From Tortispora ganteri (lineage: Eukaryota): a DNA stretch of 64,000 nt. The position numbers were made by a program, and so were the translations under genes. The stretch covers positions 62,001 to 126,000 of the forward strand of contig PPNB01000004.1 in the NCBI GenBank assembly GCA_003707115.1, read 5' to 3'. Shown piece by piece: positions 1 through 64,000 of this stretch. The number at the start of each line of letters is the position of its first letter. Positions within the stretch are counted from its first letter, which is position 1. The notes beneath the pieces were generated by a model. The model saw only the letters and a list, made by a program, of their open reading frames with translations, did no database searches and had not been told where the DNA came from.

Positions 1-348
1 CTTAAATCTGATAATAGGAGTCGCTGAATCAATACTTCCATAATCATCAGGTATTATTATTTGAAAATGAAATATCCCGCCCTTGTATGGACCTGAATGC
101 ACAAATATGACTCCGTCTAGAAGGTACAGGTTATCAGGGTTAGCGATCACATATACACCGGATGGATTATGTGATCCCAGATTGGCTCTAGTTGTGCGTT
201 AATAATATGAAAAATAATTATTTAATCATTATAATAAAATGTTACTTACAGTTCCACTCTTATTTCCTGCTCTATCAGAGGCCAAAACATAACTATAGCA
301 GGAATAGGAGCGTTTCGATGTTTGTTGTTGACGAAGTTTATAAGTTTA

Positions 349-1011
349 TTATGATTGTGTATCAGGATCTGTCAGTTTCTTAATGACTTTAGCTGGGTTA
401 CCGGCGACTACCGAAAACGGTTCAACATCTTTTGTTACAACTGATCCAGCACCAACGGTGCATCCATTGCCAATTCTAACACCAGGAACTATTACAGTGT
501 TTCCTCCTATCCAACAGTCGTTGCCGATGAATACAGGTGCAGCGAACTCTATGCCCTTACGCCTCGATTCAATTTCAGTTTCGTGAGTGGCTGCATATAT
601 TGCCACGTTGGGACCGCATAGAACTCGATCACCAATAAATACTAGGCCGCAATCTAATATAGTCAAGTTGAAATTCGCATAGAAATCATCACCTATGGAG
701 ATGTTACAGCCATAGTCGACGTAAAATGGTGCTTCAACAAAAGCATTTGACCCAATATGTCCCAGCAGATCTTCGAGCATCTTTTGTCTAACCTGATTGA
801 GAGAATCAGCAGAAGAGTCATCAGGGAAGTAATTGCTGAACTTGTGGGCTTTCATGTGTGCCAGGTGTCGTAAGCTCAACAGTTCCTTGTCGAACGCGTT
901 GTAAGGCATACCAGATATCATCTTTTTGTATTCCAGTGAATCAGGGGTATTCCGTAATATTTTTGACATATCAATTAACTCATCATTTAATTTGTCTGCC
1001 ACACCAACCAT
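349..1011 (-). CDS. Maltose/galactoside O-acetyltransferase (Mac domain plus hexapeptide repeats)
   Basis: KMISGMPY N-terminus, PFYVDYGCNISIG..FYANFN, IGNDCWIGG, VGAGSVVTKDV..VVAGNPAKVIK hexapeptide motifs. Confidence 0.92.
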   Translation of the reverse strand: MVGVADKLNDELIDMSKILRNTPDSLEYKKMISGMPYNAFDKELLSLRHLAHMKAHKFSNYFPDDSSADSLNQVRQKMLEDLLGHIGSNAFVEAPFYVDYGCNISIGDDFYANFNLTILDCGLVFIGDRVLCGPNVAIYAATHETEIESRRKGIEFAAPVFIGNDCWIGGNTVIVPGVRIGNGCTVGAGSVVTKDVEPFSVVAGNPAKVIKKLTDPDTQS

Positions 1012-1121
1012 TTGGATATGTGCGTAATATTCTATTAAATCTCCAGTGTGATATCGATGGGAGATTAGAGATTAGAGAGAACTGTATGGTGTGGTGGGGG
1101 CGGGAGAGGGGGTTTAAATGA

Positions 1122-2462
1122 TCACTGGAACCCCTGGGATAGGTTGATGAGCTCGCATTCAAATGTGTGAAGGTTCATAAGCACAAATTGTCCTGTATCC
1201 GCAAATGAAGGTATAGAGATCAACCTAGTGGTTTGTCCAGACTCCCCTGTCACCATTTTGGTCTCAAAGTGGTCCTGATTACCCACAAAATAGACATGAG
1301 GTGATTTCGATAGTAAGAAAGGATCTGCGTTTGTCATTGGAACCGCCCATAGCGTGTCTGGAGCTGATGGAGCACAATGTCGTAATTTCAGTGTTAGCTC
1401 CATCATATCTAAGGTGCCGATATCCAGTGATTTTGGACGGTATTTCTTCATATCGTCTATATTTTGGCCGCTTGTCCCTAAACACACGACCGAATCAATA
1501 TCCCACCAGTTTGGGTTTCCGACCATAGTCAAAGATTTATCGAATAGTTGCCGAGATTTTGCAAACAAAGCTTTGTGCAGTGGTTGTTGCGGCCATGACG
1601 TTATAGAAGGGTCATGTGCTCCGGGCATGACATCAACCGGGATGGAAGTAGCAAGTTCCGCGAGGAAATTGTCGAATGTTTCCATGGGATATATTTCATT
1701 ATTTCCAATTGTTATATTCTTGATGCCATCATATTCTATGCCCCCACTTGGAGGCATGGATACAGAATTGCCGGCGAATATAACGCGAGCAACAGTGGCG
1801 GCCAATTCGGAGTCTATAATGCTCATTAGGAACTGTCTTAAAAGGTCCACGTTCAAAGAATCAGAGTCCTGTATAGACAACCCTGAGACAAGAGCAATAC
1901 AATCTCTTGGACGCGCATGCGATATATTGAGAGCAGGTTGAGGAGCTAGGCCAGCGTAACATACATCTGCTATTTCGAACTTTCCTTGAGAGACTTCCGA
2001 TCCAAGAACACCGATAACCATTCCTGTCACCCACAAATGACGTTTTATGGCTGGACCTGATAATTCTATTCGGCCACTATCGTCTTCCAAGACGATAGAT
2101 TCGAATTCATCCTCTACGTAAGAGGAGTTGTCCATTAATGGTTTACCGCGACGCCAGTTGTCTATATCAGCAAGGACGTTCGGTTTCTTTTTAGAGTTAC
2201 AATAAATTGTACCTATTATGTAGCATGGTACTGTTGGTTTAACCGTCAGTAGACGCTCAACAAACTTTACAGGCTGATCATCTATAACAGTTGAGGACCA
2301 TTTATTCGCGCATTGATCTTGTATCGTGTTTCGGAGCATGGCAAGTCGCATAAAATATATGTGCGCATACTGTTGCGTGTAAGTAACAGAAGAGACGGAA
2401 AATTTAAGCTTCTCATCTTCTTCTTTTATTGTGTCGCCTGCAGGTAGAATAACGCGGTCCAT
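1122..2462 (-). CDS. POL31: DNA polymerase delta small subunit
   Basis: QQYAHIYFMRL, LEDDSGRIEL, MPGAHDPS...PQQPLH, GTSGQNIDD, HCAPSAPDTL, PHVYFVGNQ motifs. Confidence 0.95.
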   Translation of the reverse strand: MDRVILPAGDTIKEEDEKLKFSVSSVTYTQQYAHIYFMRLAMLRNTIQDQCANKWSSTVIDDQPVKFVERLLTVKPTVPCYIIGTIYCNSKKKPNVLADIDNWRRGKPLMDNSSYVEDEFESIVLEDDSGRIELSGPAIKRHLWVTGMVIGVLGSEVSQGKFEIADVCYAGLAPQPALNISHARPRDCIALVSGLSIQDSDSLNVDLLRQFLMSIIDSELAATVARVIFAGNSVSMPPSGGIEYDGIKNITIGNNEIYPMETFDNFLAELATSIPVDVMPGAHDPSITSWPQQPLHKALFAKSRQLFDKSLTMVGNPNWWDIDSVVCLGTSGQNIDDMKKYRPKSLDIGTLDMMELTLKLRHCAPSAPDTLWAVPMTNADPFLLSKSPHVYFVGNQDHFETKMVTGESGQTTRLISIPSFADTGQFVLMNLHTFECELINLSQGFQ

Positions 2463-2583
2463 GATGTGTGTAAGGGTGTGCGTATTTCAAGTATTTCTCG
2501 CGTTTGGGTGAAGTTAATCTTATATTCTAGAGTGGCGGTAAGATTAGTGGGTGCACTAAATTTTGTTGAATTGAGTGTTTATT

Positions 2584-3483
2584 TTATGCTATAAACGGGA
2601 ACATGGCTTTTCTAGATTTGGGGTACGAAGAGCCAAAGTCTTTGCGATAGCGGTGGTGCTTCTTGACGGCCCATATGTACATCTGCACTGTAGAAATGGC
2701 AAAGAAGAACCATGCGATCACGCTTTTCGTAAGTAAAGCATACGCGGCCCAACCAAGAGACTCAAAAAAGTAATTTGGGCATGACACAAGATTAAATCCA
2801 TAACCTTTAGGTATTTTTCGCACGTTAGTACCTTTAGGTCGTAAGTTAGACAGGTTGACATGGTTAGCGAGATTGGACAGTTCGCAAAATAGCCAGAAAA
2901 CCGAGATAAGTTTAATTGTAGAGTCAGAATAAGGTGTATAAGAGGAATTAACAGGCGAATAGACAAAATAGGCGAGTAATAATCCCCCTATGACCCAATA
3001 ATGAAATGAGTTCTTGAACACGTTACGGAATGGCATTGTGGAGGCTGAAAATTTATGAACAAACATAGTCTCTAATTCTCTTTTCAAGTAATGAAGAATA
3101 GCCATTATAAAAGCAATCTTTTGCTCCTTAGTGTGTTCAAAGTCAGTTCCGTATATTTGTTTAGACAAGAAATATATCAATGGATGAATAACTAAAGGTC
3201 CAAAATATTCAATATAGAAAACAGTGCGCCATCCAATTTGAGGTCCTAAATCTTTAGCATAAAGTTTATGAGTATTTAAATTGCAATCGGCAAGCGTATT
3301 ATTTTCTGGTAAAGCTACACCAGAAGCTGAGTACAGTCTGATACGCGGTGAAGACAATCCGACGTGTTTAGCTACTTTATCTTGTATATCCTTGACGGGT
3401 TTGCTTAGGGCAGATTCCAAAGAATATGGTAGCTTACGTAGTGTAGGTTGCTTCAATTTTGCTTCAATTGTTAGCTGAACCAT
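2584..3483 (-). CDS. TSC13: Very-long-chain enoyl-CoA reductase
   Basis: KDLGPQIGWRTVFYIEYFGP, HYLKRELET.FVHKFS, VSCPNYFFE motifs; first ATG at 3483 (the ORF-track start is a non-ATG codon). Confidence 0.93.
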   Translation of the reverse strand: MVQLTIEAKLKQPTLRKLPYSLESALSKPVKDIQDKVAKHVGLSSPRIRLYSASGVALPENNTLADCNLNTHKLYAKDLGPQIGWRTVFYIEYFGPLVIHPLIYFLSKQIYGTDFEHTKEQKIAFIMAILHYLKRELETMFVHKFSASTMPFRNVFKNSFHYWVIGGLLLAYFVYSPVNSSYTPYSDSTIKLISVFWLFCELSNLANHVNLSNLRPKGTNVRKIPKGYGFNLVSCPNYFFESLGWAAYALLTKSVIAWFFFAISTVQMYIWAVKKHHRYRKDFGSSYPKSRKAMFPFIA

Positions 3484-4597
3484 TGATCGTAGATACCGCG
3501 ACGAAATCTGTTGATACTGGTAGTGGGGAAGTGAAGTGTATATAAACAATAAGGCTTTAGTTTTAAGGTATATGTAATATAAAAGTTCACTAGTTTAGTA
3601 TAGTACTAAAACCCCTACAGTTAAGTATATCTGATATCTGCAACAATTATAAGATATCTTGATACCTATAAATAAAACAGTCTGGTAAAATTGACAAGAA
3701 GGAAACAATAGTTAACTGTTAGTTGTTAGATATAACAGTGCAGCCCTGTGTTCGAATAAGACTTGTTGATTTTACATTTCGAATATATACAATAATAGGT
3801 AATTTATACCCCAAATTACTCATTGTACTATTAAATTTCATACTAATGTCAATTTATTGTTGGTGGTGATACTAAAAAGCAATGATATCGTCGAAATGGT
3901 CCGACTTCAGTAATGTATACCTTGATCGTATTAGTTGTATCGTCGCTATGCAATTGCATTACTCTACGAAATGATGTATAGGAATCCAAAGAGTAGTTTC
4001 CTGTGGAGTTTGCAGCTATATTTGGATATACCATTCAATTGCTTGCCAGATATAAGGTAGAATTAGTATCAATTAGTCATAGGATTATCGCATTTGACCG
4101 TAGTTCCATGCGATCCCACTAAATTAAATCCAGGAAGTATTCAATTCAATAGCTTGAATAAATAAGCCACATTGAACCTCCAATAAATACCAATAAGACA
4201 ATTACAACATCAATTAGGATTCGCTTAACGTTGAGTAAGCTATCACTTCATATATAGGCCAGTTCTCTAATTGATCGATAGATCTATGAGCTTTAAAGAA
4301 TCCTGCCAAGGACAACAAATTCATACAACTTCTTCCATTTAATCATAACAATCACTAAACAGGTCATAAATATTCCTAAAAGTAACTATAATAGCGAAAA
4401 TTAATTCATTTTCGAGTTATATACAACCGAATATGTGCCGTCCTCTATAGACAACTTACATTTCAACCTCCCCTGTAAATTACCCGGCCTAACATGAATT
4501 TCTACTTTTAGCTACTCAAACCATGCCTCCACCGAGAAAGCAGTCTACTATTTAACTGACCTTTAAATTGCTGCTCGAGCCATATTTGTAATCTGAA

Positions 4598-7500
4598 ATG
4601 ATGTGGCGTCAGTTTTGTCGAAAATTTGCCACAAACGCTGTAGTACGACCTGGTGATAAAATCTCTGGATTCGTAATAGACAACGTTCGTGATGTACCTA
4701 GCCTTGATCTTAATGTCACCCTACTCACTCATGAATCTACAGGGGCCAAACATATTCATGTTCAACGTGACGATATCAATAACGTATTTGCTATAGGATT
4801 TAAGACTCTACCTCCTGATGCAACTGGAGTACCTCATATACTTGAACATACCACTCTATGTGGCTCAAAAAAGTATGCGGTGCGAGATCCATTTTTCAAG
4901 ATGTTGAACCGCAGTCTGGCCAACTTTATGAATGCAATGACCGCTTCTGACTATACTTTTTATCCCTTTGCTACTACGAACAGCATTGATTTTTCTAATC
5001 TCATGGATGTCTATCTCGACGCCACGCTCCACCCGCTTCTCCGCGAGCTAGACTTTAAGCAGGAAGGTTGGCGTTTAGAACATATGGATAATACTGATAT
5101 AGACTCGCCGCTCATTCTTAAAGGAGTCGTGTATAATGAAATGAAAGGACAAATGTCTGATTCTTCTTATTTATTTTATATCAGATTCCAGGAATCTATC
5201 TTTCCCTCACTCAACAACTCTGGCGGCGATCCTCTTTACATTCCCAATTTGACCCATAAACAGCTGGTCGATTTTCATCATTCTCACTACCATCCCTCTA
5301 ACGCCAAGTCTTTCACTTATGGATCATTTCCGCTAATCAATCATCTGAAAACATTGGATTCTGCCTACTCTACTTTCTCTCCGCTTACTCCAAATACATC
5401 TGTGCGAAGTCCTATTCCTTTGAATTCATCTGTAGAAGTATTCAAACCTGGTCCATTTGACCCCATGATGGATCAAAATGCGCAAGAAAAACTCTCTATA
5501 TCTTGGTATGCTGGAGATCCAGCTGATCATTACTCCTCGTTCTGCTTAAGGATTGCCTGTTCATTGCTATTAGATGGTCATGCTGCCCCAATGTACCAGG
5601 CTCTGATAGACTCACAGCTAGCAGCCGACTTTTCCCCTAATACTGGCTTTGATTCCACAATGAGAACTAATATTCTGTCAATTGGTGTTGTCGGTGCTTC
5701 TGCTGAAAATGTTGATACTATAAAAAAAACCATATTCAATACCATGGCTGAAGTTATTGACCTTGGCTTCTCTCGATCCAGAATTGAAGGTGTATTGCAT
5801 CAACTTGACATTTCTCGTAAAGGAAGCAAACCTGACTTTGGAATGTCGTTGTTGTACTCCATAACTGGCCTCTGGTTCAATGATATCAATCCCATTGACG
5901 TCATTGATTGGTCAGCTCTTGTTGAGAGATTTAAGGTGGATTTGGACACCAACCCTAGACTTCTGCAAGACATACTGGCCAAATATTGTGCACCAACTGC
6001 ACCACACTTTTTCTTTAGAATGAATCCGTCTGAAAATTTTGAAGAAGAACAAGCGCATGCAGAAGCTGAACAACTTCGTAGCAAAACGCATAGCCTATCG
6101 GAGACGGAAAAGAAGGAAATTTATGATATGGGACTGAAGATTTTAGAACACCAATCTCAACCTGAAGACACTTCTGTCCTTCCAACTTTGAAGGTGTCTG
6201 ACATACCTCGCAAACCTGAAATAAGTTTTAAGCATGAAGAGGAAACAATAAGCGGCGTCAGTAACCAATGGAATATTGTTCCGGCCAATGGTCTAGTATA
6301 CGCTCGTGGTTTGGTGGATATAACCAATATCCCCACTAGTCTAATTCCTTACCTTGGTTTGTATACTGCAGCATTTACTTCTTTTGGTACCAGGGACCAA
6401 TCGATGGCTGATCTAGAAGATGAAATCAAATTAAAGACTGGCGGAATCAGCTTCTCTGCAAGGTCTATCAGCAGTCCATATGAAATTGGAACTGCCCAGC
6501 TAGCTCTAGGAATGTCTGCATATGCCCTGAAGGAGAAAACTGATGATATGTTTGGTTTGCTAGAGAGGGTCACGCAGAATACAAATTTCAGGAACTATGA
6601 TAAGTTATGGTCCCTGATAACCATGTCTGTTGCTGATGCATCAAATACAATTGCGGAACGGGGGCACACATATGCACGCGGGCTAGCGAACTCGAAGCTA
6701 ACGGCGGCAGGGGTTTTAAATGAGAAAATTTCAGGTGCTAGCCAGTTTGCTTTTTTGAAGAAAATCCTTGATCAGGGCAAAGACAAACTTGAGGATGTTT
6801 CGAGGAAACTCGAAGAGATTCATAAGTTTATAATGAAATCTAGCACTCCTTTCAAGACCTCTATTACATGTGAATCTAATGCTCGCGGAGATTTGGGAAA
6901 ATCTTTACAAACATTTATCTCAAACAGTGGGATTGGAACCAAAGGGTGCGCGTTTTCCGCGTATAGCGATATATCTGACCTTGGAGCGTATCCTGAAAGC
7001 ACTAAAATGCTTCTCAATATGCCATATCAGGTTTCTTACGGTGGTCTTGCACTTCTAGGAGCACCGTATACACATGAAGACGGTGCTGCTTTACAAATTC
7101 TGTCTAGCTTGTTAACACATAAGTATTTGCATCCCGAGATCAGAGAAAAAGGTGGTGCATATGGTGGTGGCGCCAGTTATGCTGGAGTTGGAGGAACTTT
7201 TTCTTTTTATTCTTACAGAGACCCGAACCCGGAGAATACTTATAAAGTTATGAGTCAAGGATGGAAAGTTGGATCGGACCGTGAGTGGTCAGATATTGAG
7301 ATTGAAGAAGCGAAATTGACGGTGTTTCAAGGAGTGGATGCGCCGAGGAGCATAAGCGATGAAGGAATGATCTACTTCATGGATGGAATTACTGATGAAA
7401 TGAGACAAAAGCGGCGAGAGCAGTTGCTTGATGTTACTAAATCAGATGTTCAAAGAGTTTCCGAGAAGTACCTTAAAGCGGCTGATTTGCAAGCGTCTTC

Positions 7501-7606
7501 ACCAACAGATGTGCGCTCATGTGTATTCATTGGGCCTGATTCGGACTGGGCAAAAGACTGGAATGTTATTGAACTTGAAGACCTAGCTACAGCTGCGAAG
7601 TACTGA
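4598..7606 (+). CDS. CYM1: Mitochondrial presequence protease (M16C metallopeptidase)
   Basis: TGVPHILEHTTLCGS inverted zinc motif, KGVVYNEMKG, IREKGGAYGG, SYRDP; basic N-terminal presequence. Confidence 0.95.
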   Translation: MMWRQFCRKFATNAVVRPGDKISGFVIDNVRDVPSLDLNVTLLTHESTGAKHIHVQRDDINNVFAIGFKTLPPDATGVPHILEHTTLCGSKKYAVRDPFFKMLNRSLANFMNAMTASDYTFYPFATTNSIDFSNLMDVYLDATLHPLLRELDFKQEGWRLEHMDNTDIDSPLILKGVVYNEMKGQMSDSSYLFYIRFQESIFPSLNNSGGDPLYIPNLTHKQLVDFHHSHYHPSNAKSFTYGSFPLINHLKTLDSAYSTFSPLTPNTSVRSPIPLNSSVEVFKPGPFDPMMDQNAQEKLSISWYAGDPADHYSSFCLRIACSLLLDGHAAPMYQALIDSQLAADFSPNTGFDSTMRTNILSIGVVGASAENVDTIKKTIFNTMAEVIDLGFSRSRIEGVLHQLDISRKGSKPDFGMSLLYSITGLWFNDINPIDVIDWSALVERFKVDLDTNPRLLQDILAKYCAPTAPHFFFRMNPSENFEEEQAHAEAEQLRSKTHSLSETEKKEIYDMGLKILEHQSQPEDTSVLPTLKVSDIPRKPEISFKHEEETISGVSNQWNIVPANGLVYARGLVDITNIPTSLIPYLGLYTAAFTSFGTRDQSMADLEDEIKLKTGGISFSARSISSPYEIGTAQLALGMSAYALKEKTDDMFGLLERVTQNTNFRNYDKLWSLITMSVADASNTIAERGHTYARGLANSKLTAAGVLNEKISGASQFAFLKKILDQGKDKLEDVSRKLEEIHKFIMKSSTPFKTSITCESNARGDLGKSLQTFISNSGIGTKGCAFSAYSDISDLGAYPESTKMLLNMPYQVSYGGLALLGAPYTHEDGAALQILSSLLTHKYLHPEIREKGGAYGGGASYAGVGGTFSFYSYRDPNPENTYKVMSQGWKVGSDREWSDIEIEEAKLTVFQGVDAPRSISDEGMIYFMDGITDEMRQKRREQLLDVTKSDVQRVSEKYLKAADLQASSPTDVRSCVFIGPDSDWAKDWNVIELEDLATAAKY

Positions 7607-8007
7607 TGCATATATTCTAATGAGACTTGCATTTCCATGTATATATGTTATTTAACTTAGCATTTATTAATGCATTAGATAACCTGTTTGATTAAAGTTC
7701 TAAACCTTAAACTTTCTTAAAACCCTGGACTTTTTACCAGTAAAGCGGCTTTTGTTTTCCTCCACCAACCACTTGCAAAAGGACCAGCATTCTACAATAA
7801 ATCCTGGGGGGGCTTTTTGTGGTCTTTTTGGCGTTTAAAAGTACGTACACAAAGAAAAGTTCTTTCCGCGGGTTAATACTGAGAGTCAGTTCAGTTAGAT
7901 CGAAGGAATAAGGTACATTCACTGTCCCCGTTCAGTTCCGGTTTAGCGGATTTCGGGTGCATTCTCCCTTTTGTTTGGTTTTTTTAAGTGCGCTACAGAT
8001 AAATTAA

Positions 8008-9363
8008 ATGTCAACTATAAATTCTACTACTACACAAATTGGAATCGGCTCTGCTGATGGGCTCAAAGAACGAGCACAGGCGTTGAAAGCGATGGAAGCT
8101 AAACATGCCGAGGAGACGCATACATCGCAAGAGGCGGTACTGGAAAGACTTGATGCGTTTCTTCATTCGCTAGAACAACATCTTGATCGGTTTGAGAAGT
8201 ATGGCCTACATAAATTATCGGATATTGACCGAGAAGTTGTTACTATGTATCAACAATTTTCAAGCGTGAGAGATTCCTGCCAGGTGCAGGCCGGTGAGAT
8301 GATATCAAGAAGCCGATCGAGACTCGACAAATTTATAGAAATAGGCGGCGATGCGACAAAGTACGCTAAAGATTCATTATCAAACTGCTCGCACGAGTAT
8401 CTCCATTCGATGGAAGAAAAGCTTGGTGAGTTCGAGAATCAGGTTTCCGATATTATTAAAAAAATAGACGCGCAGACTGAACAACTTAACGAAACGGTGA
8501 GATTAGCGCTTCAAAAGTACAAAACTGCTTTATTAACAATTGATGACTTGCCTCAAGACTGGAAAGAGAATCCTTATATTGTGAGAGGATACAGATTCTG
8601 CGACAATTCTCTGTCCTGCTTTGCTAGTATTATGCGTTTACATAACGAAACGTGCAATATATGGACACATTTACTGGGCTTTTTAGGTATATTTTCGATA
8701 GCGGTCTATTTCTATCCGAATTCGGAAATCTTTGCTCAGAGTACGGGCTATGATAAAGCCATAATTTATATGTACCTGATGTGCGCTATGTCTTGCCTTG
8801 GATTTTCTACTTTATGGCATATCTATTCAGGTATCGGGCACATTCATATTAAACGAAGAGCAGCTTGCTTGGACTATACGGGTATATCAATTCAAATATC
8901 TGGATCGATCTTAGCAACTCAATACTATGCATTTTATTGTCAGCCGGTCAACCAATTGTGTTATATGACATGCACTGCTGTTCTAGGAGTGATTGGTGCC
9001 TATATGACTTCTTCTCCTACTTTTGACCTCGCCGATAACCGGATTCTCAGAATTGCGTTTTTTGTTGGATTTGCGCTTCTGGGTTTAGTATCAGTGGTCC
9101 ACTTGAGTTATGAGAGAGGCCTCTCAGGAACGATGTCGTTTTTTTGGCCTGTAGTTAAGAGCAACTTATGGTACCTGTACGGTTTGGTTTTCTACGGGTT
9201 ACTTATTCCTGAAAGGTTTTTCCCAGGAACTGTTTTTGACTGGATTGGAATGTCGCATAATTTTTGGCATATTGCAGTTTTTGCAGGAGTATATTTCGGG
9301 TACGAGGCATTTCAGCAGCAGATGGCACAGGCTGAGGCATACAGCTGCATGATAGGATTATAA
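8008..9363 (+). CDS. IZH3: PAQR/HlyIII family membrane protein with long N-terminal extension
   Basis: ENPYIVRGYR, HNETCNIWTH, DYTGI, PERFFPG..DWIG.SHNFWH. Confidence 0.85.
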   Translation: MSTINSTTTQIGIGSADGLKERAQALKAMEAKHAEETHTSQEAVLERLDAFLHSLEQHLDRFEKYGLHKLSDIDREVVTMYQQFSSVRDSCQVQAGEMISRSRSRLDKFIEIGGDATKYAKDSLSNCSHEYLHSMEEKLGEFENQVSDIIKKIDAQTEQLNETVRLALQKYKTALLTIDDLPQDWKENPYIVRGYRFCDNSLSCFASIMRLHNETCNIWTHLLGFLGIFSIAVYFYPNSEIFAQSTGYDKAIIYMYLMCAMSCLGFSTLWHIYSGIGHIHIKRRAACLDYTGISIQISGSILATQYYAFYCQPVNQLCYMTCTAVLGVIGAYMTSSPTFDLADNRILRIAFFVGFALLGLVSVVHLSYERGLSGTMSFFWPVVKSNLWYLYGLVFYGLLIPERFFPGTVFDWIGMSHNFWHIAVFAGVYFGYEAFQQQMAQAEAYSCMIGL

Positions 9364-9668
9364 GTGCTGGTCATACACCATAGTATACCGAAACAAGAAA
9401 ACATATATATTTTACATTACGTTATATAAAGGAAACAAATAAGTATTATCACGGTCGAAATAACAAGGTTATTAGGTTAAGTAGAGTTAGCGGTCTTTTT
9501 CGCGAGCTCAACTAAAGTAGCGTGATCGGCATCAGCAGGGTAGCTTACACCATGCTAATAGAATTGTTAGGTTAAATATGGCAAAAAATAAGTATGAAAG
9601 GTTTGTACTTACAGTATTTAAATATGTCTTTAAGAGTTCATCGTCCCATTCATCTATTTGTTAGTGAT

Positions 9669-9881
9669 TTATGTAGGAATGTGATCAGGAAACTTACCAA
9701 ATTTCGGCTGAGCAGGTCTCTGGGCGGGAGGTTTAGTGTTTTTAGGGTCTTTCGGTTTATATCCATATTGATTCCAAAATGTAAGCACTCCTCCAATAAC
9801 TATTCCGCTTACTAGAACAATTGTACCCCATTTCACTGCTTTTGTCATTGCTGTATCTAGCGGCGTTCTCGTGTTCACCAT
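9669..9881 (-). CDS. Putative 70-aa single-pass membrane microprotein
   Basis: ATG-initiated; one clean hydrophobic stretch (WGTIVLVSGIVIGGVLTFW) followed by a Pro/Lys-rich tail; lies in an otherwise empty gap. Confidence 0.5.
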   Translation of the reverse strand: MVNTRTPLDTAMTKAVKWGTIVLVSGIVIGGVLTFWNQYGYKPKDPKNTKPPAQRPAQPKFGKFPDHIPT

Positions 9882-11144
9882 ACAATCCAGTTGCGAAGGT
9901 ATAAGGCGGGTATTACTGGTCTCCCTTTTTAATATAGAAACCTTATCTATATCTCTGGTTTGTAGATCTATTCATACAATTGTGACTTGACGACTCGTCT
10001 CATGGTTACAGATTTAATAAAATTCGCTGATTATAAAAAAAAAAGATTCAATTCAATGATGTGAAATCGCATTATTGATTAAGGGTATGACCTGCTGCGG
10101 TGCGTTTGTAAATCTTTCTTTGAGTAGTGACAACGATAGCTATAGATTAAACAAGTATATCTAAATACTAAATGCTCCTGGATTGATAAATATGAATACA
10201 TAACATGCTCAAATTCATATATCGTTTCACTTATAGCAACTTCATGAATTACCATCAGACTAAACAATCATAAAGCATAAATAGAGTCAGTTTCTGTCTA
10301 GAAATAACAGACCCCACCTAATAATATGAATTTCTTCACGTCTGCTTGTAAAGAACGTCATCATTCTGGTCAAATTGGTCAATGCATTTTTCCTTAATTG
10401 GCCTATATCGTATCGAAGATAGCTTAATAAGCAAATATTGAGTCTCATTTCGCTTCTATATACATGGAATAATGCATTGACCGATTCGTTTATCTCAACA
10501 GTAAAAGACAAAGATCGCTGGTACAATATTCTGCAGTTTCATTTTGAAGCATAATGTCCCTTATGCAAGAACATTTGATTTCTTAGTGATTTTATTTCAC
10601 AATAGGTCACCTGCAATTAGCAGTCATGTACAACCGCGATGATCTCCACACTGATCTTATTTTGACTGTCTTCAAATATTTACTCTTTCATATGCAGAAC
10701 CAATCTGGGACTACAGTATCAGAGCATACCGAAGATATAAATTAATATTTATCAAGATTAAGTTGATACAAGGACTGATTATATAACCACCAATAGTAAC
10801 AGTTCAGTTGCAACCGTTACTGAAGCTTCAAGCTATATAGCGACAACCGATCAGAATTGCAACATTGTGATCGCTGATTGAGCTAAATCAATATTAGACC
10901 TTTGAAGTCAGAATAGCTTTGATATCAATACACATATATCAGTAAAACAGTTTAATTGACAAAGCATTTAAGCATTTTTTCTATCCTCGAAATCTTTAGT
11001 TATCGCCATTTTAGGTATATAAGCCTATGGTAATGGGCAATTAGGTTTGTCGGCTACAGGCGTGACTGTTCTAGCACAGGGACGCTTGCTAACCCTAAAT
11101 CACCAATCCACCTCCCCCAGATCTCCGCACGAGTAGAAAGACCA

Positions 11145-11606
11145 ATGGAAGAAAAATTAGCCAAATTACAAGCTGGTAGCCGAATTGGCGGTAAGGGTAC
11201 TCCCCGCCGCAAGGTAAAGAAAGCGCCAAAGACATCTTCGGCAGCTGAACAGAAGGTCCTGGCCACCCTCAAGAAGTTCAATATGCAACCTAGCCAGGAT
11301 ATCGAAGAAGTTAACATGTTCCGTGATGACGGCAAAGTAATCAATATTACTCGCCCTCGAGTCCAAGTCTCTATTCCTTCTCAAACTACGGCTATTTACG
11401 GTAATGCTAAGACTAAGAGCATTGCTGAAATGTTCCCCGACGCCCTAACACAAGTCGGTACGAGTGACCGCGAGTTACTTCAGGTGGTCATTAAGGAGCT
11501 CGAAAAAGTTGCCCCTAAAACCGACAAAGGAAAGGATTCCGCCGAAGGTGATGAGGAAATTCCTGATCTGGTCGAAGGCGAAACTTTCGAGAACGATGTC
11601 GAGTAG
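11145..11606 (+). CDS. EGD1: Nascent polypeptide-associated complex beta subunit
   Basis: RIGGKGTPRRKVKK, IEEVNMF..DG.VI, EIPDLVEGETFE. Confidence 0.93.
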   Translation: MEEKLAKLQAGSRIGGKGTPRRKVKKAPKTSSAAEQKVLATLKKFNMQPSQDIEEVNMFRDDGKVINITRPRVQVSIPSQTTAIYGNAKTKSIAEMFPDALTQVGTSDRELLQVVIKELEKVAPKTDKGKDSAEGDEEIPDLVEGETFENDVE

Positions 11607-11752
11607 TCTCTGCGCGTACCTATTAGGTCATCGTTCGACCAGACTAGTCTTATGGTATCTTTATGTCATACTCAAAGAACACTAAAAGTTTATAATAAAA
11701 ATGTAATAATTTACCGTAGCTTGTTTATTGTCACTGAATATGTCTCATATAA

Positions 11753-13666
11753 TCAGACTTTAGGATTGATCGGAGGCCTATCCACGTCGTACGTGCGACC
11801 TGCGTAGTAATCCACGAACTTCTTAGGGATGTCTATTTCCCTATCAAGAATGTAGTCAGCAAATCCTTTACCAAATGCATCCAAAATAGTACTAGACGAT
11901 ACACCACGACCCAAGATTCCGTAAATAACAAAATGAACAGCATAGATATTGGGGAACTCGACTCGCTCAACGTAGAACTCAGGACGCCAGTCCTCTCCAA
12001 TAAGCTCAATCATGCGTTCAGTAGTCATAATCGTACGCAACCAGTCCCATTCCTCGGGCGTATGCACAAACATACCCATATTAATGTTTCCTCCCTTGTC
12101 ACCCGATCTTCCAAGAACCACTTTGGAAAGAGGAACTATCACGGTAGGCCCAAAGATGGAGAGATCAACGGGATTCTGCGTAATGCTGAAATTGTCTCGA
12201 GGCCTCAAACTTTCAGTTTTCGCCACAGGTTGAACGGAGATTCTTTTAACCTCCTCTCCTTGTGTACCAAGAAGGACTGCAGATTCCTTAAGCTGGTTCT
12301 GCTCAATCACTCCGGGGTAATAAGCAGGGAACTTACGGGGAGATCCAGTGCTGCCTAAATTTCCACTGTGAGCACCATGAAAAGGCTGCATCATATAAAT
12401 GATAAAGCTGCGAGCAATATTCTCTAAACTATTCTCATCTCTAGTATGGACAATTATGCGCAAACCTGCTGTGTTGGCCATCTGGTTGTGGATACTGTGA
12501 TTCACTCGTCCATACCTTTGAAATTCGACAACGTCAATTTTGTCTGCAACACCTAGCTGCTTGAAAGCCAAGCGAACTTGCTTCTCCATGAGGTCAAACT
12601 TAACATCAGAATTTCGTCCCGTAGCATAAACCCAACTTTCAAGCTCGTATCCTCCATCATAGAATATTGCCAATTTTGTAGTGGGGGGAGGAGGGTGGCC
12701 TTTGACACCTGTTACAGAGACGCGGTTTGGTCCAACCCCTTTGAAAACGATATTCGTAATGTCAGCTTTAACATCACTATTTAAGTAGATGTTTCCCTGC
12801 AACTCATAAAGAAACTGAGTTCGCAAATTATCAACATTTACAATACCATTGAGACTCTCATGCTTTGTAATAACGCTACTGCCGTCATAGGCCAACTCGG
12901 CAATAGGGTATCCAATATCGATTAGTAATTCGATTGGATACCTTTCAAAGTCGGAGAAGTTTCCTCCAGTACTGTAACCAGAGCATTCAATGAGATGACC
13001 AGTGATTAGTGCACCAGCTAACTCATCGTATTGATCTGTCTGCCAGTTGTGCCACCAAAGGCCTAGTCCAATAACAGGAGATGCATCAGCAACTCTGCCG
13101 CAAATAACAATATCAGCACCTGCTTTAAGAGCAGCACAAATACCTCTGCCTCCCAAATAAGCATTAGCTGTTAACAAAGAAGCGGATGAATCCTTCAGGA
13201 ACAGATCGGTATCTCTAGCAAGTTTAACATGGTTATTGCTTGAATCCAAATGAGCCACTCCACCAGACTTGATTCGATCTTGACAACTTTCAAATAGATC
13301 ATCACCTTCAACGTAAGAAACCTTCAAATTGAGGCCTCTAGCTGTGACTTCCTTAGCCACCTTCTGAGCCAATCCTTTAGGGTTAAGCTCACCTCCATTG
13401 ACAACAATTTTGATCTCTCTCTTTGCTGCCTCATCGATAGTAAGCATGAGACCTTCTTCGCATGTTGGCTCCCAACCAGGGTGCTTTCCTTCATGATATT
13501 TGGTAGCATTTAACGCGATGTTGAATTCCGCAAGGTAGTCACCCACAATTGCATCGATAGGTCCACTTATAGCCTGTTCGAGCATCTTCGAGCCCGGATC
13601 AGGTGTGGCACCAGAACAATTGGCAATTCGTATAGGTCTTTTTGGGGAATCCTTCGAGGGAGACAT
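11753..13666 (-). CDS. AtuA/DUF1446 acyclic terpene utilisation family protein
   Basis: RPIRIANCSG, GDYLAE, NAYLG, GADIVICGRVADAS, GHLIECS, GRSGDKGGN, D..GKG motifs; first ATG at 13666. Confidence 0.88.
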   Translation of the reverse strand: MSPSKDSPKRPIRIANCSGATPDPGSKMLEQAISGPIDAIVGDYLAEFNIALNATKYHEGKHPGWEPTCEEGLMLTIDEAAKREIKIVVNGGELNPKGLAQKVAKEVTARGLNLKVSYVEGDDLFESCQDRIKSGGVAHLDSSNNHVKLARDTDLFLKDSSASLLTANAYLGGRGICAALKAGADIVICGRVADASPVIGLGLWWHNWQTDQYDELAGALITGHLIECSGYSTGGNFSDFERYPIELLIDIGYPIAELAYDGSSVITKHESLNGIVNVDNLRTQFLYELQGNIYLNSDVKADITNIVFKGVGPNRVSVTGVKGHPPPPTTKLAIFYDGGYELESWVYATGRNSDVKFDLMEKQVRLAFKQLGVADKIDVVEFQRYGRVNHSIHNQMANTAGLRIIVHTRDENSLENIARSFIIYMMQPFHGAHSGNLGSTGSPRKFPAYYPGVIEQNQLKESAVLLGTQGEEVKRISVQPVAKTESLRPRDNFSITQNPVDLSIFGPTVIVPLSKVVLGRSGDKGGNINMGMFVHTPEEWDWLRTIMTTERMIELIGEDWRPEFYVERVEFPNIYAVHFVIYGILGRGVSSSTILDAFGKGFADYILDREIDIPKKFVDYYAGRTYDVDRPPINPKV

Positions 13667-14083
13667 TTTATTTTCAGTTAGCAAACTGCAACTAAACTAA
13701 CAACAGTTGATATAATCCATATATATATCATTGAGTAATTCATCTTCAGACCTGTTTAGGTTACCGTGCAGGATAAGTAGCGAATAATACGATTCAATTG
13801 ATCTAAGCCAAAGCTTATTTATTCATTACCCCACCTCATCTTTCTAACTTAAAGGTCATCGGACTGTTAAAAGGAAGAGTGTATTAATAGTCAAAATTCC
13901 TTTTCGAGGCATATCCGGCCGTTGGAATGTCAAAACATTTGAACTTTCTTTTTAAGCCGGTGGAATTCGACGAAAAAACAAGAAACCGTTACTGAAAATG
14001 TGACAATTATTGTTTACAGATATAATGTTAATTAATTTTTGTAAACAATTTACCATTAACCAGAGCTTATTCTGGGTAACTTG

Positions 14084-14156
14084 ACCCTGCTAGCTCAATT
14101 GGCAGAGCGTGAGACTCTTAATCTCAAGGTTGGGGGTTCGAGACCCCCGTGGGGTG
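14084..14156 (+). tRNA. tRNA-Lys (anticodon CTT), intronless
   Basis: Acceptor ACCCTGC/GTGGGGT, A box TAGCTCAATTGG, anticodon arm TGAGA-CTCTTAA-TCTCA, T arm GGGGG-TTCGAGA-CCCCC, followed by an oligo-T Pol III terminator. Confidence 0.95.
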
Positions 14157-14261
14157 GATTTTTTTTGGATTTATAATTATAGTTTTTTTCTTATTTTGTT
14201 ATATTAACTATTTAAAAGATTACGAATAAGCGATAGATTATTATAGAGTCATAATTCGTTA

Positions 14262-17200
14262 TTAGTAATTATGTTGTAAATTACTCGTAGCGCTGAATAA
14301 GTGAATACGGCCATCCTGAGCGCTGTTTGCGGCCATCAACATTCTATGAGGATGGAAACATAATGTGGATACGTATTGCTGCCGGTTCTGCAAAACATAG
14401 CTACTAGGAGTTTTGACATCGGAAATATGACGACCATTGGTAGACCAGATCTTAATAGTATCTCCTCCAGTAGCCATAACCGGGGCATGTTCGTGTAAAT
14501 ATGCAGCTCTCAATCCACGATCGCTGGCCTTAAATGAAACAACGGGTTGATTCATTCGAACGTCCCAGAAGTTCACTAGTCCATCGATACTAGCAGAATA
14601 AAGCTCACGCATTCCTCCTCTCTGCATGTGAAGTCCTTGGATCCAGTTTTTGTGTACTTTCCAGGTTTTCTTAACCGCGTTTCTGGAGTCTTCTCGTCTG
14701 TCGTACACGCGAATACTTCCATCTCCGAATCCACAGGCAAATATATTTCCAGACACCTGATCCGAAGTAATATTAGTCACGGGGCTATTTGATCGAGCCA
14801 GTATATCAATTATACACATCTCCCGTGGTGCATCCCACACTCGGATCACTTTCACATCGCCGGAAACCAAAAAGGCACCTCGACTTTGCTGCCAGTCTGC
14901 GACCAATCCGCTATTCTGACCCATGGGAAGCATCTCAGACAATGCTCTCCATGAGCATGCAAGCTCTACTTTATCTGAATACTGATAGTGTCTATAAATC
15001 CGTAATACACCATCAGCAGATCCAAGCGTCAACATTGGCACATCATCTTCATTAATGAACTTGATGACAGTAATCCTAGCATTCAAAGGATTACCATTTC
15101 GAAACTTGTTCAGATGAGTCTGCGTTCTCCAGTCCCATACACTGACTCCATCGTTGCTATCTGTCGAAACTAGATGAGGCTCAAACTGTCCGAATGAGAT
15201 CTTTCGGGGTTGCGAATGACAGTGAAGCACTCCGATAGAACTTTGCCAGTCGCCAGTAATAGCCAATTCCTTTTGTGCTTGAGTTTCAGCAATAATATGT
15301 TCATTTCTATTCCTGCGCCACAGTTTAGTACTATAATCTAAACTTCCAGGTTCTTCAACGTCCGGGTGACTCATTTGCGGTTCTTGAAAGTACTCTGAAG
15401 CCCAGTCAATAAATTTGCTAGTAAGAGGCAGTGTTTTGAACGATTTTCTAATACTTTCATATGGCGGACCAGATGGAACTTTTCCCAAATCATTAGGTTC
15501 TTGAGTAAAAACTTGCGCTAAGGTAGTCTTGTATTCACCTGATTCTTGAGGACTACTGGACAGGTTTACAGTCCAGCTTCTTAAGGAGTTGGCAATTGAA
15601 ACCGACCTTTTCAACGTCGATACCAGATATGAAGGGTGGCGATGTTCTGGGATATTTTCGGGCTTGCCAGAGGAACGAAATACCGGTTCAGAAGTTTTAT
15701 AATCGCCTCTTGTCTTCAAAACGCGCTGTAATAAAAGATATATAAGTTGCGCGGCAGATTCCTTTACCGGTGAATCCAATAGTTTAGAATAAACGAATTC
15801 AACAACTATAGAAGCATACTCTTGAACTTCAGGGAATGAATCAACGGATAAGGCAAGTAATGATTTCCATATGCCGCTATATGGTGTATTGTAAGAAATG
15901 CTTTGAGTTTGGATTTGTCGTCCAACAGAAACGTCTTGAAGGAATGCCACTTCATACTCCAGCTGGTTGTGAGCTGCTACCAAAAACTTGCTCAAGTATC
16001 TATTAACCATTGCAGAAAAGAAGACTGCCACCTCGCGTCTCACTAAAGGAGATCCATCGCCACACAATGCCATAACGTGAACCGCTATGTTAATTTCACG
16101 GTTCATCACTTCTTCTTCAAGGCTGGAATTCTCTTCAGTGCCTAGAAATGTGGTTAATGCAACTATGGCAGACGTGCGAACTTCGGGGACAGGATCTGTC
16201 AAAAGTTTACATATTTTGTCTGGGGCATGAAGACGAACGCCCATATGATTTGCTTCAGAGTTACCATTCCATAACTGCGAGATGCACAATGTAACCCATT
16301 GACGTAGTAATGGATTTTCAGGTTCATCCATGTGTACAAGGCAAGCGCTAAGAACATCAGGAGCAACGCAGACACGATGAGTAGCAGGACAATCACGGCA
16401 AAACAAAGCAATCACAAAAGCACACATTGCTCTATGCTGTGCAATATTAATGTTACTTATAGGAAGTCCTTCTTGAGGAGCTAAAATTCGGATGAAATAT
16501 AGGTAACCACTATCTTTTAATAGTTCCTGTTGAATATTCCGATAATCCACTGACATTATACGAGCCCATATAAATACCAAAACCGGCTTGAGCTCTTGTG
16601 CGGGAGACTGTAATAGTTTCAACACGTAAGGGAATATGCCAATACTTAAGGCGGAATATACAGCCCATGGGCCGAGGTCTAAAAACTTAGAGAGCAAAAT
16701 CAAAGCGCGTAAGCGATGAACTTGAGAGAGTAATACTTGCAAAACGACAGGAAGTTGGTCTGGAGGTTTCTGAGTATTTGAGCCATATTTGAGCCACACT
16801 TCAAAAGCTGTGAGTTGCTCTTCAAAAAATGAAGAATGCTTATATTCATAAGCAGGCCCGTTATTTTCCATAGCCTGAAGTGCTGGCAATTGTGACAAAC
16901 ATTGGTCAACTGCTAAGTCCCACGCATCCCACATAGGGTGATTATAGGTATCAGGTAATGGTGGATCAGATATGGGATGACAATTGTAAGTACGCATTAT
17001 GCGTTCAGCCAAAAGGAAGTTACGAAAAAGGGCGGCAACCATCAAATCTTGGCGGAATAGGCGTTTGAATAAAGGTCGCGGGAGAAGAGACCAAGCTATG
17101 GTATCCGTAATAGCGGTGAATATCCAATTCAATTCACCAAGAGGGGTTCTGCGATCGGCCAATCGACCAGGGATCGAAGCGTTTAACGGAAGATCAGAAG

Positions 17201-18164
17201 GTAGTGGGGTTTGAAGTAGGAACCATCTTACGGCGATTTCTATTGGTGAAGTCAAACAGCAGGTGAAAAGATCAGCAGGGAGATCTGGATTCATTGGTAA
17301 AAGTTCATTAGCTTGGCAGGCAGCTAGCTGAATGCAATCAGCGTATGCAGATGCAGGGATAGGGGGCGGAGCAGCGTCTTCAGGGCGGTTTCTTTCATCA
17401 TCTAAACGCTTCTGAACGAATCTTTTGAAATTGTGTACTATATGACCAGCTTCAGGGCAATCGTATACGAAGATACAAGGAGCTCCTAACCAAGTTTGAA
17501 GGTCGTAAAGAGAGACAGGGATATATTGAGTGTAACCCCGATTAAATACCCAGATTTCTCCACTTGGAGTGGGCTTAGGTACGCCGTGACCGTTATAGTG
17601 GAACAATATACGTTCATCCTTAGCGGCGCGACGAAGACCTATGCAAAATCGTTTAGCGTCTTCAACGTTTGGATCAAGTGCCTGCTTGTAGCGTGTCCTG
17701 AGAGAGAGGGTCTCGTATTGCGATTGTAGCAGTTTACCTATTTGTTCTGTTGCTTTCTTCGGGTCATTGAAAGTGGAAGGATCTACCCATGCTTCTAATT
17801 TAGCGCATGGTTGCGTTTTGACAATATCTGGCGGGTCAACTCCGATGTTTAGGCAGAGCACTATAGCAGCGGATACTGTTTTTTGGCGATCGCGCATACG
17901 CCACTCGGGAAACGAAGGATCAGAAGGGACATAAGGTTTAGGATTTGAAGACGTAGTGTGACGCTTGTCGTCATAATATATGTAAAATATCTGAGCTAGT
18001 AAGTTCATATAGGCATCAGAGTTATAATCATCTTCGAAGCCATGTCGCATTACTCCAGGCTCGAAATCAGCTATGCTATATGTTGGAGACGCATTATTTG
18101 ACTGTGCTGCAGAAGGAGACGAATTGAGTCGTCTTTGTAATAATGTTTCTATACCAGCAGACAT
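14262..18164 (-). CDS. KOG1: TORC1 subunit Raptor
   Basis: RNC domain (CLNIGVDPPD, FHYNGHGVP, DLPADLFTCCLTSP), HEAT repeats and C-terminal WD40. Confidence 0.97.
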   Translation of the reverse strand: MSAGIETLLQRRLNSSPSAAQSNNASPTYSIADFEPGVMRHGFEDDYNSDAYMNLLAQIFYIYYDDKRHTTSSNPKPYVPSDPSFPEWRMRDRQKTVSAAIVLCLNIGVDPPDIVKTQPCAKLEAWVDPSTFNDPKKATEQIGKLLQSQYETLSLRTRYKQALDPNVEDAKRFCIGLRRAAKDERILFHYNGHGVPKPTPSGEIWVFNRGYTQYIPVSLYDLQTWLGAPCIFVYDCPEAGHIVHNFKRFVQKRLDDERNRPEDAAPPPIPASAYADCIQLAACQANELLPMNPDLPADLFTCCLTSPIEIAVRWFLLQTPLPSDLPLNASIPGRLADRRTPLGELNWIFTAITDTIAWSLLPRPLFKRLFRQDLMVAALFRNFLLAERIMRTYNCHPISDPPLPDTYNHPMWDAWDLAVDQCLSQLPALQAMENNGPAYEYKHSSFFEEQLTAFEVWLKYGSNTQKPPDQLPVVLQVLLSQVHRLRALILLSKFLDLGPWAVYSALSIGIFPYVLKLLQSPAQELKPVLVFIWARIMSVDYRNIQQELLKDSGYLYFIRILAPQEGLPISNINIAQHRAMCAFVIALFCRDCPATHRVCVAPDVLSACLVHMDEPENPLLRQWVTLCISQLWNGNSEANHMGVRLHAPDKICKLLTDPVPEVRTSAIVALTTFLGTEENSSLEEEVMNREINIAVHVMALCGDGSPLVRREVAVFFSAMVNRYLSKFLVAAHNQLEYEVAFLQDVSVGRQIQTQSISYNTPYSGIWKSLLALSVDSFPEVQEYASIVVEFVYSKLLDSPVKESAAQLIYLLLQRVLKTRGDYKTSEPVFRSSGKPENIPEHRHPSYLVSTLKRSVSIANSLRSWTVNLSSSPQESGEYKTTLAQVFTQEPNDLGKVPSGPPYESIRKSFKTLPLTSKFIDWASEYFQEPQMSHPDVEEPGSLDYSTKLWRRNRNEHIIAETQAQKELAITGDWQSSIGVLHCHSQPRKISFGQFEPHLVSTDSNDGVSVWDWRTQTHLNKFRNGNPLNARITVIKFINEDDVPMLTLGSADGVLRIYRHYQYSDKVELACSWRALSEMLPMGQNSGLVADWQQSRGAFLVSGDVKVIRVWDAPREMCIIDILARSNSPVTNITSDQVSGNIFACGFGDGSIRVYDRREDSRNAVKKTWKVHKNWIQGLHMQRGGMRELYSASIDGLVNFWDVRMNQPVVSFKASDRGLRAAYLHEHAPVMATGGDTIKIWSTNGRHISDVKTPSSYVLQNRQQYVSTLCFHPHRMLMAANSAQDGRIHLFSATSNLQHNY

Positions 18165-18347
18165 TTTTCCAACGTTTTTATGTAGTAGCGAGAGGAGAGC
18201 GTAGTAGGTGAAGATAGGGAAATTTGGTGGGTAAAGCAGAAGCGGGATAATTGATGTAGAAGGGCATCACAACGTGCCTTTACTACTACTTACTACTTTA
18301 ATTTTACTGCCCCTACTGGCAATCTATTTGCTCTTTAAATCGAAGAC

Positions 18348-19568
18348 ATGGGGATCTACGTACCTTATAAATCCTTAAATGGTTTAAAAGAATATAAATA
18401 TTCTTCAATTGACAAATCTCCAGTCTCTAATTATATCCTCAAACCATTTTGGAGACAATTCGTTAAACTCTTCCCTTTGTGTATGGCGTAAGTATTATAA
18501 TTATTAGGAAAAAGTTCCTCTATTGACAACAGCATATTAACAATTTTTATTAGACCTAACCTGATCACATTAACGGGACTTTTCTTTGTATTTATCAACC
18601 TTGTTACTGTTATCTACTACAACCCGAGCCTTGATCAACAATGCCCTTCTTGGGTCTACTATAGTTGCGCTGCCGGCCTATTCCTTTATCAAACATTTGA
18701 TGCATGTGATGGCATGCAAGCACGCAGAACAGGATCGAGCTCACCTCTAGGTGAACTTTTTGATCATGGATGCGATGCAATTAACACAACTCTTGGTGTA
18801 ATCATCTTTGCCTCGACTGTAGGCTTGGGCACAGGCTGGAAGTTCTTTCTAGTTCATTTTGGCATCCTTTCCAACTTCTATCAAAGTACATGGGAAGAAT
18901 ATTACACCGGCACACTTTACCTATCTTTTATATCTGGTCCTGTTGAAGGATTACTGATGATAACTACCATACATGCAGCAACTGGCTACTACGGCCCACA
19001 GATATGGAAGAGCGTCATTGGCGACATAGCTTCTGGTTTACCTTTGCCCGAATACATATTAAATTTGACACTCGTCGATGCCTACATCATATTTGCTACA
19101 TCGCTGGTTATCCCTATCATTATCCAGTCTTCTATTAGCGCAATTAATGCTCAGCGCTCTAAACCCGGTCACAAATATGGCTTTTCTTCCTTACAAGGAC
19201 TGATTCCGTTCAATGTATTTGCCGCAGGCTATGCGCTTTGGTATTATGTTGTCAGTGAAGAGGTTGAACCTCTCCATAAAATAATTTTCATCCTCACTGT
19301 TATCGGGCTGTCATTTGCTATGCAGGTCGGCCAAATTATCATTGCTCATTTGACCTTACAGCCTTTCCCAAAGTTTTCGGTGACTATATTTATATGCTGG
19401 ATTGCTGTCGCTGCTCACTATATGGGGTTCTCGCCAATTTGTTATAGTTACCTGTTAATAGGGGTAACCATTGGTCTGTATATTGGATTCGTCGGAGACG
19501 TAATCACAGATTTCACTGAGTTTCTAGGCATTCACTGTTTCAGAGTTGCGAAGAAGAAAGCTGAATAA
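18348..19568 (+). CDS. EPT1: Choline/ethanolamine phosphotransferase (EPT1/CPT1 family); exon 1 18348-18487, intron 18488-18553, exon 2 18554-19568
   Basis: Splicing the GTAAGT...TATTAAC...TAG intron joins YKYSSIDKS to MAPNLITL; CDP-alcohol motif DACDGMQARRTGSSSPLGELFDHGCD. Confidence 0.9.
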
Positions 19569-19727
19569 TCGACACTTTGGAAAACACTTTGGATATTTTA
19601 TATAAATCATTTAAGAGTAGATAAATTTTATTTTTGCATAGATCAACCTGCATACTCTCTACAAACTCTTTGGTTTCTGCATCAAAAGCTTGCACAGGAC
19701 AACTAATCTGAACCTTCCCAAAGCGCC

Positions 19728-20591
19728 ATGTCCAGCCCAACTACTTATTATAATGATGCAGAGCCTATAGGCAGAACGGATGGGGTCATGACACCTCCAC
19801 AAGATGACAGCGAAGATTTACAGCAAATGGATGATATGACTATGTTAAAATTGACGCGCGAACTGCAGGACAACGAGGCAAACAAGAGAAGTCTAATTGG
19901 ATCTAAATTGCCACTGTCCGTACTCGCTAATGAGTATGCAGATCCTTCATTCAAGAACAAAATAGATTCAATGGCATCTAAGGGGCTTTATTATAGACCC
20001 ATTCGAGGCGATGGTAACTGTGCATGGAGAGCTGTACTGTATGGACTTCTAGATCTCATCGGGTCCAACAAGAAGCATTGCCAGTTGATGAAGTCATCGC
20101 TACAAACTTATCACACAATGATACTAGAGAAGGCCGGATTTGAAAAAATTGCATATGAAGATTTTGTTGATTCTTTCTATGAAATCCTCGATTCCCTAAT
20201 AGCACAGGGACCGCAATATATTGAATCCGATAGCTTCTTGAACAACATAGAGCTTCAAAATGGCGCTTTAGTTTGTCTCAGATTTATAACAAGCGCCTAT
20301 ATCAAAACTAACGCAGAATCATATGAACCGTTTCTTGAGGGAGAGTCTATTGACGATTATTGCGCTCGAAACATTGAAGCATTCAGCGTGGAAGCCGATC
20401 ATTTATCGCTTGCTGCATTGGTTTCTGCATTAGCTGTGGTATCTCTGCATATCTCTTATATAGACGGCTCGAAAACCGAATCAGAAACTATCCACATATT
20501 AAATCCTGATTTTTATGTGAACCACAACAGTTTTGGATCGATCAAACTGCTCTACAGACCTGGGCATTACGATCTGCTACTGGACCCTTAA
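19728..20591 (+). CDS. Otubain-like deubiquitinase (peptidase C65)
   Basis: YRPIRGDGNCAWRA catalytic Cys motif and LLYRPGHYDLL His motif. Confidence 0.92.
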   Translation: MSSPTTYYNDAEPIGRTDGVMTPPQDDSEDLQQMDDMTMLKLTRELQDNEANKRSLIGSKLPLSVLANEYADPSFKNKIDSMASKGLYYRPIRGDGNCAWRAVLYGLLDLIGSNKKHCQLMKSSLQTYHTMILEKAGFEKIAYEDFVDSFYEILDSLIAQGPQYIESDSFLNNIELQNGALVCLRFITSAYIKTNAESYEPFLEGESIDDYCARNIEAFSVEADHLSLAALVSALAVVSLHISYIDGSKTESETIHILNPDFYVNHNSFGSIKLLYRPGHYDLLLDP

Positions 20592-21637
20592 TTGGAAAAA
20601 AGAGATTACTAAATTAACAATAAGGAGAGGGGAATATAAGATTTACATTCATGTTTATGTTGACTCCATTTAGCAATAATGTATGTTTGTCCAGCTGAAC
20701 GATTCAGTCACATGATCTGGATCTGGATCTGCTATTACACAATTGCGTAATGCTGCCATCTCGATGGTTTAGAAACGAACCCGGAAAGACTCTGCGTGAT
20801 CCAGGCCTAGATCTTTTTTTTTCTAAGTTTACTTTACGCTCACCATTGATTTTGACGTAATAGTATACCTACAACCTAGTCGGCAGTTTCATATTTCGTC
20901 AAGCTTCATACCTCGTGTTGCATTTGGTTACTCGCCATAAGCTTTCTTCTTCCATTTGATCTGACTTTCCGCTTATGTCCACATGACGTAGAGTGCAACT
21001 TCCTAAACAGGCTGCTTTGACATCAATCGCTCATTATTACTGGCTAATATACTAAAACCCTAACTTTTGAATCATCTTTCCTGTGCGCATAACCTCTAGG
21101 GTTGAGGGTATTTATGTTTATTTTTTGTTTTGGTTCGCTCTCAGGGCTTATTCCCATCCTACTACCTCTTAGCTGGCTATTTCTTTTGCACTTTTCTTCC
21201 TTTTTATTCTGTGACTCTTTCATACAGTTAGGTGCTGATTACACGACATTTAAGCCAGATACCAAGAAATTTAGATAAAGTAGCTCTAGTTTCCAGTCGA
21301 CCTATTTTGTTTACATCCGAGCTCAGTTGAACTCGATCGATTATACCTTACTGACTCTCGGTTAACTTTTTGTGCTGCCTTTTCAAACGAAGACGCCTTG
21401 AATTCGCCTTATTTGTTTGCATATTCCCTCTGATCTCGATTCTTTCGATATCTTTTGTGCAATATCTCTCATAATAAAAAACCCGTCGGTACCTCATCTT
21501 TAGCGAGACTTGAAAATTAGCCAAAGCGGAATACCACGAAACACTCCGAACTTTTTCGCAAACGTGTATCTTATCTATACTGACAGCTTATTCCTCATTA
21601 TTTAACGACTAACACTACTACAGAACAACTTCCATCA

Positions 21638-22399
21638 ATGGCATTAGCACGTACTTTATTTGCCTTTTTGCCGACGTTCTTACTGGCCGGTGGCCTCTTG
21701 ATGTTGTACCTCTTCTTCCTTGGAGGTGTTAGCGATGTTACTCCACTTAACCGCATGTGGTACGTACGAGCAGGAGAATCTGATGTCGGATATGCTTGGA
21801 CAATATGGAACGTATGCACTTATTCTGGTGGTACGGTTAACAACTGCACTACGCCAATGCCTGACTATCCTTTTCAACCGGAATTGATTCTCGACGTCGA
21901 TGCTATCCCCGAAGTTTTTATCGGAGGAAATACCTATTATTATTACTTGAGCCGATTTACCTGGCCTTTCTTTATCTTGGCCCTTGCTTTTTGCAGTTTT
22001 GGTTTTATCTTTTCTATGCTGGCTTTCTGCTCGAGGCTCGCATCTTACATCATTGCTGTCCTGGTTTTCATCGGCTTGGTGTTTGATATAATCGCCTCTT
22101 CTCTTCTTACTGCTCTTGCTGTGAAGGCGAAAGACGTATTTGTGGATGCAGGAATAGAATCATCTATTAGTGTTTATGCTATCGCATTTTCATGGACTTC
22201 TGTCACTTGCTTCTTGCTTGCCACCATAGGTTATTGCCAGGCTGGAAAGTTTGGCAAAGGCTCTAAGCGTAACCAGTTCGCAGTCGCTGCGCCTCCTGAT
22301 CCAAATCTTGGCCGACCAAGTAGAAGAATGTTTTTCCGAAGCAAGAAGACTACAAGCAAGAACCTCTTCGATCAACAGTCACAAGCTACCGCTGTTTAG
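21638..22399 (+). CDS. SUR7: SUR7/PalI family eisosome membrane protein
   Basis: Four hydrophobic segments, WTIWNVC, YYYLSRF.WPF. Confidence 0.8.
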   Translation: MALARTLFAFLPTFLLAGGLLMLYLFFLGGVSDVTPLNRMWYVRAGESDVGYAWTIWNVCTYSGGTVNNCTTPMPDYPFQPELILDVDAIPEVFIGGNTYYYYLSRFTWPFFILALAFCSFGFIFSMLAFCSRLASYIIAVLVFIGLVFDIIASSLLTALAVKAKDVFVDAGIESSISVYAIAFSWTSVTCFLLATIGYCQAGKFGKGSKRNQFAVAAPPDPNLGRPSRRMFFRSKKTTSKNLFDQQSQATAV

Positions 22400-22825
22400 A
22401 CAATTTCCCATTCATGTTCTCTCTTTATCTCTAGAAGTTACATCTTCTCTTGATTTGTCTGACTTCACGTACTTGTTTTTTTTTTCTTCTCGGCATTTCT
22501 ATTCTGACCCTAATCATTCATAACTACCGTCATGTCTAGCATAGGAACATGTGTGTTTTCTTTTCCTTTTTTAGTTCATAATCTGCTTTAAGTTTTCGAT
22601 ATCATCATCTTCATTGTTCTCCTAGGTATAAATTATAGTCGTAGTGCTGTACTACTTATTGCATATAATAAATAGGTTGCAAACGAATCTCGCAACTTCG
22701 AAAACTAAACTTTAATTGATTTAAGATTTTCTTGCCTTCCTATAAAAGCCCTCTCGGTTGCCTCTACTTTTACTTTCCGTTCATCTCGCTTTATACACAA
22801 GGGAACGTTATCAAACTATTATACA

Positions 22826-23260
22826 ATGCCTCGTCGTTCTTCTGCTGGATCGCGTCGACCTACTGGGTCGAGAAGTGCCTCAACAGCTTCTATGCCTCGC
22901 TCGCATCCTGCCCCTCCGCCTGCTCCTGCTCGCAGCGCTGCTGGTACTCACGAAGCTCAGCCTCGTCAACCTGGACTTTTTGGTCAAATGGCCTCTACGG
23001 CGGCTGGTGTCGCTGTAGGTAGCACTATTGGCCACACTCTTGGTGCGGGAATCACTAGCATGTTTGGCGGCTCTTCTGCCGAACCTGCCGAACAAGCTTA
23101 TGCTGCGCAACAGCAACAGCAGCAACAAGCTGTCGGTGCCTGCGATACAGATGCTCGGGCTTTTACCAAATGTCTCGAAGAAAACAATGGAAATATGCAA
23201 ATTTGTGATTATTACCTGCAACAACTCAAAGCTTGCCAAGAAGCTGCTCGTATATATTAA
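22826..23260 (+). CDS. MIX17: Mitochondrial twin CX9C protein (CHCHD2/10 family)
   Basis: PGLFGQMASTAAGVAVGS.IGH and a C-terminal twin CX9C. Confidence 0.93.
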   Translation: MPRRSSAGSRRPTGSRSASTASMPRSHPAPPPAPARSAAGTHEAQPRQPGLFGQMASTAAGVAVGSTIGHTLGAGITSMFGGSSAEPAEQAYAAQQQQQQQAVGACDTDARAFTKCLEENNGNMQICDYYLQQLKACQEAARIY

Positions 23261-24076
23261 ATTGGCTAATTGCTCTTGTCAATGACAACGCATTTTTTAT
23301 CACCTTTTCATGATCATATGCTATATACTTGAAATATAGAATTCATTATTCTGCTATGTAGTTATAATCGCGTAATACTTGATTCATTGTCTAATAGAAT
23401 AATTCGTCTACCTTTAAGCTGCTTCTGATTAAAGTCCAAAAAATAATGGTTGATCATTTGTGTAAAGCAAACTCTTGAAGCCTAGCCACCCTCGATAACC
23501 TGAACTGTATATTTAAATGATATAAAGGAAAGGTATTCAGCATAGAGTAAATGTATGCCAGCATCGAACTAGTAGCTTGCCATAGCGTATAACTTACAAT
23601 CACATTGGATCGGCTTTCCCGGTGGATTTACACACTGAGATTTGACCATGTTAAGAAGTTAATTGATCAATACTACTCGAATATCAATACCTTTTCTTTT
23701 TTTTTTTTGCGGATTAATTCCATTCATATACAGTGAAACACTCAAGAGTTCAGTTTACTGGTTCCACAATCAATATAGTGCGATTATCTCATCTTTAGGT
23801 CATGGGAAACATCAGTATGGAGAGCGATTTTAACCATATAAGACCTGAAGACCAGTTAGTTTTATAAAATATTAGTATAGCCCATTAGTATGGCTTAACA
23901 CATATGCGAAGGAATATTACAGCTGGGCAGAAAGTATTATAGTAATTCCATTTACAACTGAGACTCGAATGAATCAGGAACGAATTATCACGAAAACAAA
24001 AATCTAAAAAATTCAGTCAAATCATTTTTGTATCTGCATATCTTGTGGTCATTTCGTTGTTTCTAATCTTCTATTC

Positions 24077-24706
24077 CTATTGAATGGTACATGTTGTAGA
24101 GTCATCATCGGCAGATTTGGCGCTGAGAGCACAACGCGCAGCCTCAGTAAAGCATTCATTTACACCGCGATTAGTTTTGGCTGAGCATTCAAGATACCTA
24201 AGGGCTCCAATACTTTTCGCTACGGCTAAACCTTCCTCATATGTGATAAGCCCCATCTCTGAGCCAACAGCACTTGTGCGAAGGCCGGCCGATGCAGGGG
24301 AATCATAATCAGCTGTCTGTTGTCGCAAATCGCATTTCAACGCCACTAGTACTAGTTTTGCATCTGGACAGTGCTCTGCTATTTCATTTACCCATTTCGT
24401 TTGAACGTTTTCTAATGAATCTTTGCTGTCAACGGAGAAGCATAAAACAATAGCATGAGTGTCTGAATAGGAGAGGGATCGCAATCGGTCAAATTCTTCC
24501 TGACCAGCAGTATCCCATAAAGATAAGTGAACGGCAATTCCATCTACATAAATATCATGGAAGTAATTTTCAAAAACGGTTGGTTCGTAGACCTGAGGAA
24601 AATAGCCTCGTGTGAAAACATTCAATAGCGATGTCTTGCCACAGGCGCCGTCACCTAATATTACGATTTTTCGAGATACGGATTTTTGAGAACCACACAA
24701 AGGCAT
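24077..24706 (-). CDS. RHO3: Rho family GTPase Rho3
   Basis: MPLCG N-terminus, GDGACGKTSLLNVFTRGYFP.VYEPTVFENY, LVALKCDLR, CAAX-like end CTIQ. Confidence 0.93.
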   Translation of the reverse strand: MPLCGSQKSVSRKIVILGDGACGKTSLLNVFTRGYFPQVYEPTVFENYFHDIYVDGIAVHLSLWDTAGQEEFDRLRSLSYSDTHAIVLCFSVDSKDSLENVQTKWVNEIAEHCPDAKLVLVALKCDLRQQTADYDSPASAGLRTSAVGSEMGLITYEEGLAVAKSIGALRYLECSAKTNRGVNECFTEAARCALSAKSADDDSTTCTIQ

Positions 24707-25260
24707 CCTGAATAAAAATCGAGTTCAGTATGCTGTAGAGTAGGTAAAGGTCAAGTTCAACTGAAGGCCACAATGCACTTGCTTACGGGGTGAGGCTTGA
24801 GGCATGCACAGGTGTAGGCAGATCTCAGAAAGAGCACCACCTAAATTTTGGTTACAAAATAAAATGGTTGCTATGGTGATATTTATTATTTGATTGGCGC
24901 CCCCTGCATTCGCGGCGATTTAAGGTTTTTACAATATAATCGCGTTTAAAGTCGGGGGCCCAACGCGAATAAAGCATCCCTCGTATTACATTCTTTCTTT
25001 CTTTGCACCTAACTCTTTACGTGTATAGGCGACTCTCACTCTTTACTTTCGCTCTAATCTCTTCGTCTTTTATTATACTGTCACTCGTTTGTTTATTTAT
25101 TAAAAAACTACACTCATTCACTTGTTCAAATTTAGTCATTCGTTCACCTCTTTAGTTCAACCTTTTTGCGCGTTGTCTCATATTCCCCACGTTTGATCCA
25201 GTACCTTCACCCCTGGTCATATATATTTACCGAAATTTGTCATATTAACAAATCTGTATT

Positions 25261-27855
25261 ATGGTTCATCAATCAGGTCACTCTAGTCAGGTAGCTGCAA
25301 CTTCCACAGCATCACAACACGCCTCAAGACCGCTTCCTGACACGCCGCAGGACGTCTCTAAACGTTTATCGCAAGCTTCTTCCTCTTCGGCATCTAGACG
25401 TCGCATGCAGATCGGTCCATGGCGACTCGGAAAGACCCTTGGCCGAGGCTCTTCAGGCAGAGTCAGGCTTGCTAAGCATATGGTCACAGGACAGTTGGCT
25501 GCCGTTAAGATAGTGCCGAAAGCCAACTTACAAACGGACTTCGCCAGCCCTAGCGATGACGATCCTAATGGACTTCGTCGTATGAATGGAATTGAAAAGG
25601 AAGTTATTATTATGAAGCTCATAGAGCATCCTCATGTCATGGGACTCTACGATGTCTGGGAAAATCGTGGAGAACTGTACATCGTGCTGGAATACATAGA
25701 GGGTGGAGAGCTCTTTGATTATCTCATAAAAAACGGTCGCTTACCAGAAGAAGAGGCTGTTGGGTACTTTCGTCAGATAATTGCCGGAATAGACTATTGC
25801 CATCACTTTAATATCTGCCATCGCGACCTCAAACCTGAAAACTTGCTCATGGACAAACGTCATAACATTAAGATTGCCGACTTTGGAATGGCTGCGTTGG
25901 AAACTTCCGATCGTCTTCTAGAAACGTCCTGTGGTTCCCCGCATTATGCGTCTCCAGAAATTGTCAGAGGAGTCGCTTACCATGGGGCTCCTTCTGACAT
26001 TTGGTCATGTGGAATTATACTATTTGCTTTGCTCACAGGTCGTTTGCCTTTCGATGACGATAATCTACGCGAACTCTTAAGAAAAGTTCAAACCGGTAGA
26101 TATTCGATGCCTGAGTATCTTTCATCTGAAGCCAAAGATCTCATTCGTCGAATTCTTGTTCTAGATCCAGAACATAGAGCTACAATGAAAGAGATACAGA
26201 GTCATCCGCTGATGCATAAGTACCCTCCCCCCAAGAACACTCCTAAATTGCCGAATCCTGTTCCTCGTGAAACTGTGTCACATCCTGTTTCTTCGGTTGA
26301 AGACATAGATAATGAAATTCTAAAAAATCTACAAATCCTTTGGCATAATGAATCAAAGTCGAATATGATAAAAAAACTATTGTCGCCGGAAGCCAACAAT
26401 GAGAAGGCTTTCTACTGCCTTTTGTTGAAATATCGCCACGATCATTTACACCGTGCTGAAGAAGCACCAGATTGCAATTCCGGAAACTCTGATGTACGAC
26501 CAGCTGCTAGATCTCGGAGCTCACATTCTAGATTATCCATTGGTTCACGCGCAAACAGCCTTGTATCGCATTCAGGGCATAGGCGAAGCTCTTCGAAAGC
26601 TTCTAACATTTCAGTTGCCTCTTCCCGTCGACATAATGTTGCGTTTAGGACATCGGGCGCACAGAGGCGTACTGCGAAGTCAACCATGAGATCACCTGCG
26701 AAGTCTGTGTCAACAAGACCTGAGCAATTTGTAAACAAAGCACCTGCGCTTTCCGCTTCGCGTATTCTGGCTGCTAAATCAAAAGAAGAATTTGCAAGTT
26801 TATGCGAAGAAGCCTTTTATCGACATCACTCGTCGAAGCGTTCCGAATCTAACCCTCCAATTCCTCCTATGCCTAAATCTCTGATACGAGAGGAGATATC
26901 TCGTAAAGGCTATCTTGATGATATTATTGCTGATATTAATCCACCGACGCCTAAGAAAGCAGTTCCAAGAAAGCCGTTGGCCAATGAGTCTGAGCACAAC
27001 TACTTACCAATATTATTCGAAGAAGGGAATACTTTTCTGGACGAAGTGGTACAGGAGATAAAATGGATTAATGCAGGTCACGACATTAAGGATAGAAATC
27101 AGGAAATTAAGATAAAAAAAACAGCAAAGCATGTGAAGTCAGAATTACCTCAAATACCCGACATTCCTCTCAGAGAAGTCCCGCACAAGCCAAATATCCA
27201 GCAGCATAGCATGCTTGTTAATACAGGAGAAGCAGCTGCCTCTGAAAATGATCGACAGAGTCAAAGGATTGAGAAAAAAGAAAAGAAAGAAGAATTGAAG
27301 TTGGAGACTAAACCGTCACTGTTTCAAAGGCTTAACATAGTCAATCGTAAAGTGACGCCGAATTCTCTTAAAGCAGTGCCTAAGATCAATAACCCGAAAA
27401 AGCGGGCTAGCTTCGGTACTGAATGTGCCAATACGGCCTATAAAGAAAGAACTCCTTCTTGGATTTCGCGGATGCTCAGGTCTAGGACAGAGACACGAAC
27501 AGTGTATTCGTCGTTAATGGACAAAGATTTAACGCGACGCATATTGTCTCTTGTAAAGTCGTGGAAACAATATGGTGTTCTGATAGTTTCTGAAGATATA
27601 CAAAGGGGAATAATTATCGTTAGGATTGATAGAAAGAACGTTTTGAGCGTCAAGCCAGTGAAATTTCGAATTGAAGTACAAGCGTTTAGCAACGGCGTTT
27701 GCTCGACTATTTTTGTGCAAGAGAAGGGATCTGGCGATTCGTTTGCTCGAGTTGTGAACGAAATTGAACACATCTTAGATCGAGAGAACCTTCTTGTTGG
27801 ACAAGGCAGAGGTGGAACGAAATCATTGATTCAAACTTCGGTTCAAGTAAAGTAA
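25261..27855 (+). CDS. Nim1-family Ser/Thr kinase (Gin4/Hsl1/Cdr2-like) with C-terminal KA1 domain
   Basis: IGPWRLGKTLGRGSSGRVRLAKH, HRDLKPEN, DFGMAALE, LETSCGSPHYASPE, C-terminal QEKGS. Confidence 0.92.
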   Translation: MVHQSGHSSQVAATSTASQHASRPLPDTPQDVSKRLSQASSSSASRRRMQIGPWRLGKTLGRGSSGRVRLAKHMVTGQLAAVKIVPKANLQTDFASPSDDDPNGLRRMNGIEKEVIIMKLIEHPHVMGLYDVWENRGELYIVLEYIEGGELFDYLIKNGRLPEEEAVGYFRQIIAGIDYCHHFNICHRDLKPENLLMDKRHNIKIADFGMAALETSDRLLETSCGSPHYASPEIVRGVAYHGAPSDIWSCGIILFALLTGRLPFDDDNLRELLRKVQTGRYSMPEYLSSEAKDLIRRILVLDPEHRATMKEIQSHPLMHKYPPPKNTPKLPNPVPRETVSHPVSSVEDIDNEILKNLQILWHNESKSNMIKKLLSPEANNEKAFYCLLLKYRHDHLHRAEEAPDCNSGNSDVRPAARSRSSHSRLSIGSRANSLVSHSGHRRSSSKASNISVASSRRHNVAFRTSGAQRRTAKSTMRSPAKSVSTRPEQFVNKAPALSASRILAAKSKEEFASLCEEAFYRHHSSKRSESNPPIPPMPKSLIREEISRKGYLDDIIADINPPTPKKAVPRKPLANESEHNYLPILFEEGNTFLDEVVQEIKWINAGHDIKDRNQEIKIKKTAKHVKSELPQIPDIPLREVPHKPNIQQHSMLVNTGEAAASENDRQSQRIEKKEKKEELKLETKPSLFQRLNIVNRKVTPNSLKAVPKINNPKKRASFGTECANTAYKERTPSWISRMLRSRTETRTVYSSLMDKDLTRRILSLVKSWKQYGVLIVSEDIQRGIIIVRIDRKNVLSVKPVKFRIEVQAFSNGVCSTIFVQEKGSGDSFARVVNEIEHILDRENLLVGQGRGGTKSLIQTSVQVK

Positions 27856-28080
27856 AGCGCTCTCTCACTAGCAGAAAATGACCTAAATCTGGGTTTTCCC
27901 ACTAATATTGCGAATGCTATGAGTTAATTGTCTCTTTCCTTTAGTGTATTTATTTCAGTGGGAAATAATTAATCTGACTCAGTATTTATTGTAACATTAT
28001 CTAAAACCGAACCTACTAATTATATGTGTACTGAACAATTATATGCTGGTGGGTAGCTGCGGTAAGACTTTTGGAGGTCT

Positions 28081-28449
28081 CTAGCACGTGCAAAGATTAG
28101 CACCGCGAATATAAGGGCCAAGATAGTGCGACATTGTGCCTATGAACTTCATATGTAACAAGATAGAAGCTGCCTGTACAACATCAGGAGATGAAGAAAG
28201 GGTTGCCGGGTGAGATGCCTCACCTTTTACTGTAAGATGAATGGTTTTAGGGATTGACGGCTTTCTTGGCAGATAAGAAACCATCAGATGTTTGCCTATG
28301 CCATATTTATATCCCCGATCTTTCTTCGTTGATCTTCTAGATGATCTAATATTTGAAATACTGTCAGTGTCGCCATTATTTATCGCAAGACTTCGCAATG
28401 AGCATTTGCGCAATAGGTAGCGGGAAGATGATGAACGAATTGGTCTCAT
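28081..28449 (-). CDS. Hypothetical basic 122-aa protein
   Basis: ATG ORF in an intergenic gap with a short amphipathic VVQAASILLHM motif; no family recognised. Confidence 0.3.
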   Translation of the reverse strand: MRPIRSSSSRYLLRKCSLRSLAINNGDTDSISNIRSSRRSTKKDRGYKYGIGKHLMVSYLPRKPSIPKTIHLTVKGEASHPATLSSSPDVVQAASILLHMKFIGTMSHYLGPYIRGANLCTC

Positions 28450-29681
28450 TTGAAGAAGAATTTGTGAATGTAATTAGATGCAAAAAGGTAAGATACATGT
28501 ATTAATGCAGCATAGGAGTAGGCTGATATTAATGTACTTGATCTCAAGACACATAAGGGTGCAGAGTACAACACCAGGGTCCCAGGTTCTAAAGCGGTTG
28601 AGGTGTATACGCCAAATATACAAACAAACAATCGCTGCAATGATCCATAAATTTTCCGAGTCCTTGCATGTGAAATTAATGCACTGCAGTGTTATTATCG
28701 GCATAATTTATTCGCGAATGTGATTTCATTGCTATTGAGGCATATGTCGATAGAAACACAAAGTCCACACCAAATAAACTGCAGTATGGGTTAATATTTC
28801 TGAGTGCATGTCATCAGGGTCCAATCAGTCTATTTAGCGGAAATTTGTTGTAGGTTTATGAAGAGTAAGTGCTTCGCCTTTAATGAATATCCGTAACAGG
28901 CAAATGGCAGTCCAACGTTAGCGACATTCTGTTTCACGAATATTACCAAATATCGATACGTTTCATCAGTTAATCTGACAGCCATTAAGATTCTACTATA
29001 GAGCCAGATATATAATATCGAGAATGATCTTGATACCGATCGGGTCTATCACGGCATTAGTATTCGAGTTGAAGGTGAAGTCTATTATGTAGAGCATCAA
29101 GCAGCTCTATTTTGTCACATCAGCCACCGTCTACGATATGCTGATTTGTGATAAAGAGGTGAATTAATTCTTTGTTATCTAGGTTCAAACTGAATCCAAA
29201 TTGTCCTTCCGTAATAGTATTTATGAGCTTCGATCTAATTCGATCTAATTCTAGTATAATCGTTTTAGTTCAGACGGAAGCAATTCCAACCTTACAAGTT
29301 TAATCGGATCATAGCATTTTTAGAACGTTTTGGTGGAATGTCTAAAGCATAGAATATAACCCTTTGGTGTAATTTGGGACTTTGGGATGATATTCCGATG
29401 TTTTACAGCTGACTTCTTAGCAAGTCGCCAGATCGTTTTGAAATTGCAATATACCACTCAACTATTCACGATAATTTAAACAAACCGTACAAAGAAAATG
29501 AAAGATATTGGGAATGTTAACAGGCTGAAAAGTGGCATAGATCGTTAACAAGCGGACCACGGTCTCACAATTTACCGCGCACACGTAGACGATCTATGAA
29601 AGTTTATGGTAAACTAGGTTTAGTTTAAAATGTAACACAGGACGCATGGTGTATTCTCATGGGAACCGTTCATGAAGTCAG

Positions 29682-29716
29682 ACGCGTTAAAAGACCTACA
29701 AAGTCTTTGAACGCGT
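29682..29716. repeat. Inverted repeat, 14-bp arms (13/14 match) with a 7-bp asymmetric spacer; each arm has ACGCGT at its outer end
   Basis: ACGCGTTAAAAGAC-CTACAAA-GTCTTTGAACGCGT, ending 21 bp before the ATG at 29738. Confidence 0.85.
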
Positions 29717-29737
29717 GAAGAAGATTCTGTCGAGGAA

Positions 29738-32134
29738 ATGTCTTTTTCAACATCATTATCTACATCATACGAACAAGAAAATACGGATAAGGGTGTAGAT
29801 CCTGTCGATACTTCGCATACTTTGGATATCTCTACTGAAGAATCTAGGGCTCAATTGGCTCGCAGATTACTGTCGCAAGTCAATCTTAGTGCATCTTCCT
29901 CGCTCATACACCAGGCTGTGAACACCAGTAAGACATACGAACATCACGTTAGACATTACCGTAAATGGTGCGATGAAGTTTTCGCAAACGAAGATGTGCT
30001 AACGCGTTATTATCCCACTATGATCCAGATACGCGGCTATGTGGAGTATAGGCTGAATCATCCAGAATTTAGTTCAAATGGGAAACGGCCTGCTCCTAAA
30101 ACAATAGATGGAATTATTGCGGCACTAAAAGAGCACACTCGTTTTGAGAAAGATAAAATTGAAAGCGCAGGTAAGCGATGCCCTGTTTTGAGTGAACAGG
30201 AAGAATCATTCCAAGCTAAAGAGCTAAAGAAACTCCGGAGGCATTTCAGAAAACTGGCCGCCGAAGAAATGGAAAACGGCTACGAACTCCAGGATGCTAC
30301 TTCTCGAAAGGCGTATGTAGAGAAAGAGCTTATTGCGATTGTTAAATGGCTGTGTATGCAGCATGGACGCGAAGCACATTATGTTTCGATAGCGTCTATG
30401 GTGTTGACAGCTCATTCAGGAATGTACCGTGGAGACTCGATTCGGAAGATGAATATAGCTAGCTTAAGCGTATGGAGAGGTGTTATTAGCAATCGCTACT
30501 GTGATGCCATTAAGGTGACTACGACTGCTTCGAAGACAAACAAATTCGGCAGGACTGAAGAAACGCTGGCGTTACGTCACTTGGATCCTAGACGCTGTCC
30601 GGTCGCATTTTTGGGATACTACATGATCGAACGGTTCTATGTAGCCTGTGACAAGCTAATCCCATTTGCAGACCCTCGGGAATTCATTAAATGTAAGCTG
30701 TACCGACGCTACGGAACGGATAAGAAGCTAACCGAGCCCATGAATTTCAGATCACATTTCAAGCCTATTAAAGAATCCAAGATACAGCTTTCAATGACAT
30801 TTTACAAAATTATGTGCTCGAGCGAAAGTTCAGCTGCTAATGAAGCAATTCAAAATGGAGCTTCATATGGTTCAGTAATTAACCATGGTCAGTGGGGTAC
30901 TTCCAACGACACCATGAACAACGATTATTTGTTCGGAGACAATACTGCAACTCCATGTAAATTAGCTGGAATTGTGGGAAGCGAAAAGTATGTAATGGTT
31001 CGCGACGGCGTTCAACCGTCATTGGAGTTGTGCTTGAAAGTTTTCCCATTCATTGAAGAGTGGCATACGCTTATTGAGAATAACACGCTAAAAGAAAGGG
31101 TTAAAGAAGAATATCGGAGGTATGATCTTTCTCTCACTAACACGGCGCTTTTGGATTCACACGTTGCCAAGATCAAGACAGCTGTGGAACTGTTCATTTA
31201 TCTCGCTAAATGTGTGCTGCAAGATAGGATATTTCTAGAGAAGTGCGCTCCAGAATTGACTGAATTGCCGTCATTTAAGTCGAGTGCATTCCTTACAGAG
31301 GAATATGCTGAGTTCAGGAAGGAACAAGAGATATTTATCGCTAGTAGAGCTGTTATGCCGGAGGAAGAGTCTTCGGAAACGGTGCAAGGATCTTGTCCAT
31401 CTAGCAAACAAATTCACAACAATCAATTGTGTAGTACTTTGCAGGAGTTTTTACAAGAGCTGCGCGAGGACAGAGCAGCCAGGGCGGAGGAAAGAGCAGC
31501 CAGGGCGAAGGAAAGAGAGGAAGATAAAGAACGTGCCTTACAGTTTCAAAATCTGATCCTTGCGTCACTACAGCAGATATATACACATCCGATGCACCTT
31601 GAATCATCTCCGGGTTCTACCAGCGCGATAATGAGCCGAACATCTTACGCTTGCTCCAACGCTGATCAATATATTCTGCCAAGTAGTGCCGAATTGACGC
31701 AACCTGCTAGCAATCTACCTACAGTGACAAATCTTGAAGATAATGGACCTACAGAAGCAGTTACTTTGACAAGGAAAGACAAAGAGTTGATCGAATATAT
31801 GAAAGGAAGAGCATTTGTAAAACCGGTATCGATACGAGACATATGGTGGGAATATGCTCATGGCATAGCCGGTAAGCCACCACTTCGTGAAATGGAGAGC
31901 AAATACAAAACCTTATGGAGAGGTGGAGCACGTTCATCTCTTACTCGCACGTTCCGTCGCCGCAAGCGAATATACTCGGCCATAGAAAATGGCATATCAT
32001 CAGGGTTGAGTGAAGAAGAAGCAATTGAGAAGCTGCAACGCTTCTGTGCTCGTCCCACAGATCCCACTAAGCTGCGAGATCAAGCATGGTTTGATAGGGC
32101 TGATCTGATGCAATGTTTCGGCAGTCATACTTGA
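29738..32134 (+). CDS. Crypton (CryptonF)/Ndc10-like protein: tyrosine-recombinase-fold domain, coiled coil and C-terminal GCR1_C domain (copy 1)
   Basis: MYRGDSIR, SKTNKFGR, ALRH.DP..CPV, HGQW...MNNDYL, KVFPFIE, IWWEYAHG...KPPLREME.KY...WR......F.RRK.IY. Confidence 0.85.
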   Translation: MSFSTSLSTSYEQENTDKGVDPVDTSHTLDISTEESRAQLARRLLSQVNLSASSSLIHQAVNTSKTYEHHVRHYRKWCDEVFANEDVLTRYYPTMIQIRGYVEYRLNHPEFSSNGKRPAPKTIDGIIAALKEHTRFEKDKIESAGKRCPVLSEQEESFQAKELKKLRRHFRKLAAEEMENGYELQDATSRKAYVEKELIAIVKWLCMQHGREAHYVSIASMVLTAHSGMYRGDSIRKMNIASLSVWRGVISNRYCDAIKVTTTASKTNKFGRTEETLALRHLDPRRCPVAFLGYYMIERFYVACDKLIPFADPREFIKCKLYRRYGTDKKLTEPMNFRSHFKPIKESKIQLSMTFYKIMCSSESSAANEAIQNGASYGSVINHGQWGTSNDTMNNDYLFGDNTATPCKLAGIVGSEKYVMVRDGVQPSLELCLKVFPFIEEWHTLIENNTLKERVKEEYRRYDLSLTNTALLDSHVAKIKTAVELFIYLAKCVLQDRIFLEKCAPELTELPSFKSSAFLTEEYAEFRKEQEIFIASRAVMPEEESSETVQGSCPSSKQIHNNQLCSTLQEFLQELREDRAARAEERAARAKEREEDKERALQFQNLILASLQQIYTHPMHLESSPGSTSAIMSRTSYACSNADQYILPSSAELTQPASNLPTVTNLEDNGPTEAVTLTRKDKELIEYMKGRAFVKPVSIRDIWWEYAHGIAGKPPLREMESKYKTLWRGGARSSLTRTFRRRKRIYSAIENGISSGLSEEEAIEKLQRFCARPTDPTKLRDQAWFDRADLMQCFGSHT
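31472..31513 (+). repeat. 21-bp tandem duplication (RAARAEE/RAARAKE) within a coiled coil
   Basis: AGAGCAGCCAGGGCGGAGGAA followed by AGAGCAGCCAGGGCGAAGGAA. Confidence 0.9.
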
Positions 32135-32162
32135 CATAGGCATGATGCCTATGTCAAGTATG
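32126..32162. repeat. Perfect 18-bp inverted repeat with a 1-bp spacer, overlapping the stop codon of Crypton-like copy 1
   Basis: CATACTTGACATAGGCAT-G-ATGCCTATGTCAAGTATG. Confidence 0.97.
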
Positions 32163-32432
32163 GCCTCTAAAATCAAGTAGTATAGAGTCTAACAAGGATT
32201 ACAATTTAATATACATCTGTTTTATTAACTGAATGTCTCAATATCCGCTACCAGAGAGGATGCATGTAGGTTGCTAGGGACCTTGTCAGTGTCCTTTTTC
32301 GGTCTGGTCTATAAGTATAAGGATAAGTTTGCTTTGAACAAGTCGTTTTGCTTCCTTGTCGATTCCCAGGATTGTCCAAACGCCATAAACCCTGCATTAC
32401 TACTAAAAACAGGTCTTAGCAAAATTTGAGTA

Positions 32433-33269
32433 ATGTTGCCTCAAATTGTGCTACTGCTATGCGCAATTACGCAGTTTGTACACGCATGGTCTGAAAAGGA
32501 TTACGAGCTATTTGAATTGAAGGACGCTGTAGAGAAGGCCGAGGGAACAGGAGTGACATTCTATGACTGGCTCGATGTGTCGCCATACAGCAGCAACGAG
32601 GAGCTGACAAAATCGTACAGAAAGCTGTCCCGGAAGCTTCACCCGGACAAGGCACCCAAAAAGGGGAAGAAAGCTGCCAATGAACGATTCTCGAGGCTAT
32701 CTGTTGTGATAAGTATCCTCAGAGACCCCGAGATGCGTGAACGGTACGACTACTTTCTAAAGCATGGGTTCCCCAAGTGGAGAGGAACTGGCTACTACTA
32801 CAGACGTCTGCGTCCGGGTCTTGGATCTGTGCTAGTACTACTAGTCTTTCTGTTCAACTGGGCCCACTACGGAGTCATACGCATGAATGCGCGTGGACAC
32901 AGGCGACATATGCAATATTGTATTGATGCGGCTAGAGATATGGCTGAGTGGCCGCAAAAAGTGCAAACGCTCAAAAAGGTCCAGCTGTACAATGGGAAGG
33001 TGTTCTCGGTGAAGGCCAGTGGCAAAGTTTCATTATTAGAGATTGAAGACGGCGTTGAAGTGGAGTATCCGCTAGATACAGAAGAAATTCAGATGCCAAC
33101 CTGGCGAGACACATTTGTGTACCTACTCTATCGCAAGTTGTACAACAAATTGGCTAATTCACAAACCGGAGAGAAAAGCAAGGGGCATAGAGTCGGTTTA
33201 AAAGACGCGAGCAAACCTGCACCAAAACCATCTACGATCAAACGAAAGAAACCGAGCAAGAAAGCTTAA
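32433..33269 (+). CDS. ERJ5: ER J-domain co-chaperone
   Basis: Signal peptide, WSEKDYELFEL, HPDK, GFPKWRGTGYYY...RPG, one TM segment. Confidence 0.88.
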   Translation: MLPQIVLLLCAITQFVHAWSEKDYELFELKDAVEKAEGTGVTFYDWLDVSPYSSNEELTKSYRKLSRKLHPDKAPKKGKKAANERFSRLSVVISILRDPEMRERYDYFLKHGFPKWRGTGYYYRRLRPGLGSVLVLLVFLFNWAHYGVIRMNARGHRRHMQYCIDAARDMAEWPQKVQTLKKVQLYNGKVFSVKASGKVSLLEIEDGVEVEYPLDTEEIQMPTWRDTFVYLLYRKLYNKLANSQTGEKSKGHRVGLKDASKPAPKPSTIKRKKPSKKA

Positions 33270-33309
33270 AAAAATGCGAACGCGCTAGCTAGAGATACTG
33301 GCGGACAAC

Positions 33310-33942
33310 TCATACGGAGAACAGTCTGCTGCCAACATCACCCAAGCCGGGAATAAGATATCCACTGTCATCGAGATCGTTGTCGATGGCTCCGACGAAT
33401 ACTAGAACGTCCGGGTACAGTCTAGAGATCTCCTGTAACCCGCGAGTGGATGCAACCAGGCTTATAACGACTATCCTTTCGGGACCCCATTCATGTACAG
33501 TTTGTAGGGCTGCGGACATAGTACCTGCTGTAGCTATTACGGGATCTATCACGAATACAAGCGGTGGTGCTTCGTTTGGAGGCAGCCTATTGTAGTACTC
33601 CACGGGGCTGAGACTGGTAGCCTCTCTGAACATGCCTAGATGGTGCACAGGGACCGGGAACGGTAGCATTGCCTCGACAGCCTCTACCATGCTCAGTCCA
33701 GATCTCAATATAGGCACAATCGCGGCTTCTAGTGGCGAGACTTTCGTGGTAGGGTAGTTTGTATTCATTAATGAGCGTGCATCTGGTCCTTTTGACATGG
33801 TGAACGACGAGGCCACGGCGTCGGCGGCTAGAATACTGGTGATATCAGAGATCGTGGAGCGCATGTCGCCGTACGAAAGTTTTTGACGCAATTTGTCAAT
33901 TCTTACTTTGACTGTGGGATGCGAGCTTTCAGTGACGGGCAT
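33310..33942 (-). CDS. Uracil phosphoribosyltransferase-like protein (Urg2/Urc6-type)
   Basis: VPILRSGL.M, VIDPVIATAGT PRPP motif, GYLIPGLGDVG.RLF. Confidence 0.88.
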   Translation of the reverse strand: MPVTESSHPTVKVRIDKLRQKLSYGDMRSTISDITSILAADAVASSFTMSKGPDARSLMNTNYPTTKVSPLEAAIVPILRSGLSMVEAVEAMLPFPVPVHHLGMFREATSLSPVEYYNRLPPNEAPPLVFVIDPVIATAGTMSAALQTVHEWGPERIVVISLVASTRGLQEISRLYPDVLVFVGAIDNDLDDSGYLIPGLGDVGSRLFSV

Positions 33943-34937
33943 ATTTGCGCGATAAATGGGGTTTGGAGCGGCGATTTCGTATGGATGTCAATCTAAGAAA
34001 GCCGCAGGAACACGTCTCTGTTAGGAGATGATGCGGGGCAACTTGGGACGTCTCCTTTTAGCTCGTTATCTGGTAGGGCATAATATTTAAATCGCGGTAT
34101 TTGGCATCTTTAGGTCGTAGCATTTGATGATTTTACAACTGATGACCATAGAGATCCCGTTCGTTCCAAAAAACTCCTCTTAGCCTAAAGAACCCGGTTC
34201 TGTATGTATACAGACCAATGCATTGATGTAACCTGTTCACTCTTGCAGCGTGCAAGGCGAAGATGTCAAAATATCAGATATATACAGGCCGCTTAGATCG
34301 ATTATTTTAAATTTAAGACAAATTAGAGCGCTAAATACCGTTCTCTCGGTATCTACGAATCTTTGAAGTCCAGTTTAGTCGCAATACAACTTGTCGCAGA
34401 ATGCGATCCAGTCTTTGGTCTGGCCGTTAAGAAATCTCAACGGCAATCTGGATCAAGGTTGAACCTCAATCGCTTGCCTTCTCATTCTGTGCTATATTTT
34501 AGCGTACATCTCAGTGTCATCTGAGCTTCAATTTATAGACATTTAGCAGTACTTGTTTGTGAAAGTTCGTGAGAGTGTCTTGGTGTTCTATTGAAAGATG
34601 ATCAACAGGGAGAGATCGCAATATAAATGTTCACGAGTGAACTCGATGCAGTTTAAAGATGTTGAATTTCTATGCACCCCTAGTACTCTTGTTTGCAGAT
34701 AACGAAAAGTAACAACAAACGCGTATTGTGAAGCCTGTAATTTACGTGTGTGGTTTAAGAGGTAGTTAAATTGCTCTTTTGTCTTGCGGTTGTCATGTGG
34801 TTTGTCAGTCAGTACAAGACAGGCCGCCGCTTAAGGAAGGATCTCTTTTATTTAGAGTTGAGCGGTTGGCGGCGCAGAAGGATATTATTATCGGAGGGGC
34901 TATGTAGATCCCCCTTTCGACATACTGTGAAGAGCAC

Positions 34938-36149
34938 ATGGATCTTATAGACATAAAAGCAGTACGAAAAAATGCACAGGAAATCAACAAAATTGCTGAA
35001 AAGAATGAATTGATTTATTTTGACGTCGATATGACCAAATGGGCTGACGTTGTTTCCGCCGTAGCTGCCACTATCACAAGGGACTACACCGACTACTCGC
35101 GCATTCCGCCGCATGGGCGATGGCAACATTTCAATGTAGGAAAAGTTGACCGTATCAGCGACCTGATAGGTAGATTGCATGGATCAAACCTCGAGAAGGC
35201 GAAAAGTCTGTGGGACCTTTTCTTCGTGTCTGTGTTGTTGGATGCTGGTGCAGGCAATCAGTGGTCCTACAAATCCAAGGAAGGCGCGACTGTATCTCGC
35301 TCTGAAGGTCTCGCCGTTGCATCAATTGAAATGTTTGAGAAAGGTCTGTTTTCCTCTTCAGAGTACACATATAAAGCGGATGTATCCGCCCTCTCGGCGC
35401 TTACTGTAGCCCAGTTAGGCATGGGCCTTCAAGTTTCAGATCACAACCCCATAGAAGGGCTGGTAGGACGCACTACTGTCCTGAACCAGCTTGGCTCTTC
35501 TCTTAAATCTCGAGGGTTTGAGCGACCTAGCTGTATTCTCGAGAAGCTTATAAGCTCTAATAGCACAAAACTATCGGTTGCTGCGCTATGGTCCGAACTA
35601 CAGGATGTACTGCTGCCTGCATGGCCTGATAGAGTCGTTGTAGATGGCGTCAAAGTGGGAGATGCATGGCCATGCGAGGCGCTTGCTAAGCACAGGGGCG
35701 TGCCATTGGGCCACCATGATTCTATTACTCCTTTCCACAAGCTAACGCAGTGGCTAACATACTCACTTCTTCCGATCCCTAAGACTCTTTTGCAGAGCGA
35801 GTGGATCGGTGAAGAGCTCCTAACTGGTCTTCCAGAGTATCGGAATGGAGGATTGTTGGTAGACCTAGGCTTACTTAAGCTGAAGCCCAATGATAATGTG
35901 AGCATTACCGAGGACAATGGCACTCCGGTATTTCCTGCCACTGACCCAGTAATAGTCGAGTGGAGAGCATGCACAGTTGGGTTTTTAGATAAATTACTAC
36001 CTGAACTGCGCGCTAAACTGAATTATCACTTTTCACTCGCCCAAATGCTAGAGGCCGGCAGCTGGCTTACAGGACGCGAGCTTGCAAAGGAGAAACGACA
36101 GAATGGCGCACCGCCAATCGCGATAATCAGCGACGGTACCCTGTTCTGA
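34938..36149 (+). CDS. URC4: Uracil catabolism protein, DUF1688 family (Urc4/Urg3-like)
   Basis: IPPHGRWQHF, VSVLLDAGAG..W, RSEGLAVAS, FHKLTQWLTYSL, TGLPEYRNGGL, IVEWRA, SDGTLF. Confidence 0.9.
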   Translation: MDLIDIKAVRKNAQEINKIAEKNELIYFDVDMTKWADVVSAVAATITRDYTDYSRIPPHGRWQHFNVGKVDRISDLIGRLHGSNLEKAKSLWDLFFVSVLLDAGAGNQWSYKSKEGATVSRSEGLAVASIEMFEKGLFSSSEYTYKADVSALSALTVAQLGMGLQVSDHNPIEGLVGRTTVLNQLGSSLKSRGFERPSCILEKLISSNSTKLSVAALWSELQDVLLPAWPDRVVVDGVKVGDAWPCEALAKHRGVPLGHHDSITPFHKLTQWLTYSLLPIPKTLLQSEWIGEELLTGLPEYRNGGLLVDLGLLKLKPNDNVSITEDNGTPVFPATDPVIVEWRACTVGFLDKLLPELRAKLNYHFSLAQMLEAGSWLTGRELAKEKRQNGAPPIAIISDGTLF

Positions 36150-36327
36150 GATAAATTGTATGAATTGTTATATGCGCAGATACAGTACTAGGCTTATATG
36201 CGAGAAGCTGGTTTTACTAAGGCGAGAAATATATTTGCACCCTGGCTGATCCGCTCACTCCCACCTACCTAACTTCTCTTGATGTTAATGTTATTACACT
36301 CGACTACCACACATTACACATTACGCA

Positions 36328-36831
36328 ATGCAGAAATCTTCTACTGCCAGCAGGCGACTTCTGAAAGAATACAAACAGCTGCTAACGGATACACCGGATG
36401 GGATATCTGCCGGTCCTATAGACGAAAATAACATGTTTGAGTGGGAATGCATCATCCAAGGTCCTGACGGCACTCCGTACGAAGGAGGCGTGTTTCCCGC
36501 GATTTTGAAGTTTCCAGCGGATTATCCTTTGAATCCTCCAACTATGAAGTTCACTACTCCACTTTTTCATCCTAATGTATATCAAGATGGTACCGTGTGT
36601 ATATCAATTCTCCATCCGCCTGGCGACGATCCCCATATGTACGAGACCGCTGCCGAACGATGGAGTCCCATCCAGAGCGTTGAAAAGATCCTTTTGAGTG
36701 TCATGAGCATGCTCTCTGAACCTAATCCGGAATCAGGTGCCAATATAGACGCATGCAAAATGTTCAGAGATGATTTACCAGGATTCAAGGCAGTAGTGCG
36801 TACCAATATTAGACAGTCTTTGGGTCTGTAA
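36328..36831 (+). CDS. UBC7: Ubiquitin-conjugating enzyme E2 (ERAD)
   Basis: [39 protein letters not shown]. Confidence 0.95.
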
Positions 36832-36916
36832 CCTTTTCACTTGAGTTGGCCATTTATCTACGCGGTGTATTCACTTGAACAACGTATATTTTTTACTCAT
36901 TATCTTGCTTCTGCTG

Positions 36917-37366
36917 TTATTTGTCATCATCATCTTCGGGCTCAATATCGAAATTCTCCAGTAGCATTGTGGCAATATCATATTTCTCACGATCTTCGCA
37001 TTCATAAAAGGCATCATGCCCTTGGCTGTTTTCGATGAATGGATCTGCGCCTATATCAATAAGAACCTTTGCAGCTTCCAAACCTCCAAACTGAATACTC
37101 CAATGAAGCGCGGTACTCCCTCCTGCGTTCTTTTTATTTACGACTTCCGTGAGATCAGTTCCTCTATCCGCGGCGATTTGCTGCAGTTTCTTTAGTACTG
37201 CAACATTTCCGTTGGCTGCAGCGACATGAAACGGTGTGTTTTCATTCTCATCCGTAGCGCTGAAGATGTCAAAATCTTTGTATTCATTCACAAACGCGTC
37301 CAGGTATTCCCGATCGTCAACGCGCGCTGCATACACGATATCTGCAACTTCTTCTGCGGTAGGCAT
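36917..37366 (-). CDS. YAR1: Ankyrin-repeat protein, Yar1-like
   Basis: Short acidic protein with NTPFHVAAANG and N..GSTALHW repeats. Confidence 0.75.
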   Translation of the reverse strand: MPTAEEVADIVYAARVDDREYLDAFVNEYKDFDIFSATDENENTPFHVAAANGNVAVLKKLQQIAADRGTDLTEVVNKKNAGGSTALHWSIQFGGLEAAKVLIDIGADPFIENSQGHDAFYECEDREKYDIATMLLENFDIEPEDDDDK

Positions 37367-37690
37367 CGTTCAATCGAAATGTGCGTAACTTTACACTTTT
37401 TCTACCTCTTTACCTGTGAGCTCAGCTGCTAACATCCAACATTCGTCGGTTAGCGTGGCGAGTTCTACGTATGACAGGAAGGAATCAATTTCGTCTATAT
37501 TGCTTTGAGAATCTATGCTATTATTTAAACCACCAATTATCTACACACTGAAATCATATTTTATAATAAAAAAATGACAACCAATTTTGAGCTCCAATAA
37601 ATTACTGGGTTAGGGTTTATAAGTTATTCACTGAAGCGCTTGCTGTTGCGCTTCCTTTAACATCTCTACTACGTTCCTATCCTCTTAGGT

Positions 37691-38980
37691 ATGGCCTCTT
37701 CCATCCACTTCTTGGACCTAAAAGGCAAACCTCTTTTAGCCCGAAACTACCGAGGTGATATACCACCATCGGCCATTGAAAAGTTTCCACAGCTATTGCT
37801 AGACGCAGAAGATGAATCATCTATTGTTCCGCCCTGTATCACTCACGACAACATTAACTATCTGTACATTTCTCACAACAATTTGTATGTTGTCGCGCTA
37901 ACTCGTCACAACTCCAATGCTGCTGAGATATTGCTATATTTGCATAAACTTGTTGAAGTTCTTACCGATTATTTTAAGAGCCTGGAGGAAGAGTCAATTC
38001 GCGATAACTTCGTTCTCATATACGAGCTGCTGGACGAGATGATGGATTATGGCTATCCGCAGACAACAGAAACTAAAATTCTCCAAGAGTACATAACTCA
38101 GGAGAGTCGAAAGCTGCAAGATTCCCAAGGGCGGCCCCCAATCGCTGTCACCAATGCGGTTTCGTGGAGGTCCGAAGGTATCCGTTACCGCAAAAACGAA
38201 GTATTCTTGGATGTTGTTGAGTCGGTTAATCTAACGGTGTCTTCGTCAGGTAGAGTCATTCGATCTGATATTTTGGGTGCTGTTAAGATGAAATGCTATC
38301 TATCTGGGATGCCGGAATTACGTTTAGGATTGAACGATAAGATCATGTTTGACGCTACTGGTAGAAATCCACGAGGAAAGTCTGTGGAACTTGAGGATGT
38401 CCGATTTCATCAATGTGTAAGGCTTTCGCGATTTGAAAATGATAGAACTATCTCTTTTATTCCACCGGATGGGGAGTTTGAGCTAATGTCCTACCGAATA
38501 TCCTCTTCGCCTGCGAAGCCTCCTATATGGGTGGAATGCCAAGTTATCATGCATCCTGGATCTCGCGTGGAGTACTCTGTCAAAGCAATGTCAAGGTTCA
38601 AAAGAAGGTCAACAGCAAACAATGTTGAAATCATGATTCCTGTGCCAGAAGATGCTGATTCACCGAGGTTCAGGACAACTGTTGGCAGTGTAGTATACGC
38701 GCCTGGTAAGGCGGCCTTGCTATGGAAGATTAAACAATTTGGAGGAGGAAAAGAATTTGCCATGCGCGCTGAACTTGGTTTACCTTCTGTAAAGGAGCAA
38801 GATTCAGACAACAAGGCCAAAAGACCTATTCAAGTGAAGTTTGAAATTCCTTATTACACCACCAGCGGTATCCAGGTGAGATACTTGAAGATCATTGAGC
38901 CAAAACTCCAATACCCTTCACTTCCTTGGGTCAGGTATATAACTGTTTCTGGTGATGACTATACAATACGCATGCCTTAA
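37691..38980 (+). CDS. APM1: AP-1 adaptor complex mu subunit
   Basis: LEEESIRDNFVLIYELLDEMMD.GYPQTTE, VSWRSEGIRYRKNEVFLD, FIPPDGEFELM, LPWVRYIT. Confidence 0.96.
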   Translation: MASSIHFLDLKGKPLLARNYRGDIPPSAIEKFPQLLLDAEDESSIVPPCITHDNINYLYISHNNLYVVALTRHNSNAAEILLYLHKLVEVLTDYFKSLEEESIRDNFVLIYELLDEMMDYGYPQTTETKILQEYITQESRKLQDSQGRPPIAVTNAVSWRSEGIRYRKNEVFLDVVESVNLTVSSSGRVIRSDILGAVKMKCYLSGMPELRLGLNDKIMFDATGRNPRGKSVELEDVRFHQCVRLSRFENDRTISFIPPDGEFELMSYRISSSPAKPPIWVECQVIMHPGSRVEYSVKAMSRFKRRSTANNVEIMIPVPEDADSPRFRTTVGSVVYAPGKAALLWKIKQFGGGKEFAMRAELGLPSVKEQDSDNKAKRPIQVKFEIPYYTTSGIQVRYLKIIEPKLQYPSLPWVRYITVSGDDYTIRMP

Positions 38981-39123
38981 GCATTGAATGAAACCTGTCG
39001 CCCATCATCTTTTGAAGATTTGGTGGACATATTACGAGCAATTGCTTCATAAATCTTGCTTTTGTTATAAAACTCTTTTACTCTTTTGAGAAAGCAAAAT
39101 AACTAAATAATGATATGAGATTT

Positions 39124-40578
39124 CTAGCCTGATTCTTTTAATAGTTTTAGAATTTCTTTCCGATTTGCGTTAATCTCTTTTTCTTCGATAATTCGCTCTT
39201 CCCACCTATTGTACAAGTTGAGTTCTCCTATATGAATAGCTTCTTTTGCTGCTTCATCTATTTTCAGACTATAATCCTTTAAAGCACTGTCCCAACTTTT
39301 AACCATACGCTGAACAGTTATGTACGCAGCAAGAGTAGCTGCTGCATCAAGAAATCCTAACTCTTTAACTCCACAAACCAGGGCAATGGTCAGAGGCAAT
39401 GATATCGCCGCTGTGCCGATAAGAGAATTGTATAAACATTTTTTCGCAGCCAACTGTAGGTTATTTAAATCTTCGGTCAAAAGCTTCTCGTGATATTCCA
39501 GAACGGGGTTGTTTTCGTATACCTGATCTCCTAGATTTTGAAGCTCCACAGTAGGCTTTAGAGATGTACTCTTATTCAGAGTGAAACCGTCGATTTTCCC
39601 AAGGATGTAGTCGTAACGACGACTAGCTTCAGGTAAAAATCTATCTAAAAGGAAATCAGAGATATCTACCGGTAGTGTACTTGTCATTCCCGTATAAAGT
39701 CTCCACCATGGCATATATGTTAAATGCAATTTTGTTAATGCGGGTTGCAGTTTAGTCTGAAGTTCCTTGTGTGCATTCCTAGCCCATCCTATCCGCAAAG
39801 AAGCTAAATAATCTGTGTTCGACTGCGATTGGATAACAACTTGTTCGTCGGACACTGTGAATTGTTCACAAGTTGCGATAATGGACTCTAATAAGTCAGA
39901 AGCTGGGCTTCTAGTTAAACGAGACCTCAGTTCAGGCAAACCAGATTCTTTTTCTAATTGTAAGAATTCGGAAGCCATACTTGGAGACCGTGACAATATG
40001 TCAATGGCCTTTGCGCCTTTGCATGTTGAAATAGTGAACGCCGGAGGTATATTAGCCGATATTCCGTCAATGGCTGTTATTGTAGGGTATCCTGAGTTGT
40101 CGCTGTGTCTGAGGGCATTGACCGAAGTTCCTACTAAGATATGTAACGTAGTGTTTTGGGCAAGGCTCGAATCTACCGAAGGGCAATATGCCACCGCCAT
40201 GGTTGATAAAGCTGATGAAGGGAATGTGAAGTGGATAGAATGGTCATCAATCCCGTTGAGGGGCTCAACAAACTGAGAACCGTACTCGACTAATATCGGC
40301 TGGTCGTTAGATATGCTATCAAACCGATTGCAAAATTCTGGCCATTCAGAAGCTAGAGGGTCCGCAGATAATAACTTTGTGAGTGTTTTGGCGGACTGTT
40401 TAGAAGCAGCGTCATAAGGTATGATCGCTACCCTTGGTGTAGCATTCTGGTTGAGTTGCCGCTGCAATTCCTTAACACGAGAATGTAGAGAATCAACATT
40501 AGGCCATATCTCTAGTATCCGCGGTAGAACACGTGGGCTCCTGGCTAGGTTCGAGCAGAAACGTTTGCTTAAGAACAT
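39124..40578 (-). CDS. Probable mitochondrial membrane protein, Mmc1-like
   Basis: Basic presequence-like N-terminus, W...AHKELQ..L...L....WW.L motif and C-terminal hydrophobic pair; family recalled, not searched. Confidence 0.55.
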   Translation of the reverse strand: MFLSKRFCSNLARSPRVLPRILEIWPNVDSLHSRVKELQRQLNQNATPRVAIIPYDAASKQSAKTLTKLLSADPLASEWPEFCNRFDSISNDQPILVEYGSQFVEPLNGIDDHSIHFTFPSSALSTMAVAYCPSVDSSLAQNTTLHILVGTSVNALRHSDNSGYPTITAIDGISANIPPAFTISTCKGAKAIDILSRSPSMASEFLQLEKESGLPELRSRLTRSPASDLLESIIATCEQFTVSDEQVVIQSQSNTDYLASLRIGWARNAHKELQTKLQPALTKLHLTYMPWWRLYTGMTSTLPVDISDFLLDRFLPEASRRYDYILGKIDGFTLNKSTSLKPTVELQNLGDQVYENNPVLEYHEKLLTEDLNNLQLAAKKCLYNSLIGTAAISLPLTIALVCGVKELGFLDAAATLAAYITVQRMVKSWDSALKDYSLKIDEAAKEAIHIGELNLYNRWEERIIEEKEINANRKEILKLLKESG

Positions 40579-40736
40579 GTATGGGAGACAGAAAGGGATA
40601 AGTTAGTTTGGGTACTCTAATATATGTTAAGCGTGATGTACTTAAGAGCTACGAGCGTAACAAATGCAATTGGCGATTCGCATATCCTACAGTGAAATTA
40701 TATTTAGCAATTCACATATTAACGTGATGATTCCCT

Positions 40737-41783
40737 TTATTCAGTATCCTTATCAGATTTCTCAAGGTCTGCCTGAGCCAACTCTTCAGCCCATGAAAGC
40801 AAAGTTAGGCGGTATTTATCAGCTTTCATGAGAGTATCTGCGACATTGCTGAGCAAACTGATATATTCGTGACTTCTCTGGACTGCCATTTGTGCTAGCT
40901 GCTTTAATTCATCCGCAGCATCAGGCCTCAAATCGACATATGACCTCGAACGAGGGATTCCGTAAAAGGGATCAATTCTGGAGTTGTCCTCAACATTAGA
41001 CCTTAAGCTTCGTACAGGAACTAGAGCTTCCTCTTCGTTCAAATTTGAATTATGCTGAGAGGACTCAATGTCATTTTCTGTCTTCGTGATGATTTCTTCA
41101 ACAGTTGACTCTACCACTGCGTCAATTGTATTGGCATCCGTTTCGCTCTTGAAAATCTCAGGGAGGTCTTCAAACACAGGAGGAATATCATCAGAAAGAA
41201 GCGTATCCAGTAAGTTTAACAAATGAGTATAATTCTCTTTTTCACTAAATGATATGTCAATGATTCTGCGGGCCAATAAAGTAATATTCTCACTCTTGTA
41301 AGACCTTGAAATCGATGGGTGTGTCAATATATCTGTGAAATCACTCAACGGAGCAAGAATCTTCTCTATCTTAACGTTTTCTGCCAAGTACTTGTCGATA
41401 TCAGATTCTTCGCCATTTTCGTCAAACTCCATTGCTTTCAGAACTTTCCGTTTCTTGTTGGCAAATTGTAACGGCTGGTCAGACATAGCTGAGCTATATG
41501 GTTTCCATAATTTTCCCTCATGCATTTCTTTGGCGTTGACTTTCAGTTTATTTCCGCGATTACTAGTAGCCTCGCCAATTGAGGAATCCGAGTCTGATCC
41601 TATATTTATCGGTTAATATCATTCTCATTTACTCTGGACCTTCATCCTTTCGTACTTACCATCATAGTTCCTAGCCAGAGCTTCTTTTAAATTTCTATCA
41701 CATGTTAATATTAGCCAGTAAATTACACAATTGTATAAGCGAACAACTTACGCTATCTCTTCTACTGCGTCTTCTTCCACCAT
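40737..41783 (-). CDS. RXT2: Rpd3L complex subunit Rxt2; exons 41752-41783, 41660-41694, 40737-41599 (introns 41695-41751 and 41600-41659)
   Basis: Two GTAAGT...TATTAAC...TAG introns give an in-frame MVEEDAVEEIANLKEALARNYDGSDSDSSIGEATSNRGNKL; RXT2_N motifs NRGNKL and LAPL....DIL.HPS. Confidence 0.85.
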
Positions 41784-42139
41784 TGTGTATATCGGTCTCT
41801 ACTAATGTCCCATACAGAGCCCAGTGTAAACCGAATTAGAGTTTAGCAGTAACGAAGAAGATTGAGTTTTCTCGAAGTTAGTGTGGTAAGAATGGAAGCT
41901 AGTTAAAAGGTATTAGTAGTCAATATAATGGGTATCAGGATTGGCGAATTATTAATCCGTGTTGTGCAGACCAACTGGATCGTTTCCATAAGAGATATGG
42001 GAGACCGTGCTTATGATCAGATATGAACGGCGAATACTACCAAAATAAGGTGAGACGTACAATCAATTACTGTAACAATTTCTTAACATTCATAATTTGG
42101 CGTATACTGCTGATGTACTATAGAGATATCTGATAGATA

Positions 42140-43900
42140 TCACTTCTCAGCCAACAAATAATTCAGGCAGTTTTGTGGTTCGGGATTCTGAACTATATAT
42201 CGTAGACACAATCTTTCCCGTGGAAATGTCGCATATAGTACCACCTGGCGGTTGAAATAAGAGCTGCTTTTGGTATCAGGTATATGTTCTTCAAAAACCA
42301 TACCAGTACAGGCTGAATTATGACCAATACTGAGGTTATGTTCATTTTCATCTGCAAATAGCACTAGTTTGTTGGCAAGTTTGAACATTAACATCCTCGA
42401 GCGTTCATCAATGACAACTTGTCCGATAACAATCCCGTTACTTGGAGATCCGAAAGCCAATAACCTGAAGGGGGGATAATAAGCAGAAAGGTAAATACGG
42501 TCAGCAAATGGGTCCCCCCCGCCATCCAAAGGATTATCAAGAACGCCCAGCATTCTACCTTTTGTGGAGACAAACACAATACTTGATGCAGTTCCCACAA
42601 CGTAGCATCCTTCGGAGAATACCTGGTCGGCCTCGTCATCATCTAGAGAACGACTATAATATCGAGAATTGCAATGACTAGAGTCAGCACCTAGACTTCC
42701 TGTTCGTGATCGATTTGAAACTGAACCGGGCCTAACAAGCACAAGCCGAGACGCAGCATCTTTCACATCTAAAATGATATCTTTCCCTGGTACATGCGCT
42801 AGTTCCCATGCGCGAATCTTATGTATGCGCACAGTTCGAGGTTCGCGAAAGAACCGGAAGCCATCTTTATCAGCGGACCCTAGCTCAAATAGTTGGCCGT
42901 CAACGCACAGAGCTGCTAGGATATTATCTCTCCAGCAAACTGAAGGAACATTATAGGATAGCTTCATGCTTTGCCTAACAGGACCTTCAATCTCAAATTT
43001 TTCAGACTGAGAATAGCTCAGTTTCATGACGGCCACGCGATAACTGTTCAGCCCGATGGACAAGTAATTACCAAACCGAGAAAGACTCCAAGGTGATTCT
43101 TCAAGTGAAAAGGTAGTGAAATAATTTAATCCAGCAGATATAGCTGCTGTAGTTATTAAAGTAACTATTCCGCAATCGAATAGCAGTATTAACGTTTCTT
43201 TAGGATTGCTATCCTCTGCAGGAATGTTTTCAATAGATATGTGATTAACTATTCCTCCGGTTGAGCCATATATTGTACCGTTAGGAAGAAAATCCATTAA
43301 GTTCATTCTCTTAAAGTACGAATATGACCCAGACATTGGCCATCTTCTTGAGTTATATATTAGCATTTCCACCCCCTGAACCGAGACTATCCATGATCTC
43401 TCAAGAGAAACAGCTGTAAGATTGTGTCTAGATGGATAAGGATCAATATTCTCAGTCTCAAAATCTAATATTGCGGGTCGTGCTGTACGCACAATAAGAT
43501 TAGAGTGTTCTGTAAGAGCTTGATCTGGGTTCTGCTGTACGCATGTGAGTCTATATTTCATAGAGTCGGTTGGATAGGAAGAGGCACTAACGTTTGCCGA
43601 ACTTCCAAGATAAAGAGATGAAAATTCCAATTCAATAGGAGCGAGGATAGATAAATCGAACGAGCGTCTGCCTAGTGGACCAGGCACCACAGATTCATAA
43701 AAGTCATTCTCGTCATCAGATGACATATCATCAAGATAACTTCCGGACTCCCCTGACACAATGTCAACATTTAAGAAGTCCGGCGTATCAGTACGGGAAA
43801 ATTGGTATTCACTGGTACTAAATCGAGCAACACTTGGCTGCCGATGATTACTCAAGTTCGCAGGACTATATTCTTCATTTGTATCTTCAGAGTTGTTCAT
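42140..43900 (-). CDS. Crt10-like beta-propeller protein
   Basis: HNLTAVS, VNHI......ETLILLFDCG.V, ESPWSL....LSIGLNS..VAV, NVPSV motifs resemble the CRT10 family. Confidence 0.55.
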   Translation of the reverse strand: MNNSEDTNEEYSPANLSNHRQPSVARFSTSEYQFSRTDTPDFLNVDIVSGESGSYLDDMSSDDENDFYESVVPGPLGRRSFDLSILAPIELEFSSLYLGSSANVSASSYPTDSMKYRLTCVQQNPDQALTEHSNLIVRTARPAILDFETENIDPYPSRHNLTAVSLERSWIVSVQGVEMLIYNSRRWPMSGSYSYFKRMNLMDFLPNGTIYGSTGGIVNHISIENIPAEDSNPKETLILLFDCGIVTLITTAAISAGLNYFTTFSLEESPWSLSRFGNYLSIGLNSYRVAVMKLSYSQSEKFEIEGPVRQSMKLSYNVPSVCWRDNILAALCVDGQLFELGSADKDGFRFFREPRTVRIHKIRAWELAHVPGKDIILDVKDAASRLVLVRPGSVSNRSRTGSLGADSSHCNSRYYSRSLDDDEADQVFSEGCYVVGTASSIVFVSTKGRMLGVLDNPLDGGGDPFADRIYLSAYYPPFRLLAFGSPSNGIVIGQVVIDERSRMLMFKLANKLVLFADENEHNLSIGHNSACTGMVFEEHIPDTKSSSYFNRQVVLYATFPRERLCLRYIVQNPEPQNCLNYLLAEK

Positions 43901-44543
43901 TCTGTATAAATATAACCATAGAATAATCCCTAAAGAGAGAGATTAAACTATTGGTAATGCTCTACACCCAGAACTAATTGATCATGAACGCACTGTTAAA
44001 GCTAAATATTGGTTAAGCTAGACGGGAGTTTGTGTAAAAAGGCGGGAACCGGGGTATAATGACGAGTTGAGCTGTGAAGTCACGAAGGGCCCGCCGCTAT
44101 TCGTTGAACATTCATTCACCTAAAGGCGGCAGTGACGTACACTTTTTCATACAGTTAAGTGGAGTAACTAACTATATACCCTCCATATTCTTGTACTGTG
44201 TTTTGTGGCACATGACCACCTTTACTATTGGAAGACGACAGAAGCCTGTCCCTACTGTACTTCGGTCTGAACTACCTCTAGAGGCCGTTAATATCATTGA
44301 AAAAATATTGGTTAATACACGTACATATGGTCAAATATAATTATATACTTTGTCAATTAAGATAGCATTTCTGTTGTGCACAGGCCGTAAACTTGTGAGA
44401 ATGCCTCGGTTTTTTGAAACGCCCATCAAGCGGGCTACATATATCAACTAAAAGAAATAATTGTATACATATTTAGTTATATGTATTGAGTGAAGCAATA
44501 GTTAAATAAGCGGTAAGATATAGCGCGGTGTGAGCTAGTGAAG

Positions 44544-47000
44544 CTAAGAAAGCTCTGGAGGCACGTTACCTGCATACAGGAACTTCAATGGCCGGGTTCT
44601 TTGGCCTGGAAACCTTCTGAAATCCTCGAGCATCTTGCAACATTGTTTCGCAGAGTATCCTTTTGATATACCTCTCTCTATAGCGCGGCATATTCTAAAC
44701 CTGCGGCTAAAAGACTTGTTCAAGGCTGTGCCATTTGGTCTCCACTTGTTCCCGTGCTGAAGTTCAAGCATTTTGACTGCAGGAAACCCATTTCGGCCCT
44801 TATAGTACTCTTCCCATATCTGTTCAACTGTTGTGGGAGACTTTATAAAACAAAATCTCTTTGCTTCGTCCAGGTTATGCCAATACGGACGATACGAGTC
44901 TGCAGTTCTCGGACTGCCTGCCTCTGGAGGCCTTTCATGTGTAGACGTTCCATCCGAATGAGAATTTCTACCTGGTACTTGTTCCGGCATTCTAAAAGTG
45001 CCCAAATCGACGCCATTCATTCTATTCAAAGACGCCATGTCCATACCTGTCAAGATGTTGTGTGCCGAATGAGTGTCTTGGTGACTCGACTCATCAAGGT
45101 GCTGTTCTTCTCGAGTCTGGACAACAAGGTGACTATTATCTGGAATATTGAAATGATTGAGGATACTCTTGAGCATCATTTTGTTCTGTTTCGACTCACT
45201 CACTTGCTGCCCCAGAAGAGCCTCAATGCGATCTAGCTGAGCAGATTGCCGTGTCGTATACAGCTCAAAATCATGCGCGTAAGTACGCATATTTGCTTCT
45301 ATGCGGTTCATACTAATCTGACTGTCCACCGCATGTTCTTTAAGGTCCATGCTATCTCGAACAACAATTTCCGGGTCGTTTCTGTGGACGAACTCTGTCT
45401 GTCTCTGGACAAACTCCGCATATTCCGGCGTCTTGAAAACGGGGTGTTGGAAAACCGGGTGAGTGTTATTCAACTCAGGAAACTTTTCTATCACAAACTT
45501 CTTATCTTGAAGTAAAACCTTTCGCAAATGTTGGAATAGTGAGACAACCTGTGTTACAAGCGTGCCATTGCCCTTTTCCGTGTCATCGATCACTTCGTGC
45601 AGAACGTTATCTTTTATCGCATCCACATACTTGTTGATAAAAGGAAATATCTGCCTCTGTAGATATTCAGGGGGATCTAAAGCAGCTCTAGGATTGAAGT
45701 ATGTGCCATTTTTAGGAAACCCTGCCAAAGAAAGTACCACAGTTCTCGGAATCGCATAAATGTAAGAATTTGTGAGAGCGCTGGACTTATCGCCAGAACT
45801 CCATCCACCAAAGCGCTCAATATCGTAAACAGATACACCATTCATCTCGGCCTCATGCGCAGCACACGCCCTAGATGAATGAGTGATATGGTCTGTTGAG
45901 ATATTCAGTTTATCCAACATAGCTTTCATAGGTAGGTAATGAGCTCGATAAGCTGACCTTTCTTCCTTGTCAGTTTGTTTCGCGTGGACTTTACGGCCAT
46001 CGGACCGCTCAGAAATGACTGCCTCGTAGTAGTAATGTCTTTTGCTTGTAAAATCAAGTGGTCTGTGTCCATTAATTTCGTATTTTTCAGCCATATGCAT
46101 TGCCAACCAGAAATGCACGCACCGCTCGACAGTTTTGTGTCTGAGGGCACATACGGTTTCCTTATGGCCACATTGATTTGTTTTAGAATATGTAGGAGTA
46201 CTAAAGATTGCAGTTTCGTCACCTACTGCAGCTATTGCACCGCACCGCCCAACGTAGAGAGTGATCAATCTTGTCTTCCGAAGGGAGTTTCCACTGCACA
46301 TGAAAGAATGACACGCAGCGATGCTAGCCGGCAGAGATGTCATGCTACGTCTGCTCATACTGGTATGGAGTAGATGGTCCATAATTTTGAGAAGGTCTTC
46401 AGTACTGTAAGCGCATCTATTTACGTAATCCGTGTGATCCATTACCTTGTCATGATGTATAACTTTCTTGTATTTCACGTTCCTTAAAAATTGCTTAACA
46501 TAGTCCCCTCTAGGTCCAGGCCACTCCGGAATCCCTTCTTTTTTCGCTTCGCGAACTTGTTCTTTGTGTAAGTACACCAAGGTACCTACATAATTGTCCA
46601 GTGTTCCGACCGCGTACGGCACTGCCATCACATTTCCAGATTCATCTGTACAATGCTTTTTGGTACCTGAGTCTTCTAGGTTCTTAAGAAAACTCAAAGC
46701 TTTGGCTTCAGTGACAATATATCTTTGTAGTCCAACTTTTTCCTGATAGATTTCATCGCAGAATGCATTCCAAGCCTTGATTTTAATATCATGATTTCTT
46801 TTGGTATTCTCGGGCATGAGACTACTCGACTCTTGAGCGACCTGCCTTTCTGCTTCTCGCTCGTAAATTTTAGCCCATCTCTCTGTAGCCACTTGCGCAT
46901 TTATCTCTAAAAGAGTGGCTCTGCTGACACTTGTCAATCTACCAAGCGGATCTCTTTGTTCCATCGGAGTTTCTCCTGCAACGGTACAAGGTGCTTGCAT
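44544..47000 (-). CDS. Crypton (CryptonF)/Ndc10-like protein: tyrosine-recombinase-fold domain plus GCR1_C (copy 2)
   Basis: PENTKRNH, VTEAKALSFL, SKTNQCG, ALRHK....C, THSSR, FGGW...LTNSY, LAGF, LQRQIFPF, LRKVLLQD, HPVFQHPVF, TVEQIWEEY..G....PAVK.LE..HG.KWR.......FSRR. Confidence 0.88.
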   Translation of the reverse strand: MQAPCTVAGETPMEQRDPLGRLTSVSRATLLEINAQVATERWAKIYEREAERQVAQESSSLMPENTKRNHDIKIKAWNAFCDEIYQEKVGLQRYIVTEAKALSFLKNLEDSGTKKHCTDESGNVMAVPYAVGTLDNYVGTLVYLHKEQVREAKKEGIPEWPGPRGDYVKQFLRNVKYKKVIHHDKVMDHTDYVNRCAYSTEDLLKIMDHLLHTSMSRRSMTSLPASIAACHSFMCSGNSLRKTRLITLYVGRCGAIAAVGDETAIFSTPTYSKTNQCGHKETVCALRHKTVERCVHFWLAMHMAEKYEINGHRPLDFTSKRHYYYEAVISERSDGRKVHAKQTDKEERSAYRAHYLPMKAMLDKLNISTDHITHSSRACAAHEAEMNGVSVYDIERFGGWSSGDKSSALTNSYIYAIPRTVVLSLAGFPKNGTYFNPRAALDPPEYLQRQIFPFINKYVDAIKDNVLHEVIDDTEKGNGTLVTQVVSLFQHLRKVLLQDKKFVIEKFPELNNTHPVFQHPVFKTPEYAEFVQRQTEFVHRNDPEIVVRDSMDLKEHAVDSQISMNRIEANMRTYAHDFELYTTRQSAQLDRIEALLGQQVSESKQNKMMLKSILNHFNIPDNSHLVVQTREEQHLDESSHQDTHSAHNILTGMDMASLNRMNGVDLGTFRMPEQVPGRNSHSDGTSTHERPPEAGSPRTADSYRPYWHNLDEAKRFCFIKSPTTVEQIWEEYYKGRNGFPAVKMLELQHGNKWRPNGTALNKSFSRRFRICRAIERGISKGYSAKQCCKMLEDFRRFPGQRTRPLKFLYAGNVPPELS

Positions 47001-47140
47001 TCCAGTGGCAGTAACGCAGTTTATAGATCCTCTATATTATGCTTAAATGCACTCAACAATATTTCAATTACTCTGGTTACAAATTATCCTCTTAATTTTT
47101 TGTTTATGTGCCGTTTAAGTCAAACTAAAGTAGAGGTCAA

Positions 47141-47172
47141 ACGCGTGCTGGTAAATGCTATGATTTACGCGT
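47141..47172. promoter_or_regulatory. Twin ACGCGT (MCB-type) boxes upstream of Crypton-like copy 2
   Basis: ACGCGT at 47141-47146 and 47167-47172, 140-170 bp upstream of the ATG at 47000. Confidence 0.6.
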
Positions 47173-47294
47173 CTAATTGAATATGGGGTTGGTGTTGATA
47201 TTATCTTAGCAACTGAGAACCTATCTGGCTATGTTACCTAACCCTGATTCCGATCATATAAAAAAAAGCACCCAACCTTACCTTTGAACCTTAG

Positions 47295-47323
47295 ACAATT
47301 GTAAGCGGTAAGCTTACAAGTGT
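47295..47323. repeat. Inverted repeat 12-5-12 (one mismatch) containing TAAGCGGTAAG, which recurs at 44507-44517
   Basis: ACAATTGTAAGC-GGTAA-GCTTACAAGTGT. Confidence 0.7.
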
Positions 47324-48560
47324 TGTTGGATCACTCTAGTAGTATCGCATACGTGAGGTGAAACTGCCGGGTTCCCTTATTAGAGGCCCTGCTCGAGCTC
47401 CATAAAAATGCTACGCATGTTTGTGACTTCCAGTTGTCCCACCCTGGATTTGGACAACTACTGACCTAATGTGAGATTTATTAGTCACAGGACAATTTGG
47501 TTTATAAACGACAGAAGATGATGCCATAGATGGAAAAAGAACAAGTAAAGTAGTATGCAAGGTTCATAGTACGCAGCTAAAAAATCTCGTAACCAGTGTA
47601 GTATAAAATATTACCTGTATAGATAATGTTACGCGTAGAGATTATTAATAGTTAGTCAGACTGCGGCCAACGAACAAGAATAGTGAGTCACTTTTAATGA
47701 TTTGTATTCAAACAAATACGGTGCATGTGCTTATTGAAATCTTATATAAAACTGAATTCAATTAGATTTATAGTTAAAGTTATTGTCAGATTACTATAAT
47801 AGGTACTGGGAAAGGTGCAGTTCTTGTGTGATAATTTAAAATTAAATTCACCTAGCGGTCTCTAACCATCTTTAACACAAAGAGTGGCTCCTATATATCA
47901 TCATAATATCTCCATATAGTATCAGTCCTTATGAAGGTTCTGCTGTTTATCTTAGATTGCATGAGTTATTTATGTCTTCAAAGGCAAGAAGCCACTTTCA
48001 GTGATGGCAAGACTCAGTAGGAAACAAAAAGGATACATGCAGATGGTAACTATGCTAAATCAATATGTCACGATCGGATATTCTAAATCTCGCGTTTATA
48101 AGTTGCTAATGTGATATTCGTACGCGATTATAGTTTTAGTCCGCACAAAGCACAACCTAGATTAAGATCAAGGGGGGTTTTTGGTTATTCGTGATTTAGT
48201 AGCTTAACTTTTTATTGTGATAACATGGGTTCTTTATAGATAAGCTTTCTATCCGAAATGAGTAATGCTGAGCATAATAGACTAGAAATTCATCTCAATT
48301 GATGTATTCTAAAGATATCTAAGAAGAATAAGGCTAAACAAGGGGGCCAGACGGTGTATATGGGTGTAGAGCATTTAACGTATCACAACTCTGTAAAAAG
48401 AAATGCAAACGAGATTTAGATTTAGATGATAAAACTTAACACAGTGAAAGCCGGTGTTTGAAGAAGTAGAAGCACATAGCTCAGAATATAAAAGGAGCGC
48501 TCAGTAGAATAATTGCTCTGTAGCTACAGCGTGCTTGAGCAGTATTAAAGAAATATAAAC

Positions 48561-50348
48561 ATGAATCTTCTGACGGTACAGGAAAATGCAACAATAAGTT
48601 ATACCAATTGGAACTTTACTTCGGATAAGTTTCAAGGATCTGCGTCTTTGAGACCCACTATCCAAATGTCTACTCCTTCTGACACAGACAATAGTCAATT
48701 TTCATTGTTATATATGCAAACACCTATTGCTATAAGCATGGACAATCAAACAGTTACTTCGACCGGAAAACATTTAGTTAGTTTCACTCCTTCCAAAGAT
48801 GAAGACAACGTCCTAAAATCATACGAAAGTCAATCATTCTCTACGGGTAGCCAAGTATTGTTGCAAGTCCCGGTATCACCTTCTGATCATTCCGTTGTAA
48901 ATTCTAATATTCCAAAATTTAATGGGTATCTCTTGGTAAATCGCTCAACAGTCTCTGCTGCTCCAATAGAGACACATGATGGTTCTATGTTCAATAACTC
49001 TCAGATTGCGTCTGCTAATAATTTAACAGAGAGTTCGAAGATAGCTTATTCACCTGCTACGACCAACAACCTATCGGCGCCAGTTGTCTTCAACTTAGGC
49101 TTTTCAGCTACGTCAGGTAAATCTGTATACAAGTTTGCTAACGACTCTTCTTTGATGCAGAATAATAATAACATGGGAATCTCAAAGAGTGACGGCAGTA
49201 ATAGCTCATTATTTACACCGGTTGTATCGAGAAACATGATGAAACATTCGAGTATACACCAGAGCAAGCTTGCGAACGCCACACAGTCAAAAATTGCGAA
49301 TGTCACTGAGATCACCAAGTCAATCCCCTTTGCAGTTGTTTCATTGGTAACAGAAAGTGTATTTAACACTACTATCAAGGAGTCTGTCAATGCTACCAGT
49401 TTCATCGTCGAGGTTCCGAAGAGGTACGTAAACAGTTCACTCCATACTCAAGCGGTATATACAAGCACAGTGAACAGCTCGGACATTCATGATGGCAAAT
49501 ATATAAGCGCCACGAAGAGTCCGATTGAGGTCGATGCCACTGGAGTGGCAAATGCGACTTTATTAAGCCTTGTTAATGTCACTGAGATAACCAAATCAAT
49601 CCCTTTTGCAGTTGTTTCATTGGTGACGGAGAGTGTTGAATACACTACTATCAAGGGGTCTGCCAATGATACCACTTACAGCGGCGAGGTTTCGAAGAGG
49701 TACGTAAACAGTTCACTCCAAAACCCAACGGTATATACATGCACAGTGAACAGCTCGGACATTTACGATGGCAAATATATAAGCGCCACGAAGAGTCCGA
49801 TCGAGGTCGATGCCACTGGAGTGGCAAATACGACTTTATTAAGCCTTGTTAATGTCACTGAGATAAGCAAGTCAATCCCTTTTACAGTTGTTTCATTAGT
49901 GACGGAGAGAGTATTCAATACTACTGTCGAGGAGTCTGCCAATGCTACCAGTTTCATCGTCGAGGTTTCGAAGAGGTACGTAAACAATACACTCCAAACT
50001 CCAGCGGTATATACAAGCACAGTTAACAGCTCGGACATTCACTATGGCAAACATATTAACGCCACGAAGAACTGGACAGACGTCGATACCACTGGAGCGG
50101 CTAATACCAGTGTATTTGCAATGACATCTTCTTCATCAAATAACTTTGCAACACTATCACTTTGGACTGGTGAACGCGCCATATACAACAACAGTAACAG
50201 ATCATTAATTGCACCATTAGTTTCAACAACCATAGTGAATAATTCGGTGATTTATCATAGCAATGTTGAGAATGCGGTCAAGCCTAGGTCAAAAAATAAT
50301 GGAGTGCTTAGTCTAACGACCATAGCTGTTGAAACTTCAACAAATTAG
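48561..50348 (+). CDS. Ser/Thr/Asn-rich protein with three ~92-aa internal repeats (cell-surface-like, possibly degenerate)
   Basis: 595-aa ORF with many N-x-S/T sequons; no N-terminal signal peptide or GPI tail visible. Confidence 0.65.
   Translation: MNLLTVQENATISYTNWNFTSDKFQGSASLRPTIQMSTPSDTDNSQFSLLYMQTPIAISMDNQTVTSTGKHLVSFTPSKDEDNVLKSYESQSFSTGSQVLLQVPVSPSDHSVVNSNIPKFNGYLLVNRSTVSAAPIETHDGSMFNNSQIASANNLTESSKIAYSPATTNNLSAPVVFNLGFSATSGKSVYKFANDSSLMQNNNNMGISKSDGSNSSLFTPVVSRNMMKHSSIHQSKLANATQSKIANVTEITKSIPFAVVSLVTESVFNTTIKESVNATSFIVEVPKRYVNSSLHTQAVYTSTVNSSDIHDGKYISATKSPIEVDATGVANATLLSLVNVTEITKSIPFAVVSLVTESVEYTTIKGSANDTTYSGEVSKRYVNSSLQNPTVYTCTVNSSDIYDGKYISATKSPIEVDATGVANTTLLSLVNVTEISKSIPFTVVSLVTERVFNTTVEESANATSFIVEVSKRYVNNTLQTPAVYTSTVNSSDIHYGKHINATKNWTDVDTTGAANTSVFAMTSSSSNNFATLSLWTGERAIYNNSNRSLIAPLVSTTIVNNSVIYHSNVENAVKPRSKNNGVLSLTTIAVETSTN
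49299..50110 (+). repeat. Tandem coding repeat, 276-bp period, about 3 copies
   Basis: Units begin AATGTCACTGAGAT at 49299, 49575 and 49851. Confidence 0.95.
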
Positions 50349-53300
50349 CTTAACAAAAGAAGTTCTCGGCATGAATCGTCGGGACGAAAATAAATTACTC
50401 ATTCAACCTTCAAAATACTCCACCAATGTCGACGGTATTAAGATCGTCAAAGAAGAAAGCCAATGATACTGACACTACTGCAACCCTAAGTCCAAATACC
50501 GAAATGCTTAGGAGAGCGACTATACTCAGCGAACGCTTGCTGAATAGGAGATGAAGAACTCGTGCTGTCATAGAGTCTCGAATTTCAGCTGAGAAAGATA
50601 GCGCGCTATGTGCTAAGACTGAGTAAACCTCAGTAAAGAGAACTGTGTCAAGCTGTGGGTCTAGCGATCAGAGCCAAAAGAAACTTATTCTAATTATAAA
50701 GAGTACTAAACAATATAAAGCAATACTGCAGATAAAATATAAAGAAGGAAATCTTTAGCAAAAGACTAAATCAAATTTTGAAGAGGTTACACACGCAGCC
50801 TAGTTCACTGTTTGAATGTGCCAGAAGGAGGGGAGCATAGAGTGAACGAACTGTGGGCTTTTCAATCCTTTATAAGGACCGGGATGGAAAACATTTTGAT
50901 CGACGAATAGCTAGATAGCTAGAAATAGATCTTAAGTGGTTTACATTAAACTAACCTAAACTATCAGAGATATATTGTTCACCCTATAGGTGCAATATGG
51001 GCTTAATACTGTTTAATGAAGTTTTTTTTTTGACTCCCATTGGATTCTATTCATATCTTCATAGATGAAGACATCACCTACGATGATAAGGCTAGATAGT
51101 AGAGGAGCTACTATGTGAGTACCAGTACTGTATAACCTTGCCAACGCTAGATACGCAGAATAGCAGCGCAATCTTTGCAAGCTTAGTAGAAACCACTCAT
51201 ATACAGCGAATATGAGAAATTCAAGACTAAACTATGTACGGAGTCGGTTCTTAATAACGGTAGTGAGAGCTAAGAAGCAGTCTGGCATACATCTGCTTTG
51301 TTCTAGATAATCTAAGTGACATAGCTCATAACATAAGCTGGATAGAGGTAACTATGTGGCGATAGGATATTTAAGCTCAACTTCAGAATATGTACCCTTA
51401 CCATGGCCCATTTGCCATAATAATGATATATTATAGAATCAGCCGCAAATCATCATACTGAAAGTAAACTTAACTGCAAATTATAGTACAGAATAGTTAT
51501 CCTTCTTTTGCGTAACTAGAATTTACTCTGCGAAATCAAAGTATGTAAAGTGATAAAGGCGGCGTCAAAATTAAGCAAGCGTAACGCCACAAATAAGATC
51601 TTTAAAAGGTAACTCTAGAAATGAGGAATCGGTGGTGTCTATGCTGCACTGAGCAAATTGAGTACGTACCAATATTGGTGAAATCGACGTTGCAAAGAGA
51701 AAATTCTTCTTTGCCGTGTATTCATTGTTTGTACCTTATTGCTAAATACTAACTAATTCGTAAAGATTCATAAAGTGCTTCAAAGAGTGTGTTAAGTAGT
51801 CTAAGGATACATAAATCAATGAAATAGTTCTTTGAGTGATTCCGCTAATCGCATCAAAGTACTGGGACTCTCTATTTTGCCCTTTAGATATGCAAGTATC
51901 ATATTGCAGAAAATTATAAAAAGTAACGTTAAATAACCATGGAGCAAAAGAAGAACATGAGAAGGTCGAATAGATCATAAAGGAACATTAGAAAATTTAT
52001 AGATCACTGTCCGTGTGGCAATAGTTTTATCAGGGGACTATTTTTATGTACATTTATAAACTCTCTCCGTGTTAAAGAATATGAATATATGTACAAAGAG
52101 TTCGTCCTGAAGCACCATGTGGAAATTTTAACGAAAGAGTAGGTTATGAATAGCATCTGATCGTAAAAAATGCTGCACAGGATTATTTTAGAGCTGTTTA
52201 TTTATTGGCACAACATGTCTGATCTATTACCATGTCTAAGGAGGTTAATGTTAGATTGGTAATATTGTAGACGAAGTATTAACTTCGGGGGGTTGTATGC
52301 TTATGATATATGGTTCTGTGGCTAGGAAAAATGCAAAAACACAGTCGCAACGCCTCACAATGCACAATAGTTTTAATAGAACGAGCCGGAAGGAAAAATA
52401 CTTAAAACACATATTGGTAGTTATGGTTTTTATTGACCGCCAAGAGTAAGCAAACTGAACATATTTAAGGTAAGAAAATCGTATCACGAAAAATATCATC
52501 AAGGTACCTGATACATTCCTGGTCAATATGTGGCGGTGAAAGAAGGAAAGTAGTATACATTACTTATTAGATTAAATGTTAGATTGTATTCATGTTTAAT
52601 CCGTGCTACCTAACTGGCTTGATTTCTAAGCACTTACAGGTACATTACTAGAGAACTAGCTATATGGATTGAGTTTATGTGTAGAGTATTCTACTGTGGC
52701 AAGGCAAACTGAAGATATGGCGGCGATGCCGTATCTTACATAGTAACAATTGTGATAGAATGAGCCGGTGCTCAGAAAATTTTATTCCACGGGCCTCCTT
52801 ATAGCTTCTATTTATCATTCAGAGTATATGTAGCGCATTGTGGAAAGGAGATTGGGCTACGCAGAATTAAGGCAAAGAAATTATACTCTGCCTAATAAAT
52901 GTGTTTCTATAGAAATAGATTAGTAAAGATTACTTTTTAGAAGAAATAGCAGACTAGTTTTACAAATAGTGTTACATAAGTGGACGTCGTCACAGTGAAA
53001 CGGTACTTTTATTTCTAGCAACAGCCCCACTGGATTTCACTCATTTCTTTAGTCATTCGGAGTTCGGGCCTTTTACGGCCTTAAGGTATCGTAGTCTTGG
53101 GTTCTTAGGCTTGATACTTGGAAGTGATATTATGGAGCAGATTGCTTACTCACTCATTTGTAATTGGCCTCATTTTGAGAGGAAGAAGCGGACGAACAAG
53201 ACATAAGTAGATATTTACGTGCTATATAGCATGTCTAGGTTATGAAGTTCCAGACATAAAAGCACTGTAGCAGATATCCGTAAAAGAATGGAGAGCGAAT

Positions 53301-54608
53301 AATACAAGGATTGAAAGACGCCACTGTTGACTTCTTGCCTTCCATTCAAAGAAAGTCGTGACCTATGTACATGTCCAAGGTCCTTTCTTCTGCAATCATG
53401 GATACTGTGCTGACGAATAATCTGCCCAGTTCCATATTATGCATTGCCTGGCAGTTGGATAATAGTCGCAGAATACTGGTAAGATATAGAAAGTAACGGG
53501 CACGTGCGTTGTTCTTGTTGTAATAGATATCTATATAAATGTACACATATTTTTCAATTGTGTTTTATGTTGCTGAGCAATTAGTGCGAGTTACATTTAT
53601 GCAGTATGTACAATAACCAGATTTATATTGTCGAAATCAGAGTAATCCAACGGCTTAATAGTGGTAACTGGGTGGCGTTGATATTTTATCGACATTGTTG
53701 GGTAAGATAGTGAATAAATACTAAACGCCACACAGTGCATGATACCATGTTCAGGCTCTCAACTGACTTGCATACCTTAATCGCGTCTGTGATATACTTC
53801 CGGCTTGGTTGTTGATTAACTAGCGCACTGTCGAAATTTAATTTAAAGAGCTGCACTAGTGTTATTTTTAAATTCCATTCCTTTCTTGGGTAAATTTTTT
53901 AGAACCAGTCGGCTTTTTTGGGCTGGAATGTTAGGAATTATAATAGTTCATATTGAGTAAGCTATGGGTTTAAGAATGATTTTGATATATATAAAAAACC
54001 TAATGACAGAAGGCTTGGCAATGTTACCGCGCTAACTTTCGGATTCCAGGCAATTAGCGACAGTACGCTGGAGTGGCATATTTTAGAAAAGGTGTTGCAC
54101 TAATGTCTTTCTTATTGCTAGTAGTAGCCTTATAGAAACATGGTAAGCAGAATCTGATCAGTTTTAAGTTTATAGTTTCATGTTCATATTATATATATAT
54201 TTTAAGCCCAGGGAATACTCAAAGTTGCCACCAAAGGAGATATCTTCTCAATTTCCGGTAACTTGTAATAGAGTTACTTGTGGAACGTCGGACGTTGGCT
54301 GTGCGGATGGTTCTATATGCTATCGGGCGCGTTATTAAAAACGTTCGGCTCATTAAATCATGAGAGCAATTCAGGTAAAACCGCAACACGCTTAAAAGCA
54401 AGTAAATTTTCAATTGAATAATCATTATTGACCTTATTTGATAATTAAAAGCAAAAGTGATATACAATGCGAGTCAAATAATATATGAAGCAGTAACGTA
54501 AGTAAAAATACAGGAACATTAGAAAAAAAGGACCGACTCTCGGTGACAAATGAGGAACGTGTATCGTAGATTTTATGCAAAGGCCAGAAACAAGATTATA
54601 AAGAGATT

Positions 54609-56066
54609 TTATCGTTGTAGATGTCCCGTGTAATTGTCGTACCGATAATCCAAATGGACAAAGGCACGTTCAACAAAAGGCAACGTCTCAATGGCATATT
54701 GGAGTGTTTCGCCCAGATCGTGAGAGTCTCTCAAAGAGAGGGTGTCATCCACGACTAAATCTACTTCAACTATTATTTTGTCACCACTATGATAGGCATT
54801 TAATGAAGTCACCTTGCGAATAGTGGAAGAAAAACGCATACAAAGGTAAAGTATGAGCTGTCGATCACTTTGATCTGCCGCTGCTCCAGTCAGGTTGCTT
54901 ATATGGTCTAATGCCGTCTGCCCCCAGTTTACTATGACATATAAAGATAGCCAAACTGCACCAACAGGATCCAACCACCAGGTATTCGTTATAAATCCTA
55001 TCAAAGGAAAGATAATGGAACAAGTGTTGAATATCATGTCAGTCATGGCATCTTGTGCTAAAGCTTGAACTGCACTGGACCCTATATTGCGACACCATAT
55101 ATAAGCCAGAATTTTGGCAATTATAGTAGAAATCATTATAATAAAAGATGACCACGTTAATTGTACAGGATGAGGCGGATTTGGCGCCATAAATCCTGAG
55201 CACAGTTTTGTAAACGATTGAGCAGCCACTTGAACGAATGACATAATTATCAAGATAGAAAAGACTAACACACCTATCGGTTCAAGACGACTCTTACCGA
55301 CGGGGAAAACATACTTGGTGTTAGAGCCCCTATAGGCAACAAATAGAGCGCTAGCCCATATTATAACAGTTGACATTAGATCAAGGAAACTATCCACCAA
55401 AGCGGCGATCACAGAGAGGGAGTTTGTCATCATAGCAACGACCACTTTTGCTACCAAAAGAACAGCGTTTAAAGCCAAGTTAACATAAATGACAAGATTA
55501 ACTAAGCTAGTAGTAGCTTCATTGGCATGTAATATCGGCAGCATTTGATGATGGGCGTTGGCAGGAACAATGCTTTGACGGCGGCGAGCATCATGTTCAT
55601 AGTCTTCAATCATGTTTCTGTGGATTTTAGTTGAATCCAAAATGTTATCAATAGTTATATACCTTTTGATAAGATCATTCTGGTTAAGATAAAACCGTAT
55701 TAGATCGGTGGGTCCTTTCGAAGAACACAAAAAGGGCGGCAGCCACCACCGCTTGATGCGATGCTCTTGAAGATATTCACTTTTCACCATATCGACATCC
55801 ACAAAGTACTCGCCCCAATCAGTTAGAGGCTTAGATTCACCAATTAGGTAATTTGAACGCAACTGCTGCAAGTTATTAATTCTGGATACTGACTCTTGCC
55901 TATCAAGTTCAGAGTCATGTAATTGCCTTTCTATGTGTGATGGTCTGTGATGGCTATTAAAAGCTGTTATACTAGGATGATAATCCCAATACAAAGAGCC
56001 TACATTAATCGAGCTCGAACTTTTGCTCAATAGCGGTTCTCTTTGTCCTCTTGATTCTATGTCCAT
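54609..56066 (-). CDS. Cation diffusion facilitator (Mn-CDF/MTP-like) metal transporter
   Basis: SLSVIAALVDSFLD, FPVGKSRLEPIG, ALAQDAMTD, WLDPVGA, HDLGETLQ..IE.LP.VERAFVHLDY; first ATG at 56066 (ORF-track start is GTG). Confidence 0.9.
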   Translation of the reverse strand: MDIESRGQREPLLSKSSSSINVGSLYWDYHPSITAFNSHHRPSHIERQLHDSELDRQESVSRINNLQQLRSNYLIGESKPLTDWGEYFVDVDMVKSEYLQEHRIKRWWLPPFLCSSKGPTDLIRFYLNQNDLIKRYITIDNILDSTKIHRNMIEDYEHDARRRQSIVPANAHHQMLPILHANEATTSLVNLVIYVNLALNAVLLVAKVVVAMMTNSLSVIAALVDSFLDLMSTVIIWASALFVAYRGSNTKYVFPVGKSRLEPIGVLVFSILIIMSFVQVAAQSFTKLCSGFMAPNPPHPVQLTWSSFIIMISTIIAKILAYIWCRNIGSSAVQALAQDAMTDMIFNTCSIIFPLIGFITNTWWLDPVGAVWLSLYVIVNWGQTALDHISNLTGAAADQSDRQLILYLCMRFSSTIRKVTSLNAYHSGDKIIVEVDLVVDDTLSLRDSHDLGETLQYAIETLPFVERAFVHLDYRYDNYTGHLQR

Positions 56067-56737
56067 GGTTGATGTTATTGTGGAAGGGACGTCGTCACTC
56101 GCGGGGTCGTTACTAGTTCCGCACAATAGCAGAGGTCTGAATCCCACATATACCAGTCAGGGACTTGTGTTCTTCTCAACACAGTTTGCCTTCTCGTATT
56201 TGAGTTCCTTGTATATCTAAATAGGTATAGTTAAATCAGAAAGAATTTACTGTATTTGATTTTCACATAGCATTGAGGGCTCAAATTTATATTATGCAAC
56301 TAATTAGCAGATTAGGATCAGATAGGAAAGGTATAACATGCGCGAATTGAGATATTTATACGGTTTTGAGAAGAAAGCTACACACCGTGAATATTTACGG
56401 GCTTTTTTTGGTGCCAATTGTCCTGATTAATTTCAAGCGCTAGATATGGATCATCTTTTACTGCCAAGTGTTGCGTACTACGGCGTACACGTTTACAAGG
56501 TCTATAAGGCTCTTTAATAAAATATTTGAGCGTGTAAATGTCCAAGAAACAGTATAGTTTGGTATAGCTTGGCCTACGCGGGACACAAAAGCGATGCTGG
56601 TATATGCGTCCTGCAAAATAACTGGTTTAAGCGCATATATATATCTTGAATGCCTGTATTATATAAAGGCACAGATTCTCTACAATCATTTTATTCTACG
56701 CGAGAAAGATTGTAAGCCAATTTGCCATTTTACAGCA

Positions 56738-57694
56738 ATGATGATTTTATATGCGCTGCTTTTTTTCTACATGATATATCATAAAGTATCTGCTACTCCG
56801 TTAAATGTTGGCAGTCCTGCACTTTCAAATATGAGAGCAAGGTCTTCCGTGGCATGGGAGGATGAAGACGAGAATCCTAGATGGGAAGACAACGGCCCGC
56901 TCGAAATGCCTCAATGGCTTAAAGACATGACGGGGCGTAAGTTTTGGCCTGATGAGACTCCACCATATATTGATATGAATATTGACTTCAGCGATGTGCC
57001 TGTGGTGAACATGCGCCTTTACGGCGATTGCGCCCTTCCTCCTGGCACATGCGCGTTTGAATGCAATCAATGTTCTCGTCCTGGTGATATAGTCTCTTGC
57101 AAAAGCCTTTCACAGTCATTTGATGACGGCCCTACATCTCAAACAGTTCATTTGCTTGATCATCTCGAAGCTACTGGCCAAAAGGCAACGTTCTTCATTC
57201 CTGGAACCAGTGCCGTAAAATTTCCTCATCTAGTGCGAAGAGAATACGACCAGGGCCATACAATTGGACTTCACACATGGTCACACCCTTTTTTACCCTC
57301 GCTATCTAATGAAGCTATTGCAGCACAAATGCAATGGTCAATTTGGGCTATTAATGCCACAATAGGCAAGGTTCCTAAATACTTTAGACCTCCATTTGCA
57401 GGAATGGATGATAGAGTTCGAACTATTGTTAAAAAATTCAACGTTGACCTTGTTTTATGGGACAGAGATACCTTTGACTGGCGCCTCAACCTGGCGGACT
57501 CTGGAGATACTAGCGAGCTATCAGTCCTTGAATCTATTGATACGTGGAAGAATCAAAACAATGGTGGGCTCATCCTTCAACACGACAGTTCTAGTAAGTT
57601 GGTAAAGCTAAGCATTAAAGCTTCTAAACTACTTGGCCCCAAAGGTCAGTTAACTGTTGATAAGTGCTACAAGGGTGGCAGACCGTACCAATGA
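56738..57694 (+). CDS. Chitin deacetylase (NodB polysaccharide deacetylase)
   Basis: Signal peptide from the ATG at 56738; SFDDGP, HTWSHP, FRPPF, DTFDW, LILQHD; Cda1/Cda2-like. Confidence 0.9.
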   Translation: MMILYALLFFYMIYHKVSATPLNVGSPALSNMRARSSVAWEDEDENPRWEDNGPLEMPQWLKDMTGRKFWPDETPPYIDMNIDFSDVPVVNMRLYGDCALPPGTCAFECNQCSRPGDIVSCKSLSQSFDDGPTSQTVHLLDHLEATGQKATFFIPGTSAVKFPHLVRREYDQGHTIGLHTWSHPFLPSLSNEAIAAQMQWSIWAINATIGKVPKYFRPPFAGMDDRVRTIVKKFNVDLVLWDRDTFDWRLNLADSGDTSELSVLESIDTWKNQNNGGLILQHDSSSKLVKLSIKASKLLGPKGQLTVDKCYKGGRPYQ

Positions 57695-57943
57695 TTTTAT
57701 GTAATCTTTCATAATGTATTTAACTAGTAATGCGCAACATTATATATTATAGCGCAAGATAAGCTTTTTACGGATATATATTAATATAAACTACTCTTCG
57801 TGTCTCCATAATGCACTCCTGGATGGCAAAAGTACCCTTGAGAGCCCACAAGGACCCTTCATATTGTAATATATCTATATCATTTTAACATAGGCCATAT
57901 TTAAGTTAGTTCAAATCATAAGTACCATGAGATCCACATTTAG

Positions 57944-58360
57944 ATGAGATTACTACAGATATTCACACTGGTGGTTTATACTCTGACATTAGGAAAGGCA
58001 ATATCACATCCTTTGCAACGGTATCTCGATTCATGCTCAGCAAATAATTCTTCCGATTGCTTGATTTCACAACACGCCTACAGTCAATGCGCTACACGTC
58101 TTTCCATACTTCAAGCAGCTACGATTCTGATACCAGAACTTCAAAAGATTAAGCTAAACACCCAAGAACGTATTTGTCTTGAGTACATGGACTGTGCTGT
58201 GGATGAGGATGCGACGGTTACGCTTAGAAACTTTATAGATGGCGAACTCTTTGCAATTATTACAGGCAAACCGGCATTGTATAAGGCTAATTTGATTCTC
58301 AAAAGACTCAAAGAGAATGACATAGAATTTAACAATAATTATAAACGCTACGGCCGGTAG
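57944..58360 (+). CDS. Small secreted Cys-containing protein of unknown function
   Basis: Signal-peptide-like MRLLQIFTLVVYTLTLGKA, five Cys, 138 aa. Confidence 0.6.
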   Translation: MRLLQIFTLVVYTLTLGKAISHPLQRYLDSCSANNSSDCLISQHAYSQCATRLSILQAATILIPELQKIKLNTQERICLEYMDCAVDEDATVTLRNFIDGELFAIITGKPALYKANLILKRLKENDIEFNNNYKRYGR

Positions 58361-58815
58361 TGTTCCCCTTTGTGATCCTGGAGAGCAGTGATATTCGCAT
58401 CGCAGGAACGGTTAAAGTACAGACATCATTAAACTTTAAGTGCCGCATTTACGGCTGATTAAGGAAGCCAAACTTTATGTCCATGTGGAGTATTATTATT
58501 GGCTGAAGTTTGGGTATTCGATTGCGCCATCGCTAACGAATAGGAAGTATGCCGGCGTATAAATCCTCATAAATTCAAACAGTGCAGCCAAATCACTCAC
58601 CTGTTTCTGCATTGTACACTCCATTCTTCTGATTCTTCCCCTCTGCAGATTGTAAAAGGAGCAATCTACCACATATAGGCAATCGGATCTGTTAACAGTT
58701 AACGATATTGCCTCATTTCTTTTCACAGGTGTCTGCTCCTTTTAAACGCAGCAGTGTGATAGGCCTGTAAGATCACATTTCTCGCTCTTACCACCACTCC
58801 GCCAATCGTCTCAAT

Positions 58816-60285
58816 ATGGCCGTGAAACATCTGCAGAGAGTACCAGCAGATGCGCGTAATCCGTTCCATACCCTAATCCGGGAACAAACTGTGGTCCGAA
58901 TTCCCAAGTTTACGCTTGAATCAGGAATTGATATGTATGAAGTAGATGTCGCCTATAAGACCTGGGGCCGCCTCGATGAGCAAGGCTCCAACTGTTTAGT
59001 GATCTGTCATGCGCTCACAGGTTCTGCTGATGTAACTGATTGGTGGGCCCCACTTATCGGTCCAGACAAAGCTTTTGATATCTCCCGTTTCTTTGTCATA
59101 TGTTTGAACACACTCGGAAGCCCCTATGGGTCGAGCAGTCCGTGCACATACAATCCCGCAACCGGCGAGATTTACGGTCCTGAATTTCCTCTTGTTTCTA
59201 TACGTGATGACGTTAATATTCATAAGATCGTGCTTGAAGATCTCGGTGTTAGGCAAATTGCGTCAGTGATCGGTGGATCTATGGGTGGAATGCTCACTCT
59301 TGAGTGGGCATTCATGTTCCCGGACTTTGTGCGCACCATTGTTCCTATAGCCACATGTGCCAGACATTCCGCCTGGGGTATTTCTTGGGGAGAGTCACAA
59401 AGACAAGCCATATACAGTGACCCGAAATATGATGATGGGTACTATTCATTTGACGACCCCCCCTCAACTGGCCTTGCTGCTGCTCGCATGTCAGCATTAT
59501 TGACTTATAGATCGCGCACTTCGTTTGAAAGTCGATTTGGACGCAATCCTGCCGATCCCGCTAAACTGAAAACAATAAATGGACAATCATCCTCAAGTGC
59601 CAATGACGATTTGCGATCATGGTCTCCGGCTAGGGAAAACTGGGAAGTACATAACGAAGGAAATATGACGGCTAAACGACGTTCTAGAACACCTTCAGAC
59701 ACTTCGGAAGCTTCGTCCACCCATTCTTCTTCACCACCATCTGCACCGGTTACGAATGACTCGAAAACTCGAGGAAATGCCTCTTCATTACACCGTAATA
59801 ACGATCGGCGCATTCGCCCTGCCCAGCCTTTTTCTGCGCAAAGCTATCTGCGGTATCAAGGTCAGAAGTTTGTAGCGAGATTTGATGCTAATTGCTATAT
59901 TGCTATGACGCGAAAACTTGATACGCATGATGTAAGCCGTGGCCGAAACTTTTCTTCTGTGGGTGAAGCTTTAGCTACACTCAAACAGCCGGCTTTGGTT
60001 GTCGGAATTGAGTCGGACGGATTGTTTACTTTTGAAGAGCAGAAGGAACTTGCAGGCCACATCCCAAACGCTATACTAAAGCGAATCGAATCTCCCGAAG
60101 GTCATGATGCGTTCTTAATTGAATTTGAGTTGATGGACAGCCTAGTCAAAGAGTTTCTTAATGCAAAATTACCGGAAATCGTTTCCAAGGAACCTATAAC
60201 CGTCGATGATATCATCATCAGCAGTGTAAAACCCCTTATTGGAGAGAGCGAGGATGAGAGCACTCATGAAATAACTAGATGGTGA
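58816..60285 (+). CDS. MET2: Homoserine O-acetyltransferase
   Basis: CHALTGSADV.DWW, GGSMGG nucleophile motif, RFDANCY, SPEGHDAFL. Confidence 0.95.
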   Translation: MAVKHLQRVPADARNPFHTLIREQTVVRIPKFTLESGIDMYEVDVAYKTWGRLDEQGSNCLVICHALTGSADVTDWWAPLIGPDKAFDISRFFVICLNTLGSPYGSSSPCTYNPATGEIYGPEFPLVSIRDDVNIHKIVLEDLGVRQIASVIGGSMGGMLTLEWAFMFPDFVRTIVPIATCARHSAWGISWGESQRQAIYSDPKYDDGYYSFDDPPSTGLAAARMSALLTYRSRTSFESRFGRNPADPAKLKTINGQSSSSANDDLRSWSPARENWEVHNEGNMTAKRRSRTPSDTSEASSTHSSSPPSAPVTNDSKTRGNASSLHRNNDRRIRPAQPFSAQSYLRYQGQKFVARFDANCYIAMTRKLDTHDVSRGRNFSSVGEALATLKQPALVVGIESDGLFTFEEQKELAGHIPNAILKRIESPEGHDAFLIEFELMDSLVKEFLNAKLPEIVSKEPITVDDIIISSVKPLIGESEDESTHEITRW

Positions 60286-60467
60286 AATATTACCGGATGG
60301 CGGGTCACTTTTTTATATTTAATTAATGACTAGAATATAATAAAAACTTAGGGGTTAATGACATGCAAAATTGCCTAAGCAAATATATAATTAGCCGCTT
60401 ACAATTAGATCAAATAGAGAAACCCTTTTAAGTTTATTGCCTTTGCTTTCTTTTTTATCCACTTACA

Positions 60468-61064
60468 ATGAAAGCTATCCGATTTTTGGCAAGAAGCAGT
60501 ACTCTGCCCACTCAGGTCAGGTTTTCTAGTACTCAAAATTTCTATTCTTTGTTTCCTAAAACTTTCAACAACAATACCAAACCATTCGACTTTGACGTTC
60601 GAGAATTGAGAAATGAGTTTATAAAGTTGCAAAGCCAGCATCATCCCGATCACGCACCTCTGGACGAGAAAGAACAGTATGAGGAGCGAAGTTCGACCTT
60701 AAACAAAGCGTATAGCTGCTTAAAAGATCCATTACTGAGGGCAGAACATTTATTGCAGCTGGCAGGATATTCCCTAAAGGGCGATCAAGCCGAGCACACT
60801 GACATAAGTGATCAAGAGTTTTACATGACTATTCTGGATATTCACGAGGCTGTGGAAGAAGCGCAAACAGAGAAAGATCTCGAACCTATAATTGCTGCAA
60901 ACAATGATCGAATTAATTCATTGATTAGCAAACTGACTGATGCTTTTAAAAATGAAGATTATAACACTGCGAAGGATCTTACGGTGAAACTGCGATATTG
61001 GAAGAATTTAGAACGCACTTTACGGGAATGGGGACCAGGTAAACCCGTTATGTTTACACATTAA
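60468..61064 (+). CDS. JAC1: Mitochondrial Fe-S co-chaperone (HscB family)
   Basis: LQSQHHPD J-domain, LNKAY..LKDPL.RAEHLL, LRYW.N, W.PGKP. Confidence 0.92.
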   Translation: MKAIRFLARSSTLPTQVRFSSTQNFYSLFPKTFNNNTKPFDFDVRELRNEFIKLQSQHHPDHAPLDEKEQYEERSSTLNKAYSCLKDPLLRAEHLLQLAGYSLKGDQAEHTDISDQEFYMTILDIHEAVEEAQTEKDLEPIIAANNDRINSLISKLTDAFKNEDYNTAKDLTVKLRYWKNLERTLREWGPGKPVMFTH

Positions 61065-61122
61065 TAACCTGAGAAATGCGAAAATTGCTTTTAAGTTTTT
61101 GTTTCAGGTGGCCAGTTTCCAT

Positions 61123-62970
61123 TTATCGAAATGACCCTTGAAGTTCTAACGCGAGATGTTCATCATCATGGACTTGTTTTTCTTCACGTAATCGATATGT
61201 CGAACATTTGGTGCATAGGTACGTGTCTGGTCCTTCTCCTAGGCTAATAGTTTCCTTTTCTTCTTTTGGCTTCTTATTGAAGAATGACCGAAGCAATGAA
61301 CCTGAACGTTTTGCCACCGTGCGATCAGATATTTGGCTTGGAAAGTGTACATCAGTATGTGGCATCTCAGAAGCGTCACCGTTATACTCACTGGCTTCAT
61401 TTTCATAGCAATACTTTGCAGTCAGTGAGCTGCCAAATATTGGAGAACTCGTTCTAGTTGACGAATGTGAACTTTTAGTTGATGGCTGTGATCTTAAGAA
61501 GCCCATCAAACTTGTTTCTGCAAGTTCGTGAAAATTGCTAATTTCCAAGGCCAGCAAGGATATAGGGAAGAGGTTTTTTTCGTTTTGAGCTTGGTTAAAC
61601 ATGTTAATAGCCGTTTTCAGCAAACTGTTTCTCATGTCTGTCATATCTTCATACACTGGTAGTGGTACTTGCCGAGCGGTGGATGAGCTTGGTGCAGAAT
61701 TTTTAAATTCCTTAGTAGCATATCGCAACGTGAAGGTATGTGGCCTTCTGCGCCGGCGTGAGTTCTTCGAATCTTCCTCATCAGCATCGGTTAGCCTGCC
61801 TGAAAGGTCAAAAACAAATATCTTTAGCCAAGCATGAACTCGAGCAACGTTCTCTAATGGCTGGCGAAAATTTTTCACACTCTGCATAGATTTTATATCA
61901 GTCCTCGTTATAAGATCTTGCCTATACTCGCCACGAATCACATCATACAGCCACGTAGCAGTTTCTTTGCCCAATTTGTTTTCCATTTCTTTCTGAGAAA
62001 TTTCCAGCAGACGCGTTATGGTATTTTTCTCGGGTAGAGACAGTTTTCGACGAATATTGTCGCCGAGTTTACCGCCAAATCCACGTATATCTGTGAACTC
62101 AAAATTATGTATGAGAAAGTCTTTCACAAAGGCTGGTAAAACTACTGTCTGACTGTTCGGTTTTTTGTAAGTACTAGCTAGCTTGGATATAGATTTGGTA
62201 ACTGAGATTCCTGCAGAGCACGTATAAGACAACTCTTCATAGACCTTCCTGCGGATCTCACTAACAATCTTAGAAGTAACTAACACCAATATGTCATCCC
62301 AGTCGAGAGACACTTCTTCGTCAAGGGATTCAATCCCATATACTTCAACGTTTTCTCTGATCCATTCAGGGTTGATCTTACGGGACGGAAGTGGCAAATG
62401 TTTTGATAGTACGCTTTGATCCACAGGAGCAGAAAAAATTTCAGGAAACTGCGCAATGATAACCTCAACTGCTTTGCCAGAGACGTCTAGAAACGATTCG
62501 TCAATGCTGGCTTTCTCAATAACATCGGTGAACTGTTTAAATATCGACATTATCTTACGAGATTCACGTCGATATGGGTCTAAACATGCCTTGTAATGGT
62601 TACGATCTGGGTTGGCGTGATAAGCCCAAGATTCTTCGCCCTCTTTGAAGCATGCGACGTGAGCGAGAACAATACTAGGGCATATCTCTTTACACTGTTG
62701 CGCACTCAAATGACGCGTGATCCCATAGTCGCGTGCCGGATAGTTGACAGCAATTACATTTGCCCATTGTTGGCACGCTAATGGTGCTGATGGCGGTAAT
62801 TTTAAACGTACCGATTCACATTGGGCATAGAAAGCATCTAGATCAATGTGAACAACGGCTTGCAGAGTTTGTGATGAAGTTGATTTGACTGCATTCTTTG
62901 CCTCATCAGAGTTTGAGCTTCTAAGGCGCAAGATATCCCCATATGTAAATTTTGAAAGTCCATAAGACAT
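61123..62970 (-). CDS. RAD30: DNA polymerase eta (Y family)
   Basis: HIDLDAFYAQCE, IAVNYPAR, EKASIDESF, C-terminal UBZ (CTKC...H..EHLALELQ). Confidence 0.93.
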   Translation of the reverse strand: MSYGLSKFTYGDILRLRSSNSDEAKNAVKSTSSQTLQAVVHIDLDAFYAQCESVRLKLPPSAPLACQQWANVIAVNYPARDYGITRHLSAQQCKEICPSIVLAHVACFKEGEESWAYHANPDRNHYKACLDPYRRESRKIMSIFKQFTDVIEKASIDESFLDVSGKAVEVIIAQFPEIFSAPVDQSVLSKHLPLPSRKINPEWIRENVEVYGIESLDEEVSLDWDDILVLVTSKIVSEIRRKVYEELSYTCSAGISVTKSISKLASTYKKPNSQTVVLPAFVKDFLIHNFEFTDIRGFGGKLGDNIRRKLSLPEKNTITRLLEISQKEMENKLGKETATWLYDVIRGEYRQDLITRTDIKSMQSVKNFRQPLENVARVHAWLKIFVFDLSGRLTDADEEDSKNSRRRRRPHTFTLRYATKEFKNSAPSSSTARQVPLPVYEDMTDMRNSLLKTAINMFNQAQNEKNLFPISLLALEISNFHELAETSLMGFLRSQPSTKSSHSSTRTSSPIFGSSLTAKYCYENEASEYNGDASEMPHTDVHFPSQISDRTVAKRSGSLLRSFFNKKPKEEKETISLGEGPDTYLCTKCSTYRLREEKQVHDDEHLALELQGSFR

Positions 62971-63144
62971 GAAAATAAAATCTCGCTATAATAATCCGCG
63001 TGATATCTACAGTTAGATAACAGTGCCTTGTTTTCCAGCGTTCGTATACATATATTAAGATGTAATAAGATTTGTACCTCTATTGGTCCACATTTGTTAC
63101 CCTGCATCACCTCTTACTGTCAGTATATAACGCACACACAAGAA

Positions 63145-63535
63145 TACCCCCTTCGTTACAAGGATAAGTACGGTAGTCTCCAGGGCCGATAAAATTAGTC
63201 CGGGTTCTACTGAACCTTTTGGACCATCTAGTCAATAAGTTTATTATGGTCCAAGTGTGCCTGCGAACAAGCCCTGGGGCGCGCTGGCACCACTTTCTCC
63301 ACTCAACCAAGATTGGCGAGGTCCTTCAGAACGCCGACAGACACGAACATCGGCGTATAAACCGTACAGAAATACACAAGCCACATATATCTACATGAGA
63401 TTGTGTTTACGACCTAATACAGGTTTAGTTTCTTTGATTTTGATCCCGCCAAAGTCCAGTTCTTTTACACTTTGGTGATCCGCTGACCAACGACATGGAA
63501 GCCGACGTGAAAGCGTCTGATTTCGATACAGACTG
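63145..63535 (-). ncRNA. Unidentified structured RNA candidate
   Basis: Nested complementary segments (see finding); G-U pairs favour the minus strand; TATATAAAAAA on the minus strand near 63666-63676; no credible ORF. Confidence 0.4.
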
Positions 63536-64000
63536 CAAAATATATGTATAGAGGCAAGATATCTGTTATGATTCAGAACAATCTACTAATCAATGACGTT
63601 CGCGTAGTGGATACAGATACAAAGCTAGGCGCAACGAATGGACCTTAAAACACCGATCTCGCTCATTTTTTATATAACGAGAAGAGACACGGCCATAAGG
63701 TCGTTGACACGTTTTTAAGTAATTACTGCATATAGGTGGAAATCATTGATGTTATATTACTGTTAATTGGTCTGCACATTATATTTTCTATTTCTACGTA
63801 CGACATAGGATGCAAGTTACGCCACTTATAGCACTCAGAAAGATTTCAAAATAACTATACTGAAATCTGCATATATTTCTGCGATTAGTATTTATTTACT
63901 ATCCAATAGCGTACTTCAATATAGAAATAGATATGACATATGTCTGCATATGTATTAAGGTTTCGGATAATTTCGATAGATTAAAGCGAAAGCTTTCGCT

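What the first reader, a model, noticed from the sequence alone, without database searches (positions are those of the whole stretch)
29738..47000. Two intact, divergent Crypton/Ndc10-type recombinase-fold genes facing each other, each missing a different catalytic residue
Seen: two ~800-aa uninterrupted ORFs (29738-32134 +, 44544-47000 -) share motif order but are far apart in sequence. They converge across 12.4 kb of ordinary genes. Copy 1 keeps the first Arg (MYRGDSIR, CGT at 30428), the Lys (SKTN), G.W and the Tyr (30926), but HxxR reads CSSE (30815-30826). Copy 2 keeps HxxR (THSSR, 45870-45881), the Lys, GGW and the Tyr (45762), but the first Arg is Ser (MCSGNSLR; AGT at 46293-46295, one base from Arg). 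Established: CryptonF transposons encode a tyrosine recombinase plus GCR1_C, and domesticated relatives include Ndc10/Cbf2, Gcr1, Msn1 and Hot1. Inference: intact frames with broken catalytic sets point to domesticated DNA-binding proteins, possibly an undescribed lineage-specific family (kinetochore, transcription or DNA organisation), or a partnered system. True complementation is doubtful, because in Flp only the Tyr is supplied in trans.
Basis: partly seen in the sequence, partly recalled or inferred. Interest (0 to 1): 0.85.

Follow-up and report, generated by a model that had tools for sequence, protein, structure and literature searches.

The report
Two crippled Crypton transposon copies in yeast
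The two large genes are copies of two different Crypton-type DNA transposons in a budding yeast, each with a damaged recombinase active site; a sister species lacks both at these sites and carries its own copies elsewhere, so they are mobile elements and not fixed host genes or a working pair.

Summary
Both ORFs (29738-32134 +, 798 aa; 44544-47000 -, 818 aa) are intact and carry NDC10_II plus GCR1_C. They are 24% identical, and both fold as Cre/Ndc10-like tyrosine recombinases (pLDDT 88).

The interpretation (domesticated family or partnered system) is not supported. In contigs of a related species (run X3), one contig is colinear with the 12.4 kb between the genes. It joins 29235 to 32428 and 44016 to 47479, so both genes are absent there. 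That species carries a 92% and a 91% identical copy in the middle of two other contigs. The window's own species holds a second copy-1-like sequence. A decayed third fragment lies at 34198-34515.

The closest named protein (Tortispora caseinolytica, 87% identical to copy 1) reads PKHRWY. Parsimony then gives an intact common ancestor, with each copy damaged separately and recently. A sample of 37 differences gives dN/dS of about 0.22.

Best reading: recently mobile, low-copy CryptonF elements that are now catalytically crippled. This is a new member of a known kind. Domestication in progress stays open as a minority reading.

The parts
29738..32134 (+). Copy 1 ORF, 798 aa: N-terminal core-binding-like domain, tyrosine-recombinase catalytic domain (hexad RKCEWY; H and second R lost), helical extension, C-terminal GCR1_C (residues 695-768)
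29673..32147 (+). Stretch of copy 1 that also aligns to the related species' copy at another locus (X3 record 17: about 29673-29707, then 29727-32147; 188 other letters and 21 gaps over 29727-32147). This is the minimal mobile unit.
   Evidence: tables 5 and 8; the left limit is inferred from 'side 35'
29236..32427 (.). Segment skipped by the related species' syntenic contig (X3 record 18 joins 29235 to 32428, skipping 3192 letters). The letters between the two sides in that contig are not known.
   Evidence: table 5
29682..29716 (.). 14-7-14 inverted repeat (93% complementary) with ACGCGT at both outer ends, 22 bp upstream of the copy 1 ATG. It could be a paired MluI-box promoter element or a recombinase-type dyad site.
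   Evidence: z -5.1
32126..32162 (.). Perfect 18-1-18 palindrome over the stop codon of copy 1. The similarity to the related species' copy ends at 32147, just past its centre.
   Evidence: z -8.7
44544..47000 (-). Copy 2 ORF, 818 aa: same architecture as copy 1, hexad SKHRWY (first R is Ser, AGT), GCR1_C at residues 717-795
44199..47173 (-). Stretch of copy 2 that also aligns to the related species' copy at another locus (X3 record 19: 44371-47173 with 261 other letters and 7 gaps, plus about 104 letters ending at 44302)
   Evidence: tables 5 and 8; the left limit is inferred from 'side 104'
44017..47478 (.). Segment skipped by the related species' syntenic contig (X3 record 18 joins 44016 to 47479, skipping 3462 letters). 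By contig arithmetic there is room for at most about 700 other letters between the two sides.
   Evidence: tables 5, 7 and 8
47141..47172 (.). Second close pair of ACGCGT motifs, 141-172 bp upstream of the copy 2 ATG, ending where the similarity to the related species' copy ends
34198..34515 (-). Decayed fragment of a third element: 109 codons with 3 in-frame stops, 29% identical to residues 39-147 of copy 2 (W..FCD..Y....GLQR..V/DTE motif kept)

Best explanation
The two genes are single copies of two divergent subfamilies of CryptonF-type DNA transposons. Each is one ORF encoding a tyrosine recombinase plus a GCR1_C DNA-binding domain, with short flanks, in a budding yeast close to Tortispora caseinolytica. 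Shown: the elements occupy different chromosomal sites in two sister species, and both window sites lack them in the sister. Inferred: the family therefore moved by recombinase-mediated excision and integration after or around the species split. Shown: the two window copies carry substitutions of residues that the family otherwise keeps (first Arg to Ser in copy 2; His and second Arg to Cys and Glu in copy 1). Inferred from what is known of Cre and Flp: neither can now cleave DNA by itself. Because the closest relative of copy 1 is damaged at a different residue (first Arg to Pro, HxxR intact), parsimony gives an intact common ancestor, so the lesions are recent and independent. The frames are still open either because the damage is young or because the DNA-binding parts are still under selection. 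Their convergent arrangement around 12.4 kb is coincidental. They are not a partnered system.
For: Architecture and fold: NDC10_II plus GCR1_C in both. AlphaFold models have pLDDT 88.5 and 88.4. The best Foldseek matches are Ndc10 and Cre, with TM on the target up to 0.72. The family profile matches S. cerevisiae Ndc10 at E 5.5e-34 over both the recombinase part and the C-terminus. Family: 1068 relatives at E<=0.001. Named ones come from Tilletia and Emergomyces, and one 90% cluster in Tilletia maclaganii holds 6 members including fragments. Mobility (contigs laid at >=80% likeness): X3 record 18 (30.9 kb) is colinear with 32428-44016 and joins 29235 to 32428 and 44016 to 47479. X3's copy-1 homologue lies at 55759-58200 of a 94.8 kb contig, and its copy-2 homologue at 56573-59372 of a 193.6 kb contig. 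No strand change was reported. In the window's own species (X1/X2) summed depth over copy 1 is about 150 against about 85 in the flanks, with variant contigs at depth 37-47. Host intergenic DNA mostly fails to align between the two species (7 skips), yet the elements' short flanks do align. Third relic. Active sites: 54 of 63 relatives read RKHRWY, the window copies read RKCEWY and SKHRWY, and P0003 reads PKHRWY. Past constraint: of 37 listed differences in codons 11-254, 17 are nonsynonymous and 20 synonymous, giving dN/dS about 0.22 and binomial p 1.7e-5 against neutrality.
Against: The element ends were not resolved. No terminal direct repeats or target duplications could be defined, because the sister species' sequence at the joints is not visible ('between: not known'). 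Copy number is low and identities are 91-92%, so nothing shows current activity. All read evidence comes from contigs of what may be one data set filed twice (X1 and X2 give identical figures) plus one run of the relative. The left side of the copy-1 joint rests on a 64-letter piece. The frames are fully open. If half of the differences to the sister's copies had fallen neutrally on the window copies, only 2.7% (copy 1) and 1.2% (copy 2) of simulations keep the frame open. The catalytic box is the most diverged 9-residue window between P0001 and P0003, while the N domain (8.5% differences) and helical extension (4.0%) are better kept than the catalytic domain (14.3%). That pattern also fits a retained non-catalytic role.
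Confidence: 0.65

Rival explanations
1. Young exaptation: the proteins have lost catalysis but are kept by selection as sequence-specific DNA-binding proteins (regulators of the Gcr1/Ndc10 type), although their loci are not yet fixed between sister species.
For: Both 800-aa frames are intact and both GCR1_C domains are full-length. dN/dS is about 0.22 in the sampled third of copy 1. The HxxR box is the single most diverged 9-residue window between P0001 and P0003 (5 of 9), while the N domain and helical extension are better kept than the catalytic domain. Few neutral simulations keep the frames open. In the tree both cluster (SH-aLRT 95) with four other proteins that have degenerate hexads, one of them a Babjeviella protein that UniRef names GCR1-like.
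Against: Both loci are empty in the sister species and the homologues lie elsewhere. The T. caseinolytica homologue of copy 1 is annotated as truncated before GCR1_C (647 aa), and its contig alignment has 21 gaps. No copy-2-like protein is annotated anywhere at more than 29% identity. Purifying selection between copies is also expected for a transposon lineage that was active until recently. The 7-row clade joins long branches (warns of this).
Confidence: 0.2
2. Still mobile: the window copies are non-autonomous but are moved in trans by an intact paralogue elsewhere in the genome, or the substitutions are tolerated.
For: A second copy-1-like sequence exists in the window's species at about half the single-copy depth. 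It is identical to the window over 30227-30439, so it keeps the first Arg. A shared contig that starts at 30826 suggests it differs from the window inside the E363 codon. It may therefore carry the full hexad (inference from contig ends only).
Against: The hexad of that second copy was not read. No circle junctions or empty-site contigs were seen in X1/X2 (table 5). From recalled knowledge of Cre and Flp, mutants of either active-site Arg are inactive, and only the Tyr is ever supplied in trans.
Confidence: 0.1
3. Partnered system: the two convergent recombinase-like proteins act together on the 12.4 kb between them (inversion, excision or complementation of active sites).
For: Only the arrangement itself, the complementary pattern of lost residues, and a shared paired-ACGCGT feature upstream of both.
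Against: In the sister species the interval is colinear without either gene, and its two homologues lie on two different contigs. No inverted or direct repeats link the two ends. The lost residues belong to the part of the active site that each monomer supplies for itself.
Confidence: 0.03

Closest known systems
CryptonF DNA transposons of fungi and oomycetes (Goodwin et al. 2003, recalled; Kojima and Jurka 2011, PMC3212892, passages read)
   Same: One ORF with a tyrosine recombinase followed by GCR1_C; no terminal inverted repeats; low copy number; different insertion sites in related genomes. The nearest full-length relatives (27-29% identical) keep the RKHRWY hexad.
   Different: Both copies here have substituted catalytic residues. 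The short terminal direct repeats that define Crypton ends could not be located. The host is a budding yeast; the passages I read list only Crypton-derived genes for S. cerevisiae and related yeasts, not elements. That paper's element list is a PDF supplement that I could not see.
Ndc10/Cbf2, DNA-binding subunit of the CBF3 kinetochore complex (PDB 4aco, 6gyp, 6gys)
   Same: Best or near-best structural match. The family profile aligns to Ndc10 residues 22-499 and 709-945 at E 5.5e-34. The recombinase fold has an incomplete active site.
   Different: Ndc10 is a fixed, essential host gene, described as deeply conserved in Saccharomycotina (PMC13017519, passages). The window genes are absent from the syntenic loci of a sister species. 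They keep 4 and 5 of the 6 catalytic residues. The Scm3-binding domain was not examined.
Gcr1, Msn1, Hot1 and Cdg1: Crypton-derived transcription factors of yeasts
   Same: C-terminal GCR1_C domain (E 2e-19 and 1.4e-20). An MSN1 of Cyberlindnera matches copy 2 residues 605-817 at 35% identity.
   Different: Msn1 and Hot1 share only GCR1_C with Cryptons; Gcr1 has a central part like the recombinase domain, but its catalytic site is not preserved. The window proteins keep the whole fold and most catalytic residues, and their loci are not conserved.
Cre recombinase of phage P1
   Same: Two-domain fold (TM on Cre 0.6-0.72) and the same order and spacing of the R-K-H-R-W-Y residues (Cre numbering recalled).
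   Different: About 14% identity. The window proteins have a long helical extension and a GCR1_C domain that Cre lacks, and each lacks at least one essential Arg.

Membership tests
CryptonF transposon | Single protein with a tyrosine-recombinase domain followed by a GCR1_C DNA-binding domain | tested here: met
   Pfam NDC10_II plus GCR1_C in both; models match Cre and Ndc10
CryptonF transposon | Complete catalytic hexad R-K-H-R-[H/W]-Y | tested here: not met
   Copy 1 reads RKCEWY and copy 2 reads SKHRWY, while 54 of 63 relatives read RKHRWY. Parsimony with P0003 (PKHRWY) implies an intact recent ancestor for copy 1.
CryptonF transposon | Mobility: different sites in related genomes, empty sites, more than one copy | tested here: met
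   The sister species' contig skips both genes and its copies lie on other contigs; a second copy-1-like sequence exists in the window's own species; a relic lies at 34198-34515
CryptonF transposon | No terminal inverted repeats; 4-6 bp direct repeats at the ends | tested here: inconclusive
   No inverted or direct repeats link the ends. The exact ends are not resolved because the sister's junction sequence is not visible.
Ndc10/Cbf2 (kinetochore) | NDC10_II recombinase-like fold with a C-terminal GCR1_C-like region | tested here: met
Ndc10/Cbf2 (kinetochore) | Fixed single-copy host gene at a conserved locus | tested here: not met
   Both loci are empty in the sister species and the homologues lie elsewhere
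Ndc10/Cbf2 (kinetochore) | Assembly with Cep3, Ctf13 and Skp1; Scm3-binding domain | not tested
   No genome is held for the window; no interaction test was run
Gcr1-family Crypton-derived transcription factors | GCR1_C DNA-binding domain | tested here: met
   E 2.1e-19 and 1.4e-20 with nearly full profile coverage
Gcr1-family Crypton-derived transcription factors | Host gene kept in place across species, with the recombinase site long degenerate | tested here: not met
   Not syntenic; only 1 or 2 of the 6 catalytic residues are changed
Active tyrosine recombinase | Both active-site arginines and the tyrosine nucleophile present | tested here: not met
   The first Arg is lost in copy 2 and the second Arg (and His) in copy 1; Tyr is kept in both

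The most novel reading that the evidence does not exclude
A snapshot of Crypton domestication in progress in an early-branching budding yeast. Two element lineages are still at unfixed, species-specific loci. Their proteins are kept under purifying selection (dN/dS about 0.22 in the sample), while the catalytic boxes are the fastest-changing parts and are knocked out independently in different copies and species. On this reading, selection now acts on a non-catalytic DNA-binding role. This would be the kind of intermediate from which Ndc10 and Gcr1 arose. The paired ACGCGT dyads upstream of both would tie their expression to the G1/S programme.
Probability: 0.18. Interest if true: 0.7.

Novelty: new member of a known kind. 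Interest (0 to 1): 0.42.

Why it matters
Cryptons are known in many fungi. For budding yeasts, the papers I could search describe only their domesticated descendants (Ndc10, Gcr1, Msn1/Hot1, Cdg1). Elements that moved within the time separating two sister yeast species, and that match Ndc10 best among solved structures, give a living reference point for how those host genes arose. They also carry a practical warning. A hit to NDC10_II in an early-branching yeast can be a transposon copy and not an Ndc10 orthologue, which matters for surveys that score Ndc10 as 'deeply conserved'.

Tried and rejected
No whole genome is held for the window, so copy number and all ends could not be mapped directly.

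A word-based search found no close homologue of copy 2. None of the 9 window proteins looked up is in the protein collection letter for letter.

A profile of the family scanned over the six frames of the window found only the two genes. The relic is seen only by tblastn with copy 2.

No RNA holder was listed by the look-up of sequencing runs, so expression is untested.

The flanks of the two elements share no significant similarity beyond the ACGCGT pairs. The 18-nt palindrome arm occurs nowhere else in the window. The 10-bp tandem TTCGATCTAA at 29229-29248 has no partner at the other side of copy 1. No tRNA or Rfam family lies near either element.

I rejected the idea that the 12.4 kb interval is an invertible or excisable cassette: it is colinear in the sister species and no strand change was reported.

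A full dN/dS could not be computed. Only 40 of 1620 difference rows were shown, so whole-gene estimates for copy 1 range from 0.35 to 0.8 depending on assumptions.

No complex prediction was run, because the report claims no binding between the two proteins.
Full report
What is there. The window reads like a compact, intron-poor yeast genome with about 41% G+C. At the stated coordinates there are two uninterrupted ORFs: 29738-32134 (+), 798 aa (P0001), and 44544-47000 (-), 818 aa (P0002). They are 24% identical along their whole length, E 1e-43. Both pass Pfam's cut-offs for NDC10_II (E 1.8e-8 and 5.7e-17) and GCR1_C (E 2.1e-19 and 1.4e-20). Ordinary genes fill the 12,409 bp between them.

Fold. 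AlphaFold models were built on 66-row alignments, for residues 41-560 of P0002 and residues 50-545 of P0001. Their mean pLDDT is 88.5 and 88.4, and their pTM is 0.87 and 0.86. Foldseek against the PDB puts the Ndc10 N-terminal domain (4aco; 6gyp/6gys chain E) and Cre recombinase at the top for both. E-values are 1.5e-7 to about 1e-5, with TM on Cre of 0.6-0.72; Flp, Xer and lambda integrase follow. A profile of the family matches S. cerevisiae Ndc10 at E 5.5e-34, in both the recombinase part (residues 22-499) and the C-terminus (709-945).

Catalytic residues. An exhaustive HMMER search with P0002 found 1068 relatives at E<=0.001, the best at 27-29% identity. I aligned the 63 hits that cover the recombinase core with the two window proteins and P0003. 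Of those 63, 54 read R-K-H-R-W-Y in the six catalytic columns.

Who the relatives are. The only close relative of P0001 in the protein collection is P0003, a hypothetical protein of Tortispora caseinolytica NRRL Y-17796. It is 87% identical over 595 residues without a gap. It is annotated at 647 aa, ends before GCR1_C, and Pfam finds only NDC10_II in it. Its hexad is P-K-H-R-W-Y: the first Arg is lost and HxxR is intact, the opposite of P0001. By parsimony their common ancestor had the complete hexad. P0002 has no relative above 29% identity in any annotated proteome. None of the 9 window proteins looked up is in the collection letter for letter. The J-domain neighbour (32433-33269) is 93% identical to its T. 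caseinolytica counterpart. The window therefore comes from an unannotated close relative of that species.

The decisive result: the sites are empty in a sister species. The look-up of sequencing runs listed two runs of the window's species (X1, X2; 0.94 of the sampled words) and one of a relative (X3, 'organism B'; 0.08 of the words). I laid their contigs on window:29000-48999 at 80% likeness or better.

- One X3 contig (record 18, 30,859 nt) is colinear with 32428-44016, on one strand.
- That contig joins 29235 directly to 32428 (skipping 3192 letters) and 44016 directly to 47479 (skipping 3462 letters).
- At the second joint, the contig's remaining length leaves room for at most about 700 other letters.
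- At the first joint, the amount between the two sides is not known, and the left side is a 64-letter piece.
- The same run holds a copy-1 homologue in the middle of a 94.8 kb contig (record 17; window 29727-32147; 188 other letters, 21 gaps).
- It also holds a copy-2 homologue in the middle of a 193.6 kb contig (record 19; window 44371-47173; 261 other letters, 7 gaps).

Sixteen codons in positions 11-254 are changed at the protein level by the differences that X3 shares with X1's variant contigs. All 16 fall where P0003 differs from P0001, and 14 give the same residue as P0003. Record 17 is therefore the same gene as P0003, or nearly so. Both genes thus sit at different loci in the two species, and the interval between them is neither inverted nor otherwise changed.

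More copies. In X1/X2 the summed contig depth over copy 1 is about 150, against about 85 in the flanks and in copy 2. Variant contigs at depth 37-47 carry the sister-like letters (tables 2 and 3). The window's own species therefore holds a second copy-1-like sequence somewhere else. X1 and X2 give identical figures and may be one data set, so this is a single observation.

From contig ends alone, that second copy is identical to the window over 30227-30439, which keeps the first Arg. It seems to differ inside the E363 codon. It could therefore have the full hexad, but this is a lead and was not read.

A third, dead fragment lies in the interval at 34198-34515 (-). It spans 109 codons with three stops and is 29% identical to residues 39-147 of P0002, E 2.6e-6 against the window. 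The sister has 355 unalignable letters in place of 352 there, so the relic may predate the species split.

Anatomy of the units. The stretch shared with the sister's copies is little more than the ORF. For copy 1 it runs from about 66 bp upstream to 13 bp downstream. For copy 2 it runs from 173 bp upstream to about 345 bp downstream. Host intergenic DNA mostly fails to align between the species (7 skips in table 5).

The window has 11 ACGCGT sites. The only two close pairs lie just upstream of the two ORFs, against 0.01 expected by chance.

- The pair at 29682-29716 forms the outer ends of a 14-7-14 inverted repeat (fold z -5.1).
- The pair at 47141-47172 ends where the similarity to the sister's copy ends.

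A perfect 18-1-18 palindrome (32126-32162) spans the stop codon of copy 1 and is unique in the window. The similarity to the sister's copy stops just past its centre. Whether these dyads are promoter elements (ACGCGT is the MluI cell-cycle box, recalled) or recombinase sites is open. No repeats link the ends of either unit, or the two units to each other.

Selection. The listed differences that the sister's copy and the second copy share against the window fall in codons 11-254. There are 37 of them, 17 nonsynonymous and 20 synonymous, over 573 and 159 sites. That gives dN/dS of about 0.22, with binomial p 1.7e-5 against neutrality.

The J-domain neighbour gives dN/dS of about 0.12-0.15 and dS of about 0.24. 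Whole-gene estimates for copy 1 are only rough (0.35-0.8), because 1580 difference rows were not shown.

Between P0001 and P0003 there are 76 differences in 595 residues. The single most diverged 9-residue window is the HxxR box (5 of 9). The N domain differs at 8.5%, the catalytic domain at 14.3% and the helical extension at 4.0%.

If half of the differences had fallen neutrally on the window copies, the frames would stay open in 2.7% and 1.2% of simulations; with a quarter, in 17% and 10%. The lineage was therefore constrained for most of its history and the lesions are recent. A transposon lineage that was active until recently predicts this pattern, and so does a young exaptation.

Tree. 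In a quick IQ-TREE run of the 66 rows, P0002, P0001+P0003 and four other proteins with degenerate hexads form a clade with SH-aLRT 95. One of the four is a Babjeviella protein that UniRef names GCR1-like. All of these are long branches, and the tool warns that such joins may be false. I give this little weight.

Verdict. The best-supported reading is two low-copy CryptonF elements of different subfamilies that moved around or after the split of two sister yeasts and are now catalytically crippled copies (0.65). A young exaptation as DNA-binding proteins is the main rival (0.2). Continued movement in trans is possible (0.1). A partnered system acting on the interval is contradicted (0.03).

Literature. 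Kojima and Jurka 2011 (PMC3212892, passages) define CryptonF as a tyrosine recombinase plus GCR1_C with 6-bp terminal repeats. They list Gcr1, Msn1/Hot1, Cbf2 and Cdg1 as yeast derivatives. Their element list is a PDF supplement that I could not see. Iyer and Aravind 2012 (PMC3537659, one passage) say the same of the Gcr1p family. Three searches found no paper in the held library that reports mobile Cryptons in Saccharomycotina or transposons of this kind in Tortispora. This says nothing about journals outside the library. A 2026 paper (PMC13017519, passages) calls Ndc10 deeply conserved in the subphylum. The present case shows that NDC10_II hits there can be transposon copies.

Noticed in passing
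window 34198-34515 (-): Stop-ridden fragment (109 codons, 3 stops) of a third Crypton-like gene, closest to the N-terminal domain of copy 2. It lies between a phosphoribosyltransferase-like gene and a 403-aa gene. The sister species has an unalignable stretch of nearly the same length there.
   Followed up: partly
window 32126-32162: Perfect 18-1-18 palindrome spanning the stop codon of copy 1, unique in the window. The similarity to the sister species' copy ends just past its centre. It could be a terminator hairpin, a recombinase site or a repair footprint.
   Followed up: partly
window 29682-29716 and 47141-47172: The only two closely spaced ACGCGT pairs in 64 kb (0.01 expected) lie just upstream of the two Crypton ORFs. 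The first is a 14-7-14 inverted repeat, and both distal motifs read AGACGCGT.
   Followed up: partly
window 47194-47401: About 208 bp that is multi-copy in the window's species (summed depth 200-470 against about 85, with loose ends into at least two other contexts). It starts with TGTTG like a solo LTR and lies 20 bp beyond the end of the copy 2 unit. It has no Rfam or tRNA match.
   Followed up: partly
window 29229-29248: Exact tandem duplication of TTCGATCTAA. The sister species' alignment breaks off inside it (29235), at the left edge of the segment that the sister lacks.
   Followed up: partly
window 29716-29737: Both variants seen in contigs of the window's own species read GTTCC where the window has TTC, two single-base differences just upstream of the copy 1 ATG. 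Overall X1/X2 differ from the window by about 0.2%, so the window is a slightly different strain or carries small assembly errors.
   Followed up: no
contigs of X1/X2 laid on window 29667-32334: The second copy-1-like sequence has about half the single-copy depth (37-47 against 85). This could mean a hemizygous or subclonal insertion.
   Followed up: no
window 14084-14156 (+): The only tRNA gene in the window, tRNA-Lys (CTT); no Crypton-like sequence lies next to it.
   Followed up: no

What the first reader, a model, noticed from the sequence alone, without database searches (positions are those of the whole stretch)
32126..32162. Perfect 37-bp palindrome on the stop codon of Crypton-like copy 1
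Seen: 18-bp arms with zero mismatches and a 1-nt centre; the TGA (32132-32134) lies in the left arm. This is the longest perfect inverted repeat I noticed in the window. With the 5' site, the ORF is bracketed almost exactly by two dyad elements. Inference: it could be an element end, a cruciform or hairpin substrate (recombinase-fold telomere resolvases act on palindromes), an mRNA hairpin affecting termination or readthrough, or a recent template-switch scar.
Basis: partly seen in the sequence, partly recalled or inferred. Interest (0 to 1): 0.7.

Follow-up and report, generated by a model that had tools for sequence, protein, structure and literature searches.

The report
Perfect palindrome on a yeast stop codon
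A real, flawless 37-base palindrome sits on the stop codon of a recombinase-derived yeast gene, but its closest relative carries only a flawed version, so it is most likely a recent DNA-copying accident of a known kind and not a working signal.

Summary
Window 32126-32162 is a perfect palindrome with 18-nt arms and one centre base, and the TGA of ORF 29738-32134 lies in its left arm. The next-best palindrome in the window has 10-nt arms, and shuffles reach 8-11.

An independent contig built from public reads (depth 84.8) spans the palindrome without a difference there, so an assembler artefact is unlikely.

The gene is Crypton-derived (NDC10_II plus GCR1_C). It comes from a yeast close to Tortispora caseinolytica. 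It has lost the H and R of the recombinase HxxR box.

The closest copy in a sister organism (B) follows the window to 32147. It then lacks CCTATG (32148-32153), the six bases that complement CATAGG in the left arm, and reads A where the window needs G at 32162. The window copy also has its own 3-nt deletion two bases after the right arm.

The arm has no other copy in the window, and there is no Rfam family match.

Best reading (about 0.55): an older quasi-palindrome was made perfect by template switching. This is a documented yeast mutation type, seen with 16-bp arms in nature and 18-bp arms in experiments.

Open points:
- The letters of the second same-genome copy inside the palindrome could not be read.
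- Polarity is incomplete.
- Three strong dyads cluster within 2.8 kb.

Interest is low to moderate.

The parts
32126..32162 (.). Perfect 37-bp palindrome: left arm 32126-32143, centre G 32144, right arm 32145-32162
   Evidence: DNA hairpin -19.6 kcal/mol, z -8.7, 0 of 200 shuffles as good. RNA context -38.9 kcal/mol, z -5.5.
32132..32134 (+). TGA stop codon of the Crypton-derived ORF, inside the left arm. Read through in frame, 11 more codons follow to TAA at 32168-32170.
   Evidence: the readthrough was read directly from the sequence.
32148..32153 (.). CCTATG of the right arm (complement of CATAGG, 32135-32140). It is absent from the closest copy in sister organism B. Because of the flanking ATG repeats the gap could equally be placed up to 3 nt to the left.
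   Evidence: X3 record 17 fits up to 32147. Its loose end then matches the window from 32154 onward (24 of 27 aligned letters by my hand alignment, with one 3-nt insertion).
32162..32165 (.). Junction after the right arm. G 32162 (pairs with C 32126) reads A in B. Between 32164 and 32165 the window copy lacks 3 nt that both B and the second same-genome copy V carry.
   Evidence: table 7 (loose ends of X1/X2 at 32164 and of X3 at 32147), aligned by hand.
29738..32134 (+). Crypton-derived gene, 798 aa (P0001). NDC10_II at aa 226-303 and GCR1_C at aa 695-768. Catalytic R236, K, W386 and Y397 are kept; the HxxR box reads MCSSE.
29682..29716 (.). 5' dyad: 14-nt arms, 1 mismatch, 7-nt spacer, with an ACGCGT at each outer end. 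It ends 21 nt before the ATG.
   Evidence: DNA fold -12.2 kcal/mol, z -5.1.
32417..32453 (.). Third dyad: 14-nt arms, 1 mismatch, 9-nt spacer that holds the ATG (32433) of the downstream DnaJ-domain gene.
   Evidence: -9.3 kcal/mol, z -3.7; Pfam DnaJ for 32433-33269.
44544..47000 (-). Crypton-derived copy 2, 818 aa, 24% identical to copy 1, with the full recombinase residue set (R, K, HSSR, W, Y). No palindrome at its stop codon.

Best explanation
The palindrome is a mutational product. An older imperfect inverted repeat (quasi-palindrome) straddled the stop codon and the start of the 3' UTR of this gene family. In the window's copy the right arm was re-synthesised using the left arm as template. 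This would happen by template switching of a DNA polymerase, either by fold-back of the nascent strand or by a switch to the sister strand, during replication or during repair synthesis. One such event would add the six bases that complement CATAGG, set G opposite C 32126, and leave a small deletion where synthesis returned to the normal template. The stop codon lies in the left arm, so on this reading it belongs to the template arm and the protein was not changed. What is shown: the perfect palindrome, the imperfect version in the nearest relative, and a window-specific indel at the arm's edge. What is inferred: the direction of change for the 6 nt, a single event, and the absence of function.
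For: 1. The arms are perfect over 18 bp, while the same stretch differs by 16 letters in 133 from the second same-genome copy V and by 31 in 548 from organism B (table 8). An old unselected palindrome should have picked up mismatches.
2. B's contig (X3 record 17) fits to 32147. It then continues with letters matching window 32154 onward, so it lacks exactly CCTATG, the complement of CATAGG in the left arm. It also has A where the window has the pairing G at 32162 (table 7).
3. B still has the outer 8-bp pairing and the central CAT-G-ATG. That is a quasi-palindrome, the known substrate of this mutation type.
4. V and B both carry 3 extra nt between window 32164 and 32165, so the window copy has a derived deletion 2 nt after the right arm.
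5. The arm has no other copy in the window: 3 matches to the 15-mer at <=3 mismatches, 2 of them the palindrome's own arms, against 2.03 expected.
6. There is no Rfam family: a single sub-threshold match of 26 bits against a gathering score of 60.
7. Precedent in budding yeast. PMC8604942 (abstract and passages) reports 30 S. cerevisiae genes with such events, including REG2, where 5-bp arms became a perfect 16-bp-arm repeat. bioRxiv 10.1101/2023.08.09.552703 (abstract) shows an 18-bp inverted repeat with a 4-bp insertion in one arm being perfected by template switching during gene conversion. PMC8794818 (abstract) shows that the mechanism can create perfect stems in one event.
8. The window copy shows a mosaic relation to V: 260 and 55 nt are identical, between patches of about 9-15% difference. 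This fits gene conversion, the setting in which such mutations are reported to be frequent.
Against: 1. Polarity of the 6 nt is not settled. V was laid without a gap through 32164, so it probably carries those six positions. By plain parsimony B's gap could be a slippage deletion between the two ATGs.
2. The letters of V and B inside the palindrome were not shown: differences within 30 nt of a piece's end are not listed, and 18 more rows were cut. By my count from the totals, V has 3-8 differences in 32135-32164. That is not clearly above its local background of about 15%. Compensating changes that keep V a palindrome cannot be excluded.
3. A quasi-palindrome appears in all three copies. The window's only 3 dyads with arms >=14 nt and <=1 mismatch (0.15 expected, at most 2 in 40 shuffles) all lie within 2.8 kb around this gene. 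A single accident does not explain that.
4. X1 and X2 may be the window's own read set, so no second strain has been seen.
Confidence: 0.55

Rival explanations
1. A selected hairpin or dyad element of this gene family, kept at the stop codon and 3' UTR boundary. It could act as an RNA stem that affects 3'-end formation, mRNA stability or localisation, or as a DNA site for a dimeric protein. The window copy would carry its best version.
For: A related inverted repeat is present in all three copies seen: window, V (laid ungapped through it) and B (outer 8 bp plus the central 3 bp). The stem is very stable. Dyads are over-represented next to this gene, 3 observed against 0.15 expected, and a fourth dyad with 12-nt arms lies upstream of copy 2.
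Against: B's copy has lost 6 nt of one arm with no sign of compensation in what could be read. Copy 2 has no comparable repeat at its stop codon. The copies differ by only about 6-15%, so shared presence is weak evidence of constraint. There is no Rfam match. The dyads share no sequence with each other.
Confidence: 0.2
2. A recombination or binding site for a Crypton-family tyrosine recombinase. Read as 15-bp inverted arms around a 7-bp core (CATGATG), the site would be acted on in trans by a catalytically intact paralogue such as copy 2, and would mark a mobile or invertible unit.
For: The geometry resembles tyrosine-recombinase sites, described as 11-13-bp inverted repeats around 6-8 bp in PMC3212892 (passage). 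Copy 2 keeps R, K, HxxR, W and Y. In B the laid copy and the DnaJ gene lie mid-contig on two different contigs, so B has no copy beside its DnaJ gene and family positions differ between sister organisms.
Against: The adjacent gene itself has lost H and R of the HxxR box. No partner site or half-site exists in 64 kb. Homology with V and B continues 27-30 nt or more beyond the site, so it is not an element end. Cryptons are described as lacking terminal inverted repeats and using 4-6-bp direct repeats (PMC3212892). The site is not intact in B.
Confidence: 0.07
3. A signal for stop-codon readthrough or altered termination at the TGA.
For: The TGA is followed by C and sits in a strong stem. An in-frame 11-codon extension to TAA at 32168 exists.
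Against: The stop lies inside the 5' arm, so the stem must already be melted when the ribosome reaches it. Known stimulatory structures lie some bases downstream of the stop (recalled, not tested). The extension is simply the palindrome read in frame. B's 6-nt gap keeps the frame but removes two of the extension's codons.
Confidence: 0.03
4. An assembly or sequencing artefact.
For: Short fold-back artefacts do occur, and X1/X2 may be the same reads as the window's assembly.
Against: An independent k-mer assembly gives a single 5595-nt contig at depth 84.8 straight through it, with no bubble. That contig differs from the window at 32368, so it is not a copy of the assembly.
Confidence: 0.02

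Closest known systems
Quasi-palindrome-associated template-switch mutations in budding yeast. Natural example: REG2 in one S. cerevisiae strain, 5-bp arms turned into a perfect 16-bp-arm repeat (PMC8604942). Experimental example: an 18-bp inverted repeat with a 4-bp insertion perfected during gene conversion (bioRxiv 10.1101/2023.08.09.552703).
   Same: A perfect inverted repeat with a very short spacer in one lineage, an imperfect version with an indel in one arm in the nearest relative, arm length 16-18 bp, a budding yeast, at the end of a coding sequence.
   Different: Polarity is not proven here because the outgroup letters were not visible. The event overlaps a stop codon and UTR rather than internal codons. 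It is accompanied by two other strong dyads nearby.
CryptonF transposons and Crypton-derived yeast genes (Gcr1, Cbf2/Ndc10, Hot1/Msn1, Cdg1; Kojima and Jurka 2011, PMC3212892)
   Same: The adjacent ORF has the recombinase-like core (Pfam NDC10_II) followed by a C-terminal GCR1_C domain. The catalytic box is lost, as reported for Cbf2 and Gcr1.
   Different: Cryptons are described without terminal inverted repeats or palindromes. The two window copies are 24% identical rather than recent insertions. The palindrome is not at a homology boundary.
Core sites of tyrosine recombinases (loxP, FRT and dif type; names recalled) and hairpin-telomere resolvase targets
   Same: Inverted arms around a short central region.
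   Different: There is no partner site. The central 7 bp are symmetric apart from the middle base. The site is not conserved in the sister organism. The neighbouring protein is catalytically dead. The location is internal to a chromosome, not a replicon end.

Membership tests
Template-switch (quasi-palindrome) mutation product | Perfect inverted repeat in the focal lineage | tested here: met
   18/18 pairing, 1-nt centre.
Template-switch (quasi-palindrome) mutation product | Imperfect inverted repeat at the homologous site in close relatives | tested here: met
   Organism B's copy lacks CCTATG and has A at 32162 but keeps the outer 8-bp and central 3-bp pairing (table 7). B's letters at 32118-32147 were not listed.
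Template-switch (quasi-palindrome) mutation product | Clustered multi-base differences confined to one arm and fully explained by copying the other arm | tested here: inconclusive
   The 6-nt difference, the G/A at 32162 and the 3-nt deletion all lie in or next to the right arm. However, differences within 30 nt of a piece's end, plus 18 further rows, were not shown.
Template-switch (quasi-palindrome) mutation product | Direction of change fixed by an outgroup | tested here: inconclusive
   The 3-nt deletion is derived in the window copy, since V and B share the longer state. For the 6 nt, V seems to side with the window (laid ungapped to 32164).
Crypton (CryptonF) transposon | Tyrosine recombinase with catalytic R-H-R-Y | tested here: not met
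   In alignment A1 (15 sequences) the window protein keeps R236 and Y397 but has C and E in place of the H and R of the HxxR box. Copy 2 and P0002 keep HSSR.
Crypton (CryptonF) transposon | C-terminal GCR1_C DNA-binding domain | tested here: met
   Pfam PF12550, E 2.1e-19, aa 695-768.
Crypton (CryptonF) transposon | Several near-identical insertions bounded by 4-6-bp direct repeats | not testable with these tools
   No genome is held. Within the window the two copies are 24% identical. A second copy V exists in the same organism but only 30 letters of its flank were visible.
Tyrosine-recombinase core site | Two inverted protein-binding arms around a 6-8-bp crossover region | tested here: met
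   It can be read as 15-bp arms plus the 7-bp CATGATG. This shows geometry only.
Tyrosine-recombinase core site | A partner site with which to recombine | tested here: not met
   No other match to the arm beyond chance in 64 kb. The rest of the genome was not searchable.
Tyrosine-recombinase core site | Site kept intact in relatives that keep the gene | tested here: not met
   B's copy lacks 6 nt of one arm.
Any curated RNA family (Rfam 15) | Match at or above the family's gathering score | tested here: not met
   Only STnc380, 26 bits against a gathering score of 60, E 0.047.

The most novel reading that the evidence does not exclude
The palindrome and the two other strong dyads beside this gene would be working DNA sites for Crypton-derived proteins. 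The 15+7+15 palindrome would be a recombination or binding site used in trans by a catalytically intact paralogue such as copy 2. The differing position of family copies between sister organisms would then reflect recent recombinase-driven movement. That would be the first sign of Crypton-type activity in budding yeasts, where Kojima and Jurka (PMC3212892) reported finding no insertions.
Probability: 0.07. Interest if true: 0.75.

Novelty: new member of a known kind. Interest (0 to 1): 0.3.

Why it matters
If the reading is right, this is a clean natural example outside Saccharomyces of template switching building an 18-bp-arm perfect palindrome in one step, on a stop codon. It also cautions against reading a striking palindrome beside a recombinase-like gene as that enzyme's substrate.

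Two side results may be of more use. Tortispora-like yeasts carry a small Crypton-derived gene family whose copies differ in position, intactness and catalytic residues between close relatives. Three statistically unusual dyads also cluster around one member. Testing whether a burst of repair synthesis or a shared binding protein explains that cluster would be straightforward once the relatives' sequences are aligned.

Tried and rejected
- **Whole-genome search for other copies:** no genome is held for this window.
- **Exact look-up of 7 window proteins:** 0 of 7 are in the collection, so the source organism is not annotated there.
- **Earlier findings of this scan:** three look-ups by place (relatives), genome and sequence all returned nothing.
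- **RNA evidence:** no RNA holder was listed among the 6 runs, so expression, 3' end and strand could not be examined.
- **Read laying limits:** Its tables hide differences near piece ends and cut 18 rows. The letters of V and B inside the palindrome therefore stay unknown, and the parts of the gap 32174-32419 not covered by B say nothing.
- **Metagenome scan with the C-terminal 177 aa:** 599 pattern matches, none a relative.
- **Protein searches for a relative's C-terminus up to the stop codon:** these found only the T. caseinolytica fragments P0002 and P0003. Both end before the palindrome region.
- **Whole-window repeat search:** no terminal repeats around the gene and no shared flank between copies 1 and 2; only chance-level short matches.
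- **Rfam:** nothing at threshold.
- **Literature:** 'Tortispora' plus 'Crypton' gave 0 papers. 'Crypton' + 'Saccharomycotina' + 'transposable elements' gave 7 papers, 6 listed; I saw only the listing for all of these except PMC3212892. 'Tortispora caseinolytica' + 'transpos' gave 6 papers, listing only. None of the listed titles or abstracts concerns this locus.
- **Telomere-resolvase target:** rejected, because the site is internal to a 64-kb chromosomal stretch with ordinary genes on both sides.
- **Rnt1-type RNase III substrate:** rejected from recalled knowledge, because the loop is not an AGNN tetraloop. Not tested.
Full report
**The observation**

Window 32126-32162 reads as two 18-nt arms that are 100% complementary around a single centre base. 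The ORF 29738-32134 (+, 798 aa, P0001) ends ...GSHT* with its TGA at 32132-32134, inside the left arm.

The 37-mer occurs only here, with 0.00 expected in 100 shuffles. A scan for perfect palindromes with arms >=10 and loops <=8 finds two in 64 kb: this one, and one with 10-nt arms at 2077-2098. In 20 dinucleotide shuffles the longest arm was 8-11.

As single-stranded DNA it folds at -19.6 kcal/mol (z -8.7). As RNA in context it folds at -38.9 kcal/mol (z -5.5).

**Is it in the reads?**

Six public runs were listed. Two of them, X1 and X2 (organism A), hold 0.92 of the sampled words, and X3 (organism B) holds 0.07.

Laid on 31600-32800 at 80% likeness, a 5595-nt Logan contig of X1 at depth 84.8 (the same in X2) covers 32032-32800. 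It has one other letter, at 32368, and none in the palindrome. No bubble opens there.

X1 and X2 give nearly identical figures and may be one data set. They may also be the window's own source. This rules out an assembler artefact but is not a second strain.

**The gene and the organism**

P0001 has Pfam NDC10_II (aa 226-303, E 1.8e-8) and GCR1_C (aa 695-768, E 2.1e-19). A second ORF, 44544-47000 (-), has the same pair of domains but is only 24% identical, 189 of 792. The neighbours are ordinary yeast genes: a kinase, DnaJ, UPRTase, DUF1688, AP-mu and Mmc1.

The only close proteins in the large collections are two from Tortispora caseinolytica NRRL Y-17796:
- P0002, 647 aa, 87% identical over aa 12-606.
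- P0003, 119 aa, 89% identical over aa 632-720. It then continues in another frame of the window's sequence.

That species' copy is therefore annotated in at least two pieces and stops before the palindrome region.

None of 7 window proteins is present exactly in the collection. The window comes from an unannotated relative.

A full-library search gave 462 homologues at E <= 0.001, 104 at <= 1e-10 and 5 at <= 1e-30.

In an alignment of 15 of these sequences, the window protein keeps the first Arg (R236), the Lys of SKTN, W386 and Y397. It has MCSSE where P0002 and copy 2 have THSSR. The H and R of the tyrosine-recombinase HxxR box are gone.

The architecture matches CryptonF proteins and the Crypton-derived yeast genes described by Kojima and Jurka (PMC3212892, passages). 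That paper also reports that Cryptons have no terminal inverted repeats and that no insertions were found in Saccharomycotina.

Among the listed differences between B and the window, the last 180 codons of this gene show 13 synonymous and 12 non-synonymous changes. The DnaJ gene shows 12 and 2 (25 and 14 of the listed rows, with further rows hidden). Within GCR1_C most changes are synonymous. The gene is therefore constrained, at least in its DNA-binding domain, and is better called a Crypton-derived gene than a transposon copy.

**What the relatives show at the palindrome**

*Organism B.* Its contig (record 17, 94.8 kb) fits the window from 31600 to 32147 with 31 other letters and no gap, then runs on 'unlike'.
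- Read by eye, the 30-letter loose end matches the window from 32154 onward, 24 of 27 aligned letters, with one 3-nt insertion.
- B therefore lacks six bases, CCTATG at 32148-32153. The flanking ATG repeats make the exact placement ambiguous by 3 nt. These six bases are exactly the complement of CATAGG in the left arm.
- B also has A where the window has G at 32162, the partner of C 32126.
- B retains an 8-bp outer pairing and the central CAT-G-ATG. That makes it a quasi-palindrome.

*Organism A, second copy (V).* It has depth 36-47 and forms bubbles against the window copy.
- It is identical over 31676-31935 and 32007-32061.
- It shows 7, 10 and 16 other letters in the three stretches between.
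- It was laid without a gap through 32164. Its loose end then matches the window from 32162 (24 of 30), which means 3 extra bases.
- B has the same 3 extra bases at the same place, so the window copy carries a derived 3-nt deletion two bases after the right arm.

*What could not be read.* Differences within 30 nt of a piece's end are not listed and 18 further rows were cut. From the totals (27 counted places against 35 differences by record for X1), V has between 3 and 8 differences in 32135-32164. That is not clearly above its local background of about 15%. Whether V is imperfect or compensated is unknown.

**Interpretation**

The arms are flawless, while the same stretch differs by 6-15% between copies. 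Either they were made alike recently or they are kept alike by selection.

The nearest relative has a version broken by an indel, plus a mismatch, both of which the window 'repairs'. The window also has a lineage-specific indel at the arm's edge.

This is the pattern of quasi-palindrome-associated template switching. The literature documents it in budding yeast:
- PMC8604942 (abstract and passages) reports significant cases in 30 of 68 S. cerevisiae genes examined. One is REG2, where 5-bp arms became a perfect 16-bp-arm repeat through seven point changes.
- The Sugawara et al. preprint (abstract) shows an 18-bp inverted repeat with a 4-bp insertion in one arm being perfected by template switching during gene conversion. 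It states that mutation during homologous recombination is about 1000 times more frequent than during replication.
- PMC8794818 (abstract) shows that the mechanism can build or mend perfect stems in a single event.
- PMC3820800 was seen only as a search listing.

The mosaic identity between the window copy and V fits gene conversion acting on this gene. That would supply such repair synthesis, but this link is inference.

I put this reading at about 0.55.

**Against it**

V probably carries the six positions. B's gap could therefore be a slippage deletion between the two ATGs of an already long palindrome.

A related repeat in all three copies, together with the dyad cluster, leaves room for a selected element (0.2).

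**The other readings**

- *Element end:* not supported. Homology with V and B continues at least 27-30 nt beyond 32162.
- *Recombinase site:* the 15+7+15 geometry is compatible with the general description of such sites in PMC3212892, and copy 2 keeps all catalytic residues. Against this, the adjacent gene is catalytically dead, there is no partner or half-site in 64 kb (3 matches at <=3 mismatches, 2 of them the arms themselves, 2.03 expected), and B's site is not intact. Probability 0.07.
- *Readthrough:* an 11-codon in-frame extension to TAA at 32168 exists. The stop lies within the 5' arm, so the stem is melted at termination, and the extension is only the palindrome read in frame. Probability 0.03.
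- *Artefact:* 0.02.
- *Known RNA family:* none.

**The bracketing dyads**

29682-29716 has 14-nt arms with 1 mismatch and a 7-nt spacer, carries ACGCGT at each outer end, and ends 21 nt before the ATG.

A scan for arms >=14 with <=1 mismatch and spacer <=10 finds 3 sites in the window: this one, the palindrome, and 32417-32453 around the DnaJ start codon. Expectation is 0.15, with at most 2 in 40 shuffles. All three lie within 2.8 kb.

With arms >=12, 5 sites are found against 1.35 expected. One of them is 47295-47323, upstream of copy 2.

The dyads share no sequence, so they are not a pair of ends. B's loose end before 32428 shows two substitutions and one extra base in the left arm of the DnaJ dyad, so that dyad too may be better in organism A.

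A local burst of template switching during a repair event, or binding sites for a dimeric protein, are both open. I could not separate them.

**Position of the family copies**

In B the copy laid on 31600-32147 and the DnaJ gene laid on 32428-32800 lie in the middle of two different contigs, 94.8 kb and 30.9 kb. B therefore has no copy at 80% likeness or better next to its DnaJ gene.

The window copy was either inserted in A's line or lost in B's. The listed rows in which V differs from the window are all shared with B. V-only rows exist, however (at least 4 in 31936-32006 by count), and were cut from the table.

**Verdict**

The palindrome is real and exceptional in its statistics. Its most likely origin is an ordinary, documented mutational process acting on an older quasi-palindrome. 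It is a new member of a known kind, of low to moderate interest.

Noticed in passing
window 29682-29716 and 47141-47172: Both Crypton-derived genes have a pair of ACGCGT hexamers 26-29 nt apart in their upstream regions: 29682 and 29711, inside the 5' dyad; 47141 and 47167, 141-172 nt before copy 2's ATG. The window holds 11 such hexamers against 7.09 expected. ACGCGT is the cell-cycle MCB/MBF box of S. cerevisiae (recalled, not tested), which would suggest host-type G1/S regulation.
   Followed up: partly
window 32417-32453: A dyad with 14-nt arms (1 mismatch) holds the ATG of the DnaJ-domain gene in its 9-nt spacer. In organism B the left arm differs by two substitutions and one extra base (loose end before 32428). 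It could be a translational stem or another homogenised repeat.
   Followed up: partly
window 29682-32453: The window's only 3 dyads with arms >=14 nt and <=1 mismatch (expected 0.15) fall within 2.8 kb around one gene. A fourth, with 12-nt arms, lies at 47295-47323 upstream of copy 2.
   Followed up: partly
window 44544-47000 (-): Copy 2 keeps the complete tyrosine-recombinase residue set (R, K, HSSR, W, Y) together with GCR1_C. It may be a still-active or recently domesticated recombinase in a budding yeast.
   Followed up: partly
P0002 and P0003 (T. caseinolytica), homologous to window 29771-31900: The close homologue in T. caseinolytica is annotated as two ORFs of 647 and 119 aa. The first has a divergent tail from about aa 607 of the window protein. 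The second changes frame after REME, at a place where the window has a direct ATGGAG...ATGGAG repeat. The copy looks broken there.
   Followed up: partly
window 31600-32164, runs X1/X2: Organism A has a second copy of this gene (depth 36-47 against 73-100). It is identical to the window over 260 and 55 nt and 9-15% different in between, a mosaic that suggests gene conversion. In organism B the homologous copy is not beside the DnaJ gene.
   Followed up: partly
window 49294-50121: Three tandem copies of a 276-nt unit (89% and 83% identical to the first) lie inside ORF 48561-50348, which has no Pfam match.
   Followed up: no
window 31466-31507: A 21-nt tandem duplication (95% identical) inside the Crypton-derived ORF encodes the repeated EDRAARA/EERAARA segment.
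   Followed up: no
window 32368: The read-derived contigs of X1 and X2 have G where the window has A, at full depth 84.8. This is either an assembly error or a strain difference.
   Followed up: no
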